DNA of 64,000 nucleotides. Source: Desulfatiglandales bacterium. Lineage in GTDB: Bacteria; Desulfobacterota; DSM-4660; Desulfatiglandales; Desulfatiglandaceae. The stretch lies in assembly GCA_963662465.1 (NCBI GenBank), contig OY759599.1, positions 800,001-864,000 on the forward strand. Reading direction: 5' to 3'. The notes under the pieces were generated by a model. The model did not search any database. It had not been told where the DNA came from and was given only the letters and a program-made list of their open reading frames with translations. The translations under genes and the position numbers were made by a program. Shown one piece after another: positions 1 through 64,000 of the stretch (position 1 is its first letter; each line of letters begins with the position of its first letter).

Positions 1-439
1 TCTCCTGCATCTCACGCAGCAATTCCCCCCTGGACGCTTTGGACAGATTTTTCCGCACGGTTTCGAGGAAATGCTCCGAAGGGCTGAAGCCTGGATTGGG
101 CAAATATTTGAAAACAAGAACCTTTGATGGCGAACCTTCCCCGTTTCCCTCATGAATAACATCGAAAAAGGGCGCACCGTGGGATGCAATGGCTGTGTTT
201 CCACCGTATGAGAATCTTATGGTCAAACCGCTCTGCCCATTACGGTCTTCAAGACCGATGGCAACATCCACATCAAAGGCATTACGAACGTCGTTTCTCA
301 AAAGCTCGGAAAAAGCCGCCACCAGCCTTGTGGCATCCATGTCATCATATTCCAGTGTTTCGGCCAGCCTGAAGATTTTGCGCCTGGCATCAGAAAACGT
401 TTCGGCATTTTTTACGGAAATATTACCCAATTCAATCAT
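1..439 (-). CDS. Partial CDS (runs off window): RsbT-like N-terminal domain, probably the sensor kinase/output protein of the stressosome operon
   Basis: ATG at 439 overlaps the rsbX stop (ATGA). Manual translation MIELGNISVKNAETFSDARRKIFRLAETLEYDDMDATRLVAAFSELLRN is open to the window edge and resembles anti-sigma-factor N-termini. Not in the ORF track. Confidence 0.6.
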   Translation of the reverse strand, partial: MIELGNISVKNAETFSDARRKIFRLAETLEYDDMDATRLVAAFSELLRNDVRNAFDVDVAIGLEDRNGQSGLTIRFSYGGNTAIASHGAPFFDVIHEGNGEGSPSKVLVFKYLPNPGFSPSEHFLETVRKNLSKASRGELLREMQE

Positions 440-1023
440 AGCCCATACCTCAATACAATACACGATGCATCATCGCTGTCCTTACCCAACCGGTCCATCA
501 GATCCGCCGCTATTTTCCGCGCTGAACCCTTCAGAAGGTCCGGGTAGAAAATCGGATCAAAGTGTTCCTTTATCCCGTCGGAGTTCAAAATCAGGATATC
601 CCCGGAAGACACTTTTGCCCGTTGTTTTTTGGGCGTGGGCATTCTGTACCCGAGAACACCGTCCCGGGAAACAAAGGTGACGGGGGACGGTCCGTAAAGC
701 CGCGCCGTAATATTTCCCACGCCCACAAATTCCATTTCGCCGTTCACCAGGTTCAAATGGCAGAGGGCGGCAACGGCCCCTCGGGTCCCCTTCAAACAGG
801 CATGCAATCCGTTCATCAATTCCTCCAGATCGGAAAGATGGCTTTCCTCAAGATAGCGCTCCCCGATTTCCGCCACCTGGTGGGCATTTTTGCCATGGCC
901 CAGCACATCCATGAGGGCTAAAAAGCATTGGTCATCGGATACCCGGATGACCCCCGCATCGCCGCATTCGTCCTCCGGACCGGTGAGTGAGCGCTTCAAC
1001 AAATGGGTGTCAACCTTAAGCAT
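436..1023 (-). CDS. rsbX: SpoIIE/PP2C-type phosphatase (RsbX-like)
   Basis: ECGD, DVLGHG, SDGI and DDASC PP2C motifs; position after rsbT. Likely start MLKVD at 1023. Confidence 0.8.
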   Translation of the reverse strand: MLKVDTHLLKRSLTGPEDECGDAGVIRVSDDQCFLALMDVLGHGKNAHQVAEIGERYLEESHLSDLEELMNGLHACLKGTRGAVAALCHLNLVNGEMEFVGVGNITARLYGPSPVTFVSRDGVLGYRMPTPKKQRAKVSSGDILILNSDGIKEHFDPIFYPDLLKGSARKIAADLMDRLGKDSDDASCIVLRYGL

Positions 1024-1438
1024 TCCGTCTCCATTTTCTGGCAACAATCCGCGTGCCGGCGCCTGGTTTCGATTGAATGTCAAATTCGTCCATAATCCTT
1101 TTTATGCTGGAGAGCCCCAGACCCAGACCGTGGCCCTTGCTGACCCCTTCTTCCATGGCCCCTTGGATGTCCTCGATGCCGGGTCCCTGGTCCTCCACGG
1201 TAAACTCAAAGCCCACACGGTCCTCATCTTTAACAGCCCTGAGCCTGACCCTTCCTTTTTCGGCATACCGAATCACGTTCGTGGAGGCTTCGGACGCGGC
1301 CGTGGCGATCAGGTATTGCTGGTTCTCGTCAAATCCCATTTGGGCGGTGAGGTGCCTGACGGCGTAGACCACCCGGGCATGGTCCGACAACTCAACCAGA
1401 TCGATGATCCTTTCTTCAATAATGCCGTTATTCTCCAA
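1016..1438 (-). CDS. rsbT: Anti-sigma regulatory factor, Ser/Thr kinase (RsbT-like)
   Basis: ATAASEASTNVIRYA, DQGPGI, GLGLGL and C-terminal ARKW; operon context. Confidence 0.9.
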   Translation of the reverse strand: MENNGIIEERIIDLVELSDHARVVYAVRHLTAQMGFDENQQYLIATAASEASTNVIRYAEKGRVRLRAVKDEDRVGFEFTVEDQGPGIEDIQGAMEEGVSKGHGLGLGLSSIKRIMDEFDIQSKPGAGTRIVARKWRRNA

Positions 1439-1465
1439 CTTAAAATATCTCCCGGGTTACCCGAT

Positions 1466-1897
1466 TCACGGGATGACGCCTGATTTCGACTCCACGGGCC
1501 CAAACCGCTTCAGGGCACGATTCCTTAAAAACGCGAACCCGTCATCCATGCTGATGGCCGTCGGAATGTTCCCGAGATCTAGCCCCAGATCCACCGCCGC
1601 GGACGCAACACCCGGCTGAAAGCCCACAAACACAATATCGGCGCCCAGCATGGATACCATTTTTGCGGTATTCGTCAGAACGGTAAAGCTGTAAGCATCA
1701 ACGATCCGAAGAACGGAAACATCAAACAGGACCCCCTTGGCAGCGGTTTCGTTTACTTTTCGAAGGACCGCTTTTTGAAGCCCCACGGCGTAATGATCAT
1801 CCAGTTCCGCATTGACGGGCACCACCAGAAAGCCGCCCACCGTGTGCATGCCCAATGCGGAAAAATTTTCAACATCTTCCATAGTTATCTTCTCCAT
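1466..1897 (-). CDS. rsbS: STAS-domain protein (RsbS-like)
   Basis: Single STAS domain (GVLFDVS...MLGADIVFVGFQPGVA) between rsbR and rsbT. Confidence 0.85.
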   Translation of the reverse strand: MEKITMEDVENFSALGMHTVGGFLVVPVNAELDDHYAVGLQKAVLRKVNETAAKGVLFDVSVLRIVDAYSFTVLTNTAKMVSMLGADIVFVGFQPGVASAAVDLGLDLGNIPTAISMDDGFAFLRNRALKRFGPVESKSGVIP

Positions 1898-1925
1898 CTC
1901 GGTATAATTTACAGATAAGCTACCT

Positions 1926-2735
1926 TTATTTCGTTTGGACCACCTCCAGCTTCAATATGGCAAATGCATCGGCCAGGGAATCCTGAAGGTTTGAATTGGT
2001 GGTCACGTCTCCCAGTTCAATGCCCAGTTGAACCAGGGTCTCGGCCACGGCGGGGGATATGCCGGAAACAATGCACCGGCACCCCATGAGCCTCGTGGCT
2101 TTGGCGATTTTAATAAGATGGTTGGCCACCGCCGTGTCAACCGTGGCCACCCCCGCAATATCCAGAATAATGACTTTGGCCAGGGTTTCCGTTATCTTCT
2201 TCAACATGGTGTGCATCATCTGTTGAGCACGCAGGGAATCCACCACCCCCACCACGGGAAGAATGATGACCCGGTCCCACAGCTTTATGACCGGGGTCGA
2301 TATCTCCATGATGGTGCGGCTCTGTTCCTGAAGTTTCCGCTCCTGTTGAACCCGGTTGGTGATATCCAGGATGTATTCCAGCCCGCCGATGATATTCCCC
2401 GCTTTGTCCTTTAAGGCCGCGGCGGTGTATTCAATGGGGATCGACCTCCCACCGATTTTTGCCTCATTGCGAACGGTACACGTTTCAGTGCCTCCCATAA
2501 CTTGTTTCATTCGGCATTCCGGTGTCCGGCAGTGGAGCGAATCGAAAACCTCGTAACAATGACTCCCTTTGATTTCCTCCCAACTTTTTCCGGAGAGCTT
2601 TAAACCCGCATCATTCATGAAAATGAGATTCAGATCGAGATCCACCGCCATAATCGGCGTGGGAAGCTGATCCAGAATCTGGATTGCGAGATCGTTGTTG
2701 ATCTGCACACTGCTGCCGTTAATTTTTTGGTTCAT
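1926..2735 (-). CDS. rsbR: PAS-STAS protein (RsbR-like)
   Basis: N-terminal PAS; EISTPVIKLWD...DSLRA...VDTAVANHL STAS signature. Confidence 0.9.
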   Translation of the reverse strand: MNQKINGSSVQINNDLAIQILDQLPTPIMAVDLDLNLIFMNDAGLKLSGKSWEEIKGSHCYEVFDSLHCRTPECRMKQVMGGTETCTVRNEAKIGGRSIPIEYTAAALKDKAGNIIGGLEYILDITNRVQQERKLQEQSRTIMEISTPVIKLWDRVIILPVVGVVDSLRAQQMMHTMLKKITETLAKVIILDIAGVATVDTAVANHLIKIAKATRLMGCRCIVSGISPAVAETLVQLGIELGDVTTNSNLQDSLADAFAILKLEVVQTK

Positions 2736-2770
2736 GGATTGCCTCCAGTTTTTGGGTGTTGAATATACGG

Positions 2771-5700
2771 TTATTGAACAATCTCGTATTTTTCTTCCCG
2801 GCCGAGTTTTTCCAGAAGTTGGTTGACTTCTTCCTTCAGACCGATCATTTTTATCTCCCTGCCCACCACCAGTCGGTTGAACTGTTCCAGCTCTTCCAGC
2901 CTCTCCTTCAGTTCCTGTTCGGCCTTCTTCAGTTCCGAGATATCGATAAAGCTTTCCAGAAGATGTGTTTTCCCACTCAGTTTCACCCGCGTCACGGTTT
3001 TGAGTATCGGTATTTCCTGACCCGCGGCGGTAAGAAGAACCCGTTCGGCATTTTCAATTTCCTGCTCACTGTCCAGTACGGGACAGTCATTCACTGCCTT
3101 GGGACAAACAAACTCATGACAAATGTGGCCGATGATTTCCGTGCCGGGCAACCCGATCATTTGGGCCGCCAAGGGATTTACGTCAACGATGGTACGGTTT
3201 TCGGGATCAATGATGATCACACCGGTGTTGATGGCATTTAAAATCGTCTGGACACGCTGTTCGCTCTCTTTAACCGCCTTTTCCGCCTGCTTCTTTTCCG
3301 TTTCGTCTTTTGAAAAAACCGCAATAACCCAGCGATTCTCCAATTGCGTCAAAACAATTGAAAGCATAACATTCAGAATACGCCCGTCTTTTGTTTTGTG
3401 GAGGCCTTCGGTCTCAACGTGGGAATGGGTCTGAAGGACCTCCATCAAGCCGGTAAATTTTTCTTCATTGAATTCCATATCGATCTGGGGCACATGCATG
3501 CTCATGAGCTCCTCCCGGGTGTAACCCAGTGAACTGCACGCCGCTTCATTGGCATAGATAAACATACCGGTCTCGGGATCCACCCAGAAGATCGTGAGAG
3601 CCGCTTTGTCCACCGTGGTCTGAGTGAACCGCAGGCGATCTTCCGATTGTTTGCGGTCGCTAATATCCGTGACCATGGCAAAAGCGCCGATCCTTTCATT
3701 GTTTTCGTCATAGAGCGGCGAAACATTGTAAAGACAATTGACCTGGCTACCGTCGGGCCTGGAAAGGGCGATTTCATAGGCACTGGTAATGCCCTGTTTT
3801 CGAAGCTCAATCTGTTCCAGAAATATTTTCTTGTTCTCTTCGTCCACAAAATCAAAGATGGTTTTGCCGATCACCTCATCTTTCTCCCTCCCCATAATAT
3901 GGCACATGGCGGGGTTCTGATCGACAATTTCCTGACTGGCATTGACCAATTGGAAACCTTCAGCGGCTGTTTCCAGAATCGTTTTGAGCTTTTTCTCACT
4001 TTCTTTCATGGCATCTTCCGCAATTTTGCGGTCAGTAAAGTCGCGCAGGCTTTCGATGGCGCCTACCGGTTTCCCGCTGGTGTCATAAAGAATGGCCGCA
4101 ATACCGGAAAGGTAAGTGCCACCATCGCCCATGTGGGGATGGAAAGATTCCGACACAAGACAATTCCCTTCCTTCTTTACGCTCAGGTATTTTTTCCCCA
4201 GTTCCTCATCCCATTGTTTTACCAAATCCACCAGAATCGGGCGGCGGTCACCATAGAATGGCAAGGCGTATTCATAATCCCCTTTACCCACGATGTTTCC
4301 CTTCTTTACGCCGGTAAGTTTCTCCATGGCGCGATTCCAAAACTGCACTTTGCCCTCAACATCGATTGCAAGAATGGGATCCGGCAGAAAGTCAATGAGA
4401 TCGGCCATGCGTTGTTCAGAATCTTTTATGGCCTCCTCAGCCTTCTTGCGCTCGGTGATGTCTCGCACCGTGCCAACCGCAAACCATTCTTCATCTACCT
4501 GGAAGGATGACAGCGTTACCTCAACCGGGAATTCATCGCCCTTTCGGTTGCGGGCGTTAATCTCGGTGGTGGTTCCCAGGACAGGGCCTTCCCCATTTTC
4601 GGCAAAATGTTTCAGCCCGGCGTAGATTTTCTCATGGTACACTTCGGGCGCGGCCATCTGGTGAAAATCCATCCCCATGGCCTCGGCTTCGGTGTAGCCG
4701 AAAAGCTTCTCCGCCGCGGGATTCCAGAACAGCACTTTCCCCTGTCCATCGATCATCACCAGTGCATCTTCCGCAGCTTGGCTCATGGCCTTGATTTTGC
4801 GCTCGCTTCTGATATGATCCAGTTCCGCCAGTTTCCGGCTTGTAATATCCAGTATTAATCCGTTATAAATGAGATCCCCTTCAGCGTTACGACTGGGAGA
4901 GGCATTGAGGCGGATCCATTTGACAGCGCCTTCTTTGGAAATTATACGGCCCACATGATTCATGTCCGCTTCAGCCAAGAGGTCCGTTTGGACCTCTTTC
5001 TTGACCCTCTCAAAATCCTCCGGATGCCATGGAAGGCGCTCTTTCCCCCTCATCACCTGCTCCACCGGCATTCCGAAAAAGGCTTCGGCCTTTGGACTCA
5101 GGTACAGGTATTCGGGCCTGCCGTCGGCGTCAAACCGGATCTGAATGATGGCCCCTGGTGTGGTTGCGGCAATGGTCTGGAAACGCTCCTCGGCACGCTT
5201 GCGTTGGACCATCTCCCTGGCCATGCGCCGGTTCCAGATGATGATGATGGTCAAAATCAATCCGATAACCATGGCAACGGCAATCCCCATTTTGATCAAG
5301 AAAGCCCAGTCGGTGCGTTGGGCGAAGCGCACGTTAATCCAGCGGTTGGCGATATTTCGCTTCTCTTCTTCAGGTATGGAATTGAGGGCCTTGTCAAGGA
5401 TGGTTGCCAGTTGTGGCCAGTCCTTGCGCACGCCAAAACGCAGGCTTGAACTGTAACCTGTCGAGGCGGCCACCTTGAGATCCGCAAGACCCAATTTGCT
5501 AATGGCATATACAATCGAAGCCGAGTTATCCACATAGGCCGCGGCTTGTCCTTCGGCTACCGCCTTAAGGCCCTGTTCGATATCGTCTACCAATACCAGC
5601 TTCATTTCAGGGAAATCCTGTTCCAGCATCTCCTGCACAAAATACCCTTTGACCACCGCCACTTGGGCGTCTTTCAAACTTTTCATTTCAGCAATGAACG

Positions 5701-7561
5701 GTGCGTCTTTCCGGGTAACGGCAACGGTCTGAAAATCCAGATAGGGGCGTGTGAACTGAAGAAATTCCGCGCGCTTCGGCGATTTGGCGACACAAGGCAG
5801 AACATCCAGTTCCCCGGCTTTCACGGCATCCATGACGCCATGCCAACTCAAACTCTTCACCGGCGTCATCTCCACATTCAGTTTCTCACTCATGAGGAAC
5901 ACGTAGCTGGAGGAAATCCCTTCGTACTCCCCTCCGGCACTGACGCCCTCAAAAGGCATGAAATTGGGATCCACGCCCAGGCGGATATGAGGATGTTTTT
6001 TGAGCCACTCCTTTTCCTCGAAGGTCAGCACCATGGGGCGGGCTTTTCCGGAATACTGGCGCAAGTCGGGATTTGAAACCCAGCGCCCTTCGACATCCCG
6101 TATTTCCTTTTCCGTAATTTCGTCAAAACCACTGTTTATGGATTTAAGTCGGAACCCATCTTCCTTTAAAACAGCGGCAAAAAGATTTCGAATCGGGGTG
6201 GTTTCCCTGGAAACCCGAATCTCCCCCTGCAATCCCATGTCTTCAATAGCCCGCTGCAATGTAATCCCAACATCATATATGGCGATGACATCACCGTCCT
6301 GCAGGCCGGTAAGGAGTTCTGGGTATCCCTCATAAGGGATGCGAACAATTTCCGGATACTGCTCACGAAGCTGACTCTCCTCCCCCGACCCGGCAATCAC
6401 ACCGACGCGAGCGCCGGAGAGTTCAGCAAGCATCATGGGTTTCCTGCTTGTTTTAAAGGCCAGGCTGTCCTGCACGTCAAAGATGGGGACTGAGAAGGAA
6501 AGAAACGTTTCGCGTTTCGGGGTTTTGTACAGACCCGAGTGAAAATCGGCTCTTCCATCTTTGACCATCTGAAGTGTTTCTTCCCAGTCTCCGAAAACAA
6601 ACTCGATTTTACGAAAGTTCTTTGAGGACCACAAACGCCAGAGATCCACCAGGATTCCCGCAGCCTTGCCCGAAGGGGTCAGCATGGTAAAGGGCGGGTA
6701 GTACCGATCGCAGGCAATGGTTAATACCCCTTTGGGTTTGATTATTTTTGAACCGATCCAGCGCCGTTCGATCTGCACCTTTTCTTCCGGGGAGATCTTG
6801 TCAAAACATGACTTTATGACAGGCGGCAAAACCGTATCGCCTTTTTTTACCGCGGCCTGAAAGGCATTGGTATAAAGAGGCTTGTCCGAAAAATAACGAA
6901 AGTTTGAAAGGAGTTGTATTTTCTTGAGGAAGTAAAGGCCGACGGGGGTATCTATGACGAATACCCGGATTTCCCCCTTTTTAACGGCCTTGAACAGATC
7001 TCCATTGTTGACATATTCGGCGAGAGCGGCCCCGGGCAGATTAGTGCGCAGATAGTCCACTGCAAAATCTCCCTTGATGACGCCGATGCGAAACCCCAGC
7101 AGATCTTTCAGGGTTTTAATGCCATAAATGTCTTTGTGGAAAAAGAAATGGGTATCCGCTTTGATGAGGGGGGCAACATAGTCCAGGTAGGTTGCTCTTT
7201 GCTCCGAATAGAAACAGCCGCCCTGAACGTCCACTTTCCCCTCTTTGGTGAGCTTCAGGGTTTCACCAAAAGGCGCCAGGACGAAGTTGATCTTGATACC
7301 GCTTTTTTGGGACCACAACTGCCAGAGATCCACCAGCCACCCGTCAGCGACCCCTTTCGCGTCTCGGAAATAGAACGGGGCAGTGTCCTGTGCCACCGCC
7401 ACAGTGATTTCTTTGATATCTTGAGAGCCTTCCTTTGCCGCAGCCACAATCGGCATGCCTAAAACAGTCAGAAAAAATCCCAGACAAAACAACCAGGACC
7501 CGAAAACTCCGGCAATGCTCCTTTTAAAACACGGCATTTGCGTTACCCCTTGTAATTTCAA
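2771..7561 (-). CDS. Membrane sensor: three periplasmic solute-binding (family 3) domains, TM helix, about five PAS domains and a C-terminal coiled coil; no kinase or cyclase domain
   Basis: Three PF-containing PBP repeats (TAPFYF, YPPFTM, FMPFEG), TM segment IAVAMVIGLILTIIIIWN, repeated DIT.RK PAC motifs; ends in ELEQFNRLVVGREIKMIGLKEEVN. Confidence 0.85.
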   Translation of the reverse strand: MKLQGVTQMPCFKRSIAGVFGSWLFCLGFFLTVLGMPIVAAAKEGSQDIKEITVAVAQDTAPFYFRDAKGVADGWLVDLWQLWSQKSGIKINFVLAPFGETLKLTKEGKVDVQGGCFYSEQRATYLDYVAPLIKADTHFFFHKDIYGIKTLKDLLGFRIGVIKGDFAVDYLRTNLPGAALAEYVNNGDLFKAVKKGEIRVFVIDTPVGLYFLKKIQLLSNFRYFSDKPLYTNAFQAAVKKGDTVLPPVIKSCFDKISPEEKVQIERRWIGSKIIKPKGVLTIACDRYYPPFTMLTPSGKAAGILVDLWRLWSSKNFRKIEFVFGDWEETLQMVKDGRADFHSGLYKTPKRETFLSFSVPIFDVQDSLAFKTSRKPMMLAELSGARVGVIAGSGEESQLREQYPEIVRIPYEGYPELLTGLQDGDVIAIYDVGITLQRAIEDMGLQGEIRVSRETTPIRNLFAAVLKEDGFRLKSINSGFDEITEKEIRDVEGRWVSNPDLRQYSGKARPMVLTFEEKEWLKKHPHIRLGVDPNFMPFEGVSAGGEYEGISSSYVFLMSEKLNVEMTPVKSLSWHGVMDAVKAGELDVLPCVAKSPKRAEFLQFTRPYLDFQTVAVTRKDAPFIAEMKSLKDAQVAVVKGYFVQEMLEQDFPEMKLVLVDDIEQGLKAVAEGQAAAYVDNSASIVYAISKLGLADLKVAASTGYSSSLRFGVRKDWPQLATILDKALNSIPEEEKRNIANRWINVRFAQRTDWAFLIKMGIAVAMVIGLILTIIIIWNRRMAREMVQRKRAEERFQTIAATTPGAIIQIRFDADGRPEYLYLSPKAEAFFGMPVEQVMRGKERLPWHPEDFERVKKEVQTDLLAEADMNHVGRIISKEGAVKWIRLNASPSRNAEGDLIYNGLILDITSRKLAELDHIRSERKIKAMSQAAEDALVMIDGQGKVLFWNPAAEKLFGYTEAEAMGMDFHQMAAPEVYHEKIYAGLKHFAENGEGPVLGTTTEINARNRKGDEFPVEVTLSSFQVDEEWFAVGTVRDITERKKAEEAIKDSEQRMADLIDFLPDPILAIDVEGKVQFWNRAMEKLTGVKKGNIVGKGDYEYALPFYGDRRPILVDLVKQWDEELGKKYLSVKKEGNCLVSESFHPHMGDGGTYLSGIAAILYDTSGKPVGAIESLRDFTDRKIAEDAMKESEKKLKTILETAAEGFQLVNASQEIVDQNPAMCHIMGREKDEVIGKTIFDFVDEENKKIFLEQIELRKQGITSAYEIALSRPDGSQVNCLYNVSPLYDENNERIGAFAMVTDISDRKQSEDRLRFTQTTVDKAALTIFWVDPETGMFIYANEAACSSLGYTREELMSMHVPQIDMEFNEEKFTGLMEVLQTHSHVETEGLHKTKDGRILNVMLSIVLTQLENRWVIAVFSKDETEKKQAEKAVKESEQRVQTILNAINTGVIIIDPENRTIVDVNPLAAQMIGLPGTEIIGHICHEFVCPKAVNDCPVLDSEQEIENAERVLLTAAGQEIPILKTVTRVKLSGKTHLLESFIDISELKKAEQELKERLEELEQFNRLVVGREIKMIGLKEEVNQLLEKLGREEKYEIVQ

Positions 7562-7620
7562 TGTTTTTTTCTAAATATCCTCTGGGAAACATGAACTTTA
7601 AAACATTCTCATTCCCCTGT

Positions 7621-10413
7621 TTATTCCTTTAATTTTTTCTGAAGACCTTCCACCAGGGGCAGAGCCTCTTTAAATTTGTATTTGTTGATGAACCTTTCCA
7701 GATCTGCCATCTCCACGCCTACCGCCGCCGGCCAGGGCACCTTTTTGATCTCCGCCATGGCCTCCTTGCACGGTTTCGGCTTACGGGTTTTCAGATGGGG
7801 AATCAATTCTTCCAGGGCGGCTGCAAGCGCTTCAGGATCGACTTCCCCCCCAGCCTTTTGGGCCATATCGGCCGGTTTGGGTTCCTCGCCCAAAACCCCG
7901 AGCGCTGCCACAACATCTTTCAACACACCTCCGAAAGCGGAAATCCGTTCATCATCGGTATCGGAAAGCCCTGCTTTGATGGCGGACTCCAGCGCCGCTG
8001 CCGCCGCCTGTAACGGCCCCGCCCCCACGTTGCCGGCCACCCCTTTGATGCTGTGGGCCAGACGTTCCGCTGCTTCCCCTTTTTCGGCCTTCAGCAGATC
8101 TTTGAGTTCCTGTTCGGTATCGGCATAGTCATCCCGAAGCTTTATGAGCAGTTTGCGGTAAAGCTTTTTATTTCCGCCCACGCGCATAACCCCTTCCTTG
8201 ATATTGATGCCGTTTACGACATCCGGAAGATGATCTTCAGCCACGGCGGCGGAAGGTTCAACAGCCGGTAAAGGGATATCAGTCCTGGGTTCGAATCCCC
8301 GCACACCCGGTTTGATCCACTGGGCCAGGCAGGAGAACAGCTGGTTCAGATCGATGGGTTTGGCTACGTGGTCGTTCATGCCGGCATCAACCGCCTTTTC
8401 ACGGTCTCCCGCCATGGCGTTGGCCGTCATGGCGATGATGGGAATGGGGATTGCGGATTGCGGATTGCGGATTTTCTCTTCCCCTTCCCATTTGCGGATT
8501 TCGCCGGTAGCCGTGTACCCGTCCATGACCGGCATCTGAATATCCATTAAGACCGCATGGTAGTTGTTGTCCGCCTGCACCGCTTCCAAAGCTTGCTTTC
8601 CGTTACTAACGGTAGTGACCCTGAGGCCTGACCCACCAAGAATTTCCTCGGCCACCTGCTGGTTGATTTCGTTGTCTTCCGCCAGCAGCACGTGGGCGCC
8701 TCTGATTTTTTCCGCTCCTTCCGGTTCACTCGAATGTTTCCTGCCGCGTCTTTTGGAAGCATCCAGTTTGCCAAAGGCGGCCATGGTGGCGTCCAGCAGC
8801 GTCGAAGGGGTGAGCGGTTTGATGAGGAAACCGTCCAGTCCCATTTGATCGGCCCGGGTCATGATCTCTTCCCGGCCAAAGGCGGTCACCATGATGATTT
8901 TGGGAATCTTGGCAAGGCCTGCATGGTTCCTGATTTTTTCAGACACCGTAAACCCGTCCATTCCGGGCATTTTCCAATCCATAAGCACCAGTTCAAAGGG
9001 ATCTTCCTTATCTGCTTTTTCCAGTTCCCTGAGCCCTTCTTCCCCACCGGGGACAAGGGTCGCTCTAAAGGACATGGCAGCCAGCATTCCTTCCAGAATG
9101 TCGCGGCTGGTTTGGTTGTCGTCCACCACCAGCACTTTGAGGTTCCTGAGATCCGGGTCGGGCACGAGAGCGGGCTTTTCATCCCCTTTTCCAAGGCCGA
9201 AAAGAGCGGTGAAGATGAATTCGCTGCCCACTCCGGGTTCGCTTTCCACCCAGATCTCTCCCCCCATCATCTCCACCAGCCGCTTGCTGATGGTGAGCCC
9301 CAGACCGGTTCCGCCGTATTTCCGGGTGGTGGAGGCATCGGCCTGGCTGAAGGCCTGAAACAGTTTGCCCCGCTGTTCCTCGGTAAGTCCTATCCCCGTA
9401 TCCCGGACGCCGAACCGCACCCTTACCTGATCTGGGGGCATCTGATCCTTGGTTTTCTCCTCCAGGGTGGCGGAGATGACGATCTCTCCTTTTTCCGTGA
9501 ATTTGACGGCATTGTTACTGAGGTTCACCAGCACCTGGCCCAGGCGAAGGGGGTCCCCAAGAAGGTTATTGGGGAGTTTCCGGTCCACCTTCAACAGCAG
9601 TTGCAGTTCCTTTTCCTGGGACTTCACACCCACCAGGTTGGCCACATTGTCCAGGGCATCATCCAGCTTGAAATTGATGGTTTCCATGTCCATCTTGCCC
9701 GCTTCGATCTTGCTGAAATCTAAGATGTCGTTGATGATGCCCAAGAGCGCCTTGGCGCTGGACTGTATTTTCACCAGGTAGTCTTGCTGCTTGGGGTTCA
9801 ACTCCGTTTTTAGGGCCAGGTGGCTCATGCCGATGACGGCGTTCATGGGGGTCCGGATCTCGTGGCTCATGTTGGCCAGAAAATCGCTTTTGGCCTTGGT
9901 GGCCTCTTCGGCTTTCTGTTTCTCCTCGTCCAGGTCCTGCATCATGTTCAGCATGGCACGCCTCGCATCCGCCAACTTTTCAATCTGAGCCTGCATGGAA
10001 TCCTCGGACTCCCTGCTTTTGGCGAAAGCGGCTTCCAACTGCTCGGCCATACTGTTAAAGGCCTCTGAAAAATCCCCCATGAAATCGACCTTGTGACTGA
10101 AATCCCCTTTGGCGATCTGCTGAGTGGTCCAGGTCAGGTGGCGCAGACTTCCCTGGAGGTTTTTCAGGTTACCCATCAGGGCGCTGTTGCTTCGAGGCGG
10201 TTGGTATTCGACATCGCCGCCGGACAGTGCCTGGGCCAGATCGGCAGTGGCGGCGTAATCCGTGAGGAATTTGTTGATGTAGCCAACCGCCTGCCGAATC
10301 TCGTTGTCAGGAAAATCGTCGGGCAAAAGGATAGGGCCGGGCTTCTTACCTTTCATGATCAGATAGAAGACCTCACTGATCTTGTCAATGATCTCTTCCT
10401 TGACTTCCAGCAT
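7621..10413 (-). CDS. Cytoplasmic hybrid histidine kinase (HAMP-HisKA-HATPase-REC-REC-Hpt)
   Basis: [28 protein letters not shown], two REC domains (MDWKMP, MDIQMP), Hpt [12 protein letters not shown]. Likely start MLEVK at 10413. Confidence 0.93.
8448..8473. repeat. Heptamer tandem repeat (GGATTGC)x3+ inside the kinase REC2 domain
   Basis: ggattgc ggattgc ggattgc ggatt; encodes the KIRNPQSAI insert. Confidence 0.8.
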
Positions 10414-10417
10414 GTAT

Positions 10418-10945
10418 TTATGCCCTCGGCTTGATGTCAAAACGGCAGACGCGGTCACCGGTGCACCAGCAGTCGATCTCCTTCACATCAAACTCTTTGC
10501 CCGTAAATTCCAGGAACAGGCCGTTGATAAACCCCTCATCGTAAGTACAGATGCTTTCATCAGTGATGGGCAGCCCGGAACAATCCAGATCCTCCGCCAC
10601 CGTCAGGATAAAGTGCATGTTCTCCATGTCGGCTTTTTCAACGCGCAGAATACCGATGCTCAAATCGGACAACAGCCTTTGTACCTCTTCAACAAATGCA
10701 TTGAAGTCAGACTTCTGCGTCACCAGATTCTTGAAAAACTGGCGGCCCGCGGACTGCCCGGCTTCGTAATAAATGCGGTCGGCGGCCTCGGGGCCATAAT
10801 GCTTGATCAGTACGTCGCGCAGGGTAAATTGCATGAGGCGGTAGACCGCCACGCTCATGGTGTTCCCCAGGTTGGGCCGACCTTCGGCGATATCGCCCAG
10901 CATACTCCAATCAAATTGCAGTTCATCCCGCTCTTCCTTAAACAT
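10418..10945 (-). CDS. V4R (4-vinyl reductase) domain ligand-binding protein
   Basis: EDLDCSGLP...ICTYDEGF...[14 protein letters not shown]ys pattern; first gene of the operon. Confidence 0.88.
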
Positions 10946-11048
10946 TATGAATCCTCCTTATTGTTATTAAATTCAGATTCTTGGATCATTATATGTCTAT
11001 CTTGGGCGCTCAGTCAATACCTCAAGTCTTTAATGTTGTATCGGGTTC

Positions 11049-11250
11049 CTATTGAAAAAACTCGTATTTTTCATCTCCGGGAGAGTGGGAGCAGGGCACG
11101 GACTGAAAATACAATCGAACGACGGCGCCGCCGTCCTGATGGTTACCGATCTCGATACGCCCCCCGTGTGCCTCGGCGATAAGCTTGGCGCCCAGCAGAC
11201 TCAACCCCACATTCTCATTTTCCGTTATCCTTTCAATTTGCGTTGATCGA
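11049..11250 (-). pseudogene. Orphan C-terminal fragment of a histidine kinase HATPase domain
   Basis: Manual translation ENVGLSLLGAKLIAEAHGGRIEIGNHQDGGAVVRLYF...stop; no start, overlaps the end of the upstream ORF. Confidence 0.65.
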
Positions 11251-11512
11251 AAATCATTGTAGATCCTTTTTCATTCAGGAATTCCGCGATCTCCAGTTCC
11301 AGACCCCTCAATAAATCTTCATATTCCGTTCTGCGAACAGGCGCCTCTTCCAGAGTGGATTGATTCCATTTTGTGAGTGCCTCGAAACAGATCTGGTAAT
11401 CATTGCAGAGGGTGTGAAACCCGTCATCGCTCTTGAGCAGGGAATGAATTGTTTTCTTTCGAAAGGGAAAGCGTTTAATCACATGAAAAAGACTCGATTT
11501 TATGACCGACAT
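11225..11512 (-). CDS. Small hypothetical protein (F..LC.DY..C motif)
   Basis: MSVIKSSLFHVIKRFP...FHTLCNDYQICFEAL...EYEDLLRGLELEI; divergent from the TolB-like/TPR gene. Confidence 0.6.
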   Translation of the reverse strand: MSVIKSSLFHVIKRFPFRKKTIHSLLKSDDGFHTLCNDYQICFEALTKWNQSTLEEAPVRRTEYEDLLRGLELEIAEFLNEKGSTMIFDQRKLKG

Positions 11513-11631
11513 GGTGACCCCCATAAAAAGACGGTTGTTAAGGTTTCTTGAAAGTGTATAATGGGCACGCTTTAAAACAACTAATTTAGGGTATATTAGG
11601 TAATGTGCGCGGATGATCCGGAAGGACCGAA

Positions 11632-13269
11632 ATGCCTCAAATAAACCAAATCGATTCGACGTCCTACCGGGAACCGGATCAGGCAATCAAGAATGAAGAA
11701 ATTCAACTTCAATTGAAAAGAATCCTTGATAGTCCTGAGTTTCACGGAACCCAAGGCCAGCGGGAATTTCTTCAGTTCGTGGTTTCTGAAACACTTGCCG
11801 GCAGAGCCGATGAGATCAAGGGATACACGGTTGCCACTCGGGTTTTCGGCAGGAAAAACGATTTCGACCCCAACCTCGATCCCATTGTCAGCATTCAGGC
11901 CAATAAATTGAGACGGGCTCTGGAACGGTATTATCTGGTAGCCGGCCAAAAGGATCCCCTTCGAATCGATATCCCCAAGGGCGGCTATGTGCCGTTCTTT
12001 CATCAACTGACAGCTGTGGAACCGGATGACGGGATTTGTTCCGCCAAAGGTTTGGGGTCCGCATCTGATGTATCCTGGCCTACGCTTCTGGTACGGCCTT
12101 TTGAGAATCTCACAAACGACCCGGACATGGACTATATGGCCATCGGTCTGGCAACAGAACTTGCCATGGAGATTACCCGATACCAGGAAATCATGGTTCT
12201 GATGGTTCGCCAAAAAGTCTCCGGAACGCAGATTATGCATGCGGAAGCCAGGTTTGCCCTTGATGGAAATATTCGTAAAGACGATTCCGGCATCAAAATT
12301 ACCGTACAGCTTACCGATTTATCCAACGGTTTGCAAATCTGGTGTGATCATAACCACTTTAAGCCGGACGCCGGTCGGATGATTCAATTTCAGGAAGCGG
12401 TGGCCCGAAGCGCCACCGCCAAAATCGGCAGTGAATGCGGTATCATCGCCAGAACCGTCGGTCGCGAATCCAAAGACACTCCCGCAACGCAATTGAAAAC
12501 CTACCAGGCCATTCTGCGATATCATGATTTCAGTGCCAACTTTACTCAGGATACCTTTGAACGTGCACTTGAAGCGCTTCAACTGGCAATCGACATCGAA
12601 CCGCAAAGGGGTCTCGTCTGGGCCATGCTGGCCCGCCTCTACGGTAACAATTACAGTCTGGAACTGTTCGATCGATTTATGCCGATGGGAGATGCTGTGG
12701 CATTTGCTCAGAAAGGGGCCAGGCTGGAACCTGAAAGCCAGTTGGTACGGCTGATCCTTGCCTATATACTCATGTTTGAAAACAACCTTAAAGAAGGAAT
12801 TGCCGAAGTAGACCGGGCAATTTTGCTGAATCCCAATGCACTGCTTCATATGGAAAACTGCGGATACCTGCTCACCCTTCTGGGAGACTGGCAGCGCGGG
12901 ACCGCACTGATCAATAAAGCCATCGAGCAGAATCCCTTCTATAACATCATTGTCCATCATGCCCTGTGGGTGGATTGGGTACGCCGGAAAGAATACCGGA
13001 TGGCATACATGGAAACCCTGAACTTCAGAACACCGAATCTTTTCTGGGAGCCGCTGATGAAGGCCGCAGGCTTCGGATTGCTGGGGAAAATTGACGAAGG
13101 ACGGCAGGCGGCAAAGGATTTGCTCAGGCTCAAACCGGATTTTCCCTCGCGGGGTCTTGTGCTGATCAGATACTACATTAAATTCAATGAGATTGTTGTT
13201 CGTATCGTCAAGGGCCTGCAAAACGTGGGGGTAGACCTCCATTTACCTGATAGTCGAGGAAAACCATGA
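11632..13269 (+). CDS. TolB-like/TPR protein with N-terminal winged-helix-like domain (adenylate-cyclase-associated type)
   Basis: QLKRILDSPEF...IKGYTVATRVFGR...DPIVSIQANKLRRALERYY...IPKGGYVP; VRPFENL TolB-like segment; TPRs. Confidence 0.75.
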   Translation: MPQINQIDSTSYREPDQAIKNEEIQLQLKRILDSPEFHGTQGQREFLQFVVSETLAGRADEIKGYTVATRVFGRKNDFDPNLDPIVSIQANKLRRALERYYLVAGQKDPLRIDIPKGGYVPFFHQLTAVEPDDGICSAKGLGSASDVSWPTLLVRPFENLTNDPDMDYMAIGLATELAMEITRYQEIMVLMVRQKVSGTQIMHAEARFALDGNIRKDDSGIKITVQLTDLSNGLQIWCDHNHFKPDAGRMIQFQEAVARSATAKIGSECGIIARTVGRESKDTPATQLKTYQAILRYHDFSANFTQDTFERALEALQLAIDIEPQRGLVWAMLARLYGNNYSLELFDRFMPMGDAVAFAQKGARLEPESQLVRLILAYILMFENNLKEGIAEVDRAILLNPNALLHMENCGYLLTLLGDWQRGTALINKAIEQNPFYNIIVHHALWVDWVRRKEYRMAYMETLNFRTPNLFWEPLMKAAGFGLLGKIDEGRQAAKDLLRLKPDFPSRGLVLIRYYIKFNEIVVRIVKGLQNVGVDLHLPDSRGKP

Positions 13270-14774
13270 CAAAAAGGCAGAGAGGTTCCCGATGGGCTAT
13301 CCGTCCTTTGGTGCCGGAAACGGTGTACACGGATCGGAAGGAATACCTGGATTATCTGTACCGGTCCGCCCTGGAAACCATCACCCGTCGCAGCATGTCC
13401 ACGGTTTTGTTAGGCCGGCGCCGCATGGGCAAGACCGAAATCTTCAAACGGGTGGTCAACCGACTTTTTTTTGATCAGGAAAACCCGGCGGATCTGGATC
13501 ACAGCGTGGCGCCGGTCTATTTCAGTTTTCCGGATACGGTGGTGGATCGCTGGGATTTCAGTAACACCCGTCTGCCCCAGTACAGCTTTGACATCGTGGG
13601 TTGGATGCAGCAGGCGGTGGAATCCCCCACCTGTCCTCATTTCGTGACCGGTTCGGCCATGGGCATCCTGGCCAGGGAGATTCTGGGTTGGGGCGCCTTG
13701 TTCGGTCGCTTCAGAAGCAAACCCATTGAGCCGTTGACCCAGTACTGGGGGGCCGAACTGGCCTTGCGGGCCGGACGCTATTTCCATTGGGAAACCCCCG
13801 AAGAAATGGCCCCTGTGATAGCGGAACGATGCGGCGGCAATCCTTTCTATATCCAAGCCGTGGCCCAGCAGGCCGGAGAGCAGGGAAAAGTGTTGGATTC
13901 TGAAAGGCAATTGGGGCACATCCTGGCCGTTGATCTTTCCTCCGGTTTCATCTGAGGGGAGTTGAGCGATCAGGTCAACCGCTGGATCGAAAGGATCAAT
14001 ACCTCCGGGATTACCAAGGCCATCCTCTACCTGTCGGCGCTGGAGGAAGGAGAACGTCTGGACCTGAACCGTATTCAGAAAGAGGTATGGAAACGGGAAG
14101 GGGTGGATGTTCCCATGGCAGAAATCCGGGATGTGCTGATAAAACTCTCCCGGGGGGATCTTCTGGAATACATGGAACTGGGGGGCTGGTTCCGAAAGGT
14201 GCGGGATCCCATCCTGCTGGAGTTCTTGAAGGTGTGGGGGCGTATCGAAGTCGATTCAATGGATGCGGCCCAGGTTCAAAATGAACTGATAACCGGTTAT
14301 CGAAAGCAGAAACGCCGGTTCAGCGAATACAAGGGATATTTGGCGGAAGTCTTCATGGCCCAGGTCCTGTGGGCGGCCCAGGACAAGACACTTTCGGGAG
14401 ATTTTTTTCATGCCGATCATGATGTGTTTTTTCCTCGGTTCATCTTTGTACGCCACCGCATGACACTCGGTTCCGGCAAAGGCCGGGAGATCGATGTGGT
14501 GGGGGCCGGCGGCGGGTACAACTGGGTTTGTCAGAGCAAATGGGTCAAGGGAAAGAAAGTGGGGCCTTCGGCTGTGAAGGAATTGATGGAACAAAGGGAA
14601 GTGGTTCGAAAAGATCTGGACGCCATCACCATGACCGCCTGGCTGTTCGCCTGTGAAGGATTGACGCCCGAAGCGGAGAAACTGGCTGAGGCTGAGGGCA
14701 TTCTCTGGTCAAAAATCCATGATTTCAATGAATTGCTTACGCACATGGGGCTAAGAAAATTGCCGGATTTATGA
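13266..14774 (+). pseudogene. P-loop ATPase fused to a C-terminal PD-(D/E)XK restriction-endonuclease-like domain; in-frame TGA at 13953 and probable internal deletion near 13560
   Basis: Walker A GRRRMGKT; ORFs 13266-13955 and 13962-14774 share a frame (GFI*GELSDQ); C-terminal EIDVV...CQSKW; no Walker B visible. Confidence 0.7.
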
Positions 14775-14796
14775 TCTTTATTGAAAGGGGTTAATC

Positions 14797-16518
14797 GTGA
14801 AAAATTTACTTATGAAATGGGTTGTTTTTTTTCTAATTTCATTGCCGGTATGCGTTTTTTCGGGCTGTTCGGACAATGACGGTACGGAAGGAAAGACGGC
14901 CCAAATTGCGGTGATGGTGACCGGCGATCTGGAAAGTCGTATTGTTCCCCAGGATATATTACGAGATGGCCAAACCCTGTCGGTTGGCGGACTTTCGCGG
15001 ATTGCGGTGGCAGCAAAAGCAGTTCGCGGTACGGTGGATGGTTCCTTGCTGCTGTCTGCGGGAAACGATGTTTTGGGTTCCTTCTACCATATGTTTCAAG
15101 GCAAACCCGAAATGCAGGGCATGACCATGGCAGGTTATGACGCGGTAACACCCGGCACACATGAGTTTGACTACGGTACTTCGGTCTACGCCGGCGCCCT
15201 TCAGTTTGCCGGTTTTGATGTGATATCCGCCAACCTTGAGGTCAGCGACGAAACGGTTTCCGACCGGATTCCGCCCTGTGTTGTCAAGGAAATCGCCGGA
15301 ATTCGCGTCGGTATTTTCGGCCTCACGGCGCCTGATTTTGCGTTGCTGTGCAATCCAACAGGCGGCGGTGTTCAGGTGGATCCGGATATTATCCCCATTT
15401 CGAAGGGTCTGGTGAACCAGTTGAGACTGAACGCATGTGACGTGGTGATCGCACTGACCCATATGGGCCTTTCATGGGCGCGGGAACTGGCCCGGAGTGT
15501 TGATGGCATCGATATCATTATTGACGGTTACGACCGCACCCCCATTTATGAGACGGTCAACAATACCGTCATTGTTCAGGAAGCTTCGGGCGGCGAATAC
15601 CTCACTGTTTTGAATTTTACCTTTCAGAACGGGTATATCCGGCATCCATCGTTAAAGCGGCTTCTGATGGATTCACAGGTGGGCTCCGACCCTGAAATCC
15701 AGTCCCTGATGGAATCCTACATGACCTTGTACGAGGAAGGGCTCAGTCAGAAGATCGGCGAGTCCCTCGTTGATCTGGATGCCCGTGAGGACCAGCTGCG
15801 CAGGGGCGAAACCAACCTGGGTGACCTGGTGGCCGACAGCTGGACGGAGCGGTTCCCGCGGGCCGACATATCTCTGGTAAACAGCGGTTCAATCCGGGGT
15901 TCGAGGATCTATCCGGCCGGCCCCCTGACCTATTTGACCGTCAATGAGATCCTCCCTTTTCGGGGCAGAATCATCATGGTGGAAATGACGGGCGCCGATA
16001 TCCGGCAGGCCCTTGAAATTTCGGCATCGGCCATCCGTGTGACGGAAGATGGGTGCGCGGAAGGCAACCGGGCCCCAACAGGCGGTTTTCTGCAGGTGGG
16101 GAGGCTCCGAATAACCCTTGATTTGGAAAAACCGTGCTTTTGTGGTTATTATTCGGGCAAAGAACTGGAAGAAGTGATTCATTACGGCTCAAGAGTTGCG
16201 GATGTTCTGGTGTACCGGGATAACGACTGGGTTCAACTGGAGGCTTCGGAAACATACCGGGTACTGGTCAATGCCTATATTTCCGAAGGGGGAGACGGGC
16301 AGTACCTGTTTCTGAAAGACGGACTCGAAAAAATCCCCACAAACATGGTTACAACCGATGTGCTGGCGGATTATATCATTCGGCGCACGCCCATCTCGCC
16401 TGAAATCGATGGCAGAATCGATCTGTCAGCTACCTGCTGGAACGGGTACGGTATATCCACCGCAACCCATTGCGGGCAGGGATCATTAGGAGACAGCCAT
16501 GAGCCCCCAAACCCATGA
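14797..16518 (+). CDS. 5'-nucleotidase / calcineurin-like metallophosphoesterase lipoprotein
   Basis: Lipobox FSGC; GTHEFDYG, ALTHMG, ETNLGDLVAD, NSGSIRG, ILPF motifs. Confidence 0.85.
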   Translation: MKNLLMKWVVFFLISLPVCVFSGCSDNDGTEGKTAQIAVMVTGDLESRIVPQDILRDGQTLSVGGLSRIAVAAKAVRGTVDGSLLLSAGNDVLGSFYHMFQGKPEMQGMTMAGYDAVTPGTHEFDYGTSVYAGALQFAGFDVISANLEVSDETVSDRIPPCVVKEIAGIRVGIFGLTAPDFALLCNPTGGGVQVDPDIIPISKGLVNQLRLNACDVVIALTHMGLSWARELARSVDGIDIIIDGYDRTPIYETVNNTVIVQEASGGEYLTVLNFTFQNGYIRHPSLKRLLMDSQVGSDPEIQSLMESYMTLYEEGLSQKIGESLVDLDAREDQLRRGETNLGDLVADSWTERFPRADISLVNSGSIRGSRIYPAGPLTYLTVNEILPFRGRIIMVEMTGADIRQALEISASAIRVTEDGCAEGNRAPTGGFLQVGRLRITLDLEKPCFCGYYSGKELEEVIHYGSRVADVLVYRDNDWVQLEASETYRVLVNAYISEGGDGQYLFLKDGLEKIPTNMVTTDVLADYIIRRTPISPEIDGRIDLSATCWNGYGISTATHCGQGSLGDSHEPPNP

Positions 16519-17329
16519 GAATCCGGACCATGACCCATTGCTGGTCCCTACCCAAGAGCAGTGGAACCTGATGTCGGAAGCGGAAAAAAACATAAAAGAA
16601 GCACGGATCATCGCAGCGCTGGAACGGGAATTCAACATGCTGGGCGAAACAACCCTTCATTTTGATGCCAGGGCCTCTGCAAGCGAAGTGTTGCGCCGTT
16701 ATTTCAAGGACCAGGGCAAGACGGTTTTTGTGGCATCCGACCTGCATACCCTCTATCCGGGGGAGCGTGCCTTTTATCCCGATCTCCTGGTGGTTTTTGA
16801 TGTGCCGGATCATCATCGGCGCAGCTGGAATGTTTTGAGGGAAGGAAAGGGCCTTGATTTTGTGATGGAAATTCTGTCAAGGGAAACCAAGCGAAAAGAC
16901 CGGGTGGAAAAATTGAACCTTTATGCCCGGGTGGGCATTCCGGAGTACATCATTTTTGATCCGGATGCGTTGAGATTGCGTGGATACCATCTGGTCAAAA
17001 ATATATACCAGGAGATGGCCGAAACAGACGGCTATTGTTTTTCCAAAATCCTGGGGCTTCAGGTGCGGGTTGATGGAGACAAGATCCGATTTTCCGTGCC
17101 GGAGGGTTTGGAAATCCCATTTTCCGATGAACTCACCGCCCGTCTGAACGAAAAAATCGGTCGAAAAGACAGGCTCATCGCTGATTATGCCAGAGAATTG
17201 AAAGCTTTGGAACAGATCGCCGAGACGGAAAGAGAACGGGCCGAAGCGGAAGAGCAGCGGGCCGAAGCGGAAAAACGGCGGGCGGATGAGGCGGAAGAAG
17301 AAATAAAGCGATTGCGGACCCTGCTTTAA
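16499..17329 (+). CDS. Uma2 family endonuclease with coiled-coil tail
   Basis: PDLLVV, MEILS, LYARVGIPEYIIFDP; ERERAEAE repeats. Confidence 0.85.
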   Translation: MSPQTHENPDHDPLLVPTQEQWNLMSEAEKNIKEARIIAALEREFNMLGETTLHFDARASASEVLRRYFKDQGKTVFVASDLHTLYPGERAFYPDLLVVFDVPDHHRRSWNVLREGKGLDFVMEILSRETKRKDRVEKLNLYARVGIPEYIIFDPDALRLRGYHLVKNIYQEMAETDGYCFSKILGLQVRVDGDKIRFSVPEGLEIPFSDELTARLNEKIGRKDRLIADYARELKALEQIAETERERAEAEEQRAEAEKRRADEAEEEIKRLRTLL

Positions 17330-17334
17330 ATCGA

Positions 17335-17635
17335 GGTCATTTTTGCCCTTCTCTTCTCCGCCCATCACCCCCAAAGCTGTTGCAACATTCTTCAGCACTT
17401 TGCCGAAAGCGGAAATTTCCGCTTCATGGGTATATGCTTCGCCTCCCTTGAGCGAGAATAATGTCCGGATGATCATGGCGAAGCTGTGCTTCTTCTCCCG
17501 AACCGGCGATAACGCCGACCGTTTCATTGGAGAGTTTATCCAAGGTCAGCGGATTCTGGTTCGTTCTGAATGCCAGATTGCCCTGAACGGCGAAAACAGG
17601 CTCGGAAAAGGACAAAAATATCTCCCGTAACTTGT
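17335..17635 (-). pseudogene. Collapsed remnant of a paralogous sensor kinase: PBP fragment joined to an Hpt fragment
   Basis: FLSFSEPVF...VGVIAGSGEEAQLR matches PBP2 of 2771-7561; ISAFGKVLKNVATALGVMG matches [19 protein letters not shown] of 7621-10413. Confidence 0.7.
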
Positions 17636-17724
17636 GATTTAAGCGCTTCAAACCTTGCGATTTCTTTGATACAATACTTTTTTGGGATACATGAGAAGAA
17701 AAAAGGAAAAGGTGAAGTCAGGAT

Positions 17725-18465
17725 ATGGCCCTAAAAGAACTGCTGGCAAAAATTGACGATCGGCAAAACCGAATCAATGAAATGCGCCCCCTGGCCGGTG
17801 AAACGCTTGCTTCCCTGAGAGATTACTACAAAATAGGGCTTACCTGGTCAAGTAATGCCATGGAAGGAAACACCCTGACGGAATCCGAAACAAAAGTTGT
17901 CATTGAAGACGGTCTCACCATTGGGGGAAAACCGCTGAGGGATCATCTCGAAGCGTGCGGCCATGCCGACGCTTTTCAGGAAATGATGGCGTGGATACAA
18001 AAACAGACCATCAACGAAGATGATCTTCTTAAAATGCATCATCTATTCTACCGAAAAATTGACCCGGATAATGCCGGTGTATATCGAAAAAACAGGGTTT
18101 TTATTTCAGGTTCACATTATCCGCTCCCTGATCCCGAGCGGGTTCCCGATTTGATTAAAAACCTGATCGCAACCATTGAAAAAAATCGAACCACAATGCA
18201 TCCGGTGCTGACAGCGGCAAGGGCGCATCTTGACTTTGTGTTGATTCATCCCTTTGTCGATGGTAACGGAAGAGTGGCAAGGCTTATGATGAACCTTATC
18301 CTTTTGCAGGGAGGCTTCGGCATTGCGTTGATTTCGCCCATACTTCGGTCGGATTATATCGCATCTCTCGAAGCCGCCCGAAAAAACGATGACGCCTTCT
18401 TAATGCTGATTTGCGGATGCGTATACGAGACACAAAAGGATTATTTAAGGATGATGGGGTTCTGA
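17725..18465 (+). CDS. Fic family protein
   Basis: Canonical HPFVDGNGRVAR; SNAMEGN inhibitory motif. Confidence 0.92.
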   Translation: MALKELLAKIDDRQNRINEMRPLAGETLASLRDYYKIGLTWSSNAMEGNTLTESETKVVIEDGLTIGGKPLRDHLEACGHADAFQEMMAWIQKQTINEDDLLKMHHLFYRKIDPDNAGVYRKNRVFISGSHYPLPDPERVPDLIKNLIATIEKNRTTMHPVLTAARAHLDFVLIHPFVDGNGRVARLMMNLILLQGGFGIALISPILRSDYIASLEAARKNDDAFLMLICGCVYETQKDYLRMMGF

Positions 18466-18500
18466 ACGCGGGGTCAACTCTTCAAAAGCTTGCCCTGATG

Positions 18501-19388
18501 TCAATATTTCCTGCGCCGCATGTGCCCAACGCTTTCAATGACTACCAGCAGGAGTCCGAACCATACCAGTGAAAAGGTAACCAGTCTCCCCGATGGGAAG
18601 CTTTCCTTGTAAATCCAATAGCCCAATACGCCCATCATTGTCGGTGCGATGTACTGCATCATGCCTACAATGGAATAGTTGAGTTTTTTTGTGGCGCTGA
18701 TAAACCAGATGAGCGGCAGCGTGGTGACGAGTCCCGCCGACAACAGCAGACCGGTGGTTAAAACTCCATGGTTCAGGAATGCAAGGCCATCATGTCGACT
18801 CAGGTAGATCAGATAAGCAACCGCAAACGGCAGCAGCAAAAGCGTTTCAATCAGCAATCCTTCACTGCCGCCGATGTTGGCCTTTTTGCGGATCAAACCG
18901 TAGGTCCCGAATGTGCCGGCCATAATGATGGCCAGCGTGGGGAATTGTCCGAACCGAAAAATCTCCTGGGTTACGCCGATGGTCGCCAGCAATACCGCAA
19001 ACATCTGAATCCTGGACAATTTTTCCTTTAAAATAATGGCGGCGAGCGCCACATTGACCAACGGGTTTATGAAATACCCGAGACTGGCTTCAAGGACTCT
19101 CCCATTTACGACGGCATATATGTAGGTCAACCAGTTGATGGTCAGCAGGACCGCGCCGATGCCCAATGTCCACCCATTGCGTTTGAGCAGTGAAATGGCG
19201 CTCTTGAAGAACTTTCGATTGATGATCAGCAGCAATCCCGCCAGGATGAATGTCGACCAGATGATGCGATGGGATACAATTTCAAGGGGCGATACCGCCG
19301 ACATGGCTTTGAAATAAAACGGGGTCAATCCCCAGAAAACGAATGCGGCGGCCGCCAGAAGAAAGCCGGTTCTTTGATCCCCATCCAT
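18501..19388 (-). CDS. rarD: EamA family transporter RarD
   Basis: EIVSHRIIWS, EASLGYFINPL, QYIAPT motifs. Confidence 0.92.
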   Translation of the reverse strand: MDGDQRTGFLLAAAAFVFWGLTPFYFKAMSAVSPLEIVSHRIIWSTFILAGLLLIINRKFFKSAISLLKRNGWTLGIGAVLLTINWLTYIYAVVNGRVLEASLGYFINPLVNVALAAIILKEKLSRIQMFAVLLATIGVTQEIFRFGQFPTLAIIMAGTFGTYGLIRKKANIGGSEGLLIETLLLLPFAVAYLIYLSRHDGLAFLNHGVLTTGLLLSAGLVTTLPLIWFISATKKLNYSIVGMMQYIAPTMMGVLGYWIYKESFPSGRLVTFSLVWFGLLLVVIESVGHMRRRKY

Positions 19389-19393
19389 CTAAT

Positions 19394-19894
19394 TTAACTG
19401 ACAAGCTTAAACTTTTCTTTTACAGCCCCGCAAACCGGACAGTTGTCCTTTGGCGCATCCTCAGCCACAAACCCGCAAACCTGGCAGACATAATAGTCGG
19501 TTTCCCGTTCCGACAGCATATCGTTCATGGCTTTTTTGTAGAGGTCCGCATGACCGCTTTCCACGTCCCGGGACCTTGAAAAGGCCTTGGCGATGGATTC
19601 CTTTCCCTCATCCGCGGCATCCTTGATGAGTTTCGGATATTCCGTCACATTGGCATTGATTTCGTTGTTGAAAGCGGTTTCCAGGTTTTCCTCCGTTGAT
19701 CCGATTTTGCCCCGCATTAATTCCAGATACCGGCGTGCATGCACGGACTCAGCCGCTGAAATGGCACGAAACAAGTGAGCAATTTGGGTGTAACCTTCGG
19801 TTTCCGCCTTTTTGGCGAAGGCTTCATTTCGAATCGCGGCCTTGGATTCCGCGGCAAAGGCATAGGCCAGATTTTTTTCCGTCAAATCCGTCAT
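19394..19894 (-). CDS. rbr: Rubrerythrin family protein
   Basis: TEKNL..AFAAES, ESVHA, ESGH diiron motifs; CQVCG...CPVCG rubredoxin domain. Start MTDL at 19894. Confidence 0.9.
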   Translation of the reverse strand: MTDLTEKNLAYAFAAESKAAIRNEAFAKKAETEGYTQIAHLFRAISAAESVHARRYLELMRGKIGSTEENLETAFNNEINANVTEYPKLIKDAADEGKESIAKAFSRSRDVESGHADLYKKAMNDMLSERETDYYVCQVCGFVAEDAPKDNCPVCGAVKEKFKLVS

Positions 19895-20095
19895 TGGGTT
19901 GACCTCCCTAAAATTCAATGATGATGCGTTTTTGTTTCTTTGCGCGGGCGATGAACCGTGTAAGGGTTTCCCGCATGAAACTTGCGCCACAATATTGCAT
20001 CAAGCGATAGCCAAGTCAAATGTTCATGTAAAAAGGTTCGATCTGCGTGGTTGGTTTTTCTCTCTAATTGATCCATGGGGAGTTAGTGGGGTATT

Positions 20096-20256
20096 GGTTT
20101 TCACGAAATGGCCTCTTGCATCAAGCTTTTTCATGGCTTATACTCATTTTTCAAGATTATGGTTTTTATGAATCCAATTTCACGGAAAGATATCGTTTTT
20201 CATGAACTCGGAAACCCCACATCGTTTTTCAGAGGCAGTCACGGTTTTTCATGAAA
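20096..20256 (+). promoter_or_regulatory. Iterated GTTTT(T)CAYGAA-like direct repeats around the Fic start (putative operator array)
   Basis: About six imperfect copies, e.g. gttttcacgaa, gtttttatgaa, gtttttcatgaa (x2), gtttttcagag. Confidence 0.4.
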
Positions 20257-21752
20257 AGCGTCTGCCTGAAAAGGCAACGCCGACCGGATATTCAGCCCTG
20301 ATTGGCGCCTATAATTTGTCCGTTCCGTTGCCGAGAACGCTCTTTGCCATCGGTGAACGCCACAAGGTCTACGAGGATGCGGGGTGGCGTATCTTGACGC
20401 CGCGCCATGCGCCAAAGGCGAGCTTGGAAGGCCATCTTGCTTTTGCCTTAAAATACGAGGGACTGGATCTTGCCGTACTCAAACGTCTCTTTATTGCGGT
20501 CGGACCGGATGAAATAGCAGCGATGGTGCGTGCTAAGCCCACGGGCCGTTATACACGACGCATCTGGTTTTTATATGAGTGGCTTACAAACGAACAGCTG
20601 GCCTTGCCCGATGCAGGGAAAGGGGCATATGTACCCGCCGTCGATCCCCGCAAGCAATGGACGATCGAGGGTGAAAAATCCCCGCGTCACCGCGTAAGGA
20701 ACAACCTTCCGGGCACGCCGGCATTCTGTCCCTTGATCTTCCGCACGAAAAGGCTCGATGAATTCATCGAAATGGATCTACCTGCGCGGGCTCGGGCGGT
20801 AGTGGGCAATGTACCCCGGGACCTGTTGGCGCGTGCGGCGGCTTTCCTGCTCCTGAAGGACTCGAAATCGAGTTACGCCATTGAAGGCGAACGGGCGCCC
20901 CAGGACCGCATACAACGATGGGGCCGTGCCATTGGGGAAGCAGGCCGTCAGTCGATCGACCTGGAGGAACTGTTGCGGTTGCAAAAAATTGTTATTGGCG
21001 ATGCCCGCTTTGTGCGGCTTGGGCTTCGGAGGGAAGGGGGATTTGTGGGGGAACATGATCGCCGGACACGCATACCGTTGCCCGACCACATCAGCGGGCG
21101 ATCGGAAGATCTTGCTTCTCTTATCGACGGCTTGGTTGCCTTTGACCGGGGACCTTCGCAAAAACTCGACGCTATCTTCGCTGCCGCGATTTTGGCCTTC
21201 GGTTTCATTTATGTTCATCCTTTTGAGGACGGGAACGGTCGCATTCACCGCTGCCTCATCCATCATGTTCTTACCCAAAGAGGGATAAATCCGCCGGGCG
21301 TGGTGTTCCCGGTATCGGCTGCTATTCTAGAGCGAATCGACGAATACCGTCGTATTCTGGAGAGTTATTCACGGCGGCTTTTGCCGGTGATAAAGTGGAA
21401 GCCTACTGAGAACGGGAACGTCAATGTTTTGAACAATACGGTCGACTTTTACCGTTTTTTTGACGCAACGCCGCATGCAGAATTCCTTTACGCCTGCGTT
21501 CGAAAAACCATAGAGGAAGACCTGCCGCATGAAACAGAATTCATCAGGCGGTATGATGAGTTCAGTGAACGGGTGGGGAACATTGTGGATATGCCCCATC
21601 GCACCGTAGACCTTCTTTTCCGTTTTCTCAGGCAGAACAAGGGTCACTTATCAAAAAGGGCGCGTGAGGGTGAGTTCGCCGAACTCACAGTGCAGGAAAC
21701 GAAACGCATTGAGCGAATTTTCGACGATGTCTTTGTCGATTTTGTGTTGTGA
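20202..21752 (+). CDS. Fic family protein (long form)
   Basis: HPFEDGNGRIHR; SSYAIEGE. Confidence 0.9.
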   Translation: MNSETPHRFSEAVTVFHEKRLPEKATPTGYSALIGAYNLSVPLPRTLFAIGERHKVYEDAGWRILTPRHAPKASLEGHLAFALKYEGLDLAVLKRLFIAVGPDEIAAMVRAKPTGRYTRRIWFLYEWLTNEQLALPDAGKGAYVPAVDPRKQWTIEGEKSPRHRVRNNLPGTPAFCPLIFRTKRLDEFIEMDLPARARAVVGNVPRDLLARAAAFLLLKDSKSSYAIEGERAPQDRIQRWGRAIGEAGRQSIDLEELLRLQKIVIGDARFVRLGLRREGGFVGEHDRRTRIPLPDHISGRSEDLASLIDGLVAFDRGPSQKLDAIFAAAILAFGFIYVHPFEDGNGRIHRCLIHHVLTQRGINPPGVVFPVSAAILERIDEYRRILESYSRRLLPVIKWKPTENGNVNVLNNTVDFYRFFDATPHAEFLYACVRKTIEEDLPHETEFIRRYDEFSERVGNIVDMPHRTVDLLFRFLRQNKGHLSKRAREGEFAELTVQETKRIERIFDDVFVDFVL

Positions 21753-21799
21753 AGCTCATTTTAGATGAAAATACAGTTCGCATTTTTTTGAGGTGAAAA

Positions 21800-22825
21800 A
21801 TGCCCATCCCCGGGAATCTACTGACCACGGCCATGGCCGTTATGCCCCACAAAAATGTGGACCGAGCCCTTGAGCTGGCGCTGTCTCTGGATATCCCTTT
21901 CTGGCCGCAATTGCCCCGATACAACTATTACGAGGACATGTATGTTCAGGCCTCCGAACATTTCCCGGGTATTCTGCTGGATATGGAAAAACAGACCCTT
22001 CGCTTTTCACGGGAAAAGTTCATGGTTGAACTGGAAGCGTGCATGAATCATTTTGATGAGCCCGAATATTTTGACATCAGCGATGTCTATTCGGCGGTTT
22101 ACAAACGATTTCTGGCGCTGGATCTATCCGACAGACCGGCCATTCGAGGCCAGTTGGAAGGCCCCATCAGTTTCGGGTTCAATGTTGCGGATGAAAATGA
22201 TCGGCCGATCCTTTTTGACGATACCGTGCGGCCCTTCATGCTTGAATTTATGGCCAGGCGGGTGAACATACAACTCACCCGCCTCAAAAAGAAAAACCCC
22301 AACGCTTTCATGTTTGTGGATGAACCGGGGCTGCAGTTCCTGTTCAGCGCCATGGCGGGATATGGGGATCAGGCGGCCCGGGGCGATATGGAGACGTTTT
22401 TTTCCATGATTGAAAGGCCTCGCGGTGTCCATCTCTGCGGTAATCCGGACTGGGATTTTCTGTTGGCCCAGGACCTCGATATCCTTTCTCTGGATGTGTA
22501 TTCCAATGGTGAAGTTTTTGCTGCCTATGCCCCGGGCATCAAAAGATTCCTGGATCGAGGCGGTGTCCTGGTATGGGGAATTGTTCCCACCAATTTTGAA
22601 CCTTTTGAGAAAGAAAACCTGGATTCCCTTGAAGACCGTTTGGAGACCCTCTGGTTGGCGCTTTCCAGAAAAGGGATTGACAGGGAGTTTTTATTTTCCC
22701 GAAGTCTGCTTTCGCCCGCCACCTGTTGCCTGGTGAACCCGGACGGGGAAAAAACCGTTGAAGCGGCTTTTCAGACCATCAGCACGCTATCTAAAAGGCT
22801 CAGGGAGAAATATGGGCTTCCCTAA
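21800..22825 (+). CDS. Core (folate-independent, MetE C-domain-like) methionine synthase family protein
   Basis: PFWPQLP, GQLEGPIS, FVDEP, Zn ligands GVHLCG and SPATCC, WGIVPT. Confidence 0.7.
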   Translation: MPIPGNLLTTAMAVMPHKNVDRALELALSLDIPFWPQLPRYNYYEDMYVQASEHFPGILLDMEKQTLRFSREKFMVELEACMNHFDEPEYFDISDVYSAVYKRFLALDLSDRPAIRGQLEGPISFGFNVADENDRPILFDDTVRPFMLEFMARRVNIQLTRLKKKNPNAFMFVDEPGLQFLFSAMAGYGDQAARGDMETFFSMIERPRGVHLCGNPDWDFLLAQDLDILSLDVYSNGEVFAAYAPGIKRFLDRGGVLVWGIVPTNFEPFEKENLDSLEDRLETLWLALSRKGIDREFLFSRSLLSPATCCLVNPDGEKTVEAAFQTISTLSKRLREKYGLP

Positions 22826-22849
22826 AACCAACATGAAAGGACGATTGTT

Positions 22850-23389
22850 ATGCCTGATATCAACCAAAAAGCAGTGGACCGAAAAGTGCTTCTGTCCGAT
22901 GGAACCGAAAAACGACTGAGCCAATTCTGGAAAAAAGAAACATTGGTTCTGGTATTTCTTCGCCATTTCGGCTGACCCTTCTGCCGAAAGCAGGTGGCGC
23001 AGTTGCGCGACAAAGCGGACGATTTTACGAAAGCCAAAGTCCGGGTGCTTCTGGTGGGGATGGGGTCCCCAAAGGGATCGAAAGAATTTCTGAAACGCTT
23101 TGAGGTTCCTTTTTCCATGGTCTGTGATCCGGACCGAAAACTTTATGATGATTATGGTCTCAAACGAATGGGGGTCCTGGATTTTCTCTCACCATCCCTG
23201 GCGTTAAAAAGCCTGTCGGTCGTGGCTCAGGGTAATCTGGTGGGGGTGCCCGAAGGGGATGTGAAACAACTGGCGGGCGTGTTTATTATCAATGTCTCGG
23301 GCGTTGTTCGGTTTCGTCATCTTTCAGCGGATCCGGCGGACTTTCCACCGGCTGAAGATGTGCTGGCGGCGCTTGAATCTATTTCATAA
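22850..23389 (+). CDS. Peroxiredoxin-like (AhpC/TSA-2 type) selenoprotein with UxxC motif
   Basis: ATG at 22850 after AAGGA; in-frame TGA at 22973 in VFLRHFG-U-PFC; the frame continues into ORF 22994-23389; SECIS-like hairpin downstream. Confidence 0.85.
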
Positions 23390-23416
23390 CAGGCTCTGAG
23401 GAAAGGGGAGGGAAGC

Positions 23417-25657
23417 ATGAGTGAATGGCAGAAAACAAGCTGTGTGTTGTGCGCCCAGAATTGCGGTTTACGGGTCAAGGTGGAAAACAATCGCATCATC
23501 AAAGTAAAACCGGACCGGGACAACCCCAGGAGTCAGGGGTACGTCTGCCGCAAGGGCCTTAATGTAATCTATCACCAATACCCGAAAGGTCGCCTGACCG
23601 AACCCCTCAAACGGGTTGGCGATTCCTTTGAGCCCATCCCCTGGGGACAGGCCCTGGGGGAGATTTCGGATAAGATTGGAGAAGTGGTCAAAGCGCACGG
23701 CCCCCGCGGCCTGGCATACATGGGCGGCAGCGCTCAGGGAGGTCATTTTGAAGCGGCATTCGGGCTGAGTCTTCTCAGAGCGATGGGTTCCCAGTACTAT
23801 TACTCATCCGCCGGACAGGAATTCAGTGGTTCATGGTGGGTATTCGGGCGCATGCTGGGAAAGCAGTACAATGTACTCATGCCCGATGAACACGCGGCCG
23901 AAATGCTGGTGGGGTGGGGCTGGAACGGCATAATGAGTCACCAGATGCCCCGGGCCCGCAAGGTGCTGACGGATTTCAGCAAAGACCCCGACCGCCTCCT
24001 GGTGGTGGTGGACCCCCGAAAAAGCGAAACCGCGGCCATTGCCGACATTCACCTTGCGGTTCGTCCCGGCGCCGATGCCCTTCTGGTCAAGGCCATGATT
24101 GCGCTTATTCTCGATGAAGGATGGGAAAACAAGGATTATATCCGCAACAACGTGGCGGGTTGGGAACAGGTGGCGCCGTGGTTTGAGGGCTTTGATGTCA
24201 AAGCCGCCCTTGGGGTTTGCGGGCTGGACTATGATCAGGTGCGACACCTGTGCCGGCTTATGACCACCCGGCGATGGTGCTTTCACTCGGATCTGGGCAT
24301 CTATATGGGTCGGAACAGCACCCTTAACTCTTATTTTCTGAATATTCTGGGGGCGGTCTGCGGCATTTTATGCGTGCCCGGGGGCAACGTCATCCCCGGC
24401 ATGGTTATGCCCATGGGATTTCATGCGGATGAACGAAATCCCGATATTTGGCGTACGGTTGCCACAAACATGCCGCCCGCGGCGGCCGGTTCCTTTCCCC
24501 CTAACGTCATGCCTGAGGAGATCTTAAACGACCATCCCGACCGATTGCGGGCGGTGATGGTGAGCGCCTGCAATCCCCTTCGGTCCTATGCAGACACTCA
24601 GGCCTTTGAAGCGGCGTTTAAAAAGTTGGATCTGCTGGTGGTCAATGACATTGTGATGAGTGAAACGGCGCAACTGGCCCATTACGTGTTGCCCTGTCGC
24701 ACTTACTACGAATCCTGGGACGGCACGTTCTTTCCCTGGACCTACCCCAAGGTGTTCTTTCAGATGCGGGGACCCGTGGTGGAATCCGAAGGTCAGTGCC
24801 TGGAGGCGAGTCAGATTTTTACCATTCTGGCTGACAGGCTGGGATTGATCCCCGAGATTCCCGGAGACCTGTTCCATGCCGCGGGCGGCGACCGAATGGC
24901 TTTCGCGGCAAAACTGATGAAATGGGCTGTATCGGAACCCCGCGCCATGAAAATCATGCCCTTTGTGCTGGCCAAAACCCTGGGCCGGGTGTGGGGGAGC
25001 GCCGCCCTGTCGGCCCTGTGGGGCATTTTGATGATGGGGCCTGAATCGCTTCGGAAAAATGCGGCGAGGGCCGGGTTTGAGCCGGGAATGGACCAGGGGG
25101 AGCGTATTTTTCAGGCCCTGATGGATAATCCCCAGGGCGTGTGGGTGGGGGAGGTCGATCCGGACGATAATATGGCGGCCGTCAAAACCCCTTCAGGGAA
25201 GATTGAGGTCTACATCCCTGAATTGGCGGATCAGGCTCAGAAAATCGATGCCGCGAGCGAAGCCCTGGGGCTTCGAATGTTCGACGAATTCCCCATGATT
25301 CTGAATGCCGGAAGGCATATGGACACGAATGCCAACACCCTCATGCGAAATTCGGAATGGAATCGGGGAAAGCGGGCCTGCACCGTGGCGGTGAGTCCGA
25401 ATGACGCTGCGGCCCTTGAGCTGATGGATGGGGATTTGGTGCAAGTGGTTACCGAAGCCGGCAAAGCGGTGGGGGAGCTTCAGGTTTCCGGTCAAGTGCG
25501 TGAGGGCACGGTATTGATTCCCCATGGATTCGGGCTGACCTATGACGGAGAGGTGTATGGTATTAACGTCAACCAGTTGACCCGAAGTACCCACAGGGAT
25601 CCTTTGGGCACGCCGTTGCATCGGTACGTGCCTTGCCGACTGGAGAAGGTTGATTGA
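23417..25657 (+). CDS. Molybdopterin-dependent oxidoreductase catalytic subunit (cytoplasmic)
   Basis: CxxCxxxC...C Fe-S motif, VDPRKSETA, C-terminal molybdopterin dinucleotide-binding domain; no Tat signal. Confidence 0.88.
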   Translation: MSEWQKTSCVLCAQNCGLRVKVENNRIIKVKPDRDNPRSQGYVCRKGLNVIYHQYPKGRLTEPLKRVGDSFEPIPWGQALGEISDKIGEVVKAHGPRGLAYMGGSAQGGHFEAAFGLSLLRAMGSQYYYSSAGQEFSGSWWVFGRMLGKQYNVLMPDEHAAEMLVGWGWNGIMSHQMPRARKVLTDFSKDPDRLLVVVDPRKSETAAIADIHLAVRPGADALLVKAMIALILDEGWENKDYIRNNVAGWEQVAPWFEGFDVKAALGVCGLDYDQVRHLCRLMTTRRWCFHSDLGIYMGRNSTLNSYFLNILGAVCGILCVPGGNVIPGMVMPMGFHADERNPDIWRTVATNMPPAAAGSFPPNVMPEEILNDHPDRLRAVMVSACNPLRSYADTQAFEAAFKKLDLLVVNDIVMSETAQLAHYVLPCRTYYESWDGTFFPWTYPKVFFQMRGPVVESEGQCLEASQIFTILADRLGLIPEIPGDLFHAAGGDRMAFAAKLMKWAVSEPRAMKIMPFVLAKTLGRVWGSAALSALWGILMMGPESLRKNAARAGFEPGMDQGERIFQALMDNPQGVWVGEVDPDDNMAAVKTPSGKIEVYIPELADQAQKIDAASEALGLRMFDEFPMILNAGRHMDTNANTLMRNSEWNRGKRACTVAVSPNDAAALELMDGDLVQVVTEAGKAVGELQVSGQVREGTVLIPHGFGLTYDGEVYGINVNQLTRSTHRDPLGTPLHRYVPCRLEKVD

Positions 25658-25679
25658 GGGTTGGCCAAAAAAAGGGTCT

Positions 25680-27290
25680 AAGAAGACTCAGGAATTTTTG
25701 GAGTGAAATCCATTTGCCGGCAAGGGCAGAATCGTAACGGGAAAGAGCTTCATCGGCAGATTTGAGGGTCTGAGAACTGTTGCGAATACGGTTACGGATT
25801 TGCCCATGCCGAATAATCTGGCCATTATCGGCTATCCGTGAATCGGCAAGAGCAGTTTGGTCAAGCAGGCTATCATGGAAAAAAAGGAATGCCTGCTGGA
25901 AAAGAACAAACTTGCCATTTGGGTGGATTTCTCTGCTTTCTCCAGCCGCGAAGCCTTTTTCAAGGGTTTGGTCCGCTATTCCTTCGAGAATCTAAAACGG
26001 GCCGGGAAAACCATTGATCATGAACTGCTGGAAAAGGCATCAGCGGTGTTGGCGTTCCAAAAGGCATGGGACGACATGAAGTATGATATGGAGATTTACT
26101 TCGAAACACTCCGCGCCAAAGGGTATTATACGATTTTTGTTCTGGATGAGTTCGATGAAGCAAGGACCAAATTCAGGGATAATGCAGAGGCGTTTAGAGA
26201 AATGAGGCATCTTGGGTATGATTCCCGGCAATACGGCATCGCCTTTGTGACCACTTCGCGCCGAAGCATAAGGGACATCGAAATACAAAGCAAGGTCAGT
26301 TCAACCCTCGACGGCATTTTTGGAAAAGAATATCTGACCATGTATGACGACACTGACCTTTGTCAATACTATGGGCTTTACGAGGACGTTGGGCTGCACT
26401 TAACCGATATTCAGAAACATCGAATTGAATACTATTGCGGTGGCCATCCGTACTTGTTGGCGTCATTGGGGTTTCAAGTTGTCGAGAGGTTTAAGGAAGT
26501 TGGAGAGATAAACATTGATGCGGTTTTCCGGAGAACCCAGTTGCAGTTTTCGGACTATTATGAACTCCTCATCTCGCTTTTGAGGGAAGACAGGACCTTT
26601 GCAAATCTCCTGTAAATTCTTTTTGGACCCAAAATTGATGTGAGGCCGGCTGATATTGAAGAGCTTCTCACTTATGGGCTTATCAAGAAGGGAGAAAGGT
26701 ATTTTATCGCCTTTTCGGAACATTTCCAAAACTATCTACGGTACAAAGAAAAAGAGGAAAGCATCCGGATAGATACATGGAAGCGGCTTAGTGATGCCGA
26801 AACGGGATTGCGACAGCCTATTTTGAATGTGTTCAAAGAGAAATTCGGCGATGCATGGGAAGAAAACTATCTCAACAGAAAGGCGCTTACCAAAGGGATA
26901 TTGACCAATACGGCCAATACAATAAGTATTATATGCCAATACAATAACGCGCCTGACAAGAAGAAGCGGTTGAATGAAGTCTTTCAACAGCTCAAAGGCG
27001 CTTACCAAAGGGATATTGACCAATACGGAAGCCTGGCTCTCAATTTAACTTTGATCGACCAAAGCTATATCCATCAATTATTTGATTATTTTATTCTTTT
27101 CTCATGGGATGATCTGTTTCGGGAAATCTTTCAAAAGGAAAAGAGGTACTGGAAAGATGCCAAACAATGCCTTGAAAGGATAAGAAATCCCATGGCCCAT
27201 CAGAAAATTCAGGTGCTGCTGCAGTCCGAAATAAAAAGGGCCTAGGAATACTGTGACGAGATTATAGAAATTACAAGAGCCTACTGATCC
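25680..27290 (+). pseudogene. P-loop ATPase fused to a C-terminal HEPN-like (Swt1-type) domain; four in-frame stops
   Basis: NPF..GRIV.G..FIGR start, Walker A GYP*IGKSS, Walker B VLDEFD, GGHPYL, RNPMAH (Rx4H). Stops at 25704, 25839, 26613 and 27243 are all in one frame. Confidence 0.75.
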
Positions 27291-27322
27291 AAGTCGTTTC
27301 CGGAGGCGATGGCATCTGCATC

Positions 27323-27348
27323 AGGGCAGGCACAGGGGCCTGCCCTAC
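27323..27348 (-). repeat. GTAG-type REP-like palindrome
   Basis: Reverse complement GTAGGGCAGGCCCCTGTGCCTGCCCT forms a hairpin. Confidence 0.65.
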
Positions 27349-27409
27349 AATGACAATGCTGACATAACGAGGTGAATTCAACACCCGTGAACGGTTACGA
27401 ATTTTATGG

Positions 27410-27958
27410 TCATTTCGCAGATGCCTCGGTTCTTTGAGCTTTTGCCGACAGTTTCTCCTCCGCCCAATCCCGAATCTCTTCCAAGCTTTCAGCCTCAAAA
27501 AACCTCTCTCCCAATTCTTCAAGCTGCTCTGTTGTCAAATCGGCATAAAAGTCGATGAAGTCTGCATATTTTCGCTGCTTTTCCGGACTTGTCTCAAGCC
27601 GGGCCATGCCGGTTTGCGCCGCCAGATACATCTCAAGACGATCCTCCGGCGGATAGGCCATATTGGGAAGATTCAACCGCGCAACAATGTTGTCGCTGTC
27701 ATAATATCGGGCCGATAGCAAGCCTTTGAGTTTGCACATCAAATATCGAAATTCCAAATAGGCCCATGAATTGCCGCCCAATCGCAGATAGGTCCGATGG
27801 TCTCCTGTTCTCAAAAAGATCACAACCGGAATCACACGGTCCGTTCCCATCAATTCCGCTAGATCCAAACAATAGCGGGCTAAACGGTATATCGAAAACT
27901 CGCTGGTTTTGGTCTCTTCTTCCACCACAAACAGAATGGCTTCTCTCCTGCCATCCGA
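27410..27958 (-). pseudogene. Rpn/DUF4351-like PD-(D/E)XK protein, 5'-truncated and probably internally deleted
   Basis: DGRREAILFVVEEET..FSIYRLARYCLDL...NIVARLNLPNM; EQLEELGERFF tail; cut at the junction with the VWA copy. Confidence 0.65.
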
Positions 27959-29378
27959 TGCGGCCGGTTCCGAAGAGGCCCTTTACCGGGAGTTTGCAGC
28001 ACAGGGTGTGCCTTCCGAATTACAGGTTTTCAGCACAGCGGGTGCGGGCCATAACGACCTGATTTTGGAACCTGCCAAGAAGCGTTATTTTGGCGGGCGC
28101 CCGGACTGGCAGAAACTTTTCAGCAGGGGTCTCGGCATGGCGGTTTCACAGGTGATCAGCGATGCCGCAAATGTTTATGACGATGATCAGGGGGATGAAA
28201 AAGAATTGACCATCGCCCAGAAGGCGAGAAGATGGTTTATTTCCAGCTATCCGCTTCTGGGGTCGCTGTCCGCTGATTTCAGGCTTATTGAAGACCCGGT
28301 TCTGTGCGTCCGCATGAGGGTGAGCGTGGCCGCCGTGAACGCGGAATTAAAGGAAATCTATGTCAATCCCGCGGCTGCTTTGGATGAGGCCCAATGCCGA
28401 TTTGTCCTGGCCCATGAACTGTTGCACGTGGTGTTGAATCATCACTCACGAAGTCAGGGGCGGGATTTCTTTTTGTGGAATGTGGCCTGCGATTTCGTCA
28501 TCAACGGGTGGCTTGTGGAAATGAACGCGGGCGACATGCCGGATCGCGGCACCTTGTATGACCTTGAACTGAAGGGGCTTTCCGCTGAAGCGGTGTATGA
28601 CCGCATGGCGACGGACATGAGGCTGTTTCGAAAACTGACCACCCTGCGGGGGGTGGGCCTTGGGGATATGCTGGAAGGGGCGGGTTCCGAGTGGTGGCGG
28701 CGCGGGGATGGTATGACCCTGGATGAATTTTACCGCCGGTGTTTGGGGCAGGGACTGGTCTATCATCAGACCCACGAACGGGGATATCTGCCGGCGGGCC
28801 TGGTTGAAGAAATTCGGGCCTTAAGCCAACCGCCCATCCCCTGGGATGTGGAACTGGCCCGCTGGTTTGATGTGCATTTTCTCCCCGTGGAAAAGGTGCG
28901 CTCCTATGCCAGGCAAAGCAGACGACAGTCCTCGACGCCGGATATTCCCAGACCCCGCTGGACGCCCATTCACGGGGCCATGGAGGGAAGAACATTCGGC
29001 GTTATTCTGGATACCTCCGGTTCCATGGATCGAAACCTTCTGGCCAAAGCTCTAGGCGCCATTTCCGGATACAGCATATCCAGAGATGTCCCCCGGGTTC
29101 GGGTGGTTTTTTGTGATGCCGTGGCCTATGATCAGGGGTATATGGCGCCCGAAGATATTGCCGAAAGCGTAAAGATCAGAGGCAGAGGCGGAACCGTGCT
29201 TCAACCGGCCGTCACCCTGCTTGAAAACGCGGCGGATTTCCCAAAGGACGGCCCCATCCTGATCATTACCGACGGATATTGCGATCCCCTTCGAATCAGA
29301 AGAGAGCACGCATTCGTGATTCCCAGGGGCAGGCGCCTGCCCTTTGCTCCCAGGGGGGAAGTGTTTTATATGGATTGA
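27959..29378 (+). pseudogene. 5'-truncated near-identical copy of the metallopeptidase-VWA gene at 60989-62794
   Basis: Sequence from 27959 aligns to 61375 onward through the stop codon, with scattered substitutions. Confidence 0.9.
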
Positions 29379-29856
29379 GGGGGGGGCTTCCTGTCGTCAT
29401 ATGACCAGGCTCTTAACGCTTTTGTTGTTGATACGGTGATCCCTGAGAAACATGACTTTTTCATAATACGGTTTTCCATCTCTGAAATATTTCAACATTC
29501 TCAATGGGGTGAAGGCGCTCTTCTTATTCCCCATTGGGGTGGATGGAACGGACGCCCGGAGTTCGTCCCCAATACTCATTTTCATTTGATCCGCACTCCC
29601 ACGGCAAGGCGGAAGCATGTAACCCTACCGTGCGTAGAATTCGGCTGAATCGTCCCGCAACCAACCTTCCGCCTGTTCTGCGAGCTGTTTACGATATGCT
29701 GAGTTAATTGCAGATTGACGCTTTTTGTGGCAAGCGAGACTCTATTTGCCGAAAAACTTCATCCGTTGTGAAGGCTCTTTGGGGTAACGGATGTGTCCGA
29801 CACTTCAAAACCGCCCACATGATCCATCCAGAAGTTCAGGGATGCTCTCCATGCTG

Positions 29857-30130
29857 TTATCCACCCCCTTCCTTGAACGTGTCCGAGTTCAGGAAACAGA
29901 TGCGCTCAAACCCCAGGGAGGCCACCACGAAGGTCTTGAGTTTCAGGTCCCGGTATTTTCGGGCCAGCCGGTCCCCGTAATCTATGGCCTGAGCTTTGCC
30001 GTCTTTCAGGGCCTTGGCAACTGCGGGAAAGGTATAAAGTTCGTCTAAAGCCATTGCCCGAATAACCTCCCCCGTGAGACCCAGGGCCTTGAGGGTCAGG
30101 AATTTGAATTCGATGAGTACGTCGAAAACG
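29857..30130 (-). pseudogene. C-terminal fragment of an AAA-ATPase-like/PD-(D/E)XK protein
   Basis: Manual translation FDVLIEFKFLTLKALGL...LKLKTFVVASLGFER; no 5' part. Confidence 0.6.
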
Positions 30131-31209
30131 GATATCTACAGAAAACGGCCATCGATCCGGCCAAGTTCGGCCTGCTGATAGGACTGTTTTCGGCGGTTTC
30201 CCTGGTTTTCAGACCTCTGGTCAGCCCCTTTTTTAACGCCGGCAATGCCAGGCCGTTCGTTTTTTTGGGAGTTTTTCTGGTGGTCGGCGCCTTGGCCTCG
30301 TACAGCCTGGCCCGGGGCTTCTGGAGCCTGGTCCTCATCAGGTCGTTTCACGGCCTGGCCTTCGTGGTCCTGGGCGCCGCCCTGACGGCGATCCTGGTCG
30401 GGCACATCCCCCAGGAACGCAGCAGTCAGGCTTTCGGGTACGTCGGCATCATTACGATATTGCCCACCACCGTCATTCCGTCGCTTTTCCCCTTATTGAT
30501 CGAGACGTTTGGCGGGTTTAACCAGATACTTCTTTTTTTCGCCGGGGTGACGATCCTGGTCTTTCCGATGGTTTTATTCGTCAAACCGAAGGTGGAAGGT
30601 TTGAAGGCACAGGCGGGTACGGGTCGTCTGAGTCGCCGGGAAATAATTGAGGACCTGACCGATGGGCGCGTCCTGGCGGTCCTGGCTTCCATGCTGATGC
30701 TCTATTGCGGCAACGCCCTGGTATTTTTTTTCGTGGCCGGTTACGCGACAAGCCTGGGAGTCTCGGGTGTGGGAATTTTTTTCACCCTTTCCACGGCGGC
30801 GGAGCTGGGGGTTCGGGTTGTGGTCGGGTCGCATTTCGACCGAATGAACAAACCCCGCTTGATTTGCCTGACCATGCTTTTCCTGGCTCTCTCGTACGCA
30901 ATTCTGGCCTGCGGTTGGGGCGCCCTCCTGTTTTTCGCCTTGATGGGACTGTTAATCGGGCTGGGTTGGGGCGTCGCCCTGCCGGTTTTCAACGGCTTGC
31001 TGTTCGATCTTTCGTCGCCGAAATATAAAGCTTTCAACACCAATCTGGGGTTCCAGATGTACCAGGCCGGATATTTTATCGGACCGTTTATCGGAGGGTA
31101 TGTGGTCGCCCGGTGGGAATTTTCGGTTCTTTTTTGTATTTGCGCGGGGCTGAGCGTACTGGGCGCGGCCATGATACTCATGCGGCATAGCCGCGGTTTT
31201 AAGTTTTAA
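30128..31209 (+). pseudogene. MFS transporter, probably 5'-truncated
   Basis: Multiple TM helices. The frame is open upstream of 30265 (YLQKTAIDPAKFGLLIGLFS...FRPL) but the first helix and start are missing at the junction. Confidence 0.7.
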
Positions 31210-31228
31210 GTTTTAGGTTTTAAGTTTT
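31196..31228. repeat. Heptamer tandem repeat (GTTTTAA)x4+
   Basis: gttttaa gttttaa gttttag gttttaa gtttt at the MFS 3' end. Confidence 0.75.
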
Positions 31229-31370
31229 TATACCAATGAATTCAGTCTGTTATATTGATCATCTTGTTTTTTAGAAGCATTTAATCTGTAAGTCGCTAAT
31301 GGTCGGGATTGGGCGCAAACCAAGCTTGTTTAATTCGCGAAATTAACTCGTGGGATGAAAGGAAAATATA

Positions 31371-32405
31371 ATGGATTCCATACAAGAACAAAAAAGGGAA
31401 ATCGCTCCGGACCAGACCTGGGAGATCGACCTGTTTCGGCCCGAGGACGCCGAGGGGGTGACCGCGTTGTTCCTGGAAATCTACGGCCGGGACTATCCCA
31501 TCAAAAAGTTTATCGATCCCCAACTCCTGATTGAGGAAAATCTTTCCGGACGGACGGTTTCCAGCGTGGCCCGGACGCACGGGGGGGACATTGTCGGCCA
31601 TAACGCCGTTTACAATAGCGCATACTGGCCCGGTGTCTTTGAGTCAGGGGCCGGCGTGGTTCAACGTCATTACCGGGGGCCGGGCAAAAAAATATTTGTC
31701 AGGATGGTCGAACACGGATACAAGCATCTGAAGACTTCCGGTCGCGGCTCCGGGATTATGGGGGAGCCGCTTTGCAGTCATATTATCACCCAAAGACTGA
31801 GCAGGGAACAGGGATGGATGACACAGGCGCTGGAAGTGGACCTTATGCCGGCAACAACCTACACCAGGGAAAAAACCCTGTCCGGACGGGTGTCCACGAT
31901 CATGGATTTCAAAACAATTATAGCCCGGCCCCACCGGGTGTATATTCCTCCGGTTTATCGGAACCAGTTGGATTTTTGTTATCGGGAGCATGATGATGAA
32001 CGGGACTTTGTCTATCAGGGTGAAAACCGGCCCCAAGACCTGGCAACCCGAATAGATGCAATGGTTTTCGAAGCCGCCGGGGTCGCCCGCCTGCCCGTAC
32101 TCCAGGCCGGATCTGATTTCGGACCGTTCATGGACCGCGAGGAAGCAAGGCTTAAAGCCATGGGTATCGTAACCATTCAGGTCTGGCTGAACCTGACCTG
32201 GCCATGGGTGGAAAAAGCGGTGGCGGAACTACGATGTCGGGGGTTCTTTTTTGGGGGGCTTTTACCGCGGTGGTTCGACGACGACGGGTTGTTGATGCAG
32301 AAAATACAAATCCGACCCAACTGGGAAGGCGTGAACCTGCTATACGACCGAGGAAAACAACTGTTCGACCTGGTAAAAAAGGATTGGGCCGAAACAGTTT
32401 CCTAA
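31371..32405 (+). CDS. GNAT-superfamily-like protein
   Basis: FRPEDAEGV..LF..IYG.DYP, IVGH, ESGAGVVQRHYRG acetyl-CoA-loop-like motif. Confidence 0.6.
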   Translation: MDSIQEQKREIAPDQTWEIDLFRPEDAEGVTALFLEIYGRDYPIKKFIDPQLLIEENLSGRTVSSVARTHGGDIVGHNAVYNSAYWPGVFESGAGVVQRHYRGPGKKIFVRMVEHGYKHLKTSGRGSGIMGEPLCSHIITQRLSREQGWMTQALEVDLMPATTYTREKTLSGRVSTIMDFKTIIARPHRVYIPPVYRNQLDFCYREHDDERDFVYQGENRPQDLATRIDAMVFEAAGVARLPVLQAGSDFGPFMDREEARLKAMGIVTIQVWLNLTWPWVEKAVAELRCRGFFFGGLLPRWFDDDGLLMQKIQIRPNWEGVNLLYDRGKQLFDLVKKDWAETVS

Positions 32406-32584
32406 GGCTGGAAAGCAAAAATTCCGCAACCCGCAGGTTCCTTTTATCTATTTCCTGATAGGGTATACCCGCTTTCTTCATCTGTTTCGAATAAACATTG
32501 TTTTTCCGGATGATTGACCGAAGCAGCGACAGAACCTCTTTTCCCCGGATATGTTTTTTATTGGCCCCCTTTAATGGGCGGCCC

Positions 32585-33150
32585 TATTTCGACCTTGTCA
32601 TAGATTTCGGCAAGGGCTAGATGACAATCAATCGAACTCAGTTCAAGGGCGTCTTCGAGACGATTTGTCTCGGAGAACAACCAGAGTTGTTGGGCTGTTT
32701 AACGAAATGCTCCACATGATGCTTGTCCTGAGCAATCAGGACGTACTCGATGAAGGATTCGAGCATGCGGTACTGCTCAAATTTGCCGCCCCGGTCATAG
32801 TCTTTGGTTGAGTTGGATAGTACTTCAACGATGAACGTAGGATTAAGGAGCGTGTCTTTATGATCATCATCAAACTGAGGCTCACCACACACTACAATGA
32901 CATCAGGATAAGTATAGAGTCCGGTGGCGCTGACTTTCAACCGCAAGTCTGTGGAATAGACAGTGCAGTGCCTGTTTTTCAGTTGCCCATGAAGTTCAGA
33001 CACAACATTCGTCACAATGAGGACGTGTTCCGGCGTTGCGCCGGCCATCGCAAATATTTCACCGTTGAAGTATTCGCTTTTGCACTCGGCTTTCCGTTCG
33101 AGAGTCAAATATTCTACAGAAGTAAATTGCGTTTTAGGTTGTAAAGACAT
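32585..33150 (-). pseudogene. Uma2 family endonuclease with a frameshift near the C-terminus
   Basis: KSEYFNGEIFAMAGA, YPDVIVVC, VEVLS.ST..YDRG.KF; the true tail ELSSIDCHLALAEIYDKV lies in another frame. Confidence 0.75.
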
Positions 33151-33299
33151 AATTTCCTCAGTTTTACATGGGGGTCTCGATTCTGACGGGTAATGATAAA
33201 CATTACAAAATTCTGAAAGACATTGATATCAAAAAGTTCCGCCCATAAACCTTCAAAACTTCAGCGAACATCCAGGCGTATCTCTTGCTATGGAAAGTC

Positions 33300-33996
33300 A
33301 GCTGAAGCGGTGTACGACCGCATGGCGACGGACATGAGGCGGTTTCGAAAACTGACCACCCTGCGGGGGGCGGGCCTTGGGGATATGCTGGAAGGGGCGG
33401 GTTCCGAGTGGTGGCGGCGCGGGGACGGTATGGCCCTGGATGAATTTTACCGTCGGTGTCTGGGGCAGGGACTGGTCTATCATGAAACCCACGAACGGGG
33501 ATGCCTGCCGGCGGGCTTGGTTGAAGAAATCCGGGCCTTAAGCCAATCGGCCATCCCCTGGGATGTGGAACTGGCGCGCTGGTTTGATGTGCATTTTCTT
33601 CCCGTGGAACAGGTTCGGTCCTATGCCAGGCAAAGCAGACGACAGTCCTCGATCCCAGACCCCGCTGGACGCCCATGCACGGGGCCATGGAGGGAAGAAC
33701 ATTCGGCGTTATTCTGGGTACCTCCGGTTCCATGGATCGAAACCTTCCGGCCAAAGCCCTGGGCGCCATTTCCGGATACAGCATATCCAGAGATGTTCCC
33801 CGGGTTCGGGTGGTTTTTTGTGATGCCGCGACCTATGATCAGGGGTACATGGCGCCCGAAGATATTGCCGAAAGCGTAAAGATCAGAGGCAGAGGCGGAA
33901 CCGTGCTTCAACCGGCCGTCACCCTGCTTGAAAACGCGGCGGATTTCCCAAAGGACGGCCCCATCCTGATCATTACCGACGGATATTGCGATCCCC
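33300..33996 (+). pseudogene. Third, shorter and frameshifted copy of the VWA gene segment
   Basis: Aligns to about 62000-62705, with a 10-nt deletion near 33652 and MIDAS D to G (ILGTSGSM). Confidence 0.88.
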
Positions 33997-34011
33997 GAAA
34001 CTTATCGAATA

Positions 34012-35334
34012 TCAAACAATTAGATCTATCCGGCCCGCAGACCCTTCCGATTCCCGGATGATGCCCTCAAGATCCTCCGGGCGCAGCCGATAACGAATAA
34101 CATTGCCTTCATGCAGGCCCCGAAACTCATTTCCTATATAATTGACGATCTCCTCACGATCCGCTTTTGAAATATCAGCCTCAGCGGCCATGGCCATAAT
34201 AAGCTCCGGCCGGAATGCCTTCCAGTTGAGTACGCTACGGCGCACGGCCTTACGAACAAAATCGCGGTAGACCAACGCGGCTTTTTCCGGGATCTCGATC
34301 TCCGCACGCAATGTTCTGTAATTATCAGCCGAAGTCATGTAGGCTTCGATATACGCTTCACGCAGCAGGGAAACATTGTTCAGCTCATAGATTCCGATGA
34401 GACCATCAATATAGGCTCTGTCATCCATGGTGAGAAACGACATAGGCGCTAAATCGGCCTTCAGTAAAGGTATATTGGAGGCAATGCGAGAGGTTCTCTT
34501 ATTAATATCTTCGAAAGCCTGCAAATAAGGGATATGAACGAGAAGAAAGAACGACTGTTCAAACGGATCATTGACGGCCGCCGATTTTTCAATCAGTATA
34601 TCAAATTCTTCCGCGATCGCAAACTGATCGCCAAGGGGCCTGTAGCTTGAATGGGTAATACCGACGGGCATGCGGCGCAGCCGTCCAGTCATAGCGGGGT
34701 TGACCAGAAGGCCGTCAGCGAGCAAAGCGTGAATGTTGAACAGGTCCTGCCGGCTGATTTTGATGGCAGCAAGATGTTCCACGACATACTGAATCGCTTC
34801 TTTGTGATTAAGGATCATCACCGCTTCTTTACGGTCCTTTCCGGAAGCCTCTTGCCCGAAACGGATAAGACGCTCGGTTTCGAGAATATCGTACGTATTC
34901 CCTTCCATGCGTGATGACGCCCATGACAGATCGACCAAGAGCCGTTCAAGAATACGGCGTACATAGGTTCCCGCCGGCAGCGGCGAGCCGGTAGGCGTAC
35001 CGGCTTCATGCAAACGCTGTCGTTCAGCTTCCGTGAGGTAAAATGTCTTGTTTGGAATATAGCGGTCTAAGAATACTTTTTGATACCCAGCCGGCCTGCG
35101 GCGGTTATAAGGCTTCAGTAAATGGGCGCGGATCACGTCGGCGCCCGCAAGGCTGTAGACAGTGGCCGGACCTTTACCTGAAACCTCTAATTTGCCTTCG
35201 CCTACGAGCTTTTTCAGAGCACGCCAGACGGTCGTTTCGCTCGCTTCGGGGACAACTTCTCGGCGGATATTCTCCCGGCGGGCGCCGGGATGGGCCGCAA
35301 TGTAGTCAAGGATGGCCTGGCTAGAGATCGTCAT
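34012..35334 (-). CDS. HTH-Fic family protein with atypical Fic motif
   Basis: N-terminal HTH; SSRMEGN; YLQAFEDINKRTSR (catalytic His replaced by Gln). Confidence 0.85.
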   Translation of the reverse strand: MTISSQAILDYIAAHPGARRENIRREVVPEASETTVWRALKKLVGEGKLEVSGKGPATVYSLAGADVIRAHLLKPYNRRRPAGYQKVFLDRYIPNKTFYLTEAERQRLHEAGTPTGSPLPAGTYVRRILERLLVDLSWASSRMEGNTYDILETERLIRFGQEASGKDRKEAVMILNHKEAIQYVVEHLAAIKISRQDLFNIHALLADGLLVNPAMTGRLRRMPVGITHSSYRPLGDQFAIAEEFDILIEKSAAVNDPFEQSFFLLVHIPYLQAFEDINKRTSRIASNIPLLKADLAPMSFLTMDDRAYIDGLIGIYELNNVSLLREAYIEAYMTSADNYRTLRAEIEIPEKAALVYRDFVRKAVRRSVLNWKAFRPELIMAMAAEADISKADREEIVNYIGNEFRGLHEGNVIRYRLRPEDLEGIIRESEGSAGRIDLIV

Positions 35335-35403
35335 TGAAATGATTTCTCAGAGTTATGAAATGAATATGCGATTATAATATAAAGGTATTTCCAGTTTGTC
35401 AAA

Positions 35404-35432
35404 CTATCGTTTCATTTCTTTTGAAACGATAG
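35404..35432. promoter_or_regulatory. Inverted repeat upstream of the HTH-Fic gene
   Basis: CTATCGTTTCA-N7-TGAAACGATAG, plus TGAAATGA repeats near the start codon. Confidence 0.5.
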
Positions 35433-35454
35433 CCGGAACAGTCCATTACGCCGA

Positions 35455-35694
35455 TATACCCAGAAAGAGCAGTGATAAAACCTATGGTGAAAAGCTGATC
35501 AGCCTGTTTGCGCGACGGGAAGAAGAAAAGGTTATTATCGGGGTACTGTTCGACATTGGTATCGAATATGATGTTATTTTCAGCCCGTTGTTTGCCTCTG
35601 GGGATGAGTAGGAAGGTGGCATATTTACCTGATTCCCTGTTTACGAAGAAATCATGAGAGATGGGGCCATTGTCGCGTGAGCCGGCAGATTATC
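35455..35694 (+). pseudogene. Collapsed duplicate of the WYL-MNT-HEPN block
   Basis: 35456-35516 matches the WYL start at 38098-38158 (ATG to ATA); 35518-35694 matches 39561-39737 with two new stop codons. Confidence 0.9.
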
Positions 35695-35715
35695 GCATCC
35701 TTTTTGATTGCGGTA

Positions 35716-37935
35716 TTAAAAGCCAATCGCATTTCCCCCAGCATGGATTTTTTTGACCCTGACCTCTTCCTCCAAAGCCATCACAAGGGTCTGATGTTTC
35801 AATTTCCTTTCGGGGTAAAACCCATATCGGTCCCTCACGGTCTTGAAATCGCCGGGGGATAGATCCACAATCTCCTTCAAGCACTTTTTGTTTTCCCCAT
35901 CCAATGGCGATTTGATCAAGGGTGAGAGGAGTTTTTTGTAAAAGATGACATTTCCCTCCGGGGTGAGAAAATCAAAGTTCAGCTTGTGATTGAACCTTCG
36001 AATGGAAGCCGCATCCAGGTCTCCCATGCGATTGGTGGTGCAGATCAGTATCCCCCTGAAGCGCTCCATACTCGTGAGAAATTCATTGGTGAGGCTGAGC
36101 TCCCAGGAGCGTTGCGCTCGATCTCGGTTAAAAAGCAGGGATTCCGCTTCATCCATGATCAGAATAGCTTCCTCCCGTTCCGCCTCTTCAAAAGCATCCC
36201 GGATGTTCTTTTCACTTTCGCCAACATATTTACTTTGAATGTCGCTGACACGCTTGCAAATGATCTCCCGGTCCAGACGTTCTCCAATGTAGCGAGCCAG
36301 TTCGCTTTTTCCGGCGCCGGGAGGGCCATAAAACAGGAGATTCATATTCACCATCTTACCCTGGGGTGAACTTCTGAGATAAGCGTCAAACACTTCCAAC
36401 TGCGCCATCACCGCATCCATATCCCCCTTGATATTCAAACCGTTCAGAGAATACCGTTTGTCGATCCGGTCACGATCAACCTTCTTCTCTCCGCCGTTTT
36501 TCAGGGTTTCATGGGCCTCCAGGGCCAACTTTACACTTTCTATAAATGCGCCTTTTGTTTTGTGGTCCATCTCCTTTGCTTTCTTGACCGCCAAATCCGC
36601 CGCGCCTGCACTGACCCGGTAAGTTCCTGCAAGGTTTTCAATTTCCGGCTGGGTTAAAAAGCGTTTTGATTGGTTCTTTCTGAGGATGTTTTCCCAGAGT
36701 AAAATGCGCTGGCGTTTGTTAAAAGGCCTGAAATGGAGGCTGAATGCAAACCGGCGAAGCACCGACGGTTCGATATCCTCGATCTGGTTCGTGATCCAGA
36801 TCATCCTGAGTCCGGGTGTTTCCATGAGTTCGTTCATCCATCCTTTATCCTGGGTTTCCCCTCGCATGAACCACGAAAAACGGGTGTTCAAAAGGTTGTC
36901 CGCTTCATCCACCACGATGAGCGACCCCAGTCCCGAATTCGTCATATTGATACAGGCCAGGATCGCGGCCCGCCTGTTACGGGTGGTGTTGGCCTCGCCA
37001 CGGACAATCCCATAAGGAGAAAGACCCGTTTCCCGGGCAACCCCGGCCGCAAAACTGCTCTTTCCTGTTCCCGGCGGGCCGTAAAGAAGAATATGGGTCG
37101 ATGATTTCGGCTTTTCACGAAGGAGGGCCAGGGTGTGCGCGATTTTCTTTTCTCCCAGAAAATGATGGGCCAAGGGAATACTCTTGTGATTCAGGCGAAC
37201 AAAGAAGTTTTTGGATATAAGCTGGGAAGAGGGGTTTTCAAAAAGAGGACGAAAATCATCCTCCAGACCCAAATCATATCTGTCAATTTCAAAAAGGCCG
37301 ATTCTTTCCAGTTTGCCGGTAAGGATATCATTTAAGGCGCTCTTGCTGATATTCAGGAGATTGCAGAGATATCGCCTGCCGCTGAATTTCTGGCATTCCA
37401 AATGGTTGACAAAATAGGCCTCTACCGGGTCATAGTTGGATACAATGAAAAGGAAGGTGCAGAATTGACATTCCTGTTCCGTCAAGCCAAACATTTCCCG
37501 AATGACATCCAGGTTCTTTTCCAGATCCGATTTACCCCTGAATCGAAGTTCCTCAATTTTCAAGGTCAGCAGGCGTTGTACCTCGCGAATCATTTCCCGG
37601 TGGAACCCGAGGGCCATCTTTGAAATGATCCGCCAAAGATCCCCTCCGTATTCGCCATGGTCAGACAGAGATTCAGAAAGGCCTTCCTCAATTTCTTCTC
37701 GGTCTTCATCTTCGAACTGGTTTTCAAGGAATGTGCCCAAACCTTCACGGTTTTGTCCCAGGTTCCAGCAAATCAGCTCCAGCGCTTCCTCATCCAGAAC
37801 CGGATAGCGGTCAAAGTGCCCAATCAGGATAGCCGCCGTATGGCTCAAAACAAACCGTTCATTTTTGTCAGGCATCTGATTTTGACTTCGTCCCATGTTT
37901 TTTCGTCTTCTTTTTCGTCTTAATATCATCGGCAT
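35716..37935 (-). CDS. Tandem (double) AAA+ ATPase
   Basis: Two Walker A (GPPGTGKS, GPPGAGKS) and Walker B (DEAD, DEAE) motifs, two RRF Arg fingers, C-terminal IGF; AGGAGG RBS before ATG at 37935. Confidence 0.9.
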   Translation of the reverse strand: MPMILRRKRRRKNMGRSQNQMPDKNERFVLSHTAAILIGHFDRYPVLDEEALELICWNLGQNREGLGTFLENQFEDEDREEIEEGLSESLSDHGEYGGDLWRIISKMALGFHREMIREVQRLLTLKIEELRFRGKSDLEKNLDVIREMFGLTEQECQFCTFLFIVSNYDPVEAYFVNHLECQKFSGRRYLCNLLNISKSALNDILTGKLERIGLFEIDRYDLGLEDDFRPLFENPSSQLISKNFFVRLNHKSIPLAHHFLGEKKIAHTLALLREKPKSSTHILLYGPPGTGKSSFAAGVARETGLSPYGIVRGEANTTRNRRAAILACINMTNSGLGSLIVVDEADNLLNTRFSWFMRGETQDKGWMNELMETPGLRMIWITNQIEDIEPSVLRRFAFSLHFRPFNKRQRILLWENILRKNQSKRFLTQPEIENLAGTYRVSAGAADLAVKKAKEMDHKTKGAFIESVKLALEAHETLKNGGEKKVDRDRIDKRYSLNGLNIKGDMDAVMAQLEVFDAYLRSSPQGKMVNMNLLFYGPPGAGKSELARYIGERLDREIICKRVSDIQSKYVGESEKNIRDAFEEAEREEAILIMDEAESLLFNRDRAQRSWELSLTNEFLTSMERFRGILICTTNRMGDLDAASIRRFNHKLNFDFLTPEGNVIFYKKLLSPLIKSPLDGENKKCLKEIVDLSPGDFKTVRDRYGFYPERKLKHQTLVMALEEEVRVKKIHAGGNAIGF

Positions 37936-38097
37936 GTTCAATCCTCCTTCTTTGTGCTTGTTGAAGGGAGTATGGCATGTTAATGTTCCATAGTACGGAA
38001 TGAAGAGTGGCTATTTTTGATAAAGTTCGACAGGCGCTTGAAATGTTTTTGAGGCCCATCGGTATTGTGGCACTCCGTGACTTTCGAAAGGTCGTTT

Positions 38098-39105
38098 ATG
38101 CCCAGAAAGAGCAGTGATAAAACTTATGGTGAAAAGCTGATCAGTTTGTTTGCGCGACTTCTGTTCACCAGAGAACCTCATTCTCTGTCAGACCTGGCCC
38201 GCATGCTGGATTGCTCCAAACAGACGGTCTTGAGGCTGATTGAGGACATTGAAAGGTCCTACAAGGTCCATATCGAATGGTCTATGCAGGGTCGAAGGCG
38301 GTTTTTTCGCCTGAAAACGCTGGGGCAGCAACCACCCACGCTGAACCTGACGGCCACGGAACTGCATGCGCTCTATATGTGCAGATCCTTTGCCGAACAC
38401 CTCCTGGGCAACGGGTTTCTGGAAGAAACGACCCGGGCGTTGGAAAAAGGCCGTACCCTCCTGCCACGGGAGGCAAGTTTTTCCTCCCGCCACTTTGCCG
38501 CTTTCAGGCCGGGAACCATTGATTATACGCCCCAACAGGAATCCATTCGAACCTTACTTGCGGCCATGGAGAAAAGCAGGGTTTGCAAAATTTCCTACCG
38601 GGCCATCCTGGCGAAGAAATCCAAAACCTTCTACATCAAGCCATACCGGCTATTCTCACACCAGGATACGGTTTACCTGCACGCAGGTCTGGCCAGAAAG
38701 CCTGGGGCCTTGTACAAGGAACCCGCGTTTGACCCTCTCCTGGCGGTTCACCGGATTCAAAAGGCTGAGTTGGACGAACGGTTTTTCAAGTTTCCGGAAG
38801 GCTATGATTTTGAAAAAATCTTCAACCGGAACTTTGGCGTGATTAAGGAGGAAGCCTTTGAGGTGAAGGTGGAATTTTTCGGGTTTGCCGCAGGGTTTGT
38901 AGCGGAACGTATCTGGAGCTCGGACCAGCAAATTCAGCAGTTGCCGGAGGGAAAGATCCATCTCTCATTAAGCGCCTCCTCCGAGCCCGAGTTAATGGCA
39001 TGGCTCCTATCATTTGGGGATGAGGCCAGGCTGCTCGGGCCGGATTGGTTGGTGGAAAAAGTGAAGGGACAGGTAGCGCGGATGGAAGAAAATTATAGGG
39101 TTTAA
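38098..39105 (+). CDS. HTH-WYL-WCX transcriptional regulator
   Basis: N-terminal wHTH (LARMLDCSKQTVLRLI), IKPYRL...VYL...VHRI WYL core, WLLSFGDEARLLGP WCX. Confidence 0.9.
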   Translation: MPRKSSDKTYGEKLISLFARLLFTREPHSLSDLARMLDCSKQTVLRLIEDIERSYKVHIEWSMQGRRRFFRLKTLGQQPPTLNLTATELHALYMCRSFAEHLLGNGFLEETTRALEKGRTLLPREASFSSRHFAAFRPGTIDYTPQQESIRTLLAAMEKSRVCKISYRAILAKKSKTFYIKPYRLFSHQDTVYLHAGLARKPGALYKEPAFDPLLAVHRIQKAELDERFFKFPEGYDFEKIFNRNFGVIKEEAFEVKVEFFGFAAGFVAERIWSSDQQIQQLPEGKIHLSLSASSEPELMAWLLSFGDEARLLGPDWLVEKVKGQVARMEENYRV

Positions 39106-39375
39106 ACCAGTGATTTTGGGATACAGATTTCCACAGACGATAAAAAATAGAAGATCAGCGACAACTATCTTCTGAAAAATCGGCGCAAGGTGACCGCAAT
39201 CTATGCTATACTCAATTTTCCGGACCGCTTGATCAATAGGTTGGGAAACGCTCGTGGTGTTTTTAAAACTGAACATTTTACATCTTCTGAATGGCGTGGT
39301 GGGTCTGGCTGAAGTCCCTTCCACGATATTGCGTTATGGATTCCCAAACCGGCGCGTAGGATAAGGAGGGAAAAG

Positions 39376-39723
39376 ATGAAGCCTTTCAAAACGTCTTCGC
39401 TCAACAAAAACGAAAGAAGCGCTATTCGAACTGCTGATGAAATACTCAGAAAGCAATTCCCTATTGACAGTGTAATCCTTTTCGGTTCAAAAGCTCGGGG
39501 CGATTCAGATGCTCATTCAGACATTGACTTGCTCCTCATAACGTCCCGACCCCTTCATTGGAAAGAAGAAAAGTCTATTATCGGGGTACTGTTCGACATT
39601 GGTATGGAATATGATGTTATTTTCAGCCCGTTGTTTGCCTCTGGGGATGAGTGGGAAGGTGGTATATTTACCCAATTCCCTGTTTACGAAGAAATCATGA
39701 GAGATGGGGCCATTGTCGCGTGA
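39376..39723 (+). CDS. Minimal nucleotidyltransferase (MNT) antitoxin
   Basis: LFGSKARGD...SDIDL motif. Confidence 0.9.
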   Translation: MKPFKTSSLNKNERSAIRTADEILRKQFPIDSVILFGSKARGDSDAHSDIDLLLITSRPLHWKEEKSIIGVLFDIGMEYDVIFSPLFASGDEWEGGIFTQFPVYEEIMRDGAIVA

Positions 39724-40058
39724 GCCGGCAGATTATCATGGACTATTGGATGGAAAAGGCGCGGGATGACCTTGCATCCGCACGGGACAATTATACGTCA
39801 GGCAGATATCAGAACGCCGTGAGGGATGCCTATTTTGCCTGTTTTCATGCTTTTTCATCAGTGCTCATAGGAGAAGGGAGAAAATTCAAAAAGCATAAAT
39901 AAGTTCGTTCCATGCTGCATAGAGATTTCATTCGGGTAAAAAAACTTGATGCATCCTGGGGGAAACATTACGACTGGCTTTTTGACAACCGCCACAAAGC
40001 AGACTACCGCCCATTGGTTCAGTTTGATCCTGATCAAGTCAGGGAGGTAATTGACAGA
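39720..40058 (+). pseudogene. HEPN-domain protein with in-frame TAA at 39900 and truncated 3' end
   Basis: GTG start overlapping the MNT stop; AYFACFHA, KHK*V, RHKADY. Confidence 0.8.
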
Positions 40059-40879
40059 GTTCACGAATGCGGGTCATCCGGTAAACGGTATCAAGGCTCT
40101 GGAGCACACCACTGTCAGGATTTTCTCCTGCGGTTTCGACAATGGCCGCGGCTTCGGGCAGTGCGCTGAAAGCGGATGGATTTTCAAGCAAATCCTGTAA
40201 CCACAGGTCCGGTTTTCCAGGGTAATGAATGATCCGGGCCAATTCGGCCGCAGCAAGGGTATCTTCACGATCGACCCACAACCTGAGACCGGCCATCACA
40301 GTCCTGATCTCGGGCGTGGAGAGAAGTCCTGTTCTAGGTAGAATGGCTCTTATGTTGATGCTTTCAAGTGCTTCGGCCACCTTTTCGCAGAATTTGTTGG
40401 TTCGACAGAGGATGCCGATATCTCCCGCTTTCATCCTCCTGATTACCCGGGTTTCAGGGTCCCTGACTTTTGCTTTTGTGTTCCGAAGCAGGGCTTGAAC
40501 ACCGCCCGCAATGGCTGAAGCATCAAGGTCTTTATTACGGGTGTCCAGTTCCCACCATTCCATGAAGTGACCCAGTTCAGGAGGGTTCGATTTTATGGAG
40601 GACTTTAACCTCACCCGTTCCTTTGGAATACCGTGAGGCTTAAAGGCGCGAACGAATATTTCCGAAGTAATGCGTACCAGGGGAGGGCGACTTCGCCAGG
40701 ATTTGTTCAGCGTTTCGGGGGAGTGGTCCTTATTTTTCAGAGTTCCTGGTAAATGACCTTTACGCAACTTAACTGTTTGAAATCGTTATACTGGAGCTTC
40801 TCATAATTTCGTGTGCATTTCAGATTTTAGTGCAGCGTAACTAGCTGAAAATATTAGGTGGGGCAAAATATTTTTTTTA

Positions 40880-40908
40880 TTGACAAATGAAAACTGAAAA
40901 ATTATCTT
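40880..40908 (+). promoter_or_regulatory. Sigma70-like promoter of the transposase (probably leaderless mRNA)
   Basis: TTGACA-N17-TATCTT, 6 nt before ATG at 40915; no RBS. Confidence 0.6.
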
Positions 40909-40914
40909 CAGACC

Positions 40915-43182
40915 ATGATTGTCAAAACAGAAAAAATTAGCGACCTATCCATATGGACCGAGCGGGATTGGAAGGAAAAAATCACTGTTACGGTTTATCA
41001 TGAGTATCGTCCTGTCGTCAGTTTCGATCCTGGGAAGATAAATGATAGGAGACTCGCTGCCGTACAACTTGTCGAGCTTGGTTATTGTAAAAACCGGGTT
41101 GCCGGTAAAATCTGTGGGTTTCACCGCAATACGGTTGGCAAACTGCTTCGCACCAAAAGACTTTTAGGTGTTGAGGCCATATTTGAGGACAACCGTGGTC
41201 CCAAGGCTCCCTGGAAATATATTGGCAGCATTCGCAAAACCATCAAAAAACTTATCCGCGAGAATCCTGACTGGACTGACCAGCAGATTGCAAATGCCGC
41301 GGAAAAGCAAACTGAAACGACTATTTCGAGAAGTGCTGTAGCTCGTATCAGAACCGCGGACCAAGATGCAGAAACTGAAAAGCCTACAAAGCATGACTTG
41401 GAGCAACTGGCTAAAATTGCGGATAGTATTGATTTGAAGCAACACGACGAGCGACAGCTTTCTTTCAACTTTGAGGCTGATTCTGAGTTCAAAAAGAAGG
41501 TAGATGAATTTGCTGATGAGGATACACCCAAGCCACAAACCGATACAGATAAAGTATTCCTGGATTATCTTCAACAGGGACAACGCAATGTCTTTGCCGG
41601 CATGCTTCTTCACCATCTGTTTTTAGATCATATCAACTTCCCAAATGCCTTTGATTTGCCTTCTTATTCCAATAATATGTATGATAATTATGAAGTGATG
41701 GAAACTGTCCTTTTCGGGTTGAACATCGGGTTGCCATCTATCGAATCCCATAAGCTGGTCAACAGTAGGGACATGGGGCTTTTGCTGGGACGAACCAGTT
41801 CCCCCGATGAGACCACTATTCGGTTGCGTTTAAAACAGATGGCCGAGTTCAAGCCCTCAGAGAGCCTGATAGATTATTTCGCAAACCTGTTTCTATCGTT
41901 GGGGTTCATCAACCCAGAGGTGTTTTTTATCGATGGGCACTTCCTTCCCTATTATGGACTGAAAGTTCTATCCAAAGGCTACCATACCGTGAGACGAATT
42001 GTCATGAAAGGAAACGAGATTTATGTTGTCAGCGACCTTGACGGGAAGCCTTTCTTTTCAATTACCGAAGGGTGTGATATCGATTTCAGGCCGATCATCA
42101 TAAGAGCGGCCGACAAGATAATCAGCCTGGGTGTCGACCGCCCCATTGTGGTTTTTGATCGCGGTGGTTATGGTGTTCACTTTTTCAGTCAATTATCGAC
42201 AAGGGCTGACTTTATTACGTGGGCCAGGTATGTGAAAAAAGATGAATTGAAAGACTTGGAATATACGAGCTGCTTGATGTTTAATGGGAAAAGATATCTC
42301 ATTGCCGAGAAAACAAAACTGATTCGTGAATCGATTTCTACAGCTGCCAAAGAAGGCCGAACAGAGGCAACTTCGACAGAAGTACGTATGGTTGTTTTCA
42401 AGGAATTGGACAAGGATAGACCTGTGGCAATATATACCAGCAATCATCAAAAGCCTGCTCCTGATATTGCCGCATATATGCTTTCACGATGGGGAGAGTC
42501 TGAAAACTTTTTCAAAGAGATGATGTCCCTGTACAACTTCAATTATCATCCCGGTTATGATCTTAAAGAACTTGAAGAACAGCCTCTTGTAGATAATCCT
42601 GAGGTAAAAACAATCAAAAAAACGATCAAGGGAATTAAACAAAAGATGGGGCAATTGGCGCTTGCAAAACAACAAACAGAGTCCAAAATAGAAGCACGAA
42701 AAGATCTTCGTCTTAAAAAAAAGCTAAACACGCTCCAGGAAGAGATAGAGAAATACGACAAAGAGCTTGACGGTTTTCAGGCAGCCTTAAAAGAAATGCC
42801 TGACAAAGTATCGATAATTGAAGTGCTGAAAGGCAGACCAATGAACAAGGCAGATCTGGAGAAAAAGAAGCTCTACGACCTGATACAAATGATTGCCTTT
42901 CACTCACGCGAGCATCTGGTTGGCCTGTTCCGTTCATGTTATGATGATCCGCGGGATGTGAAACAGATCCTGACAAAGGTCACAAAACTCCCTGGTTATG
43001 TGAAATTAGTCGGGAAAACACTTGTTGTGCTTTTAGATTGGATAGAGGACAAAAAGCATCGGAAGGCAGCAACAAGATTTTGCCATCTGATAAACACTAT
43101 GTCGCCCAAATTGAGAGGTCGCATGGAGTTCGACCTTTATTTTCGCATCTCCTCAATCCCTCAAGTGGGTTATTGCTGTTAA
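40915..43182 (+). CDS. Large DDE transposase (755 aa)
   Basis: N-terminal HTHs; IDGH...FDRGG...RWGESENFFK catalytic pattern; lies inside the IS ends. Confidence 0.88.
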   Translation: MIVKTEKISDLSIWTERDWKEKITVTVYHEYRPVVSFDPGKINDRRLAAVQLVELGYCKNRVAGKICGFHRNTVGKLLRTKRLLGVEAIFEDNRGPKAPWKYIGSIRKTIKKLIRENPDWTDQQIANAAEKQTETTISRSAVARIRTADQDAETEKPTKHDLEQLAKIADSIDLKQHDERQLSFNFEADSEFKKKVDEFADEDTPKPQTDTDKVFLDYLQQGQRNVFAGMLLHHLFLDHINFPNAFDLPSYSNNMYDNYEVMETVLFGLNIGLPSIESHKLVNSRDMGLLLGRTSSPDETTIRLRLKQMAEFKPSESLIDYFANLFLSLGFINPEVFFIDGHFLPYYGLKVLSKGYHTVRRIVMKGNEIYVVSDLDGKPFFSITEGCDIDFRPIIIRAADKIISLGVDRPIVVFDRGGYGVHFFSQLSTRADFITWARYVKKDELKDLEYTSCLMFNGKRYLIAEKTKLIRESISTAAKEGRTEATSTEVRMVVFKELDKDRPVAIYTSNHQKPAPDIAAYMLSRWGESENFFKEMMSLYNFNYHPGYDLKELEEQPLVDNPEVKTIKKTIKGIKQKMGQLALAKQQTESKIEARKDLRLKKKLNTLQEEIEKYDKELDGFQAALKEMPDKVSIIEVLKGRPMNKADLEKKKLYDLIQMIAFHSREHLVGLFRSCYDDPRDVKQILTKVTKLPGYVKLVGKTLVVLLDWIEDKKHRKAATRFCHLINTMSPKLRGRMEFDLYFRISSIPQVGYCC

Positions 43183-43236
43183 AGCCTTGCTCATCGTTTC
43201 AGCCATCCTACGCAGGGTATCGTGTTTCGACCACAT

Positions 43237-43261
43237 GTAGGGGCGAAAAATCTTTCGCCCT
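43237..43261 (+). repeat. GTAG-type REP-like palindrome inside the IS
   Basis: GTAGGGGCGAAAAATCTTTCGCCCT; near-copy at 58047-58071 on the opposite strand. Confidence 0.65.
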
Positions 43262-44579
43262 AATGGCCGAAACAATGATCAAGGCCGCTGTTGAACTAAA
43301 TGCACAATTTGAATTGAGAAAAAACGTCATTTACTATGATGTCTGATTTTTGGACTGTTTCTCAAAAATGCTTTCAATGCACGCATCCATCAAGGCCGGA
43401 TCGGTTCCTCGAAATCCATAGATGGATTGTTTCTGGTCACCGACCCAGACTGTTTCTTTGGAGAGTGATGCCAGTTTTAGAAGGATGGCCAGCTGGATGG
43501 GACTGGTGTCCTGAAATTCATCAACGAGCAGGAGGTCTATGCTTCCTTTCAGGTGTTCTTGAACGGCCGGTTCGTCTAAAAGCGCCAGTGCCAGGACTTC
43601 CTGGTCTGAGAAATCCATCACGCCCCAAATCCGTTTGTGCTCCTGATATGCATTCAAGGTCCCAATGGCCGTATCAAACACCAGCGTTACCGCTTCAACC
43701 AGATCCTTCTTTAATTGCGGGTGCCTGTCATGGCGTGAGGCAACCTGGTTCAGTATCTCAATGTGTTCCTCTGATTTTTTGCCCACGTTCAGACGGTTCA
43801 ATCGCAACCAGTCAGACCAGGACAATGTTCGTCCCTGCCGAAGCATATTGAGGCAAGCAGTCGCCTTTTGAAGGGCACCGGCGGTAACTTTGGTGGTGTC
43901 CTCTTCTGTATCCACATTATTGATAAAGTCGGCAAGTGCGGATTCCAATTTTTTATCTGGATTTCCTTCTTTTCCAAGCGGTTTGCCCAGTAATTCCAAT
44001 ATGCTCTCGGTACTTATCTTTTTGGACGCTTCAAGCGCTTGGGTATCCAAAGCATTATAGCGGGCCAGTTTAATGACCGATTCCACGGTATCAACCCACT
44101 CAAAAGCTTCAAGTCGGCTTTTAAGGTCTGTAAATCGACTGGAGATACCCCCCGTCATCACTGAAGACATGGCGCGTTTTAACTCACGTTTTGCGGCTGT
44201 TTCGTCCAGGACCATCGTTTCGGGAAAAAGCCCTTTTTCAAACACAAAGTCCATTACCAGCCCGCTGCAGATGGAATTAACGGTGCCCAGGCGAGCTGCG
44301 GCCAATCGGTTGGCTTCACCCGTCAGCCCTTCTTTAATAAGCCGTTGCCGAACCCGCTCCTGCAATTCCGCGGCTGCCTTTTTGGTGAAAGTGGTGGCAA
44401 TCACCGCTTCCGGTCGGACTTTCTTAGAAGCGATTTTTTCCTGAAGGAGGGTGGATAACCGATAGGTCTTGCCGCTACCGGCACTGGCGGTAATGATGTG
44501 AATGTTTGTCATGACGCCTCTTTTAGTACCTTATCGCCTGGTTTACTGTCACAAAAAACAAGAAAATCGCTATATGGCA

Positions 44580-44749
44580 TCAGTTGTCAGTTGTCAGTTA
44601 TCAGTAAAAGCATACCCATAACATATTGAAAGTATTTGTACAAATCTGCACATAATTGTGAAGACCTCTTCCATACTTCCAAATCCTCAAATTTCAAAAT
44701 AACCTCCAGTGCTGACAACTGACAACTGACAACTGATAACTGACAACTG
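44580..44749 (-). pseudogene. Four-helix-bundle (23S rRNA IVP-like) gene remnant flanked by inverted heptamer arrays
   Basis: GGAGG then TTG at 44697 gives KFEDLEVWKRSSQLCADLYKYF; (TCAGTTG)x3+ at 44580-44605 and (CTGACAA)x5 at 44712-44749. Confidence 0.75.
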
Positions 44750-44779
44750 CGGCTCTGCCGCCTCAGATAGTTTGGGCAA

Positions 44780-47353
44780 TTAAGCACTGAAGGCCTGTCC
44801 GCAAAGAACGGAAAGGTCGCAAAACTTGCATGGTTCCAGGAAAATCCGGTCATCCACCAGTTCACTTTCGGGTGGGCCGTCAGGATCATTCCCACAGGCT
44901 TTGACGCTTCCTTTCCGCAACTCAGACCAGATTTGGTTAAAGCTGTTTTTGAAAGCGTTCCAGGTTTCCTTCGGCGTGGGGCCTTCAATCACGTGGGCAT
45001 CCGGAAAGGCTTCCGGATCAACCGTTATCAGATGCCCGGCTTTCAGCATCAGGTATGCCACAGGCGGAAATGCAGCAGCCTCTTTTTGGCGAACCAGATG
45101 ACCATAAACGGCCAGTTGCAGCCCGACACCTGAAGCCAGTTCACCATGCCTATAATTTACACCGCCTCGTTTAAAATCAATGACGGCTCCTGATTCCTGC
45201 AATACCAGATCAGGACGACCTTCAATCTCGATTCCTATGGAGCGTGCTTTAAGGCTGTATTCTTTTTCAACGGAACGTATGGTGAACCCTCCGGTCTGAA
45301 GCATTCGAAAGAGTTCCAGTGCGGCTGTTTTCACAGACCGTTTCACTTCAGCCCTTAGATCATCAAACCCGGGTTGAAAAAAGGAAGCGGCCAATCGTGG
45401 GCCTTCAGTGTCAAAAATGGACAGGGCCGTTTTTACGGCGGCGTCAGGCTTTTTGATATTCTGAAGCAGCGCCCGAAGCAGAATTTCATGTATCAGCCAC
45501 CCTTCAAGGGTTTCAGGGGAATCCAGAGTAGCGGTGGTGCCGCCCCAGACATTACCCAGATATTGAACCACCCATTTGAAGGGACACGAAACGAGGCTGG
45601 TAAGACTATTGGGGGATTCCTGCTTCCTCTTGGAAATCAAGTGAGGCCCCACTTTCCATTCCGCCACCGGTTCGGGAAGTGCTTTAAAATCCCGCTTTTT
45701 CTTTGCGGGACTTCGTTCGAAAATGAGTTTTTCCCGTTCCAGTTCCTTCAGCCTGGCGCTGTCTTTGACTTTTCCGGCCAATTCATCCCAGAGGGGGTGC
45801 GGGTACTGGGCTTCACCGTCGAGGCCTTGTCGGGGACAGACCAATATCAGATTTTTGCCGGCAAACATGAGAGGACGTTGCCATCTCTCCGCGGCCCAAA
45901 CGGCCTCATCTCCAGGGGTAGGTAGCAAAACGCCTTCTTTTCGAAGCGCTGCACGCTCCTGCGTGGTCAGCAGGTCCGAAGTTATACCGGGTGCCGTAGT
46001 TCGACTGAAAGACCACCAGATCACCTTCTCAGCTTCCCCTGTGATACATTCAGGCGCCCCCACTGTTGCCGGACCCGCCTGCGCTTCATAAAGCGGCACC
46101 GTTCCGCTGCCTTCGGTGATATCGTGAAGCATACGGCGGATCTGGGGGGCGGTAAAATGGGTCAGCCCTGAGATCTCAACGATTCGCCGGCAGTTTTCCA
46201 ACTGCGATGTCAGCGCCTGCCATTGATGGCCGGGTTCATCTTTCGGCATTCTTCCCCGGGTCCACGATCTTAAAAGATCGATACGGGCTTTGATTTCCGT
46301 TACCGGGTATCGATTGCCCGTAAAAATCGAGGCGAAGATGGTGCTAATCCTCTTTTTGAGCCGTTCACGGTCGCGCTCGTTTTCAATGGCGTCAAGACCC
46401 TTTTTAAGCGCCGAATTCCATTCATCAGAGCCGACAGCGGGGTATCTCTGGAGCGCACGGGAAAGCCTGCGGGCGATCCCCCGTGGAACCGGGCTGGTGG
46501 GCAATATGAGCAGTTCAAGCGCGCGCTGCGGGTCCGGCGGGTTCCAGCCCATGGCAAGGGTGAGGGGAAGGATTTGCAGCAGGGCATTATCAAAAACCGG
46601 AATCCCCGCGCCCGTTGTGGGCAGGCCAAAACGATAAAGCGCTTGATCCAGAATACTGTCGGGACCGATGATAACGGTTTTGTTCGCTTGCCTTCCCGTG
46701 GAAAGCCATGCAGCGATTTCGTTGGCCGCCGTGCCGCAGGTGGCGGGTCTCAGCAGCTGAATCGAGCCGTCGCCTTTGGGTTTGAATGACGATTTTGTGC
46801 ATGCTGCCAGATCGCCGGCGGATTTAACGGGTTTCAGTTTTTCTTCAATTATCTTTGTGCCGGCCTTTTTTAGAGACTGAATGGTCGTTTGTAAAACGGA
46901 AGGGAAACGATCAGGTGGTTCCAAAAGGGTCAGTTGTTGAACGGCGTTATTGCCGGACATGAGCGTTTCCGCCACCATCAAGAGACGGTCTGGAAATCCG
47001 GGAGATGCTTTTTCGGTAACTTCCGCAAGGTCCCCCAGCCGTGTGCTGACCGGTTGGAAGCGCCAGCCGTACATTCGAAGCTGATCCCGCCAATCCAGGA
47101 CTCTTTTGGCGGTTCCGAAAGGGTCCACCTGCGCGGAGCGGCTCCAGAATCCGGATACAGCGCGAATCGTTGAAACCAGTTCCGCGGCCCGCAAGGCGTT
47201 TGGGACGGGTGGACCGCTCAGACCAGTCATGGTTTCAAGCAGGCCCAGCAAGCCGGATGGGCCGAGCCAGATTTCCCCGGAAACAGCATTTCTATCCTGC
47301 AAGGGACCGGGCCAGTACCCGCTATCAAAAGCGGGGTCGAATGTAATTTTCAT
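44780..47353 (-). CDS. AddB-like PD-(D/E)XK nuclease with Fe-S cysteines
   Basis: SCPFKW...G.LIH, GRPDLV...IDFK, QLAVY, CKFCDLSVLC; directly upstream of the UvrD-like gene. Confidence 0.82.
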   Translation of the reverse strand: MKITFDPAFDSGYWPGPLQDRNAVSGEIWLGPSGLLGLLETMTGLSGPPVPNALRAAELVSTIRAVSGFWSRSAQVDPFGTAKRVLDWRDQLRMYGWRFQPVSTRLGDLAEVTEKASPGFPDRLLMVAETLMSGNNAVQQLTLLEPPDRFPSVLQTTIQSLKKAGTKIIEEKLKPVKSAGDLAACTKSSFKPKGDGSIQLLRPATCGTAANEIAAWLSTGRQANKTVIIGPDSILDQALYRFGLPTTGAGIPVFDNALLQILPLTLAMGWNPPDPQRALELLILPTSPVPRGIARRLSRALQRYPAVGSDEWNSALKKGLDAIENERDRERLKKRISTIFASIFTGNRYPVTEIKARIDLLRSWTRGRMPKDEPGHQWQALTSQLENCRRIVEISGLTHFTAPQIRRMLHDITEGSGTVPLYEAQAGPATVGAPECITGEAEKVIWWSFSRTTAPGITSDLLTTQERAALRKEGVLLPTPGDEAVWAAERWQRPLMFAGKNLILVCPRQGLDGEAQYPHPLWDELAGKVKDSARLKELEREKLIFERSPAKKKRDFKALPEPVAEWKVGPHLISKRKQESPNSLTSLVSCPFKWVVQYLGNVWGGTTATLDSPETLEGWLIHEILLRALLQNIKKPDAAVKTALSIFDTEGPRLAASFFQPGFDDLRAEVKRSVKTAALELFRMLQTGGFTIRSVEKEYSLKARSIGIEIEGRPDLVLQESGAVIDFKRGGVNYRHGELASGVGLQLAVYGHLVRQKEAAAFPPVAYLMLKAGHLITVDPEAFPDAHVIEGPTPKETWNAFKNSFNQIWSELRKGSVKACGNDPDGPPESELVDDRIFLEPCKFCDLSVLCGQAFSA

Positions 47354-47445
47354 GATGCCTCGATTGGGAATTCATGCCAAGCAGATAAAAATAACGTCTC
47401 CAATCTGCAGCGTGGCTTATGACGTCTGCGGGGAATAGGCCTCCA

Positions 47446-48294
47446 TTAGATTGCCTTTCTACAATCCACGGTTGACGGGCCGTCCTCCAGATTGCCAACG
47501 ACCGGTTCCGCGCCGTAAAAGATCACATCAACCCTGTTGGTAACCCGTGAAAATGGCGGCATGTCCAAAAATCTGAACGTTGTCCGTTCAACTTTCAAAT
47601 CAGGGTTCTTTCTCGCTTCATGCTTTTCTGGAAGGTTTTCCATTTCTTCCGTTGTAAACTTACGATACACCCTATGCTTTTGGATAAATGTTCCTCGTTT
47701 AAAAAAGGCGGGATAATCATTCCAGTTTATACCTTTTTGCCATAGCATTTCCTGCATTTCGGTACCTTTCTTTCTGTAGAGTGCCTTATGCGAATAATAA
47801 CACCGAGCCGCCATGGAAATACTGTTTTTCGTAGCGTCTAATTCTCTCCACAAAAATGTATTGGCTGCCTCTTCCAATGTTGGGACCTGCCATGCGCGAC
47901 TATCAAACAGAGCAAGCCGGTTCTTTTTTTCAGGAATATATTCCGAAATATGCCCATTAAAATAGGCTGTTGCCATCGATGCCAGAATAGATACCATTTT
48001 TTGAATACGCCGGTCAAAAAATATCCGGCTTTTATATTCCCCGCTGTACCACACAAGGTTGATTTCATCTGACTGCGTATAGCCCATATTGGCTTGTGTC
48101 TCTTGCACAAGATAGCGGGTGGTTTGACACATCAAATCGACAAGGCGCTTGTCATAGGGGCGCTCCAGGCCTTTTGTAAATCGACTGAACGATTTCCCGT
48201 CGATACGTGCGCAGACAGGAAGTAATGGAAGAAAACGTCTTGCCCCTTCCACTCTTTCATATTCCTTCATTCTATCGCCAAAGTTTCCCATCAT
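47446..48294 (-). CDS. thg1: Thg1-like 3'-5' polymerase / tRNA(His) guanylyltransferase family
   Basis: RIDGKSFS.FT, YTQSDEI, FDSR, WRE.DA.KNS, KRG motifs. Confidence 0.92.
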   Translation of the reverse strand: MMGNFGDRMKEYERVEGARRFLPLLPVCARIDGKSFSRFTKGLERPYDKRLVDLMCQTTRYLVQETQANMGYTQSDEINLVWYSGEYKSRIFFDRRIQKMVSILASMATAYFNGHISEYIPEKKNRLALFDSRAWQVPTLEEAANTFLWRELDATKNSISMAARCYYSHKALYRKKGTEMQEMLWQKGINWNDYPAFFKRGTFIQKHRVYRKFTTEEMENLPEKHEARKNPDLKVERTTFRFLDMPPFSRVTNRVDVIFYGAEPVVGNLEDGPSTVDCRKAI

Positions 48295-48433
48295 TCTTTC
48301 TCCAACTTAATTTCAGCTGAAATTAAACGCTATCTTCGCATCACTCTCAATACACATGGTTCAATCCGGCCCCTGGTCTATGGGAAAATGATCAGACCTA
48401 GCCCAACCCTCTTCCTTTTATTCCAACCTGCTT

Positions 48434-50613
48434 TCAAAGCCTTGGATCCACCGGCTCGCTTTCCAGTGCCAGCACGCCGAAAACTTCAGGTCGGTCACGG
48501 AATGGACCGGCCAGCAATACCGCCGATAGGCTTCGATGTAACCCTCAACCGATTTCTTCCGGCTTTCGATTTTGTCGAGCAGGTTCGGAAGGTCAAACTC
48601 AAAATTCAGGCTTTCCGATGGAACCCAAAACCCCGTTTCGAGGTCTGTACGGCCAAGTGTCTTTTTGAGCGCATCGGCGGCCGCGTCCAATGAAACCGTT
48701 GCCGCGGCGCCCACGGCGGCATATTGCGATTGAATCAGATCCCGGGCTTTTTCCGACCACGGCATGAGCTCACAATCAAGACATACCCATTTTGTCGAAA
48801 ACGCATCCCAGAATTTTGAAGCATTCAAGGCATTGGCCATTCGCTCCAGAAGTTCTTTTTCCATTTCCCGGCTATTGAAGAATCGTCGGCCCGTCCGGGT
48901 GTAAACGATGCCAACACCATCGTTTTCCACGCCAAAGTGTTTTGCCGCGGCCTCTTCGTTTTGACAGAGGACCACAACAGCGCGGGACCCCATGTGCTTT
49001 TCCTGGCATATCACCCTGGGGATGCCTTGTGATCGAAAATAGGCGAAACCTTCCTCCGGATACTCAAGATATCCTCCCTGTTGGCTGGTCTCGGTTGGAG
49101 ACATGGTCGGCGGCAAATATATGAGCCATTTTGGATTGGCCGCGAATCGGCTCATGACTTCAAGGGCAGCCATTGATTGTTCTTCCCTGATCGTCACGTT
49201 TCGGCGCAAACGCGTAGAGATGAACCGCTTTCTGATGACGTCTTCCGCTTCGAGCAAGTCGTCATATTTCTGCTGCACCGTCAATGGTGAATCAGCGTCC
49301 GCATCTGTTTTCAGGGAACGTACCGGCTCACAATACACTTTTTTTGCTTTGACTGAGACCATCTCCTTTTCAGGATACCGCAACGCTGTGAGCTGACCCC
49401 CAAACACACACCCGGTATCAATGTTGATGGTTCTGTTCAGCCATTCCGGTGTTGGAACGGGTGTATGGCCGTACACCACCGTAGTGTGTCCGCGGTATTC
49501 CGCCGCCCAGTTATATCGGACCGGCAACCCGAATTCGTCAGTCTCGCCCGTGCTTTCACCGAAGAGGCAGAAATCCCTGACCTTGCCGGACCCCCGCCCC
49601 TGCATTTCCTCCTTAAGCCCGGCATGTGCGACCACAAGTTTCGCATTATCGAGCAGGTAGTGGCTCACAAGCGCTCTGATAAATGTTTTCGTTTCCTCCA
49701 TAAAAGCGGACCGTGTATCCGTCGGAAGGGCATCTATTTCTTCAAGGGTTTCAGCGAGTCCGTGTGCCATTTGGACGTCCTTGCCGTTGAGTTTTTTCAT
49801 GAGTTTGATGTCATGATTGCCCGGCACACAAAGGGCGAAACCTGCCTTTACCATATTGAACACCAGTCTGATGGTATCGACGATTCTGTTGCCTCTGTCC
49901 ACGAAATCCCCGAGGAAAATGGCGGTGCGCCCTTCCGGGTGGGAAAAAACAGGCCCGGCCATGGGGCCTTCGTTGGTCCTTATGAAAACCGTGTAACCGA
50001 GCTTATCCAGCAATGCTGTCAGCTTATCATAGCAGCCGTGGATGTCCCCGATGATATCAAATGGCCCGTGCAGATCGGTTTTGTCGTTCCAAAGGGGAAC
50101 GCGCTCAACTGTGGCGCTGTTGACTTCCTCTTCGGAATTGATTTTCCATACCTGCCGGAAGCCTTCTCTTTTAAGCGCCTTTCGCCGTCGCCGCAACTGG
50201 GAATTCTGTTGGCGAATGACGCGCCTTCCGAAGTTCCTGTCAGGGCGGTCTTTGTTCCTCATTTGACAAAGATTCTCCGGCAAATCCAACACGATGGCCA
50301 CCGGAAGCACATGGTATTGCCGTGCCAATGCCACCAGTGGTTTGCGGGCCTCCATTTGGACGTTTGTGGCGTCAATAACCGTCAATTTGCCGGCTTCCAG
50401 CCGTTTGGCCGCAATGAAGTGCATGACTTCAAATGCCGCCGAAGTAACCGAGAGATCGTTCTCATCATCGGAAACAAGGGCGCGACAGTCATCTGATGAT
50501 ATCACCTCCGTCGGCAAAAAGTGCTTTCTCGCAAAGGATGACTTGCCGGCGCCGGAGACCCCTATCAGAACGACAAGCGACAGCTTGGGGAGCTTTATGT
50601 CAATTTGTTTCAT
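48434..50613 (-). pseudogene. pnkp: Bacterial polynucleotide kinase-phosphatase-ligase Pnkp with an internal deletion and frameshift in the ligase domain
   Basis: Kinase GVSGAGKS; phosphatase GDIHG/GDFVDRG/GNHD; ligase EKHMGSR and DCELMPW. The authentic tail FGVLALESEPVDPRL* follows out of frame at about 48480. Confidence 0.9.
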
Positions 50614-52015
50614 GATCGATGCTCTTGGCTGAAAATGCACATCTGAGTCGGCGCGCCAAGTTTATCATCAGCGGCCCCGACCGGGAGGAACTTTGTGGTA
50701 TAGTTATATGTGTCTGCCATACCGTTGGCCCATGCCTCAAACTCATCGCGAGTCCATTCAAAACGATGGTCTTTGTGACGCAGCTTTTCAGGGCCAATCG
50801 TCTCCCACAGGGAGTTGTACTCATGATTCGGCGTTGTCAATACAATGAGCCCCGGCCTTGCAAATTCAAATAACACGCGCTCAAAAGCCTTGAGACGGGG
50901 TTGATCCAGATGTTCGATGACCTCTATTACTGCTGCCGCATCGAATCCCGCCAACCTTTTGTCCCGGTACATGAGTGAGCCGTGAAGGAGTTCAATTCGT
51001 TGTTTTTGCATGGGCGGCAAATCCTTCATGTGAAGGCGTTCATGGGCGATTTCAAGGGATCTGATGGACACATCAAACCCCATTATTTTTGTGAACTGTT
51101 TCTCTTTCAGGAGCAGCGCTAACAGCTTTCCGCTGCCGCATCCCAGGTCAACGATGGTTTCCGCCCCCGATGCCTTGAGTGCAGCGCGTACCGCGCCCAG
51201 CCGCGCTTCATTGAGATGGACCTTTTCTATCTTTTCTTCGGATGGCGCTTTGGGTTCACCGATGTCATCTTCCCCGGTCGGGTTGATTTCCATGAGACGC
51301 AAGATCGCTTCCAGCGCATAGCTCCGCAGATATTTGAGATACCGTTTGGCAATGGTGTCGCGCTCGGGGTGATCGGACAGCCAACCCTCACCTCTTTTCA
51401 GGAGTTTGCTGATTTCATTTTTATCAATGTAGTAGTGTTTCCGGTTGTCCAAAACAGGAATGAGAACGTAAAGATGGTTAAAAAGCGCCTTTACGCTGGT
51501 CGTCTTTGATAGTTCGACGGTGTAGTAAGGGCTGACGCCCCATTCAGGGAAATGCTCATCCAGGGTATATGCCTGAGCATCCACGCGGTAACCCAAAGGC
51601 TCAAACAGCCGCCTCAAAAACCCCTCCCCACCTCTGCATGGCAGCACGGAAATCTTAACGGTCAGCGGCATCGGTGTCTCAACAAGTTCAGGCCAAACAT
51701 TGCATTTGCCGTTCAATGTTTGGCCGAAAACCCGCGAAAGCGTCATGCTCATGAACGAGGAACACACATAAGGACGGTCATTTACATACGGCTCAATGGG
51801 TACACCCGTATGCTGGTTTCCTTTTCCTCGAACGAGTTCGACAGGATCCACATCCAAAAGGATAGCCAGGGTGCATTTTTCGTCGCTTGCCTCGGGGTAG
51901 AAGATATTCACGATGCCAAAGGACATTTTTTCGCCTGGCATCGGTAAGGATTTTTATGAACAAGATATCCCAAATCAGTGGCGGGTCTATGTGTTGTCGA
52001 AATGGTCAGCAGCAT
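50610..52015 (-). CDS. hen1: 3'-terminal RNA ribose 2'-O-methyltransferase Hen1, with a 1-nt frameshift in an A6 run
   Basis: True start MLLTISTTHRPATDLGYLVHKNP at 52015; shift at 51926-51931; YVNDRPY, DLGCGSG, EVIEHL, HRFEW motifs. Confidence 0.9.
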
Positions 52016-52030
52016 TGCCTTTTTTCTCCC

Positions 52031-52219
52031 TCAATCCATTCTTACCACTTTCTTCATCAATTTTTCAAAACCATCCCAATTATTATTCCGACAAAGTTTC
52101 CCCATTTTTTCTGTCTGAGCCTGTGTAGCAGTTTGATAAAATTTAACCATTTCCACAAAACCCACATTATCCGGGCATGATGCTTCCCATAAATTCTTAA
52201 CAATCTGCCTGGTCTTCAT
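52031..52219 (-). CDS. Small hypothetical protein leading the hen1 operon
   Basis: 62 aa, AGGA RBS, ends 16 nt before the hen1 start. Confidence 0.5.
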   Translation of the reverse strand: MKTRQIVKNLWEASCPDNVGFVEMVKFYQTATQAQTEKMGKLCRNNNWDGFEKLMKKVVRMD

Positions 52220-52271
52220 GTATCTTTTCCTCTATACGTGTCCCCATGCCATTCTCATGATGACCCAGTTA

Positions 52272-52463
52272 TGTGACATTTTTAGCCACATTTAAAGGAA
52301 AATTCTCAAGAAATCAAAATCTCATATTATTGAAAGATCTGTGGCTAAAAATGACACACTAAACTAACTGTCGAGTAATGCGGTTGCCTTCATGCTATCA
52401 AGCATTTCCGATTTCTTCAAAAACTTCATGATTTTTAAAAAGACTATGGCCAAAGACGTCACA
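52272..52463. promoter_or_regulatory. Three 19-bp quasi-palindromic sites in the hen1/rtcB divergent intergenic region
   Basis: TGTGACATTTTTAGCCACA (52272), TGTGGCTAAAAATGACACA (52340, 18/19 inverse match), TATGGCCAAAGACGTCACA (52445). Confidence 0.65.
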
Positions 52464-52490
52464 GTTTCAGAGTAAATTTCGGCAAATCAC

Positions 52491-52526
52491 TTGACAAAAC
52501 AGATCTTTATGGAATTTGATCTGTTT
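52491..52526 (+). promoter_or_regulatory. TTGACA overlapped by inverted repeat AAACAGATC/GATCTGTTT upstream of rtcB copy 1
   Basis: Seen directly at 52491-52526. Confidence 0.45.
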
Positions 52527-52557
52527 GATAAATGAACACATCAAGTATAGGAGATGT

Positions 52558-52849
52558 ATGCGCGCAAAAACGACCCTGATCGCCTCAGATAAGAGCTGGA
52601 TCGAAGGCGATGCCATCAGACAGTTGGAAAAAACAGCGGAGCTGGAGGGCATGCTGTCAGCCGTGGGGCTGCCGGATCTGCACCCGGGTAAAGGAGGTCC
52701 GGTGGGCGCTGCCTGCGGCACCATCGGCGGCGGAAGCCTACAAAAACATTGAAGCGGTCATTGTGGATATGGGCCAGGCGGGCCTCATCAAGGTTCTGGC
52801 CACCCTGCGTCCGCTGATAACGTACAAGATGAGGATGGAAAAACAATGA
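52558..52849 (+). pseudogene. rtcB: RtcB (PrfH-coupled type) remnant with multiple internal deletions
   Basis: WIEGDAIRQL..PDLHPGKGGPVGAA | CG | TIGGG | EAYKNIE...LRPLITYK. Confidence 0.88.
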
Positions 52850-53190
52850 TACGCCGGCTTCAGATTACATCAGGAAGAGGCCCGGAGGAGTGCTGCTGGG
52901 TGGTCTTTCAGCTGACCCATTTCCTGACGCGATTGGCCGGTCGGAAAGGGCTGAAGACAGACCTGATAGAAGCCATTCCTGGAGATTATCCCAACTCCCT
53001 TAAATCAGCACTGATCTCTGTTGAAGGATCTCAAAAAGTCAACGATTTCGTTCAACATTGGGAGGGAACCATCCAGTGGATCGGTCAAAGCCCCTTTCGG
53101 CCCAACCATAAACGCAAGAGTTGGTTTGTGGGAGTGACGACGCTGACACCCATGCCACCTGAAAGCATAAACAGCCGCGCCTTCCGCATG
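52846..53190 (+). pseudogene. prfH: Peptide chain release factor H, truncated before GGQ
   Basis: LQITSGRGPEEC, WEGTIQWIGQSPFRPNHKRKSWFVGV; no GGQ. Confidence 0.85.
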
Positions 53191-53654
53191 AACCCGATCG
53201 AAACTCCTCCAAAACCCCCGGCAGGGCTTCCACCAGATACGACGGTAGTGACAACAAGGTAAAAGATACCGGAACAGTGCCCCTCTCCATCCTGACCGAA
53301 TGGGTCAGAGAACGGATTTCCGGAAGATTCAAGATCAAAGCGGACGCACAGGGGTGATTCTTTGCGCGCCGCAAACTGGTGGATGGGGATGACCAGGTTT
53401 CCGCTCGATGTCACCTAATCGGTTTCCGTTCGATCGCCGCTTTGATAGGCTTCTTTGGAAAGATCCACTGGAAAATGCCGACGTCTAACGCTTTCTTTAT
53501 TTTTTTCTTTTACCCATAATATTTAGCTATTTTATAGAATATTTTTGGAGGTTCTGTTTTTTGTTGAGCATTCCCCTTTTTGCTGTTAGCATTCAGTTCA
53601 CGTAACAAGTATGACATTTTTGCTCACAATTTCAGAAAAATATGGAAAGGGATT

Positions 53655-53991
53655 TATGAAGGACAACAAAATCCTGTTTATTGATGCATCGGCCGAATTT
53701 GTGTGGGGAGGAAACAAAAACAAACTGAGCGATGAAAACCGCACCAAAATACTGGAAGCGTTTATCCAGCGCAAAGACATCGCGCATTTTGCCAAACTGG
53801 TAGATAGTAAAACCATTGCGGAAAACGACTACAATATCGCGGTATCCACCTATGTGGCTCAAAAAGACACCCGCAAGGTGATTGATATTACACAACTCAA
53901 CGCCGAGATTGCCGGCATTGTTGCCCGACAAAATGAATTGCGCACGGCGATTGATGAAATTGTCGCTGATTTGGAGGGAAGCCCGCAATGA
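53655..53991 (+). pseudogene. hsdM: Type I RM methyltransferase C-terminal fragment
   Basis: ILFIDAS..F....NKNKL, IAENDYNIAVSTYV, LRTAIDEIVADLE. Confidence 0.82.
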
Positions 53992-55001
53992 AAGAAAAGC
54001 AAAAAACTAATACCCTTATTTATAAAACCGAAGACGGAAAAGCGGACATTACCGTTCATCTTGAAAACGAGGATGTATGGTTAAGCCAACAGCAAATGGC
54101 GGAACTCTACCAAACATCACGAACCAATGTCGTCGAACACATCAAGCACATTTTTGAGGAAGGGGAATTGGCCGAGGAGGCAACCTGTCGGAAATTCCGA
54201 CAGGTTCAAAAAGAAGGAAGCAGAAATGTAGCACGGGAAATCCCTTTTTATAACCTCGATATGATCATTTCCCTCGGGTATCGGATTAAATCCCGTATTG
54301 CCACCAGCTTCAGGATATGGGCGACAAAACGATTGAATGAGTACATCCGCAAAGGTTTTACCATGGATGACGAGCGTCTCAAAGGCGCAGGTGGTGGAAA
54401 TTACTGGAAGGAACTGCTCGACCGTATTCGCGACATCCGCAGCAGCGAAAAAGTGATGTACCGCCAGGTGCTGGACCTGTATGCGACCAGTATTGATTAC
54501 GATCCGAACACACAAGAATCCATACGGTTTTTCAAAACCGTACAAAACAAGCTTCATTACGCGGTCAATAAACAAACCGCGGCTGAAACGATTTATTCGC
54601 GCGCCGATGCTGAAAAAGATTTTATGGGCTTGACGACCTTTGCCGGTGAGATTCCCATAAAAGCAGAAACCAAAATCGCCAAAAATTATCTGAATGAAGA
54701 TGAATTGTTTCGTCTTAATCGCATGGTATCGGCATTTTTTGACCTTGCTGAAATTAAAGCCCGGGAACATACCCAAATGCGGATGAAAGATTGGGTGGCG
54801 GAACTTGATAAATTTTCTGCAATGTATGGCAAGGGCGTGCTGCCGAATGCGGGGAAAATCAGCCACGATGAAGCCATGCAAAAAGCCGAACAAGAATACC
54901 GCCAATATCAGGCAAAAACGCTCTCTCCCGTAGAAAAAGCGTATTTGGATACCATCAGAACCGTACAGAAAAAAGCGGAGAAGAAATGGCAAGGGCCATG
55001 A
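53988..55001 (+). CDS. rhuM: RhuM family protein
   Basis: VWLSQQQMAELY, YNLDMIISLGYRI, FRIWAT, RIRDIRSSEK. Confidence 0.9.
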   Translation: MKEKQKTNTLIYKTEDGKADITVHLENEDVWLSQQQMAELYQTSRTNVVEHIKHIFEEGELAEEATCRKFRQVQKEGSRNVAREIPFYNLDMIISLGYRIKSRIATSFRIWATKRLNEYIRKGFTMDDERLKGAGGGNYWKELLDRIRDIRSSEKVMYRQVLDLYATSIDYDPNTQESIRFFKTVQNKLHYAVNKQTAAETIYSRADAEKDFMGLTTFAGEIPIKAETKIAKNYLNEDELFRLNRMVSAFFDLAEIKAREHTQMRMKDWVAELDKFSAMYGKGVLPNAGKISHDEAMQKAEQEYRQYQAKTLSPVEKAYLDTIRTVQKKAEKKWQGP

Positions 55002-55085
55002 AAAAATTATTGATGAAAACGGAGATTATATTGTTGTTAATTCAAAATTTATCTCAACTGATGGAAAAGTTAAGAAATATCGTGC
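54998..55085 (+). pseudogene. hsdS: Probable type I RM specificity subunit fragment
   Basis: IIDENGDYIVVNSKFISTDGKVKKY resembles an HsdS target-recognition segment; expected position after hsdM-rhuM. Confidence 0.5.
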
Positions 55086-55186
55086 TGACTTCCGGCAGAA
55101 CGATGGTCGGAAATGACACACTTCCCGTTTAAAAATGTTTACGATGCAACATAATGGCCCTGTTTTCTCTCAGAATACGAAAAACC

Positions 55187-55257
55187 ATTGACTTTCTACC
55201 GTTGAATATGCAAAAGACTATTGACTTTCTACATTGATGGCCGAAATGACTATCTAC
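55187..55257 (+). promoter_or_regulatory. Direct repeats TGACTWTCTAC x3 upstream of the ATPase gene
   Basis: attgactttctac at 55187 and 55220, atgactatctac at 55246. Confidence 0.5.
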
Positions 55258-55303
55258 TCGGTTAACGGTTTATAGCTAAGGATTTACAGGAAGGCATTTT
55301 TCC

Positions 55304-56617
55304 ATGAAACGATGGGTAGAAAAACAGGTGATATCCTGGAAGGATTCGTCACGCCGCAAGCCGTTGATCATTCGCGGGGCGCGCCAGGTGGGAAAGACGT
55401 GGGTTGTGGAGAATATCCTTGCCGGGCAATTTGAAAACTTTGTCAAGATCGATTTGGAAAAGCGTCGGGATTTGCATGTTCATTTTGCAGGAAATCTTGA
55501 ACCTCGAACAATACTGAGTTATCTGGAATTGGCCACGGGTCGCATTACGCCGGGTGAGACCCTCGTCTTTTTGGATGAAATCCAGGCCTGCCCGAGAACC
55601 ATCATGGCATTGCGCTATTTTTATGAACAGATGCCGGAACTTCACGTTGTTGCCGCGGGTTCATTGCTGGAGTTTGCGTTTGGCGAGATCTCCATCCCCG
55701 TGGGTCGCGTGCAATATCTGCACATGTATCCCATGACCTTCCACGAATACCTTCTTGCCATGGGCAGGGAACCCATGGCCGAATATGCGCTCCTCTCTCC
55801 GGCCTACGTTGATCAAACGGTCCAAGAGATGATCCTTCATGAATTACGGAACTATTTTTTCGTGGGCGGCATGCCTGAATGTGTCAAAACCTATCGCGAC
55901 TCGGGTTCAATGGTTGAAACCTTCCGGGTTCAGTCGGAGATACTGGACTCCTATCGTGATGACTTTTCCAAATATATGCCGGGCATTGACGCACTTTGCC
56001 TCGATGCGGTTTTCTTGAACGTGGCAAAAAGTGTTGGCGAACAGTTGAAATATGCCAGGCTTAATGATGGCCATTCGGGACAGACCAATCGCAAGGCGTT
56101 TGACCTGCTGGTCAAGGCGAAATTGATTCAGAAAATCCCCGCTTGCGATCCGTCCGGTCTGCCACTGGGGGCAACCGCCAATCCAAAGAAATTCAAGGGC
56201 GCCATGCTGGACATGGGACTCCTGCAACGGCTCTGCCAGGTGCCGGTGGAATTGGAATTGAAGCAGGAAAACCTCCTGTCCATGTATCGCGGGAAACTGG
56301 CGGAACAATTCGTTGCCCAGGAGCTTCTGGCCTGGCATAGTTCGGAGTTGTTCTACTGGGCGCGCGACGCCCGCGGCAGCAATGCCGAAGTGGACTATCT
56401 AGCCGTCCGTGAAGGAAAGATTTACCCCGTGGAGGTTAAATTAGGCACGGGGGGGAGTTTGCGAAGCCTTCATCTCATGCTTGAAAAATACCCCAATTGT
56501 CCCCGGGGGTTGGTGCTTTACAGCGGACCATACAGAAATTTACCTGATCAGAAGATCGAGTTTCTACCATTATACGGCGTGGCCGGCATCGGCGACAAAC
56601 GGCCGACCGTTGTTTGA
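55304..56617 (+). CDS. AAA_14/DUF4143 ATPase with C-terminal nuclease-like domain
   Basis: GARQVGKT, FLDEIQ, GGMPE, EVDY...PVEVK. Confidence 0.88.
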   Translation: MKRWVEKQVISWKDSSRRKPLIIRGARQVGKTWVVENILAGQFENFVKIDLEKRRDLHVHFAGNLEPRTILSYLELATGRITPGETLVFLDEIQACPRTIMALRYFYEQMPELHVVAAGSLLEFAFGEISIPVGRVQYLHMYPMTFHEYLLAMGREPMAEYALLSPAYVDQTVQEMILHELRNYFFVGGMPECVKTYRDSGSMVETFRVQSEILDSYRDDFSKYMPGIDALCLDAVFLNVAKSVGEQLKYARLNDGHSGQTNRKAFDLLVKAKLIQKIPACDPSGLPLGATANPKKFKGAMLDMGLLQRLCQVPVELELKQENLLSMYRGKLAEQFVAQELLAWHSSELFYWARDARGSNAEVDYLAVREGKIYPVEVKLGTGGSLRSLHLMLEKYPNCPRGLVLYSGPYRNLPDQKIEFLPLYGVAGIGDKRPTVV

Positions 56618-56781
56618 ATATAGTCCGGCCCGAAAAAAGGCCCCTTTTGTCAACATCATTCGCCGGGCTTGGTCGCCATTCTTATGGAAAACTTCCTTTT
56701 TCCACGGCATCCTTCATAATTAAGCATCCTTAAGAAAATCGAGTTCAACTCTTTTGTAAATACTTTAACTATAAGGATATA

Positions 56782-57909
56782 ATGGAAACTCTCAGAAACT
56801 TGTGCTCGATAAAAATAATTGCTTCCCCAAAAAATTGGATTGAAGGAGAAGCCATTAAACAACTGCAAAACACGGCAAAATTTCCCGGTATGGAGATGGC
56901 CGTAGGCTTGCCGGACTTGCATCCGGGAAAAGGGAGTCCCATCGGCGCCGCATTCTTTACGAAAAACATCTTATATCCATACCTTATCGGAAACGATATC
57001 GGTTGCGGCATGGGGTTGTGGCAAACCGATCTCAAGAAAAATAAAATTAAAAGAGACCGTTGGGTCAAAAAATTATATGCCTTAGAAAACCAACGGGACA
57101 ACGATACAAAAGCATGGTTTGAAAAAGATAATTTAAAATCGAATGAATGGGATGGTTCATTGGGCACAATCGGCGGTGGAAATCACTTCGCTGAACTGCA
57201 AACGATTGATTCCATAGAAAATACGGAGCAATTCCAAAAAACAGGATTGAGTCAAAAGCACCTTTTATTATTGGTCCACAGCGGTTCGAGAGGATTTGGG
57301 GAAGAAATACTTAGAAAACATGTGGATCAATTTAAAAGCAACGGCATACATGAAGAATCCGAAGCCGCCATTCAGTATATGAACGAACATGACCATGCCA
57401 AAAAATGGGCTTTTTCAAACAGAGGGCTCATTGCGCATCGTTTTTTAGCGATACTGGGGACAAAAGGCCATCCGGTTTCAGATATTTGTCATAATAGTCT
57501 GAGTCACATAAAAATAAACAATCATTTCGGCTGGCTGCATCGAAAAGGCGCAGCGCCTTCCGATGAAGGCTTAATCGTCATTTCAGGGTCTCGGGGAAGT
57601 TTCAGTTATTTAGTATCGCCTACCGGAGAACAAAATGACAATTGTTTTTCATTGGCACACGGTGCGGGACGTAAATGGAAACGGAGTGAAACCAGGAGCC
57701 GATTAAAAAACAAATATCCATATCAATCGTTATGGAAAACAAAACTTGGCAGCGTCGTCATTTGCAACAATAAAGACTTGCTCTATGAAGAAGCGCCACA
57801 AGCCTATAAAAATATTGAGATTGTTGTAAATGATCTGCAGGAAGCAGGGCTGATAAAAGTCGTTGCCCTGTTAAGACCCCTGATCACCTACAAAACATGG
57901 AAGCCATAA
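56782..57909 (+). CDS. rtcB: RNA ligase RtcB, release-factor-H-coupled type (intact)
   Basis: PDLHPGKG.PIG, GNDIGCG, GTIGGGNHF, HSGSRG, HN, HRKGA, HGAGR, EEAP.AYK. Confidence 0.93.
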   Translation: METLRNLCSIKIIASPKNWIEGEAIKQLQNTAKFPGMEMAVGLPDLHPGKGSPIGAAFFTKNILYPYLIGNDIGCGMGLWQTDLKKNKIKRDRWVKKLYALENQRDNDTKAWFEKDNLKSNEWDGSLGTIGGGNHFAELQTIDSIENTEQFQKTGLSQKHLLLLVHSGSRGFGEEILRKHVDQFKSNGIHEESEAAIQYMNEHDHAKKWAFSNRGLIAHRFLAILGTKGHPVSDICHNSLSHIKINNHFGWLHRKGAAPSDEGLIVISGSRGSFSYLVSPTGEQNDNCFSLAHGAGRKWKRSETRSRLKNKYPYQSLWKTKLGSVVICNNKDLLYEEAPQAYKNIEIVVNDLQEAGLIKVVALLRPLITYKTWKP

Positions 57910-57910
57910 T

Positions 57911-58005
57911 ATGGACTGTTGGGTGCAAATTACATCGGGAAGAGGTCCTGAAGAGTACGGTCGTGCCGTATTTCAAATCATGACAATATTTGCAACGGAA
58001 GCCCA
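57911..58005 (+). pseudogene. prfH: PrfH N-terminal fragment
   Basis: WVQITSGRGPEE then unrelated sequence. Confidence 0.75.
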
Positions 58006-58046
58006 TGGAAAAAACGGGCTTGATCATTGTTTCAACCATTTTGAAA

Positions 58047-58071
58047 AGGGCGAAAAATTTTTCGCTCCTAC
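58047..58071 (-). repeat. GTAG-type REP-like palindrome
   Basis: Reverse complement GTAGGAGCGAAAAATTTTTCGCCCT. Confidence 0.6.
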
Positions 58072-58244
58072 AGGCGGAGAAAACCAAATGCGGCATCCCA
58101 CTGAAAAAAAATACAATAGGATGAGGCTGCAACTCAACTACATTCTATGCTGGATGGATCTTTTTAATTTTGAAGGAAGGAGACTGTTAAAATTGGATAT
58201 CAGGATTATTTGTGACCGGTTCGGACGGAATTTGGCTAAACAAG

Positions 58245-58384
58245 TTCAAAGCTCCGAAAGTAGCCCTGGGCTGCGCCACGGCCGACTCAATAGCGCCGAG
58301 ATCGCGAATCCCAGAGGCTCCTCCAGATGATTCAATGACACGCCGATGAATCTTTATAACTTCCGATAAGGACAAGTAACGCAT
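58245..58384 (-). pseudogene. doc: Death-on-curing (Doc) toxin, truncated before the Fic motif
   Basis: MRYLSLSEVIKIH...GGASGIRDLGAIESAVAQPRATFG. Confidence 0.8.
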
Positions 58385-58581
58385 TAAGCAAGCCTTCGAT
58401 AGAGTTCTGTATTCTTTTTCAGAACATACCTGACTGCCTCCTCAAAAGATTCTTCAGGCCGAGCCAGCAGGTCCTTAATGCTGGCGGCGACCAGTTCTTC
58501 AGGAGAGACACGAAGCTGCACGGCAACCTCTTTAAGTCTCGCGAAGCGATCATCAGAAATGCTTACTGTCATATTTATCAT
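58384..58581 (-). CDS. Ribbon-helix-helix-type antitoxin of the Doc module
   Basis: FEEAVRYVLKKNTELYRRLA tail; TAATG coupling to doc; AGGAGG RBS. Confidence 0.8.
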   Translation of the reverse strand: MINMTVSISDDRFARLKEVAVQLRVSPEELVAASIKDLLARPEESFEEAVRYVLKKNTELYRRLA

Positions 58582-58662
58582 GTGAAATCCTCCTTACGGT
58601 TTTCCTTCGCACAACGGCCGGTAAAAAACGTGGAAATTATTTCCGTTAGGCAAAATGCGGCG

Positions 58663-58772
58663 AATTCCGGGGACACTTTTCTTAATTTTCGTCACTGTGG
58701 AAGACAGGGCCTGGAAATCCAGCGCTGACCCTGCGCCAAAAAGTGAAGATAAGTAAGGTGTCCCTGGAACTT
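58663..58772. repeat. Inverted pair of GGGGACAC-type REP/MITE-like ends
   Basis: AATTCCGGGGACAC...GTGTCCCTGGAACTT. Confidence 0.55.
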
Positions 58773-58938
58773 ACTTGGGGTTAATTGACATATCCCCACT
58801 TTCTGAATTGTGAACTCAATTTTGAGTCCTGATTCCTATCTGTGGAAAAATTAGAAATTGGAAGACTAAACCCAACATGGCGATTTGTCATCAGCGTAAA
58901 AGCATCTATCGCAACATCAAATCGGTCGCTGAACTCGC

Positions 58939-59235
58939 TCAACGCCACTCAACCGAAAGACTTGGCACTCTTTCTGGAATTGGCCGATGGCATGTGGGAC
59001 CTTCACGCAATTGCGCTTCCGTGTATTGTACATCCTGCGTCACATGGATGGGATATGTGGGCGTGCCCAGGCCAAACTCAACGGTATATCGGCCTTCCAT
59101 AATGCTTGTTTCAAGAGTGCCGGTCTCTTTTTGGACCAGGTGGCCATCGTCGTCGCCGAGCCAAATGTCTGTAATCGGTGATGAAGCTGCGATGATGAGT
59201 TTTCGATACACGGGGTTAGTCGGCGTTTTTCTCAT
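58939..59235 (-). CDS. Small hypothetical protein
   Basis: 98 aa with GGAGG RBS; plausible composition (TDIWLGDDDGHLVQKE...GRYTVEFGL). Confidence 0.55.
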   Translation of the reverse strand: MRKTPTNPVYRKLIIAASSPITDIWLGDDDGHLVQKETGTLETSIMEGRYTVEFGLGTPTYPIHVTQDVQYTEAQLREGPTCHRPIPERVPSLSVEWR

Positions 59236-59268
59236 GGTTATCCTCCGAAGGTTCCCAAAATACGCCTG

Positions 59269-59586
59269 TCAAAAAGGCAAGTCATCCTCGTCGACACTGC
59301 CGGCCTTTTCCAAATCAGGTTCAAGCACCGACTGAGAACTCTCTCGATTTTTCTTCTGTCCCTGTTGCTGTTCCCATTCGTACAATTCCTCGTACGACTC
59401 GTTTTGAAAAAGCCAGATAGGATCAGCATTCCTTCTAATGAATTCATCAACTGGGAGGCCTTCGATGGTTGGAGGGCGCTTAATTCGCTTTTGCTTCCCA
59501 TTTATGAAAATGGTCATATACTCCTGACGCCGTCGCTTCTTTTCAGCCTTTTCCGCGGGCGTAAGCTTTCTTTTGTGCTTCACCAT
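59269..59586 (-). CDS. Small hypothetical protein
   Basis: 105 aa, AAGGAG upstream; YMTIFINGKQKRIKRPPTIEG..VDEFIRRNADPIWL. Confidence 0.65.
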   Translation of the reverse strand: MVKHKRKLTPAEKAEKKRRRQEYMTIFINGKQKRIKRPPTIEGLPVDEFIRRNADPIWLFQNESYEELYEWEQQQGQKKNRESSQSVLEPDLEKAGSVDEDDLPF

Positions 59587-59725
59587 GATGGATATTACTC
59601 CTTAGAACAACCGCGGCAATTAACAGATCCGCCATTCGACATAAGAAACACCCTTTTAAGGTGACATTTTTGTTCACGGTTGGGAAGAAAAAAAAGTTAA
59701 AATATCACTTTTTCGAACATAAGTA

Positions 59726-59771
59726 TGGCCAAAAAACCTGGGGCTTTGTACAAGGAGCCCAAGTTTGATCC
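59726..59771 (+). pseudogene. 46-bp relic of a WYL regulator paralog
   Basis: 39/46 identical to 38690-38735 (AKKPGALYKEPKFDP vs ARKPGALYKEPAFDP). Confidence 0.75.
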
Positions 59772-59939
59772 GCGCTACCCGCTGTTTCAAGCATCATAAG
59801 GGGTCTATATTCCATAAGGCGGAATCAATGTCATCATTGGTCGAAACGATGATCAGGACCTGTGCCAAATGCCTCTTCATTCCTTGCAATGGAACGTCCC
59901 CATGCGATATTGTCTGAAATCGCAAAGGAGGAATGCTAC

Positions 59940-60992
59940 ATGAAAGGACACATCACACTGACGCAACGGCAGGTATCGGAGTTTTTGCTGCATGTGGCCA
60001 TTGTGCGACCCGTCTTTATCTGGGGGCCGCCCGGCATCGGCAAGTCGTCGCTGGTGGCGCAGTTCGCAGAATCCGTTGGACTGACATGTGTATCATTGCT
60101 GGGCAGCCAACTGGCCCCTGAAGATATCATCGGCGTACCGCAGATAATTGACGGCAAAAGCCGCTTCTGTCCCCCCACGCTCATCGCAAAGGATGACGCC
60201 TACTGCCTGTTTTTAGATGAACTGAATGCCTGCTCCCATGAGGTGCAAAAGGCCTTCTACAGTTTGATTCAGGACAAACGGATCGGGGATTATCACCTGC
60301 CCGAAGGGTCCATCATTGTGGGGGCCGGAAACCGGGCCCAGGACAGCGCCATTGTCAAACCCATGTCTTCGGCCCTCATGAACCGGTTGGTTCACATTCA
60401 TTTGAAAGTCTCCCATCGGGACTGGCTCGCCTGGGCCGGCCAAAACAACATTCACCCCTGGGTCATGGAATACATTCAAAACCGTCCGGACCATCTGTGG
60501 GCTCAGCCGCCTAAAACCGAGCAGCCCTTTTCCACACCCCGTTCCTGGCACATGCTGAGCGATGCCCTGCACGAAATGGGGGAGGATATTTCCAATGAAA
60601 TGCTGGAAATTCTGTCCTTCGGCTGCCTGTCGCCCCACCATGCCGGTCAGTTCAAGGGGTTTATCAAACAGATTCGCAATCATTACGCATTGTCCTCCAT
60701 TCTTAAAGGTCAGACCCGGTGGCCGGATCATCCGGAGGACCGGGACGTACTCTATTTTCTGGCCCAGTCATTCCGGGCCCATCTCATTAAGGAACTGCCG
60801 CCACAAAAAGTTCAACAGAGCGGTTCCGTCAAAGATCTGGCCTACCGGTCCAAAGCCCTGATCAAACAGCTTGCCGCCATCAGCCTGGAAATTGCGCAGA
60901 TGGTGGTGTTGAAAGATGATCATGATGAGGGATTGCCCGACTGGTTCATGGTTGAAATCGCCAGGGACCTGCCAAGGATTGTGGTGAGATGA
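59940..60992 (+). CDS. MoxR-like AAA+ ATPase
   Basis: WGPPGIGKS, FLDELN, AGNR, SSALMNRL, TPRSW. Confidence 0.9.
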   Translation: MKGHITLTQRQVSEFLLHVAIVRPVFIWGPPGIGKSSLVAQFAESVGLTCVSLLGSQLAPEDIIGVPQIIDGKSRFCPPTLIAKDDAYCLFLDELNACSHEVQKAFYSLIQDKRIGDYHLPEGSIIVGAGNRAQDSAIVKPMSSALMNRLVHIHLKVSHRDWLAWAGQNNIHPWVMEYIQNRPDHLWAQPPKTEQPFSTPRSWHMLSDALHEMGEDISNEMLEILSFGCLSPHHAGQFKGFIKQIRNHYALSSILKGQTRWPDHPEDRDVLYFLAQSFRAHLIKELPPQKVQQSGSVKDLAYRSKALIKQLAAISLEIAQMVVLKDDHDEGLPDWFMVEIARDLPRIVVR

Positions 60993-62794
60993 TGGGTGGA
61001 AAAGACAAAAAAGGATGGGACCCCGCTACAAAAGCTTTTATGGAGGCTCTTCGTCTCCTGGAGGACGTCCCCATGCTTTCAGGATTGATGCGTCACGCCC
61101 ATGTGATGCGCAACCGGAGCATGCCCTACCCGCCGGGAAAATGGGCTTTGGGGACCTCCAACGGTGACATTTTCATCCATCCAACCCGCCGGGCCGAACC
61201 CACCGAATGGGTCTATATTATTGCCCATTGCCTGCTGCATCTGGGATTTGACCATTTCAGGGAACATGAACACTTTAATCTGTGGAATGCGGCCTGTGAC
61301 TGCTTTATCGCCCGTTTCCTGTTCCATCTAAAGCTCGGCAAACCGCCCGTTGAAATGGCAGGCGCCGTCTCATTTGCGGCCGGTTCCGAAGAGGCCCTTT
61401 ACCGGGAGTTTGCGGCACAGGGTGTGCCTTCCGAATTACAGGTTTTCAGCACAGCGGGTGCGGGCCATAACGACCTGATTCTGGAACCTGCCAAGAAGCG
61501 TTATTTTGGCGGGGACCCGGACTGGCAGAAACTTTTCAGCAGGGGTCTCTGCATGGCGGTTTCACAGGTGATCAGCGATGCCGCAAATGTTTATGACGAT
61601 GATCAGGGGGATGAAAAAGAACTGACCAAAGCCCAGAAAGCCAGAAGGTGGTTTATTTCCAGCTATCCGCTTCTGGGGTCTCTGTCCGCTGATTTCAGGC
61701 TTATTGAAGACCCGGTTCTGTGCGTCCGCATGAGGGTGAGCGTGGCCGCCGTGAACGCGGAATTAAAGGAAATCTATGTCAATCCCGCGGCTGCTCTGGA
61801 TGAGGCCCAATGCCGATTTGTTCTGGCCCATGAACTGTTGCACGTGGGGTTGAATCATCACTCACGAAGCGAAGGGCGGGATTTCTTCTTGTGGAATGTG
61901 GCCTGCGATTTCGTCATCAACGGGTGGCTTGTGGAAATGAACGTGGGCGACATGCCGGATCGCGGCACCTTGTATGACCCTGAACTGAAGGGGCTTTCCG
62001 CTGAAGCGGTGTACGACCGCATGGCGACGGACATGAGGCGGTTTCGAAAACTGACCACCCTGCGGGGGGTGGGCCTTGGGGATATGCTGGAAGGGGCTGG
62101 TTCCGCGTGGTGGCGGCGCGGGGATGGTATGACCCTGGATGAATTTTACCGCCGGTGTTTGGGGCAGGGACTGGTCTATCATCAAACCCACGAACGGGGA
62201 TATCTGCCGGCGGGCCTGGTTGAAGAAATCCGGGCCTTAAGCCAACCGCCCATCCCCTGGGATGTGGAACTGGCGCGCTGGTTTGATGTGCATTTTCTTC
62301 CCGTGGAAAAGGTTCGGTCTTATGCCAGGCAAAGCAGACGACAGTCCTCGACGCCGGATATTCCCAGACCCCGCTGGACGCTCATGCACGGGGCCATGGC
62401 GGGAAGAACATTCGGCGTTATTCTGGATACCTCCGGTTCCATGGATCGGAACCTTCTGGCCAAAGCCCTGGGCGCCATTTCCGGATACAGCATATCCAGA
62501 GATGTCCCCCGGGTTCGGGTGGTCTTTTGTGATGCCGTGGCCTATGATCAGGGGTATATGGCGCCCGAAGATATTGCCGAAAGCGTAAAGATCAGAGGCA
62601 GAGGCGGAACCGTGCTTCAACCGGCCGTCACCCTGCTTGAAAACGCGGCGGATTTCCCAAAGGACGGCCCCATCCTGATCATTACCGACGGATATTGCGA
62701 TCCCCTTCGAATAAGAAGAGAACACGCATTCGTGATTCCCAGGGGCCGGCGCCTGCCCTTTGCTCCCAGAGGGAAGGTGTTTTATATGGATTGA
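60989..62794 (+). CDS. DUF2201-type metallopeptidase + VWA protein (intact)
   Basis: AHELLH (HExxH), WNVACD..IN, MIDAS DTSGSM, GRGGT, ITDG; a degenerate N-terminal AHCLLH repeat. Confidence 0.88.
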   Translation: MMGGKDKKGWDPATKAFMEALRLLEDVPMLSGLMRHAHVMRNRSMPYPPGKWALGTSNGDIFIHPTRRAEPTEWVYIIAHCLLHLGFDHFREHEHFNLWNAACDCFIARFLFHLKLGKPPVEMAGAVSFAAGSEEALYREFAAQGVPSELQVFSTAGAGHNDLILEPAKKRYFGGDPDWQKLFSRGLCMAVSQVISDAANVYDDDQGDEKELTKAQKARRWFISSYPLLGSLSADFRLIEDPVLCVRMRVSVAAVNAELKEIYVNPAAALDEAQCRFVLAHELLHVGLNHHSRSEGRDFFLWNVACDFVINGWLVEMNVGDMPDRGTLYDPELKGLSAEAVYDRMATDMRRFRKLTTLRGVGLGDMLEGAGSAWWRRGDGMTLDEFYRRCLGQGLVYHQTHERGYLPAGLVEEIRALSQPPIPWDVELARWFDVHFLPVEKVRSYARQSRRQSSTPDIPRPRWTLMHGAMAGRTFGVILDTSGSMDRNLLAKALGAISGYSISRDVPRVRVVFCDAVAYDQGYMAPEDIAESVKIRGRGGTVLQPAVTLLENAADFPKDGPILIITDGYCDPLRIRREHAFVIPRGRRLPFAPRGKVFYMD

Positions 62795-62856
62795 GGGGGG
62801 GCTTCCTTCTTAAACCAAACCACATGAAGTCACAGTTGGCTGCTTCCAAACGCCGG

Positions 62857-63324
62857 CTATTTTAAACGGGGGTCAAAGGACACGGAATACGGACCGTCAA
62901 TAAAGAGCCTTTCAAAATAAGGGTGTTTGGGATTGATGAGAAAGGTTTTTTCAACGGGGTTCAAGGTGCTGGGAACTTCCAAAATTAAAGACGACATCTC
63001 TTCCGACCATTTATCTCCGATCCGTTTTGTTGATGATGACGCAGGATAGTTATTCCAGTTGGCAGGGAGGTTTTCCCGGGGGAGTTTAAGAATCAGATCC
63101 ATCGGCGCTTCCACCTGAAAGAACACATAGGAAAGCCCAAGCATGCGCTCATCCAGATGAACCAGCATTTCAAGCATAGCCAGGGAAAGCGACTCGGCCG
63201 CGTAGACCATGGGGAACAAGGCTGAATTCCAGCGTCCCGGGTTCTGCTTCGCACCCATTCCGTTAAAAGCCGCCGCAGGTGTGCTTCCAAACTTCCTTTT
63301 ACAGATGCGGTAGAGCTTTTTCAA
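62857..63324 (-). CDS. RES-domain toxin
   Basis: LYRI, GRWN, VYAAESLSLAMLEMLVH, VPS, LINPKHP, FDPRL. Confidence 0.92.
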   Translation of the reverse strand: MKKLYRICKRKFGSTPAAAFNGMGAKQNPGRWNSALFPMVYAAESLSLAMLEMLVHLDERMLGLSYVFFQVEAPMDLILKLPRENLPANWNNYPASSSTKRIGDKWSEEMSSLILEVPSTLNPVEKTFLINPKHPYFERLFIDGPYSVSFDPRLK

Positions 63325-63749
63325 CTAAACACCCCATGTTCCAGACGTCCGATCAGGGTCATGACCTCATGAGCACCCGGCTCCGTATCCGCATATTCGA
63401 GCGGCGTTTTTCCGCAAAGTGCGGGTGCAGGTTGAGCCAGCCATGCCTTTGCCATGTCGATATTCCCTTCCATGAGGTCAATTGCCCGATCTACGATCCT
63501 GCCGATGCGAAGCAACCGTTCCGATTCATCACTCTGAAACTTATGTTCTTTTTTCCGTCGAGATAATGTTCGATGATTCACGTTGATGGCCTGGGCTAGT
63601 TTTTTTTGCGGGATATCCACCGCTTTCTGCAAGGCCTCAAATGAGCTGTAAGGCAGGCCATGCTTGATTTGATGGATAATAGCGTCCAGATTATCCGCTC
63701 TTACCCCCAGTGAATGACTTCCATAGTCCGTCATTTCTTTATTCAACAT
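63321..63749 (-). CDS. Xre/MbcA/ParS-type antitoxin
   Basis: RTLSRRK..ESERLLR, AKAWL..PAPAL.G.TPL, LIGRLEHGVFS; AGGAGG RBS before 63749. Confidence 0.92.
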   Translation of the reverse strand: MLNKEMTDYGSHSLGVRADNLDAIIHQIKHGLPYSSFEALQKAVDIPQKKLAQAINVNHRTLSRRKKEHKFQSDESERLLRIGRIVDRAIDLMEGNIDMAKAWLAQPAPALCGKTPLEYADTEPGAHEVMTLIGRLEHGVFS

Positions 63750-63764
63750 TATGCACCTCCTGTC

Positions 63765-63800
63765 GTCATATGACAAAGGTAGCATCGCCATGTGGCGATG
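63765..63800. promoter_or_regulatory. Two palindromes in the RES-Xre promoter (putative operators)
   Basis: GTCATATGAC and CATCGCCA-TG-TGGCGATG. Confidence 0.5.
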
Positions 63801-64000
63801 TCAATGGGATGTTACATACAGAACCCGGTCCGCCTCTTTGATATACGCTTCTGCGCTTTGGGCTAAAATTAACGGATTGGCGGATTGGGAACCACCGTTG
63901 GTTCGGATTGAAGGGCCGAGGGCGCGACTCCCTCAATGGGAGGGAATCGTTGCTTTAAAGCGGTTCAGGGTATACCCGCTTTCTTCATCTGCTTCTAATA

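Follow-up and report, generated by a model that had tools for sequence, protein, structure and literature searches.

RNA-repair genes beside an AddAB-like nuclease-helicase pair in a Desulfatiglandales bacterium: familiar modules in a novel order confined to one lineage

The closest described counterparts of the two DNA-processing genes considered here are Bacillus subtilis AddAB (PDB 3U44/4CEH) and mycobacterial AdnAB, with which they share an AddB-like fold, a four-cysteine Fe-S staple, a RecB-type nuclease and, in the related locus L001, a partner SF1A helicase with C-terminal nuclease motifs. The accompanying RNA-repair genes recall the Pnkp-Hen1 cassette of the Clostridium thermocellum type (PMC3675462), the RtcB2-PrfH system of ribosome rescue and repair (PMC9304027, PMC6514570) and neighborhoods in which Thg1 adjoins a polynucleotide kinase and an RNA ligase, an arrangement already described (PMC2904730). 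A flanking regulator resembles those of BrxR/CapW islands (PMC9122601; see also PMC11662680), where BrxR-type WYL repressors bind inverted repeats (PMC9122601).

The locus lies in a 64,000-nt window (the whole stretch of DNA analyzed; contig OY759599.1 of assembly GCA_963662465.1, 800,001 to 864,000, forward strand) of the 8.16-Mb genome of a Desulfatiglandales bacterium, G000. Profile matches bear out the original prediction of a minus-strand series of small ORF, hen1, pnkp, thg1, PD-(D/E)XK nuclease and UvrD helicase (Table 1), as well as its placement in a defense context, the surroundings being a defense island, and its decay: this copy is mostly broken, in the Pnkp ligase, the helicase, rtcB1 and both prfH genes. 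The claim that a divergent rtcB-prfH occurs twice holds for the sequence, found twice on the plus strand, but not for the genes, of which rtcB1, prfH1 and prfH2 are remnants. Judged by sequence, the only components that seem complete are Hen1, Thg1, the nuclease, RtcB2 and, within Pnkp, the healing domains; Pnkp sealing, ribosome rescue by PrfH and the helicase motor are predicted to be lost. Against relatives, hen1, pnkp, thg1, nuclease and helicase have dN/dS values of 0.07-0.19. The gene order is real, yet it is not that of a conserved system. The region is also rich in remnants and duplications.

Table 1. Features of the locus (positions within the window)
Feature	Position	Strand	Remarks
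Double-AAA+ ATPase, 741 aa	35716..37941	-	PF00004 x2; recurrent neighbor of the nuclease-helicase pair
Palindrome A (TTCCRTA-N-TRYGGAA type)	37986..38000	.	Between AAA and WYL genes; predicted WYL operator
HTH-WYL-WCX regulator	38098..39105	+	PF08279, PF13280, PF25583; domain order of BrxR/CapW
MNT-HEPN toxin-antitoxin pair	39376..40100	+	PF18765/PF01909, PF05168; HEPN frame broken
AddA-like helicase, second piece, truncated	40053..40736	-	PF13361; 92% to L001 helicase ~388-615
Insertion sequence, 755-aa transposase	40737..43346	+	PF21804; splits helicase
AddA-like UvrD helicase, N-terminal piece	43347..44512	-	PF00580 E 3e-45; 95% to L001
Repeated insert, tandem 7-mers	44526..44779	.	In nuclease/helicase gap; absent in L001 and in an X5 contig
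AddB-like nuclease, 857 aa	44780..47353	-	Intact; helicase-like N-terminus and Fe-S-stapled RecB-type nuclease
Cargo-slot junction thg1/nuclease	47354..47445	.	Sir2 gene here in L047
thg1	47446..48294	-	Thg1-like 3'-5' polymerase, frame intact; PF04446 E 6.6e-32
pnkp	48418..50613	-	TIGR04075 1073 bits, cut-off 750; kinase and phosphatase whole, ligase deleted
hen1	50610..52015	-	TIGR04074 623 bits, cut-off 340
Leader ORF, 62 aa	52031..52219	-	Leads nuclease operon in relatives
Palindrome B, three boxes (TRTGRC-N7-GHCAYA type)	52272..52463	.	Divergent intergenic region; predicted operator
rtcB1 remnant and truncated prfH1	52558..53184	+	82-84% DNA identity to full rtcB-prfH of L048
N6-methylase C-terminal remnant, RhuM-family gene (PDC-S05-like), AAA14-DUF4143 gene (PDC-S01-like)	53611..56617	+	
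rtcB2, PrfH-linked (RtcB2) type	56782..57909	+	Intact; TIGR03073 482 bits, cut-off 271.8; 41.7% GC
Palindrome A second site, then MoxR ATPase and vWA/metallopeptidase pair	59810..62794	+	

The structure model of the nuclease (pLDDT 92.5) has AddB as its top fold (3u44_B, E 5.6e-22, TM 0.59); C590, C842, C845 and C851 are near-invariant, and D715, D726, K728 and Y750 are invariant in 97 sequences. With its helicase-like body and Fe-S-stapled RecB nuclease, the protein is, as modeled, an AddB-type subunit. An AddA-type subunit, with SF1A motor and C-terminal nuclease, is encoded in L001 and L048 and not in the window, where the IS-split helicase ends at about residue 615, versus 1044 residues in L001, and lacks the C-terminal motor motifs and the nuclease domain. 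At least 10 near-identical full copies of the interrupting element are present in the genome, and contigs of the sequencing runs X1 (source-like), X4 and X5 (from two other studies) contain the IS-free helicase joint. The repeated insert, pieces of which recur in the genome and for which a Pfam search gave no match, accounts for a nuclease-helicase gap of 267 nt in the window versus 27 nt in L001.

Compared with AddAB and AdnAB, the pair is about 300 and 190 residues shorter, only 13% identical, below all equivalog cut-offs, patchy in distribution, plasmid-borne and coexistent with RecBCD. A total of 117 homologs were found. The nuclease gene has a helicase gene after it in 65 of 83 loci; of the other 18, all but one are cut off by the end of the contig within 209 bases, which leaves 65 of 66 informative loci. 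The nuclease is present on 26 plasmid records, with hosts of the pair ranging from Rhizobia to Lysinibacillus, and in 3/209 genomes of the order and 4/401 of the phylum. Its neighbors vary (SIR2, ThiF, restriction, WYL, SNF2, DUF6361 and Cas genes), a WYL gene lying near 10 of 83 loci, and in PADLOC-DB 2.0.0 no single system (e.g. Gabija) gave a full-length match to both subunits, the only hits being partial matches to GajB, DruK and Cas4 domains. The pair is thus an accessory, mobile, plasmid-borne family. That it is instead the housekeeping AddAB, whose core repair operon the RNA-repair genes joined, would fit the AddB fold, the Fe-S staple and the addB-then-addA order; this idea is refuted by the presence elsewhere in the genome of RecB (score 1040, cut-off 696), RecD (587, 310) and RecC (1057, 583), by helicase scores of 178.6 against a cut-off of 707.65 (addA_Gpos) and 172.2 against 860.75 in the curated addA/addB equivalogs, by the lack of any nuclease match to the addB equivalog models, and by the pair being broken here and found in just 2 of 10 other genomes of the genus. 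A distinction between the pair and housekeeping AddAB is hence upheld; the nuclease tree itself is a quick version, built without housekeeping AddB sequences.

The further proposal, that all these genes form a combined and conserved system that joins three RNA-repair chemistries to an AddAB-like enzyme against ribotoxins or phage, is improbable and, at the level of the family, largely refuted. The two refuting conditions named in the original prediction, on linkage in other genomes and on the thg1-nuclease gap, both turned out unfavorable to it. Among 88 nuclease loci, most of the metagenomic ones short, hen1 is near none (0/39 with at least 4.6 kb upstream), thg1 near one and rtcB-prfH near one. 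Besides G000, no genome among 209 of the order or 401 of the phylum has both hen1 and the nuclease, the 26 nuclease and 19 hen1 plasmid records have no accession in common, and no nuclease lies near 11 other hen1 loci examined or 27 viral thg1 loci. The closest relative (93%) is devoid of RNA-repair genes within 10 kb, and on a Skermanella plasmid hen1-pnkp sits beside rtcB-prfH without the nuclease. Contigs from X4 and X5 do cover hen1, pnkp, nuclease and IS-free helicase, which speaks for such a unit, but none among the matches listed bridges thg1 and nuclease. On the same favorable side are thg1 upstream of the nuclease in L047, the L048 arrangement of divergent rtcB-prfH and downstream AAA gene, the divergent ATP-dependent ligase gene of L042, and phosphoesterase and cyclic-phosphate-receiver genes upstream of the nuclease in L041. 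A weaker form of the link consequently stands: thg1 and rtcB-prfH recur beside the nuclease in its closest clade, RNA-repair cargo being restricted to 2/7 close loci and absent from 60 distant ones. The relatives indicate that the RNA-repair genes are exchangeable additions and not components of a single set apparatus. Their frequency of 2/7 in close loci is, at the same time, above that of pure chance cargo and counts against the cargo view.

Because the leader ORF and palindrome B boxes directly precede the nuclease in close relatives (L001, L042, L044), hen1-pnkp-thg1 fills a variable cargo slot, whose content is nil in L044, a short insert in L001 and L042, thg1-Sir2 in L047, and hen1-pnkp-thg1 in the window. 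We therefore regard as rather probable that this is a decaying defense island with a mobile, non-housekeeping AddB/AddA-like backbone, in which hen1-pnkp-thg1 is exchangeable cargo between leader ORF and nuclease, likely under one palindrome-controlled promoter. The leader ORF has three full-length homologs, is 58% identical in L042 and L044, persists as a remnant in L001 and has no match in Pfam, NCBIfam, PADLOC or Atlas; its dN/dS of 0.67, calculated over 62 codons, carries no information. Spacings from leader through hen1, pnkp and thg1 to nuclease are 15, -4, 123 and 92 nt, and hen1-pnkp-thg1 is probably co-transcribed with the nuclease. The one control region postulated for all these genes is plausible for the same reason as the slot, and RNA-repair genes and helicase-nuclease pair are likely to answer to one shared switch.

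The gap between thg1 and nuclease, flagged in the original prediction as a possible deletion junction or site of a separate terminator or promoter, is a junction, as evident from the Sir2 gene of L047 and from the DNA similarity between window and L001, which ends at 47354; no terminator-like site was found on scanning it. A single promoter-like 9/12 match at 47380-47352 is to be read against scans that are at chance level for the region (promoters, 20 vs 19.7; terminators, 27 vs 22.2). This site is one argument for accretion by chance at a hot spot of recombination, whereby the modules would keep separate promoters and have no common regulation; others are the abundance of remnants and duplications, the unrelated DNA upstream of the nuclease in L043, L046 and L048, and the GC difference between rtcB2 (41.7%) and nuclease (54.5%). 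Such accretion is nevertheless unlikely, given the leader and boxes before the nuclease in three relatives, the hen1 start 15 nt past the leader stop, the position of thg1 in L047, ahead of a nuclease with 74% identity, and one X5 and one X4 contig that likewise connect hen1 with the leader ORF.

Palindrome B, a motif defined from these same island sites, is found at 52272, 52340 and 52445, as well as at 53610 (outside the training set) and 55102. Its boxes are kept in L001, L042 and L044 and, by eye, absent before nuclease or rtcB in L046 and L048. A genome-wide SOS-like regulon was rejected, with 128 sites of at least 12 bits versus 107 in one shuffle and strong sites clustering only in the island. 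Palindrome A has three strict sites in the genome, two of them inside the window; it is kept before the WYL gene in L001 and L003 and was not found in L048, L050 and L167, all of which have the AAA gene. The HTH-WYL-WCX architecture, the upstream inverted repeat and the mosaic island match BrxR/CapW islands (PMC9122601), with binding and repression as predictions; here, the WYL gene is head-to-head with the double-AAA ATPase and its targets are putative. The regulator is 94% identical in L001 and 42% in L003 (N-terminal part), and the ATPase 90% in L001, 71% in L048, 42% in L050 and 41-42% in L167 (two copies).

As in the Pnkp-Hen1 cassette (PMC3675462), hen1 and pnkp are adjacent, co-oriented and above their NCBIfam cut-offs; unlike it, the window copy has the ligase domain deleted, and whereas such cassettes stand alone or with Pol-beta NTases, here thg1 and a DNA helicase-nuclease follow. 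As the window reads, hen1 is frameshifted near 51925. Since all four sequencing runs compared, including X1, have one extra base there, and the upstream frame matches the Hen1 of G091 (82% identical), an assembly error most likely explains the shift and hen1 would start at 52015; its status as a pseudogene was accordingly rejected. In Pnkp, residues 1-692 of the full reference are matched, followed by 845-860 in another frame, so that about 150 ligase residues (693-844) are missing at a deletion point (48481/48482) also present in X1; G091 Pnkp continues through this stretch. Thg1 is 97% identical to that of L047. Between the two loci dS is 0.18 for thg1 (140 codons) and 1.59 for the nuclease, so the genes have separate histories and thg1 has moved recently. 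Compared with the Thg1 repair neighborhoods of PMC2904730, the kinase-ligase is here of the Pnkp family and comes with Hen1. The single tRNA-His gene of G000 already has a G at -1 and coexists with the Thg1 domain, whose activity is predicted from sequence. Relatives of thg1 on 27 viral contigs are 43-65% identical; a phage-type link between thg1 and other genes of the locus was rejected (0/27 viral loci).

On the divergent side, rtcB1 (52558-52849) lacks two internal stretches that the full L048 copy contains, prfH1 scores 103.8 bits with TIGR03072 (cut-off 166.65; profile positions 3-110 of 200) and prfH2 amounts to a few codons, leaving rtcB2 alone whole. The latter passes TIGR03073, and prfH sequence follows both rtcB copies, as in RtcB2-PrfH (PMC9304027, PMC6514570); in difference to that system, there is no intact prfH in the locus nor, with the query used, in the genome. 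The rtcB2 gene is located 4.5 kb from the divergent promoter, and behind it come only remnants, of prfH and of a ligase gene; the ligase remnant (58103-58172) matches the L042 ligase gene at the DNA level only, tblastn giving no match. The HEPN gene of the toxin-antitoxin pair matches PF05168 over profile positions 2-53 of 117, with a one-base difference in run X4 at 39866.

Had the locus stayed intact, free ends of invading DNA would be opened and digested by the helicase-nuclease. On the RNA side, cleaved ends would be healed by Pnkp, refilled at the 5' side by Thg1, and sealed and methylated by the ligase that Hen1 activates, with RtcB2-PrfH rescuing cut ribosomes; by such healing, sealing and rescue the cell is proposed to outlast ribotoxins. 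The genes from leader through nuclease may form a single transcript, held by a repressor (for palindrome A, probably the WYL protein of the island) that ssDNA arising in phage attack or DNA damage would release, so that DNA and RNA arms would have a common trigger and separate mechanisms. Less probably, the WYL/AAA-linked AddAB-like operon of this clade could be a damage-induced expression platform into which modules for RNA-end repair (Hen1-Pnkp-Thg1, RtcB2-PrfH, Sir2, ATP-dependent ligase) have been drawn time and again, the ssDNA made by the pair switching the island on and the pair itself being an undescribed anti-phage or anti-plasmid enzyme. If true, the cell would tie the destruction of invader DNA to anticipatory repair of its tRNA and rRNA, and a trigger shared by the pair and RNA repair would show a coupling of foreign-DNA attack to recovery of the translation machinery. 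The RNA-repair modules being known and their clustering expected, the point of interest is the compact accessory AddAB-like pair in defense contexts, of which L001 and L048 have intact copies; that of the window is too decayed as a test object.

Two elements absent from the original prediction, the WYL and double-AAA ATPase genes (35716-39105) and the MoxR-vWA pair (59940-62794), share a palindrome. MoxR-vWA was rejected as a general RNA-ligase partner, since the surroundings of four plasmid copies (4/7 records) and of one viral copy contain neither rtcB nor hen1, pnkp or thg1. Two more broken vWA copies lie at 27959-29392 and 33298-33996.

The locus, in the window at positions 800001-864000 of source-genome contig G000:C1, assembles known modules into a new, clade-limited arrangement on a decaying island. 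ORF calls and family scans uphold the predicted minus-strand order of leader ORF, hen1, pnkp, thg1, AddB-like nuclease and AddA-like helicase, and place two stretches of rtcB-prfH sequence on the plus strand. Partial decay, also predicted, is evident in a Pnkp ligase deletion, an IS-split and shortened helicase, and the remains of rtcB1 (without two internal blocks present in the rtcB of relative L048), prfH1 (truncated) and prfH2 (a remnant). Against a full 860-aa homologue, Pnkp aligns over residues 1-692 and then over 845-860 in another frame, leaving it short of about 150 ligase residues, among them the stretches EGMVVKP and KCRG, which we take to be ligase motifs IV and V; the deletion recurs in source-like sequencing run X1, and pnkp of another genome, G091, reads on through this part. 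The helicase ends at about residue 615 of 1044 and is interrupted by an IS, of which the genome has at least 10 near-identical copies; X1 also contains a helicase joint without the IS (depth 9.9 versus about 44 for the IS form), representing a subpopulation or a co-occurring relative. An apparent hen1 frameshift is contradicted by all four runs compared with the window, so hen1 is probably whole; the frames of thg1, nuclease and rtcB2 are open, and comparison with relatives gives dN/dS of 0.07-0.19 in five genes.

The original prediction of a combined, conserved RNA-repair and AddAB-like system was not supported by comparison across genomes. Among 88 nuclease loci (83 from six genome, four plasmid and 73 metagenome sequences, and five added later), hen1 was found in none, including the 39 whose upstream sequence is 4.6 kb or longer; thg1 was found in one (L047) and rtcB-prfH in one (L048), and the sole pnkp match (L041, 24%) covers the phosphatase domain only. 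By tblastn, the helicase adjoins the nuclease in 65 of the 83 loci, and in 17 of the 18 others the sequence stops within 209 bases. Genomes with hen1 number 2 of 209 in the order and 4 of 401 sampled in the phylum (one of the four under the family cut-off), none outside the source genome combining it with the nuclease; 19 hen1 and 26 nuclease plasmid records have no accession in common. Neither nuclease nor thg1 was found at 11 other hen1 loci (G091, three phylum genomes, 6 of the 19 plasmids and one viral), the G091 and G390 contigs being shorter than 6 kb; rtcB-prfH accompanies hen1 in one, a Skermanella plasmid. The closest relative, L001 (93%), retains the pair, WYL gene and AAA gene, with no RNA-repair gene within 10 kb of the pair. 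Together, these counts and this layout do not support a conserved system.

Simple dismissal is nonetheless argued against by close relatives: of nine loci with at least 65% identity, the upstream sequence reaches 1 kb or more in seven, and two of these seven carry RNA-repair genes versus 0 of 60 more distant loci, although loci this closely related do not count as independent. The gene order in L047 is thg1-Sir2-nuclease-helicase, L048 carries a complete rtcB-prfH directed away from the nuclease and an AAA gene downstream, and in L042 an ATP-dependent ligase gene occupies the divergent position. Since the leader ORF and palindrome B boxes directly precede the nuclease in L042 and L044, and in remnant form in L001, the window can be read as a leader-nuclease-helicase operon with hen1-pnkp-thg1 inside. 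Contigs from two other studies (X4, X5) connect hen1 to the leader ORF and contain an IS-free helicase; none of those listed bridges thg1 and nuclease. The inserted genes and the pair are probably co-transcribed, and probably do not form one machine. Between window and L047, dS is 0.18 for thg1 versus 1.59 for the nuclease, indicating recent transfer of cargo between backbones. As the single tRNA-His gene already encodes G-1, Thg1 is not required for maturation, and its role may be repair. Thg1 relatives with 43-65% identity also occur on 27 viral contigs (L132-L158), many over 150 kb, none holding any other gene of the set. No paper on the gene combination was found, nor, at title and abstract level, on the accessory pair; the Burroughs and Aravind 2016 supplements may list hen1-pnkp-thg1-rtcB clusters. 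Earlier work concerns Thg1 with kinase and ligase neighbours (PMC2904730), phage RNA repair including Thg1 (PMC7824862), RtcB2-PrfH (PMC9304027, PMC6514570) and Pnkp-Hen1 (PMC3675462).

The AlphaFold model of the nuclease, built from 97 sequences (pLDDT 92.5), best matches B. subtilis AddB (E 5.6e-22, TM 0.59), followed by AdnA and RecC; in aligned homologues no nuclease-site residue varies, and the four staple cysteines are close to invariant. Its intact partner in L001 (1044 aa) has UvrD and PD-(D/E)XK domains, the helicase scores far under addA cut-offs, and RecB, RecC and RecD are encoded elsewhere in the source genome. The distribution of the nuclease family is patchy, with members in 3 of 209 genomes of the order, 4 of 401 sampled from the phylum and 26 plasmid records; the nuclease's nearest named relatives are Desulfobacteraceae (L001, L002). 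Neighbours surveyed in 4 of the 26 plasmid regions and three phylum genomes are defence-type (SIR2, ThiF, restriction genes, WYL, SNF2, DUF6361, Cas1-Cas4/Cas2/Cas3), and PADLOC 2.0.0 gave partial domain matches only; Druantia is the subject of 10.64898/2026.05.13.724313. Of 82 loci, six (L004, L005, L006, L051, L068, L083) have an ARPP-1 domain gene close to the pair (family PF20208, confirmed for L004).

The double-AAA ATPase and/or head-to-head WYL gene recur near the pair in L001, L048, L050, L167 and L003, spanning 30-93% nuclease identity, and form with it a candidate four-gene backbone. Palindrome A (TTCCRTA-N-TRYGGAA type) has three strict sites in the genome, two within the window; it is retained upstream of WYL in L001 and L003 and was not found in L048, L050 or L167. 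Palindrome B (TRTGRC-N7-GHCAYA type), a pattern derived from window sites and independently supported only by conservation and the 53610 site, has three copies in the 338-nt divergent region and recurs in L001, L042 and L044, but across the genome its sites are not in excess; promoter and terminator scans were at chance level. Elsewhere, BrxR is a repressor of islands that binds inverted repeats (PMC9122601), and CapW is reported to sense ssDNA (PMC11662680). That the clade's WYL/AAA-linked operon is a damage-induced platform repeatedly recruiting RNA-end repair modules is a tentative and rather doubtful reading.

Coordinates of features in the window and at compared loci
Feature	Sequence	Position	Strand
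Leader ORF (62 aa)	window	52031-52219	-
Nuclease (857 aa)	window	44780-47353	-
Apparent hen1 frameshift	window	near 51925	
Helicase region with IS-free joint in X1	window	40731-43346	
Double-AAA ATPase with head-to-head WYL gene	window	35716-39105	
Palindrome A, between AAA and WYL	window		
Palindrome A, before MoxR-vWA	window		
Palindrome B, further sites	window	53610; 55102	
MoxR-vWA/metallopeptidase pair, behind palindrome A	window	59810-62794	
Two broken vWA duplicates, upstream of MoxR-vWA pair	window	27959-29392; 33298-33996	
Short duplicated remnants (WYL 5' end, MNT 3' end)	window	35455-35694	
Repeated insert with tandem 7-mers and 36-codon frame	window	44526-44779	
Flanks of island, with numerous genes of Fic, Uma2, RES-Xre and HEPN types	window	16499-35334; 58187-63791	
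Second decayed rtcB-prfH remnant, same promoter stretch (L019)	G000:C1	2800359-2801346	
Pair flanked by Cas1-Cas4/Cas2 and Cas3 gene (L169)	G342:C1	735000-754999	
DUF6361, unnamed gene and helicase directly upstream of pair	L165	12243-18419	
Four metallophosphoesterase genes and cyclic-phosphate-processing receiver gene upstream of pair (Lysinibacillus plasmid)	L041	3737-7518	

The MoxR-vWA pair occurs in 1 of 209 order genomes and is 57-72% identical to cyanobacterial plasmid copies. The WYL/MNT remnants mark another rearrangement; the 36-codon frame has no Pfam match and presumably resembles the start of four-helix-bundle proteins. At L019, an intact AAA14-DUF4143 gene runs into the rtcB-prfH remnant.
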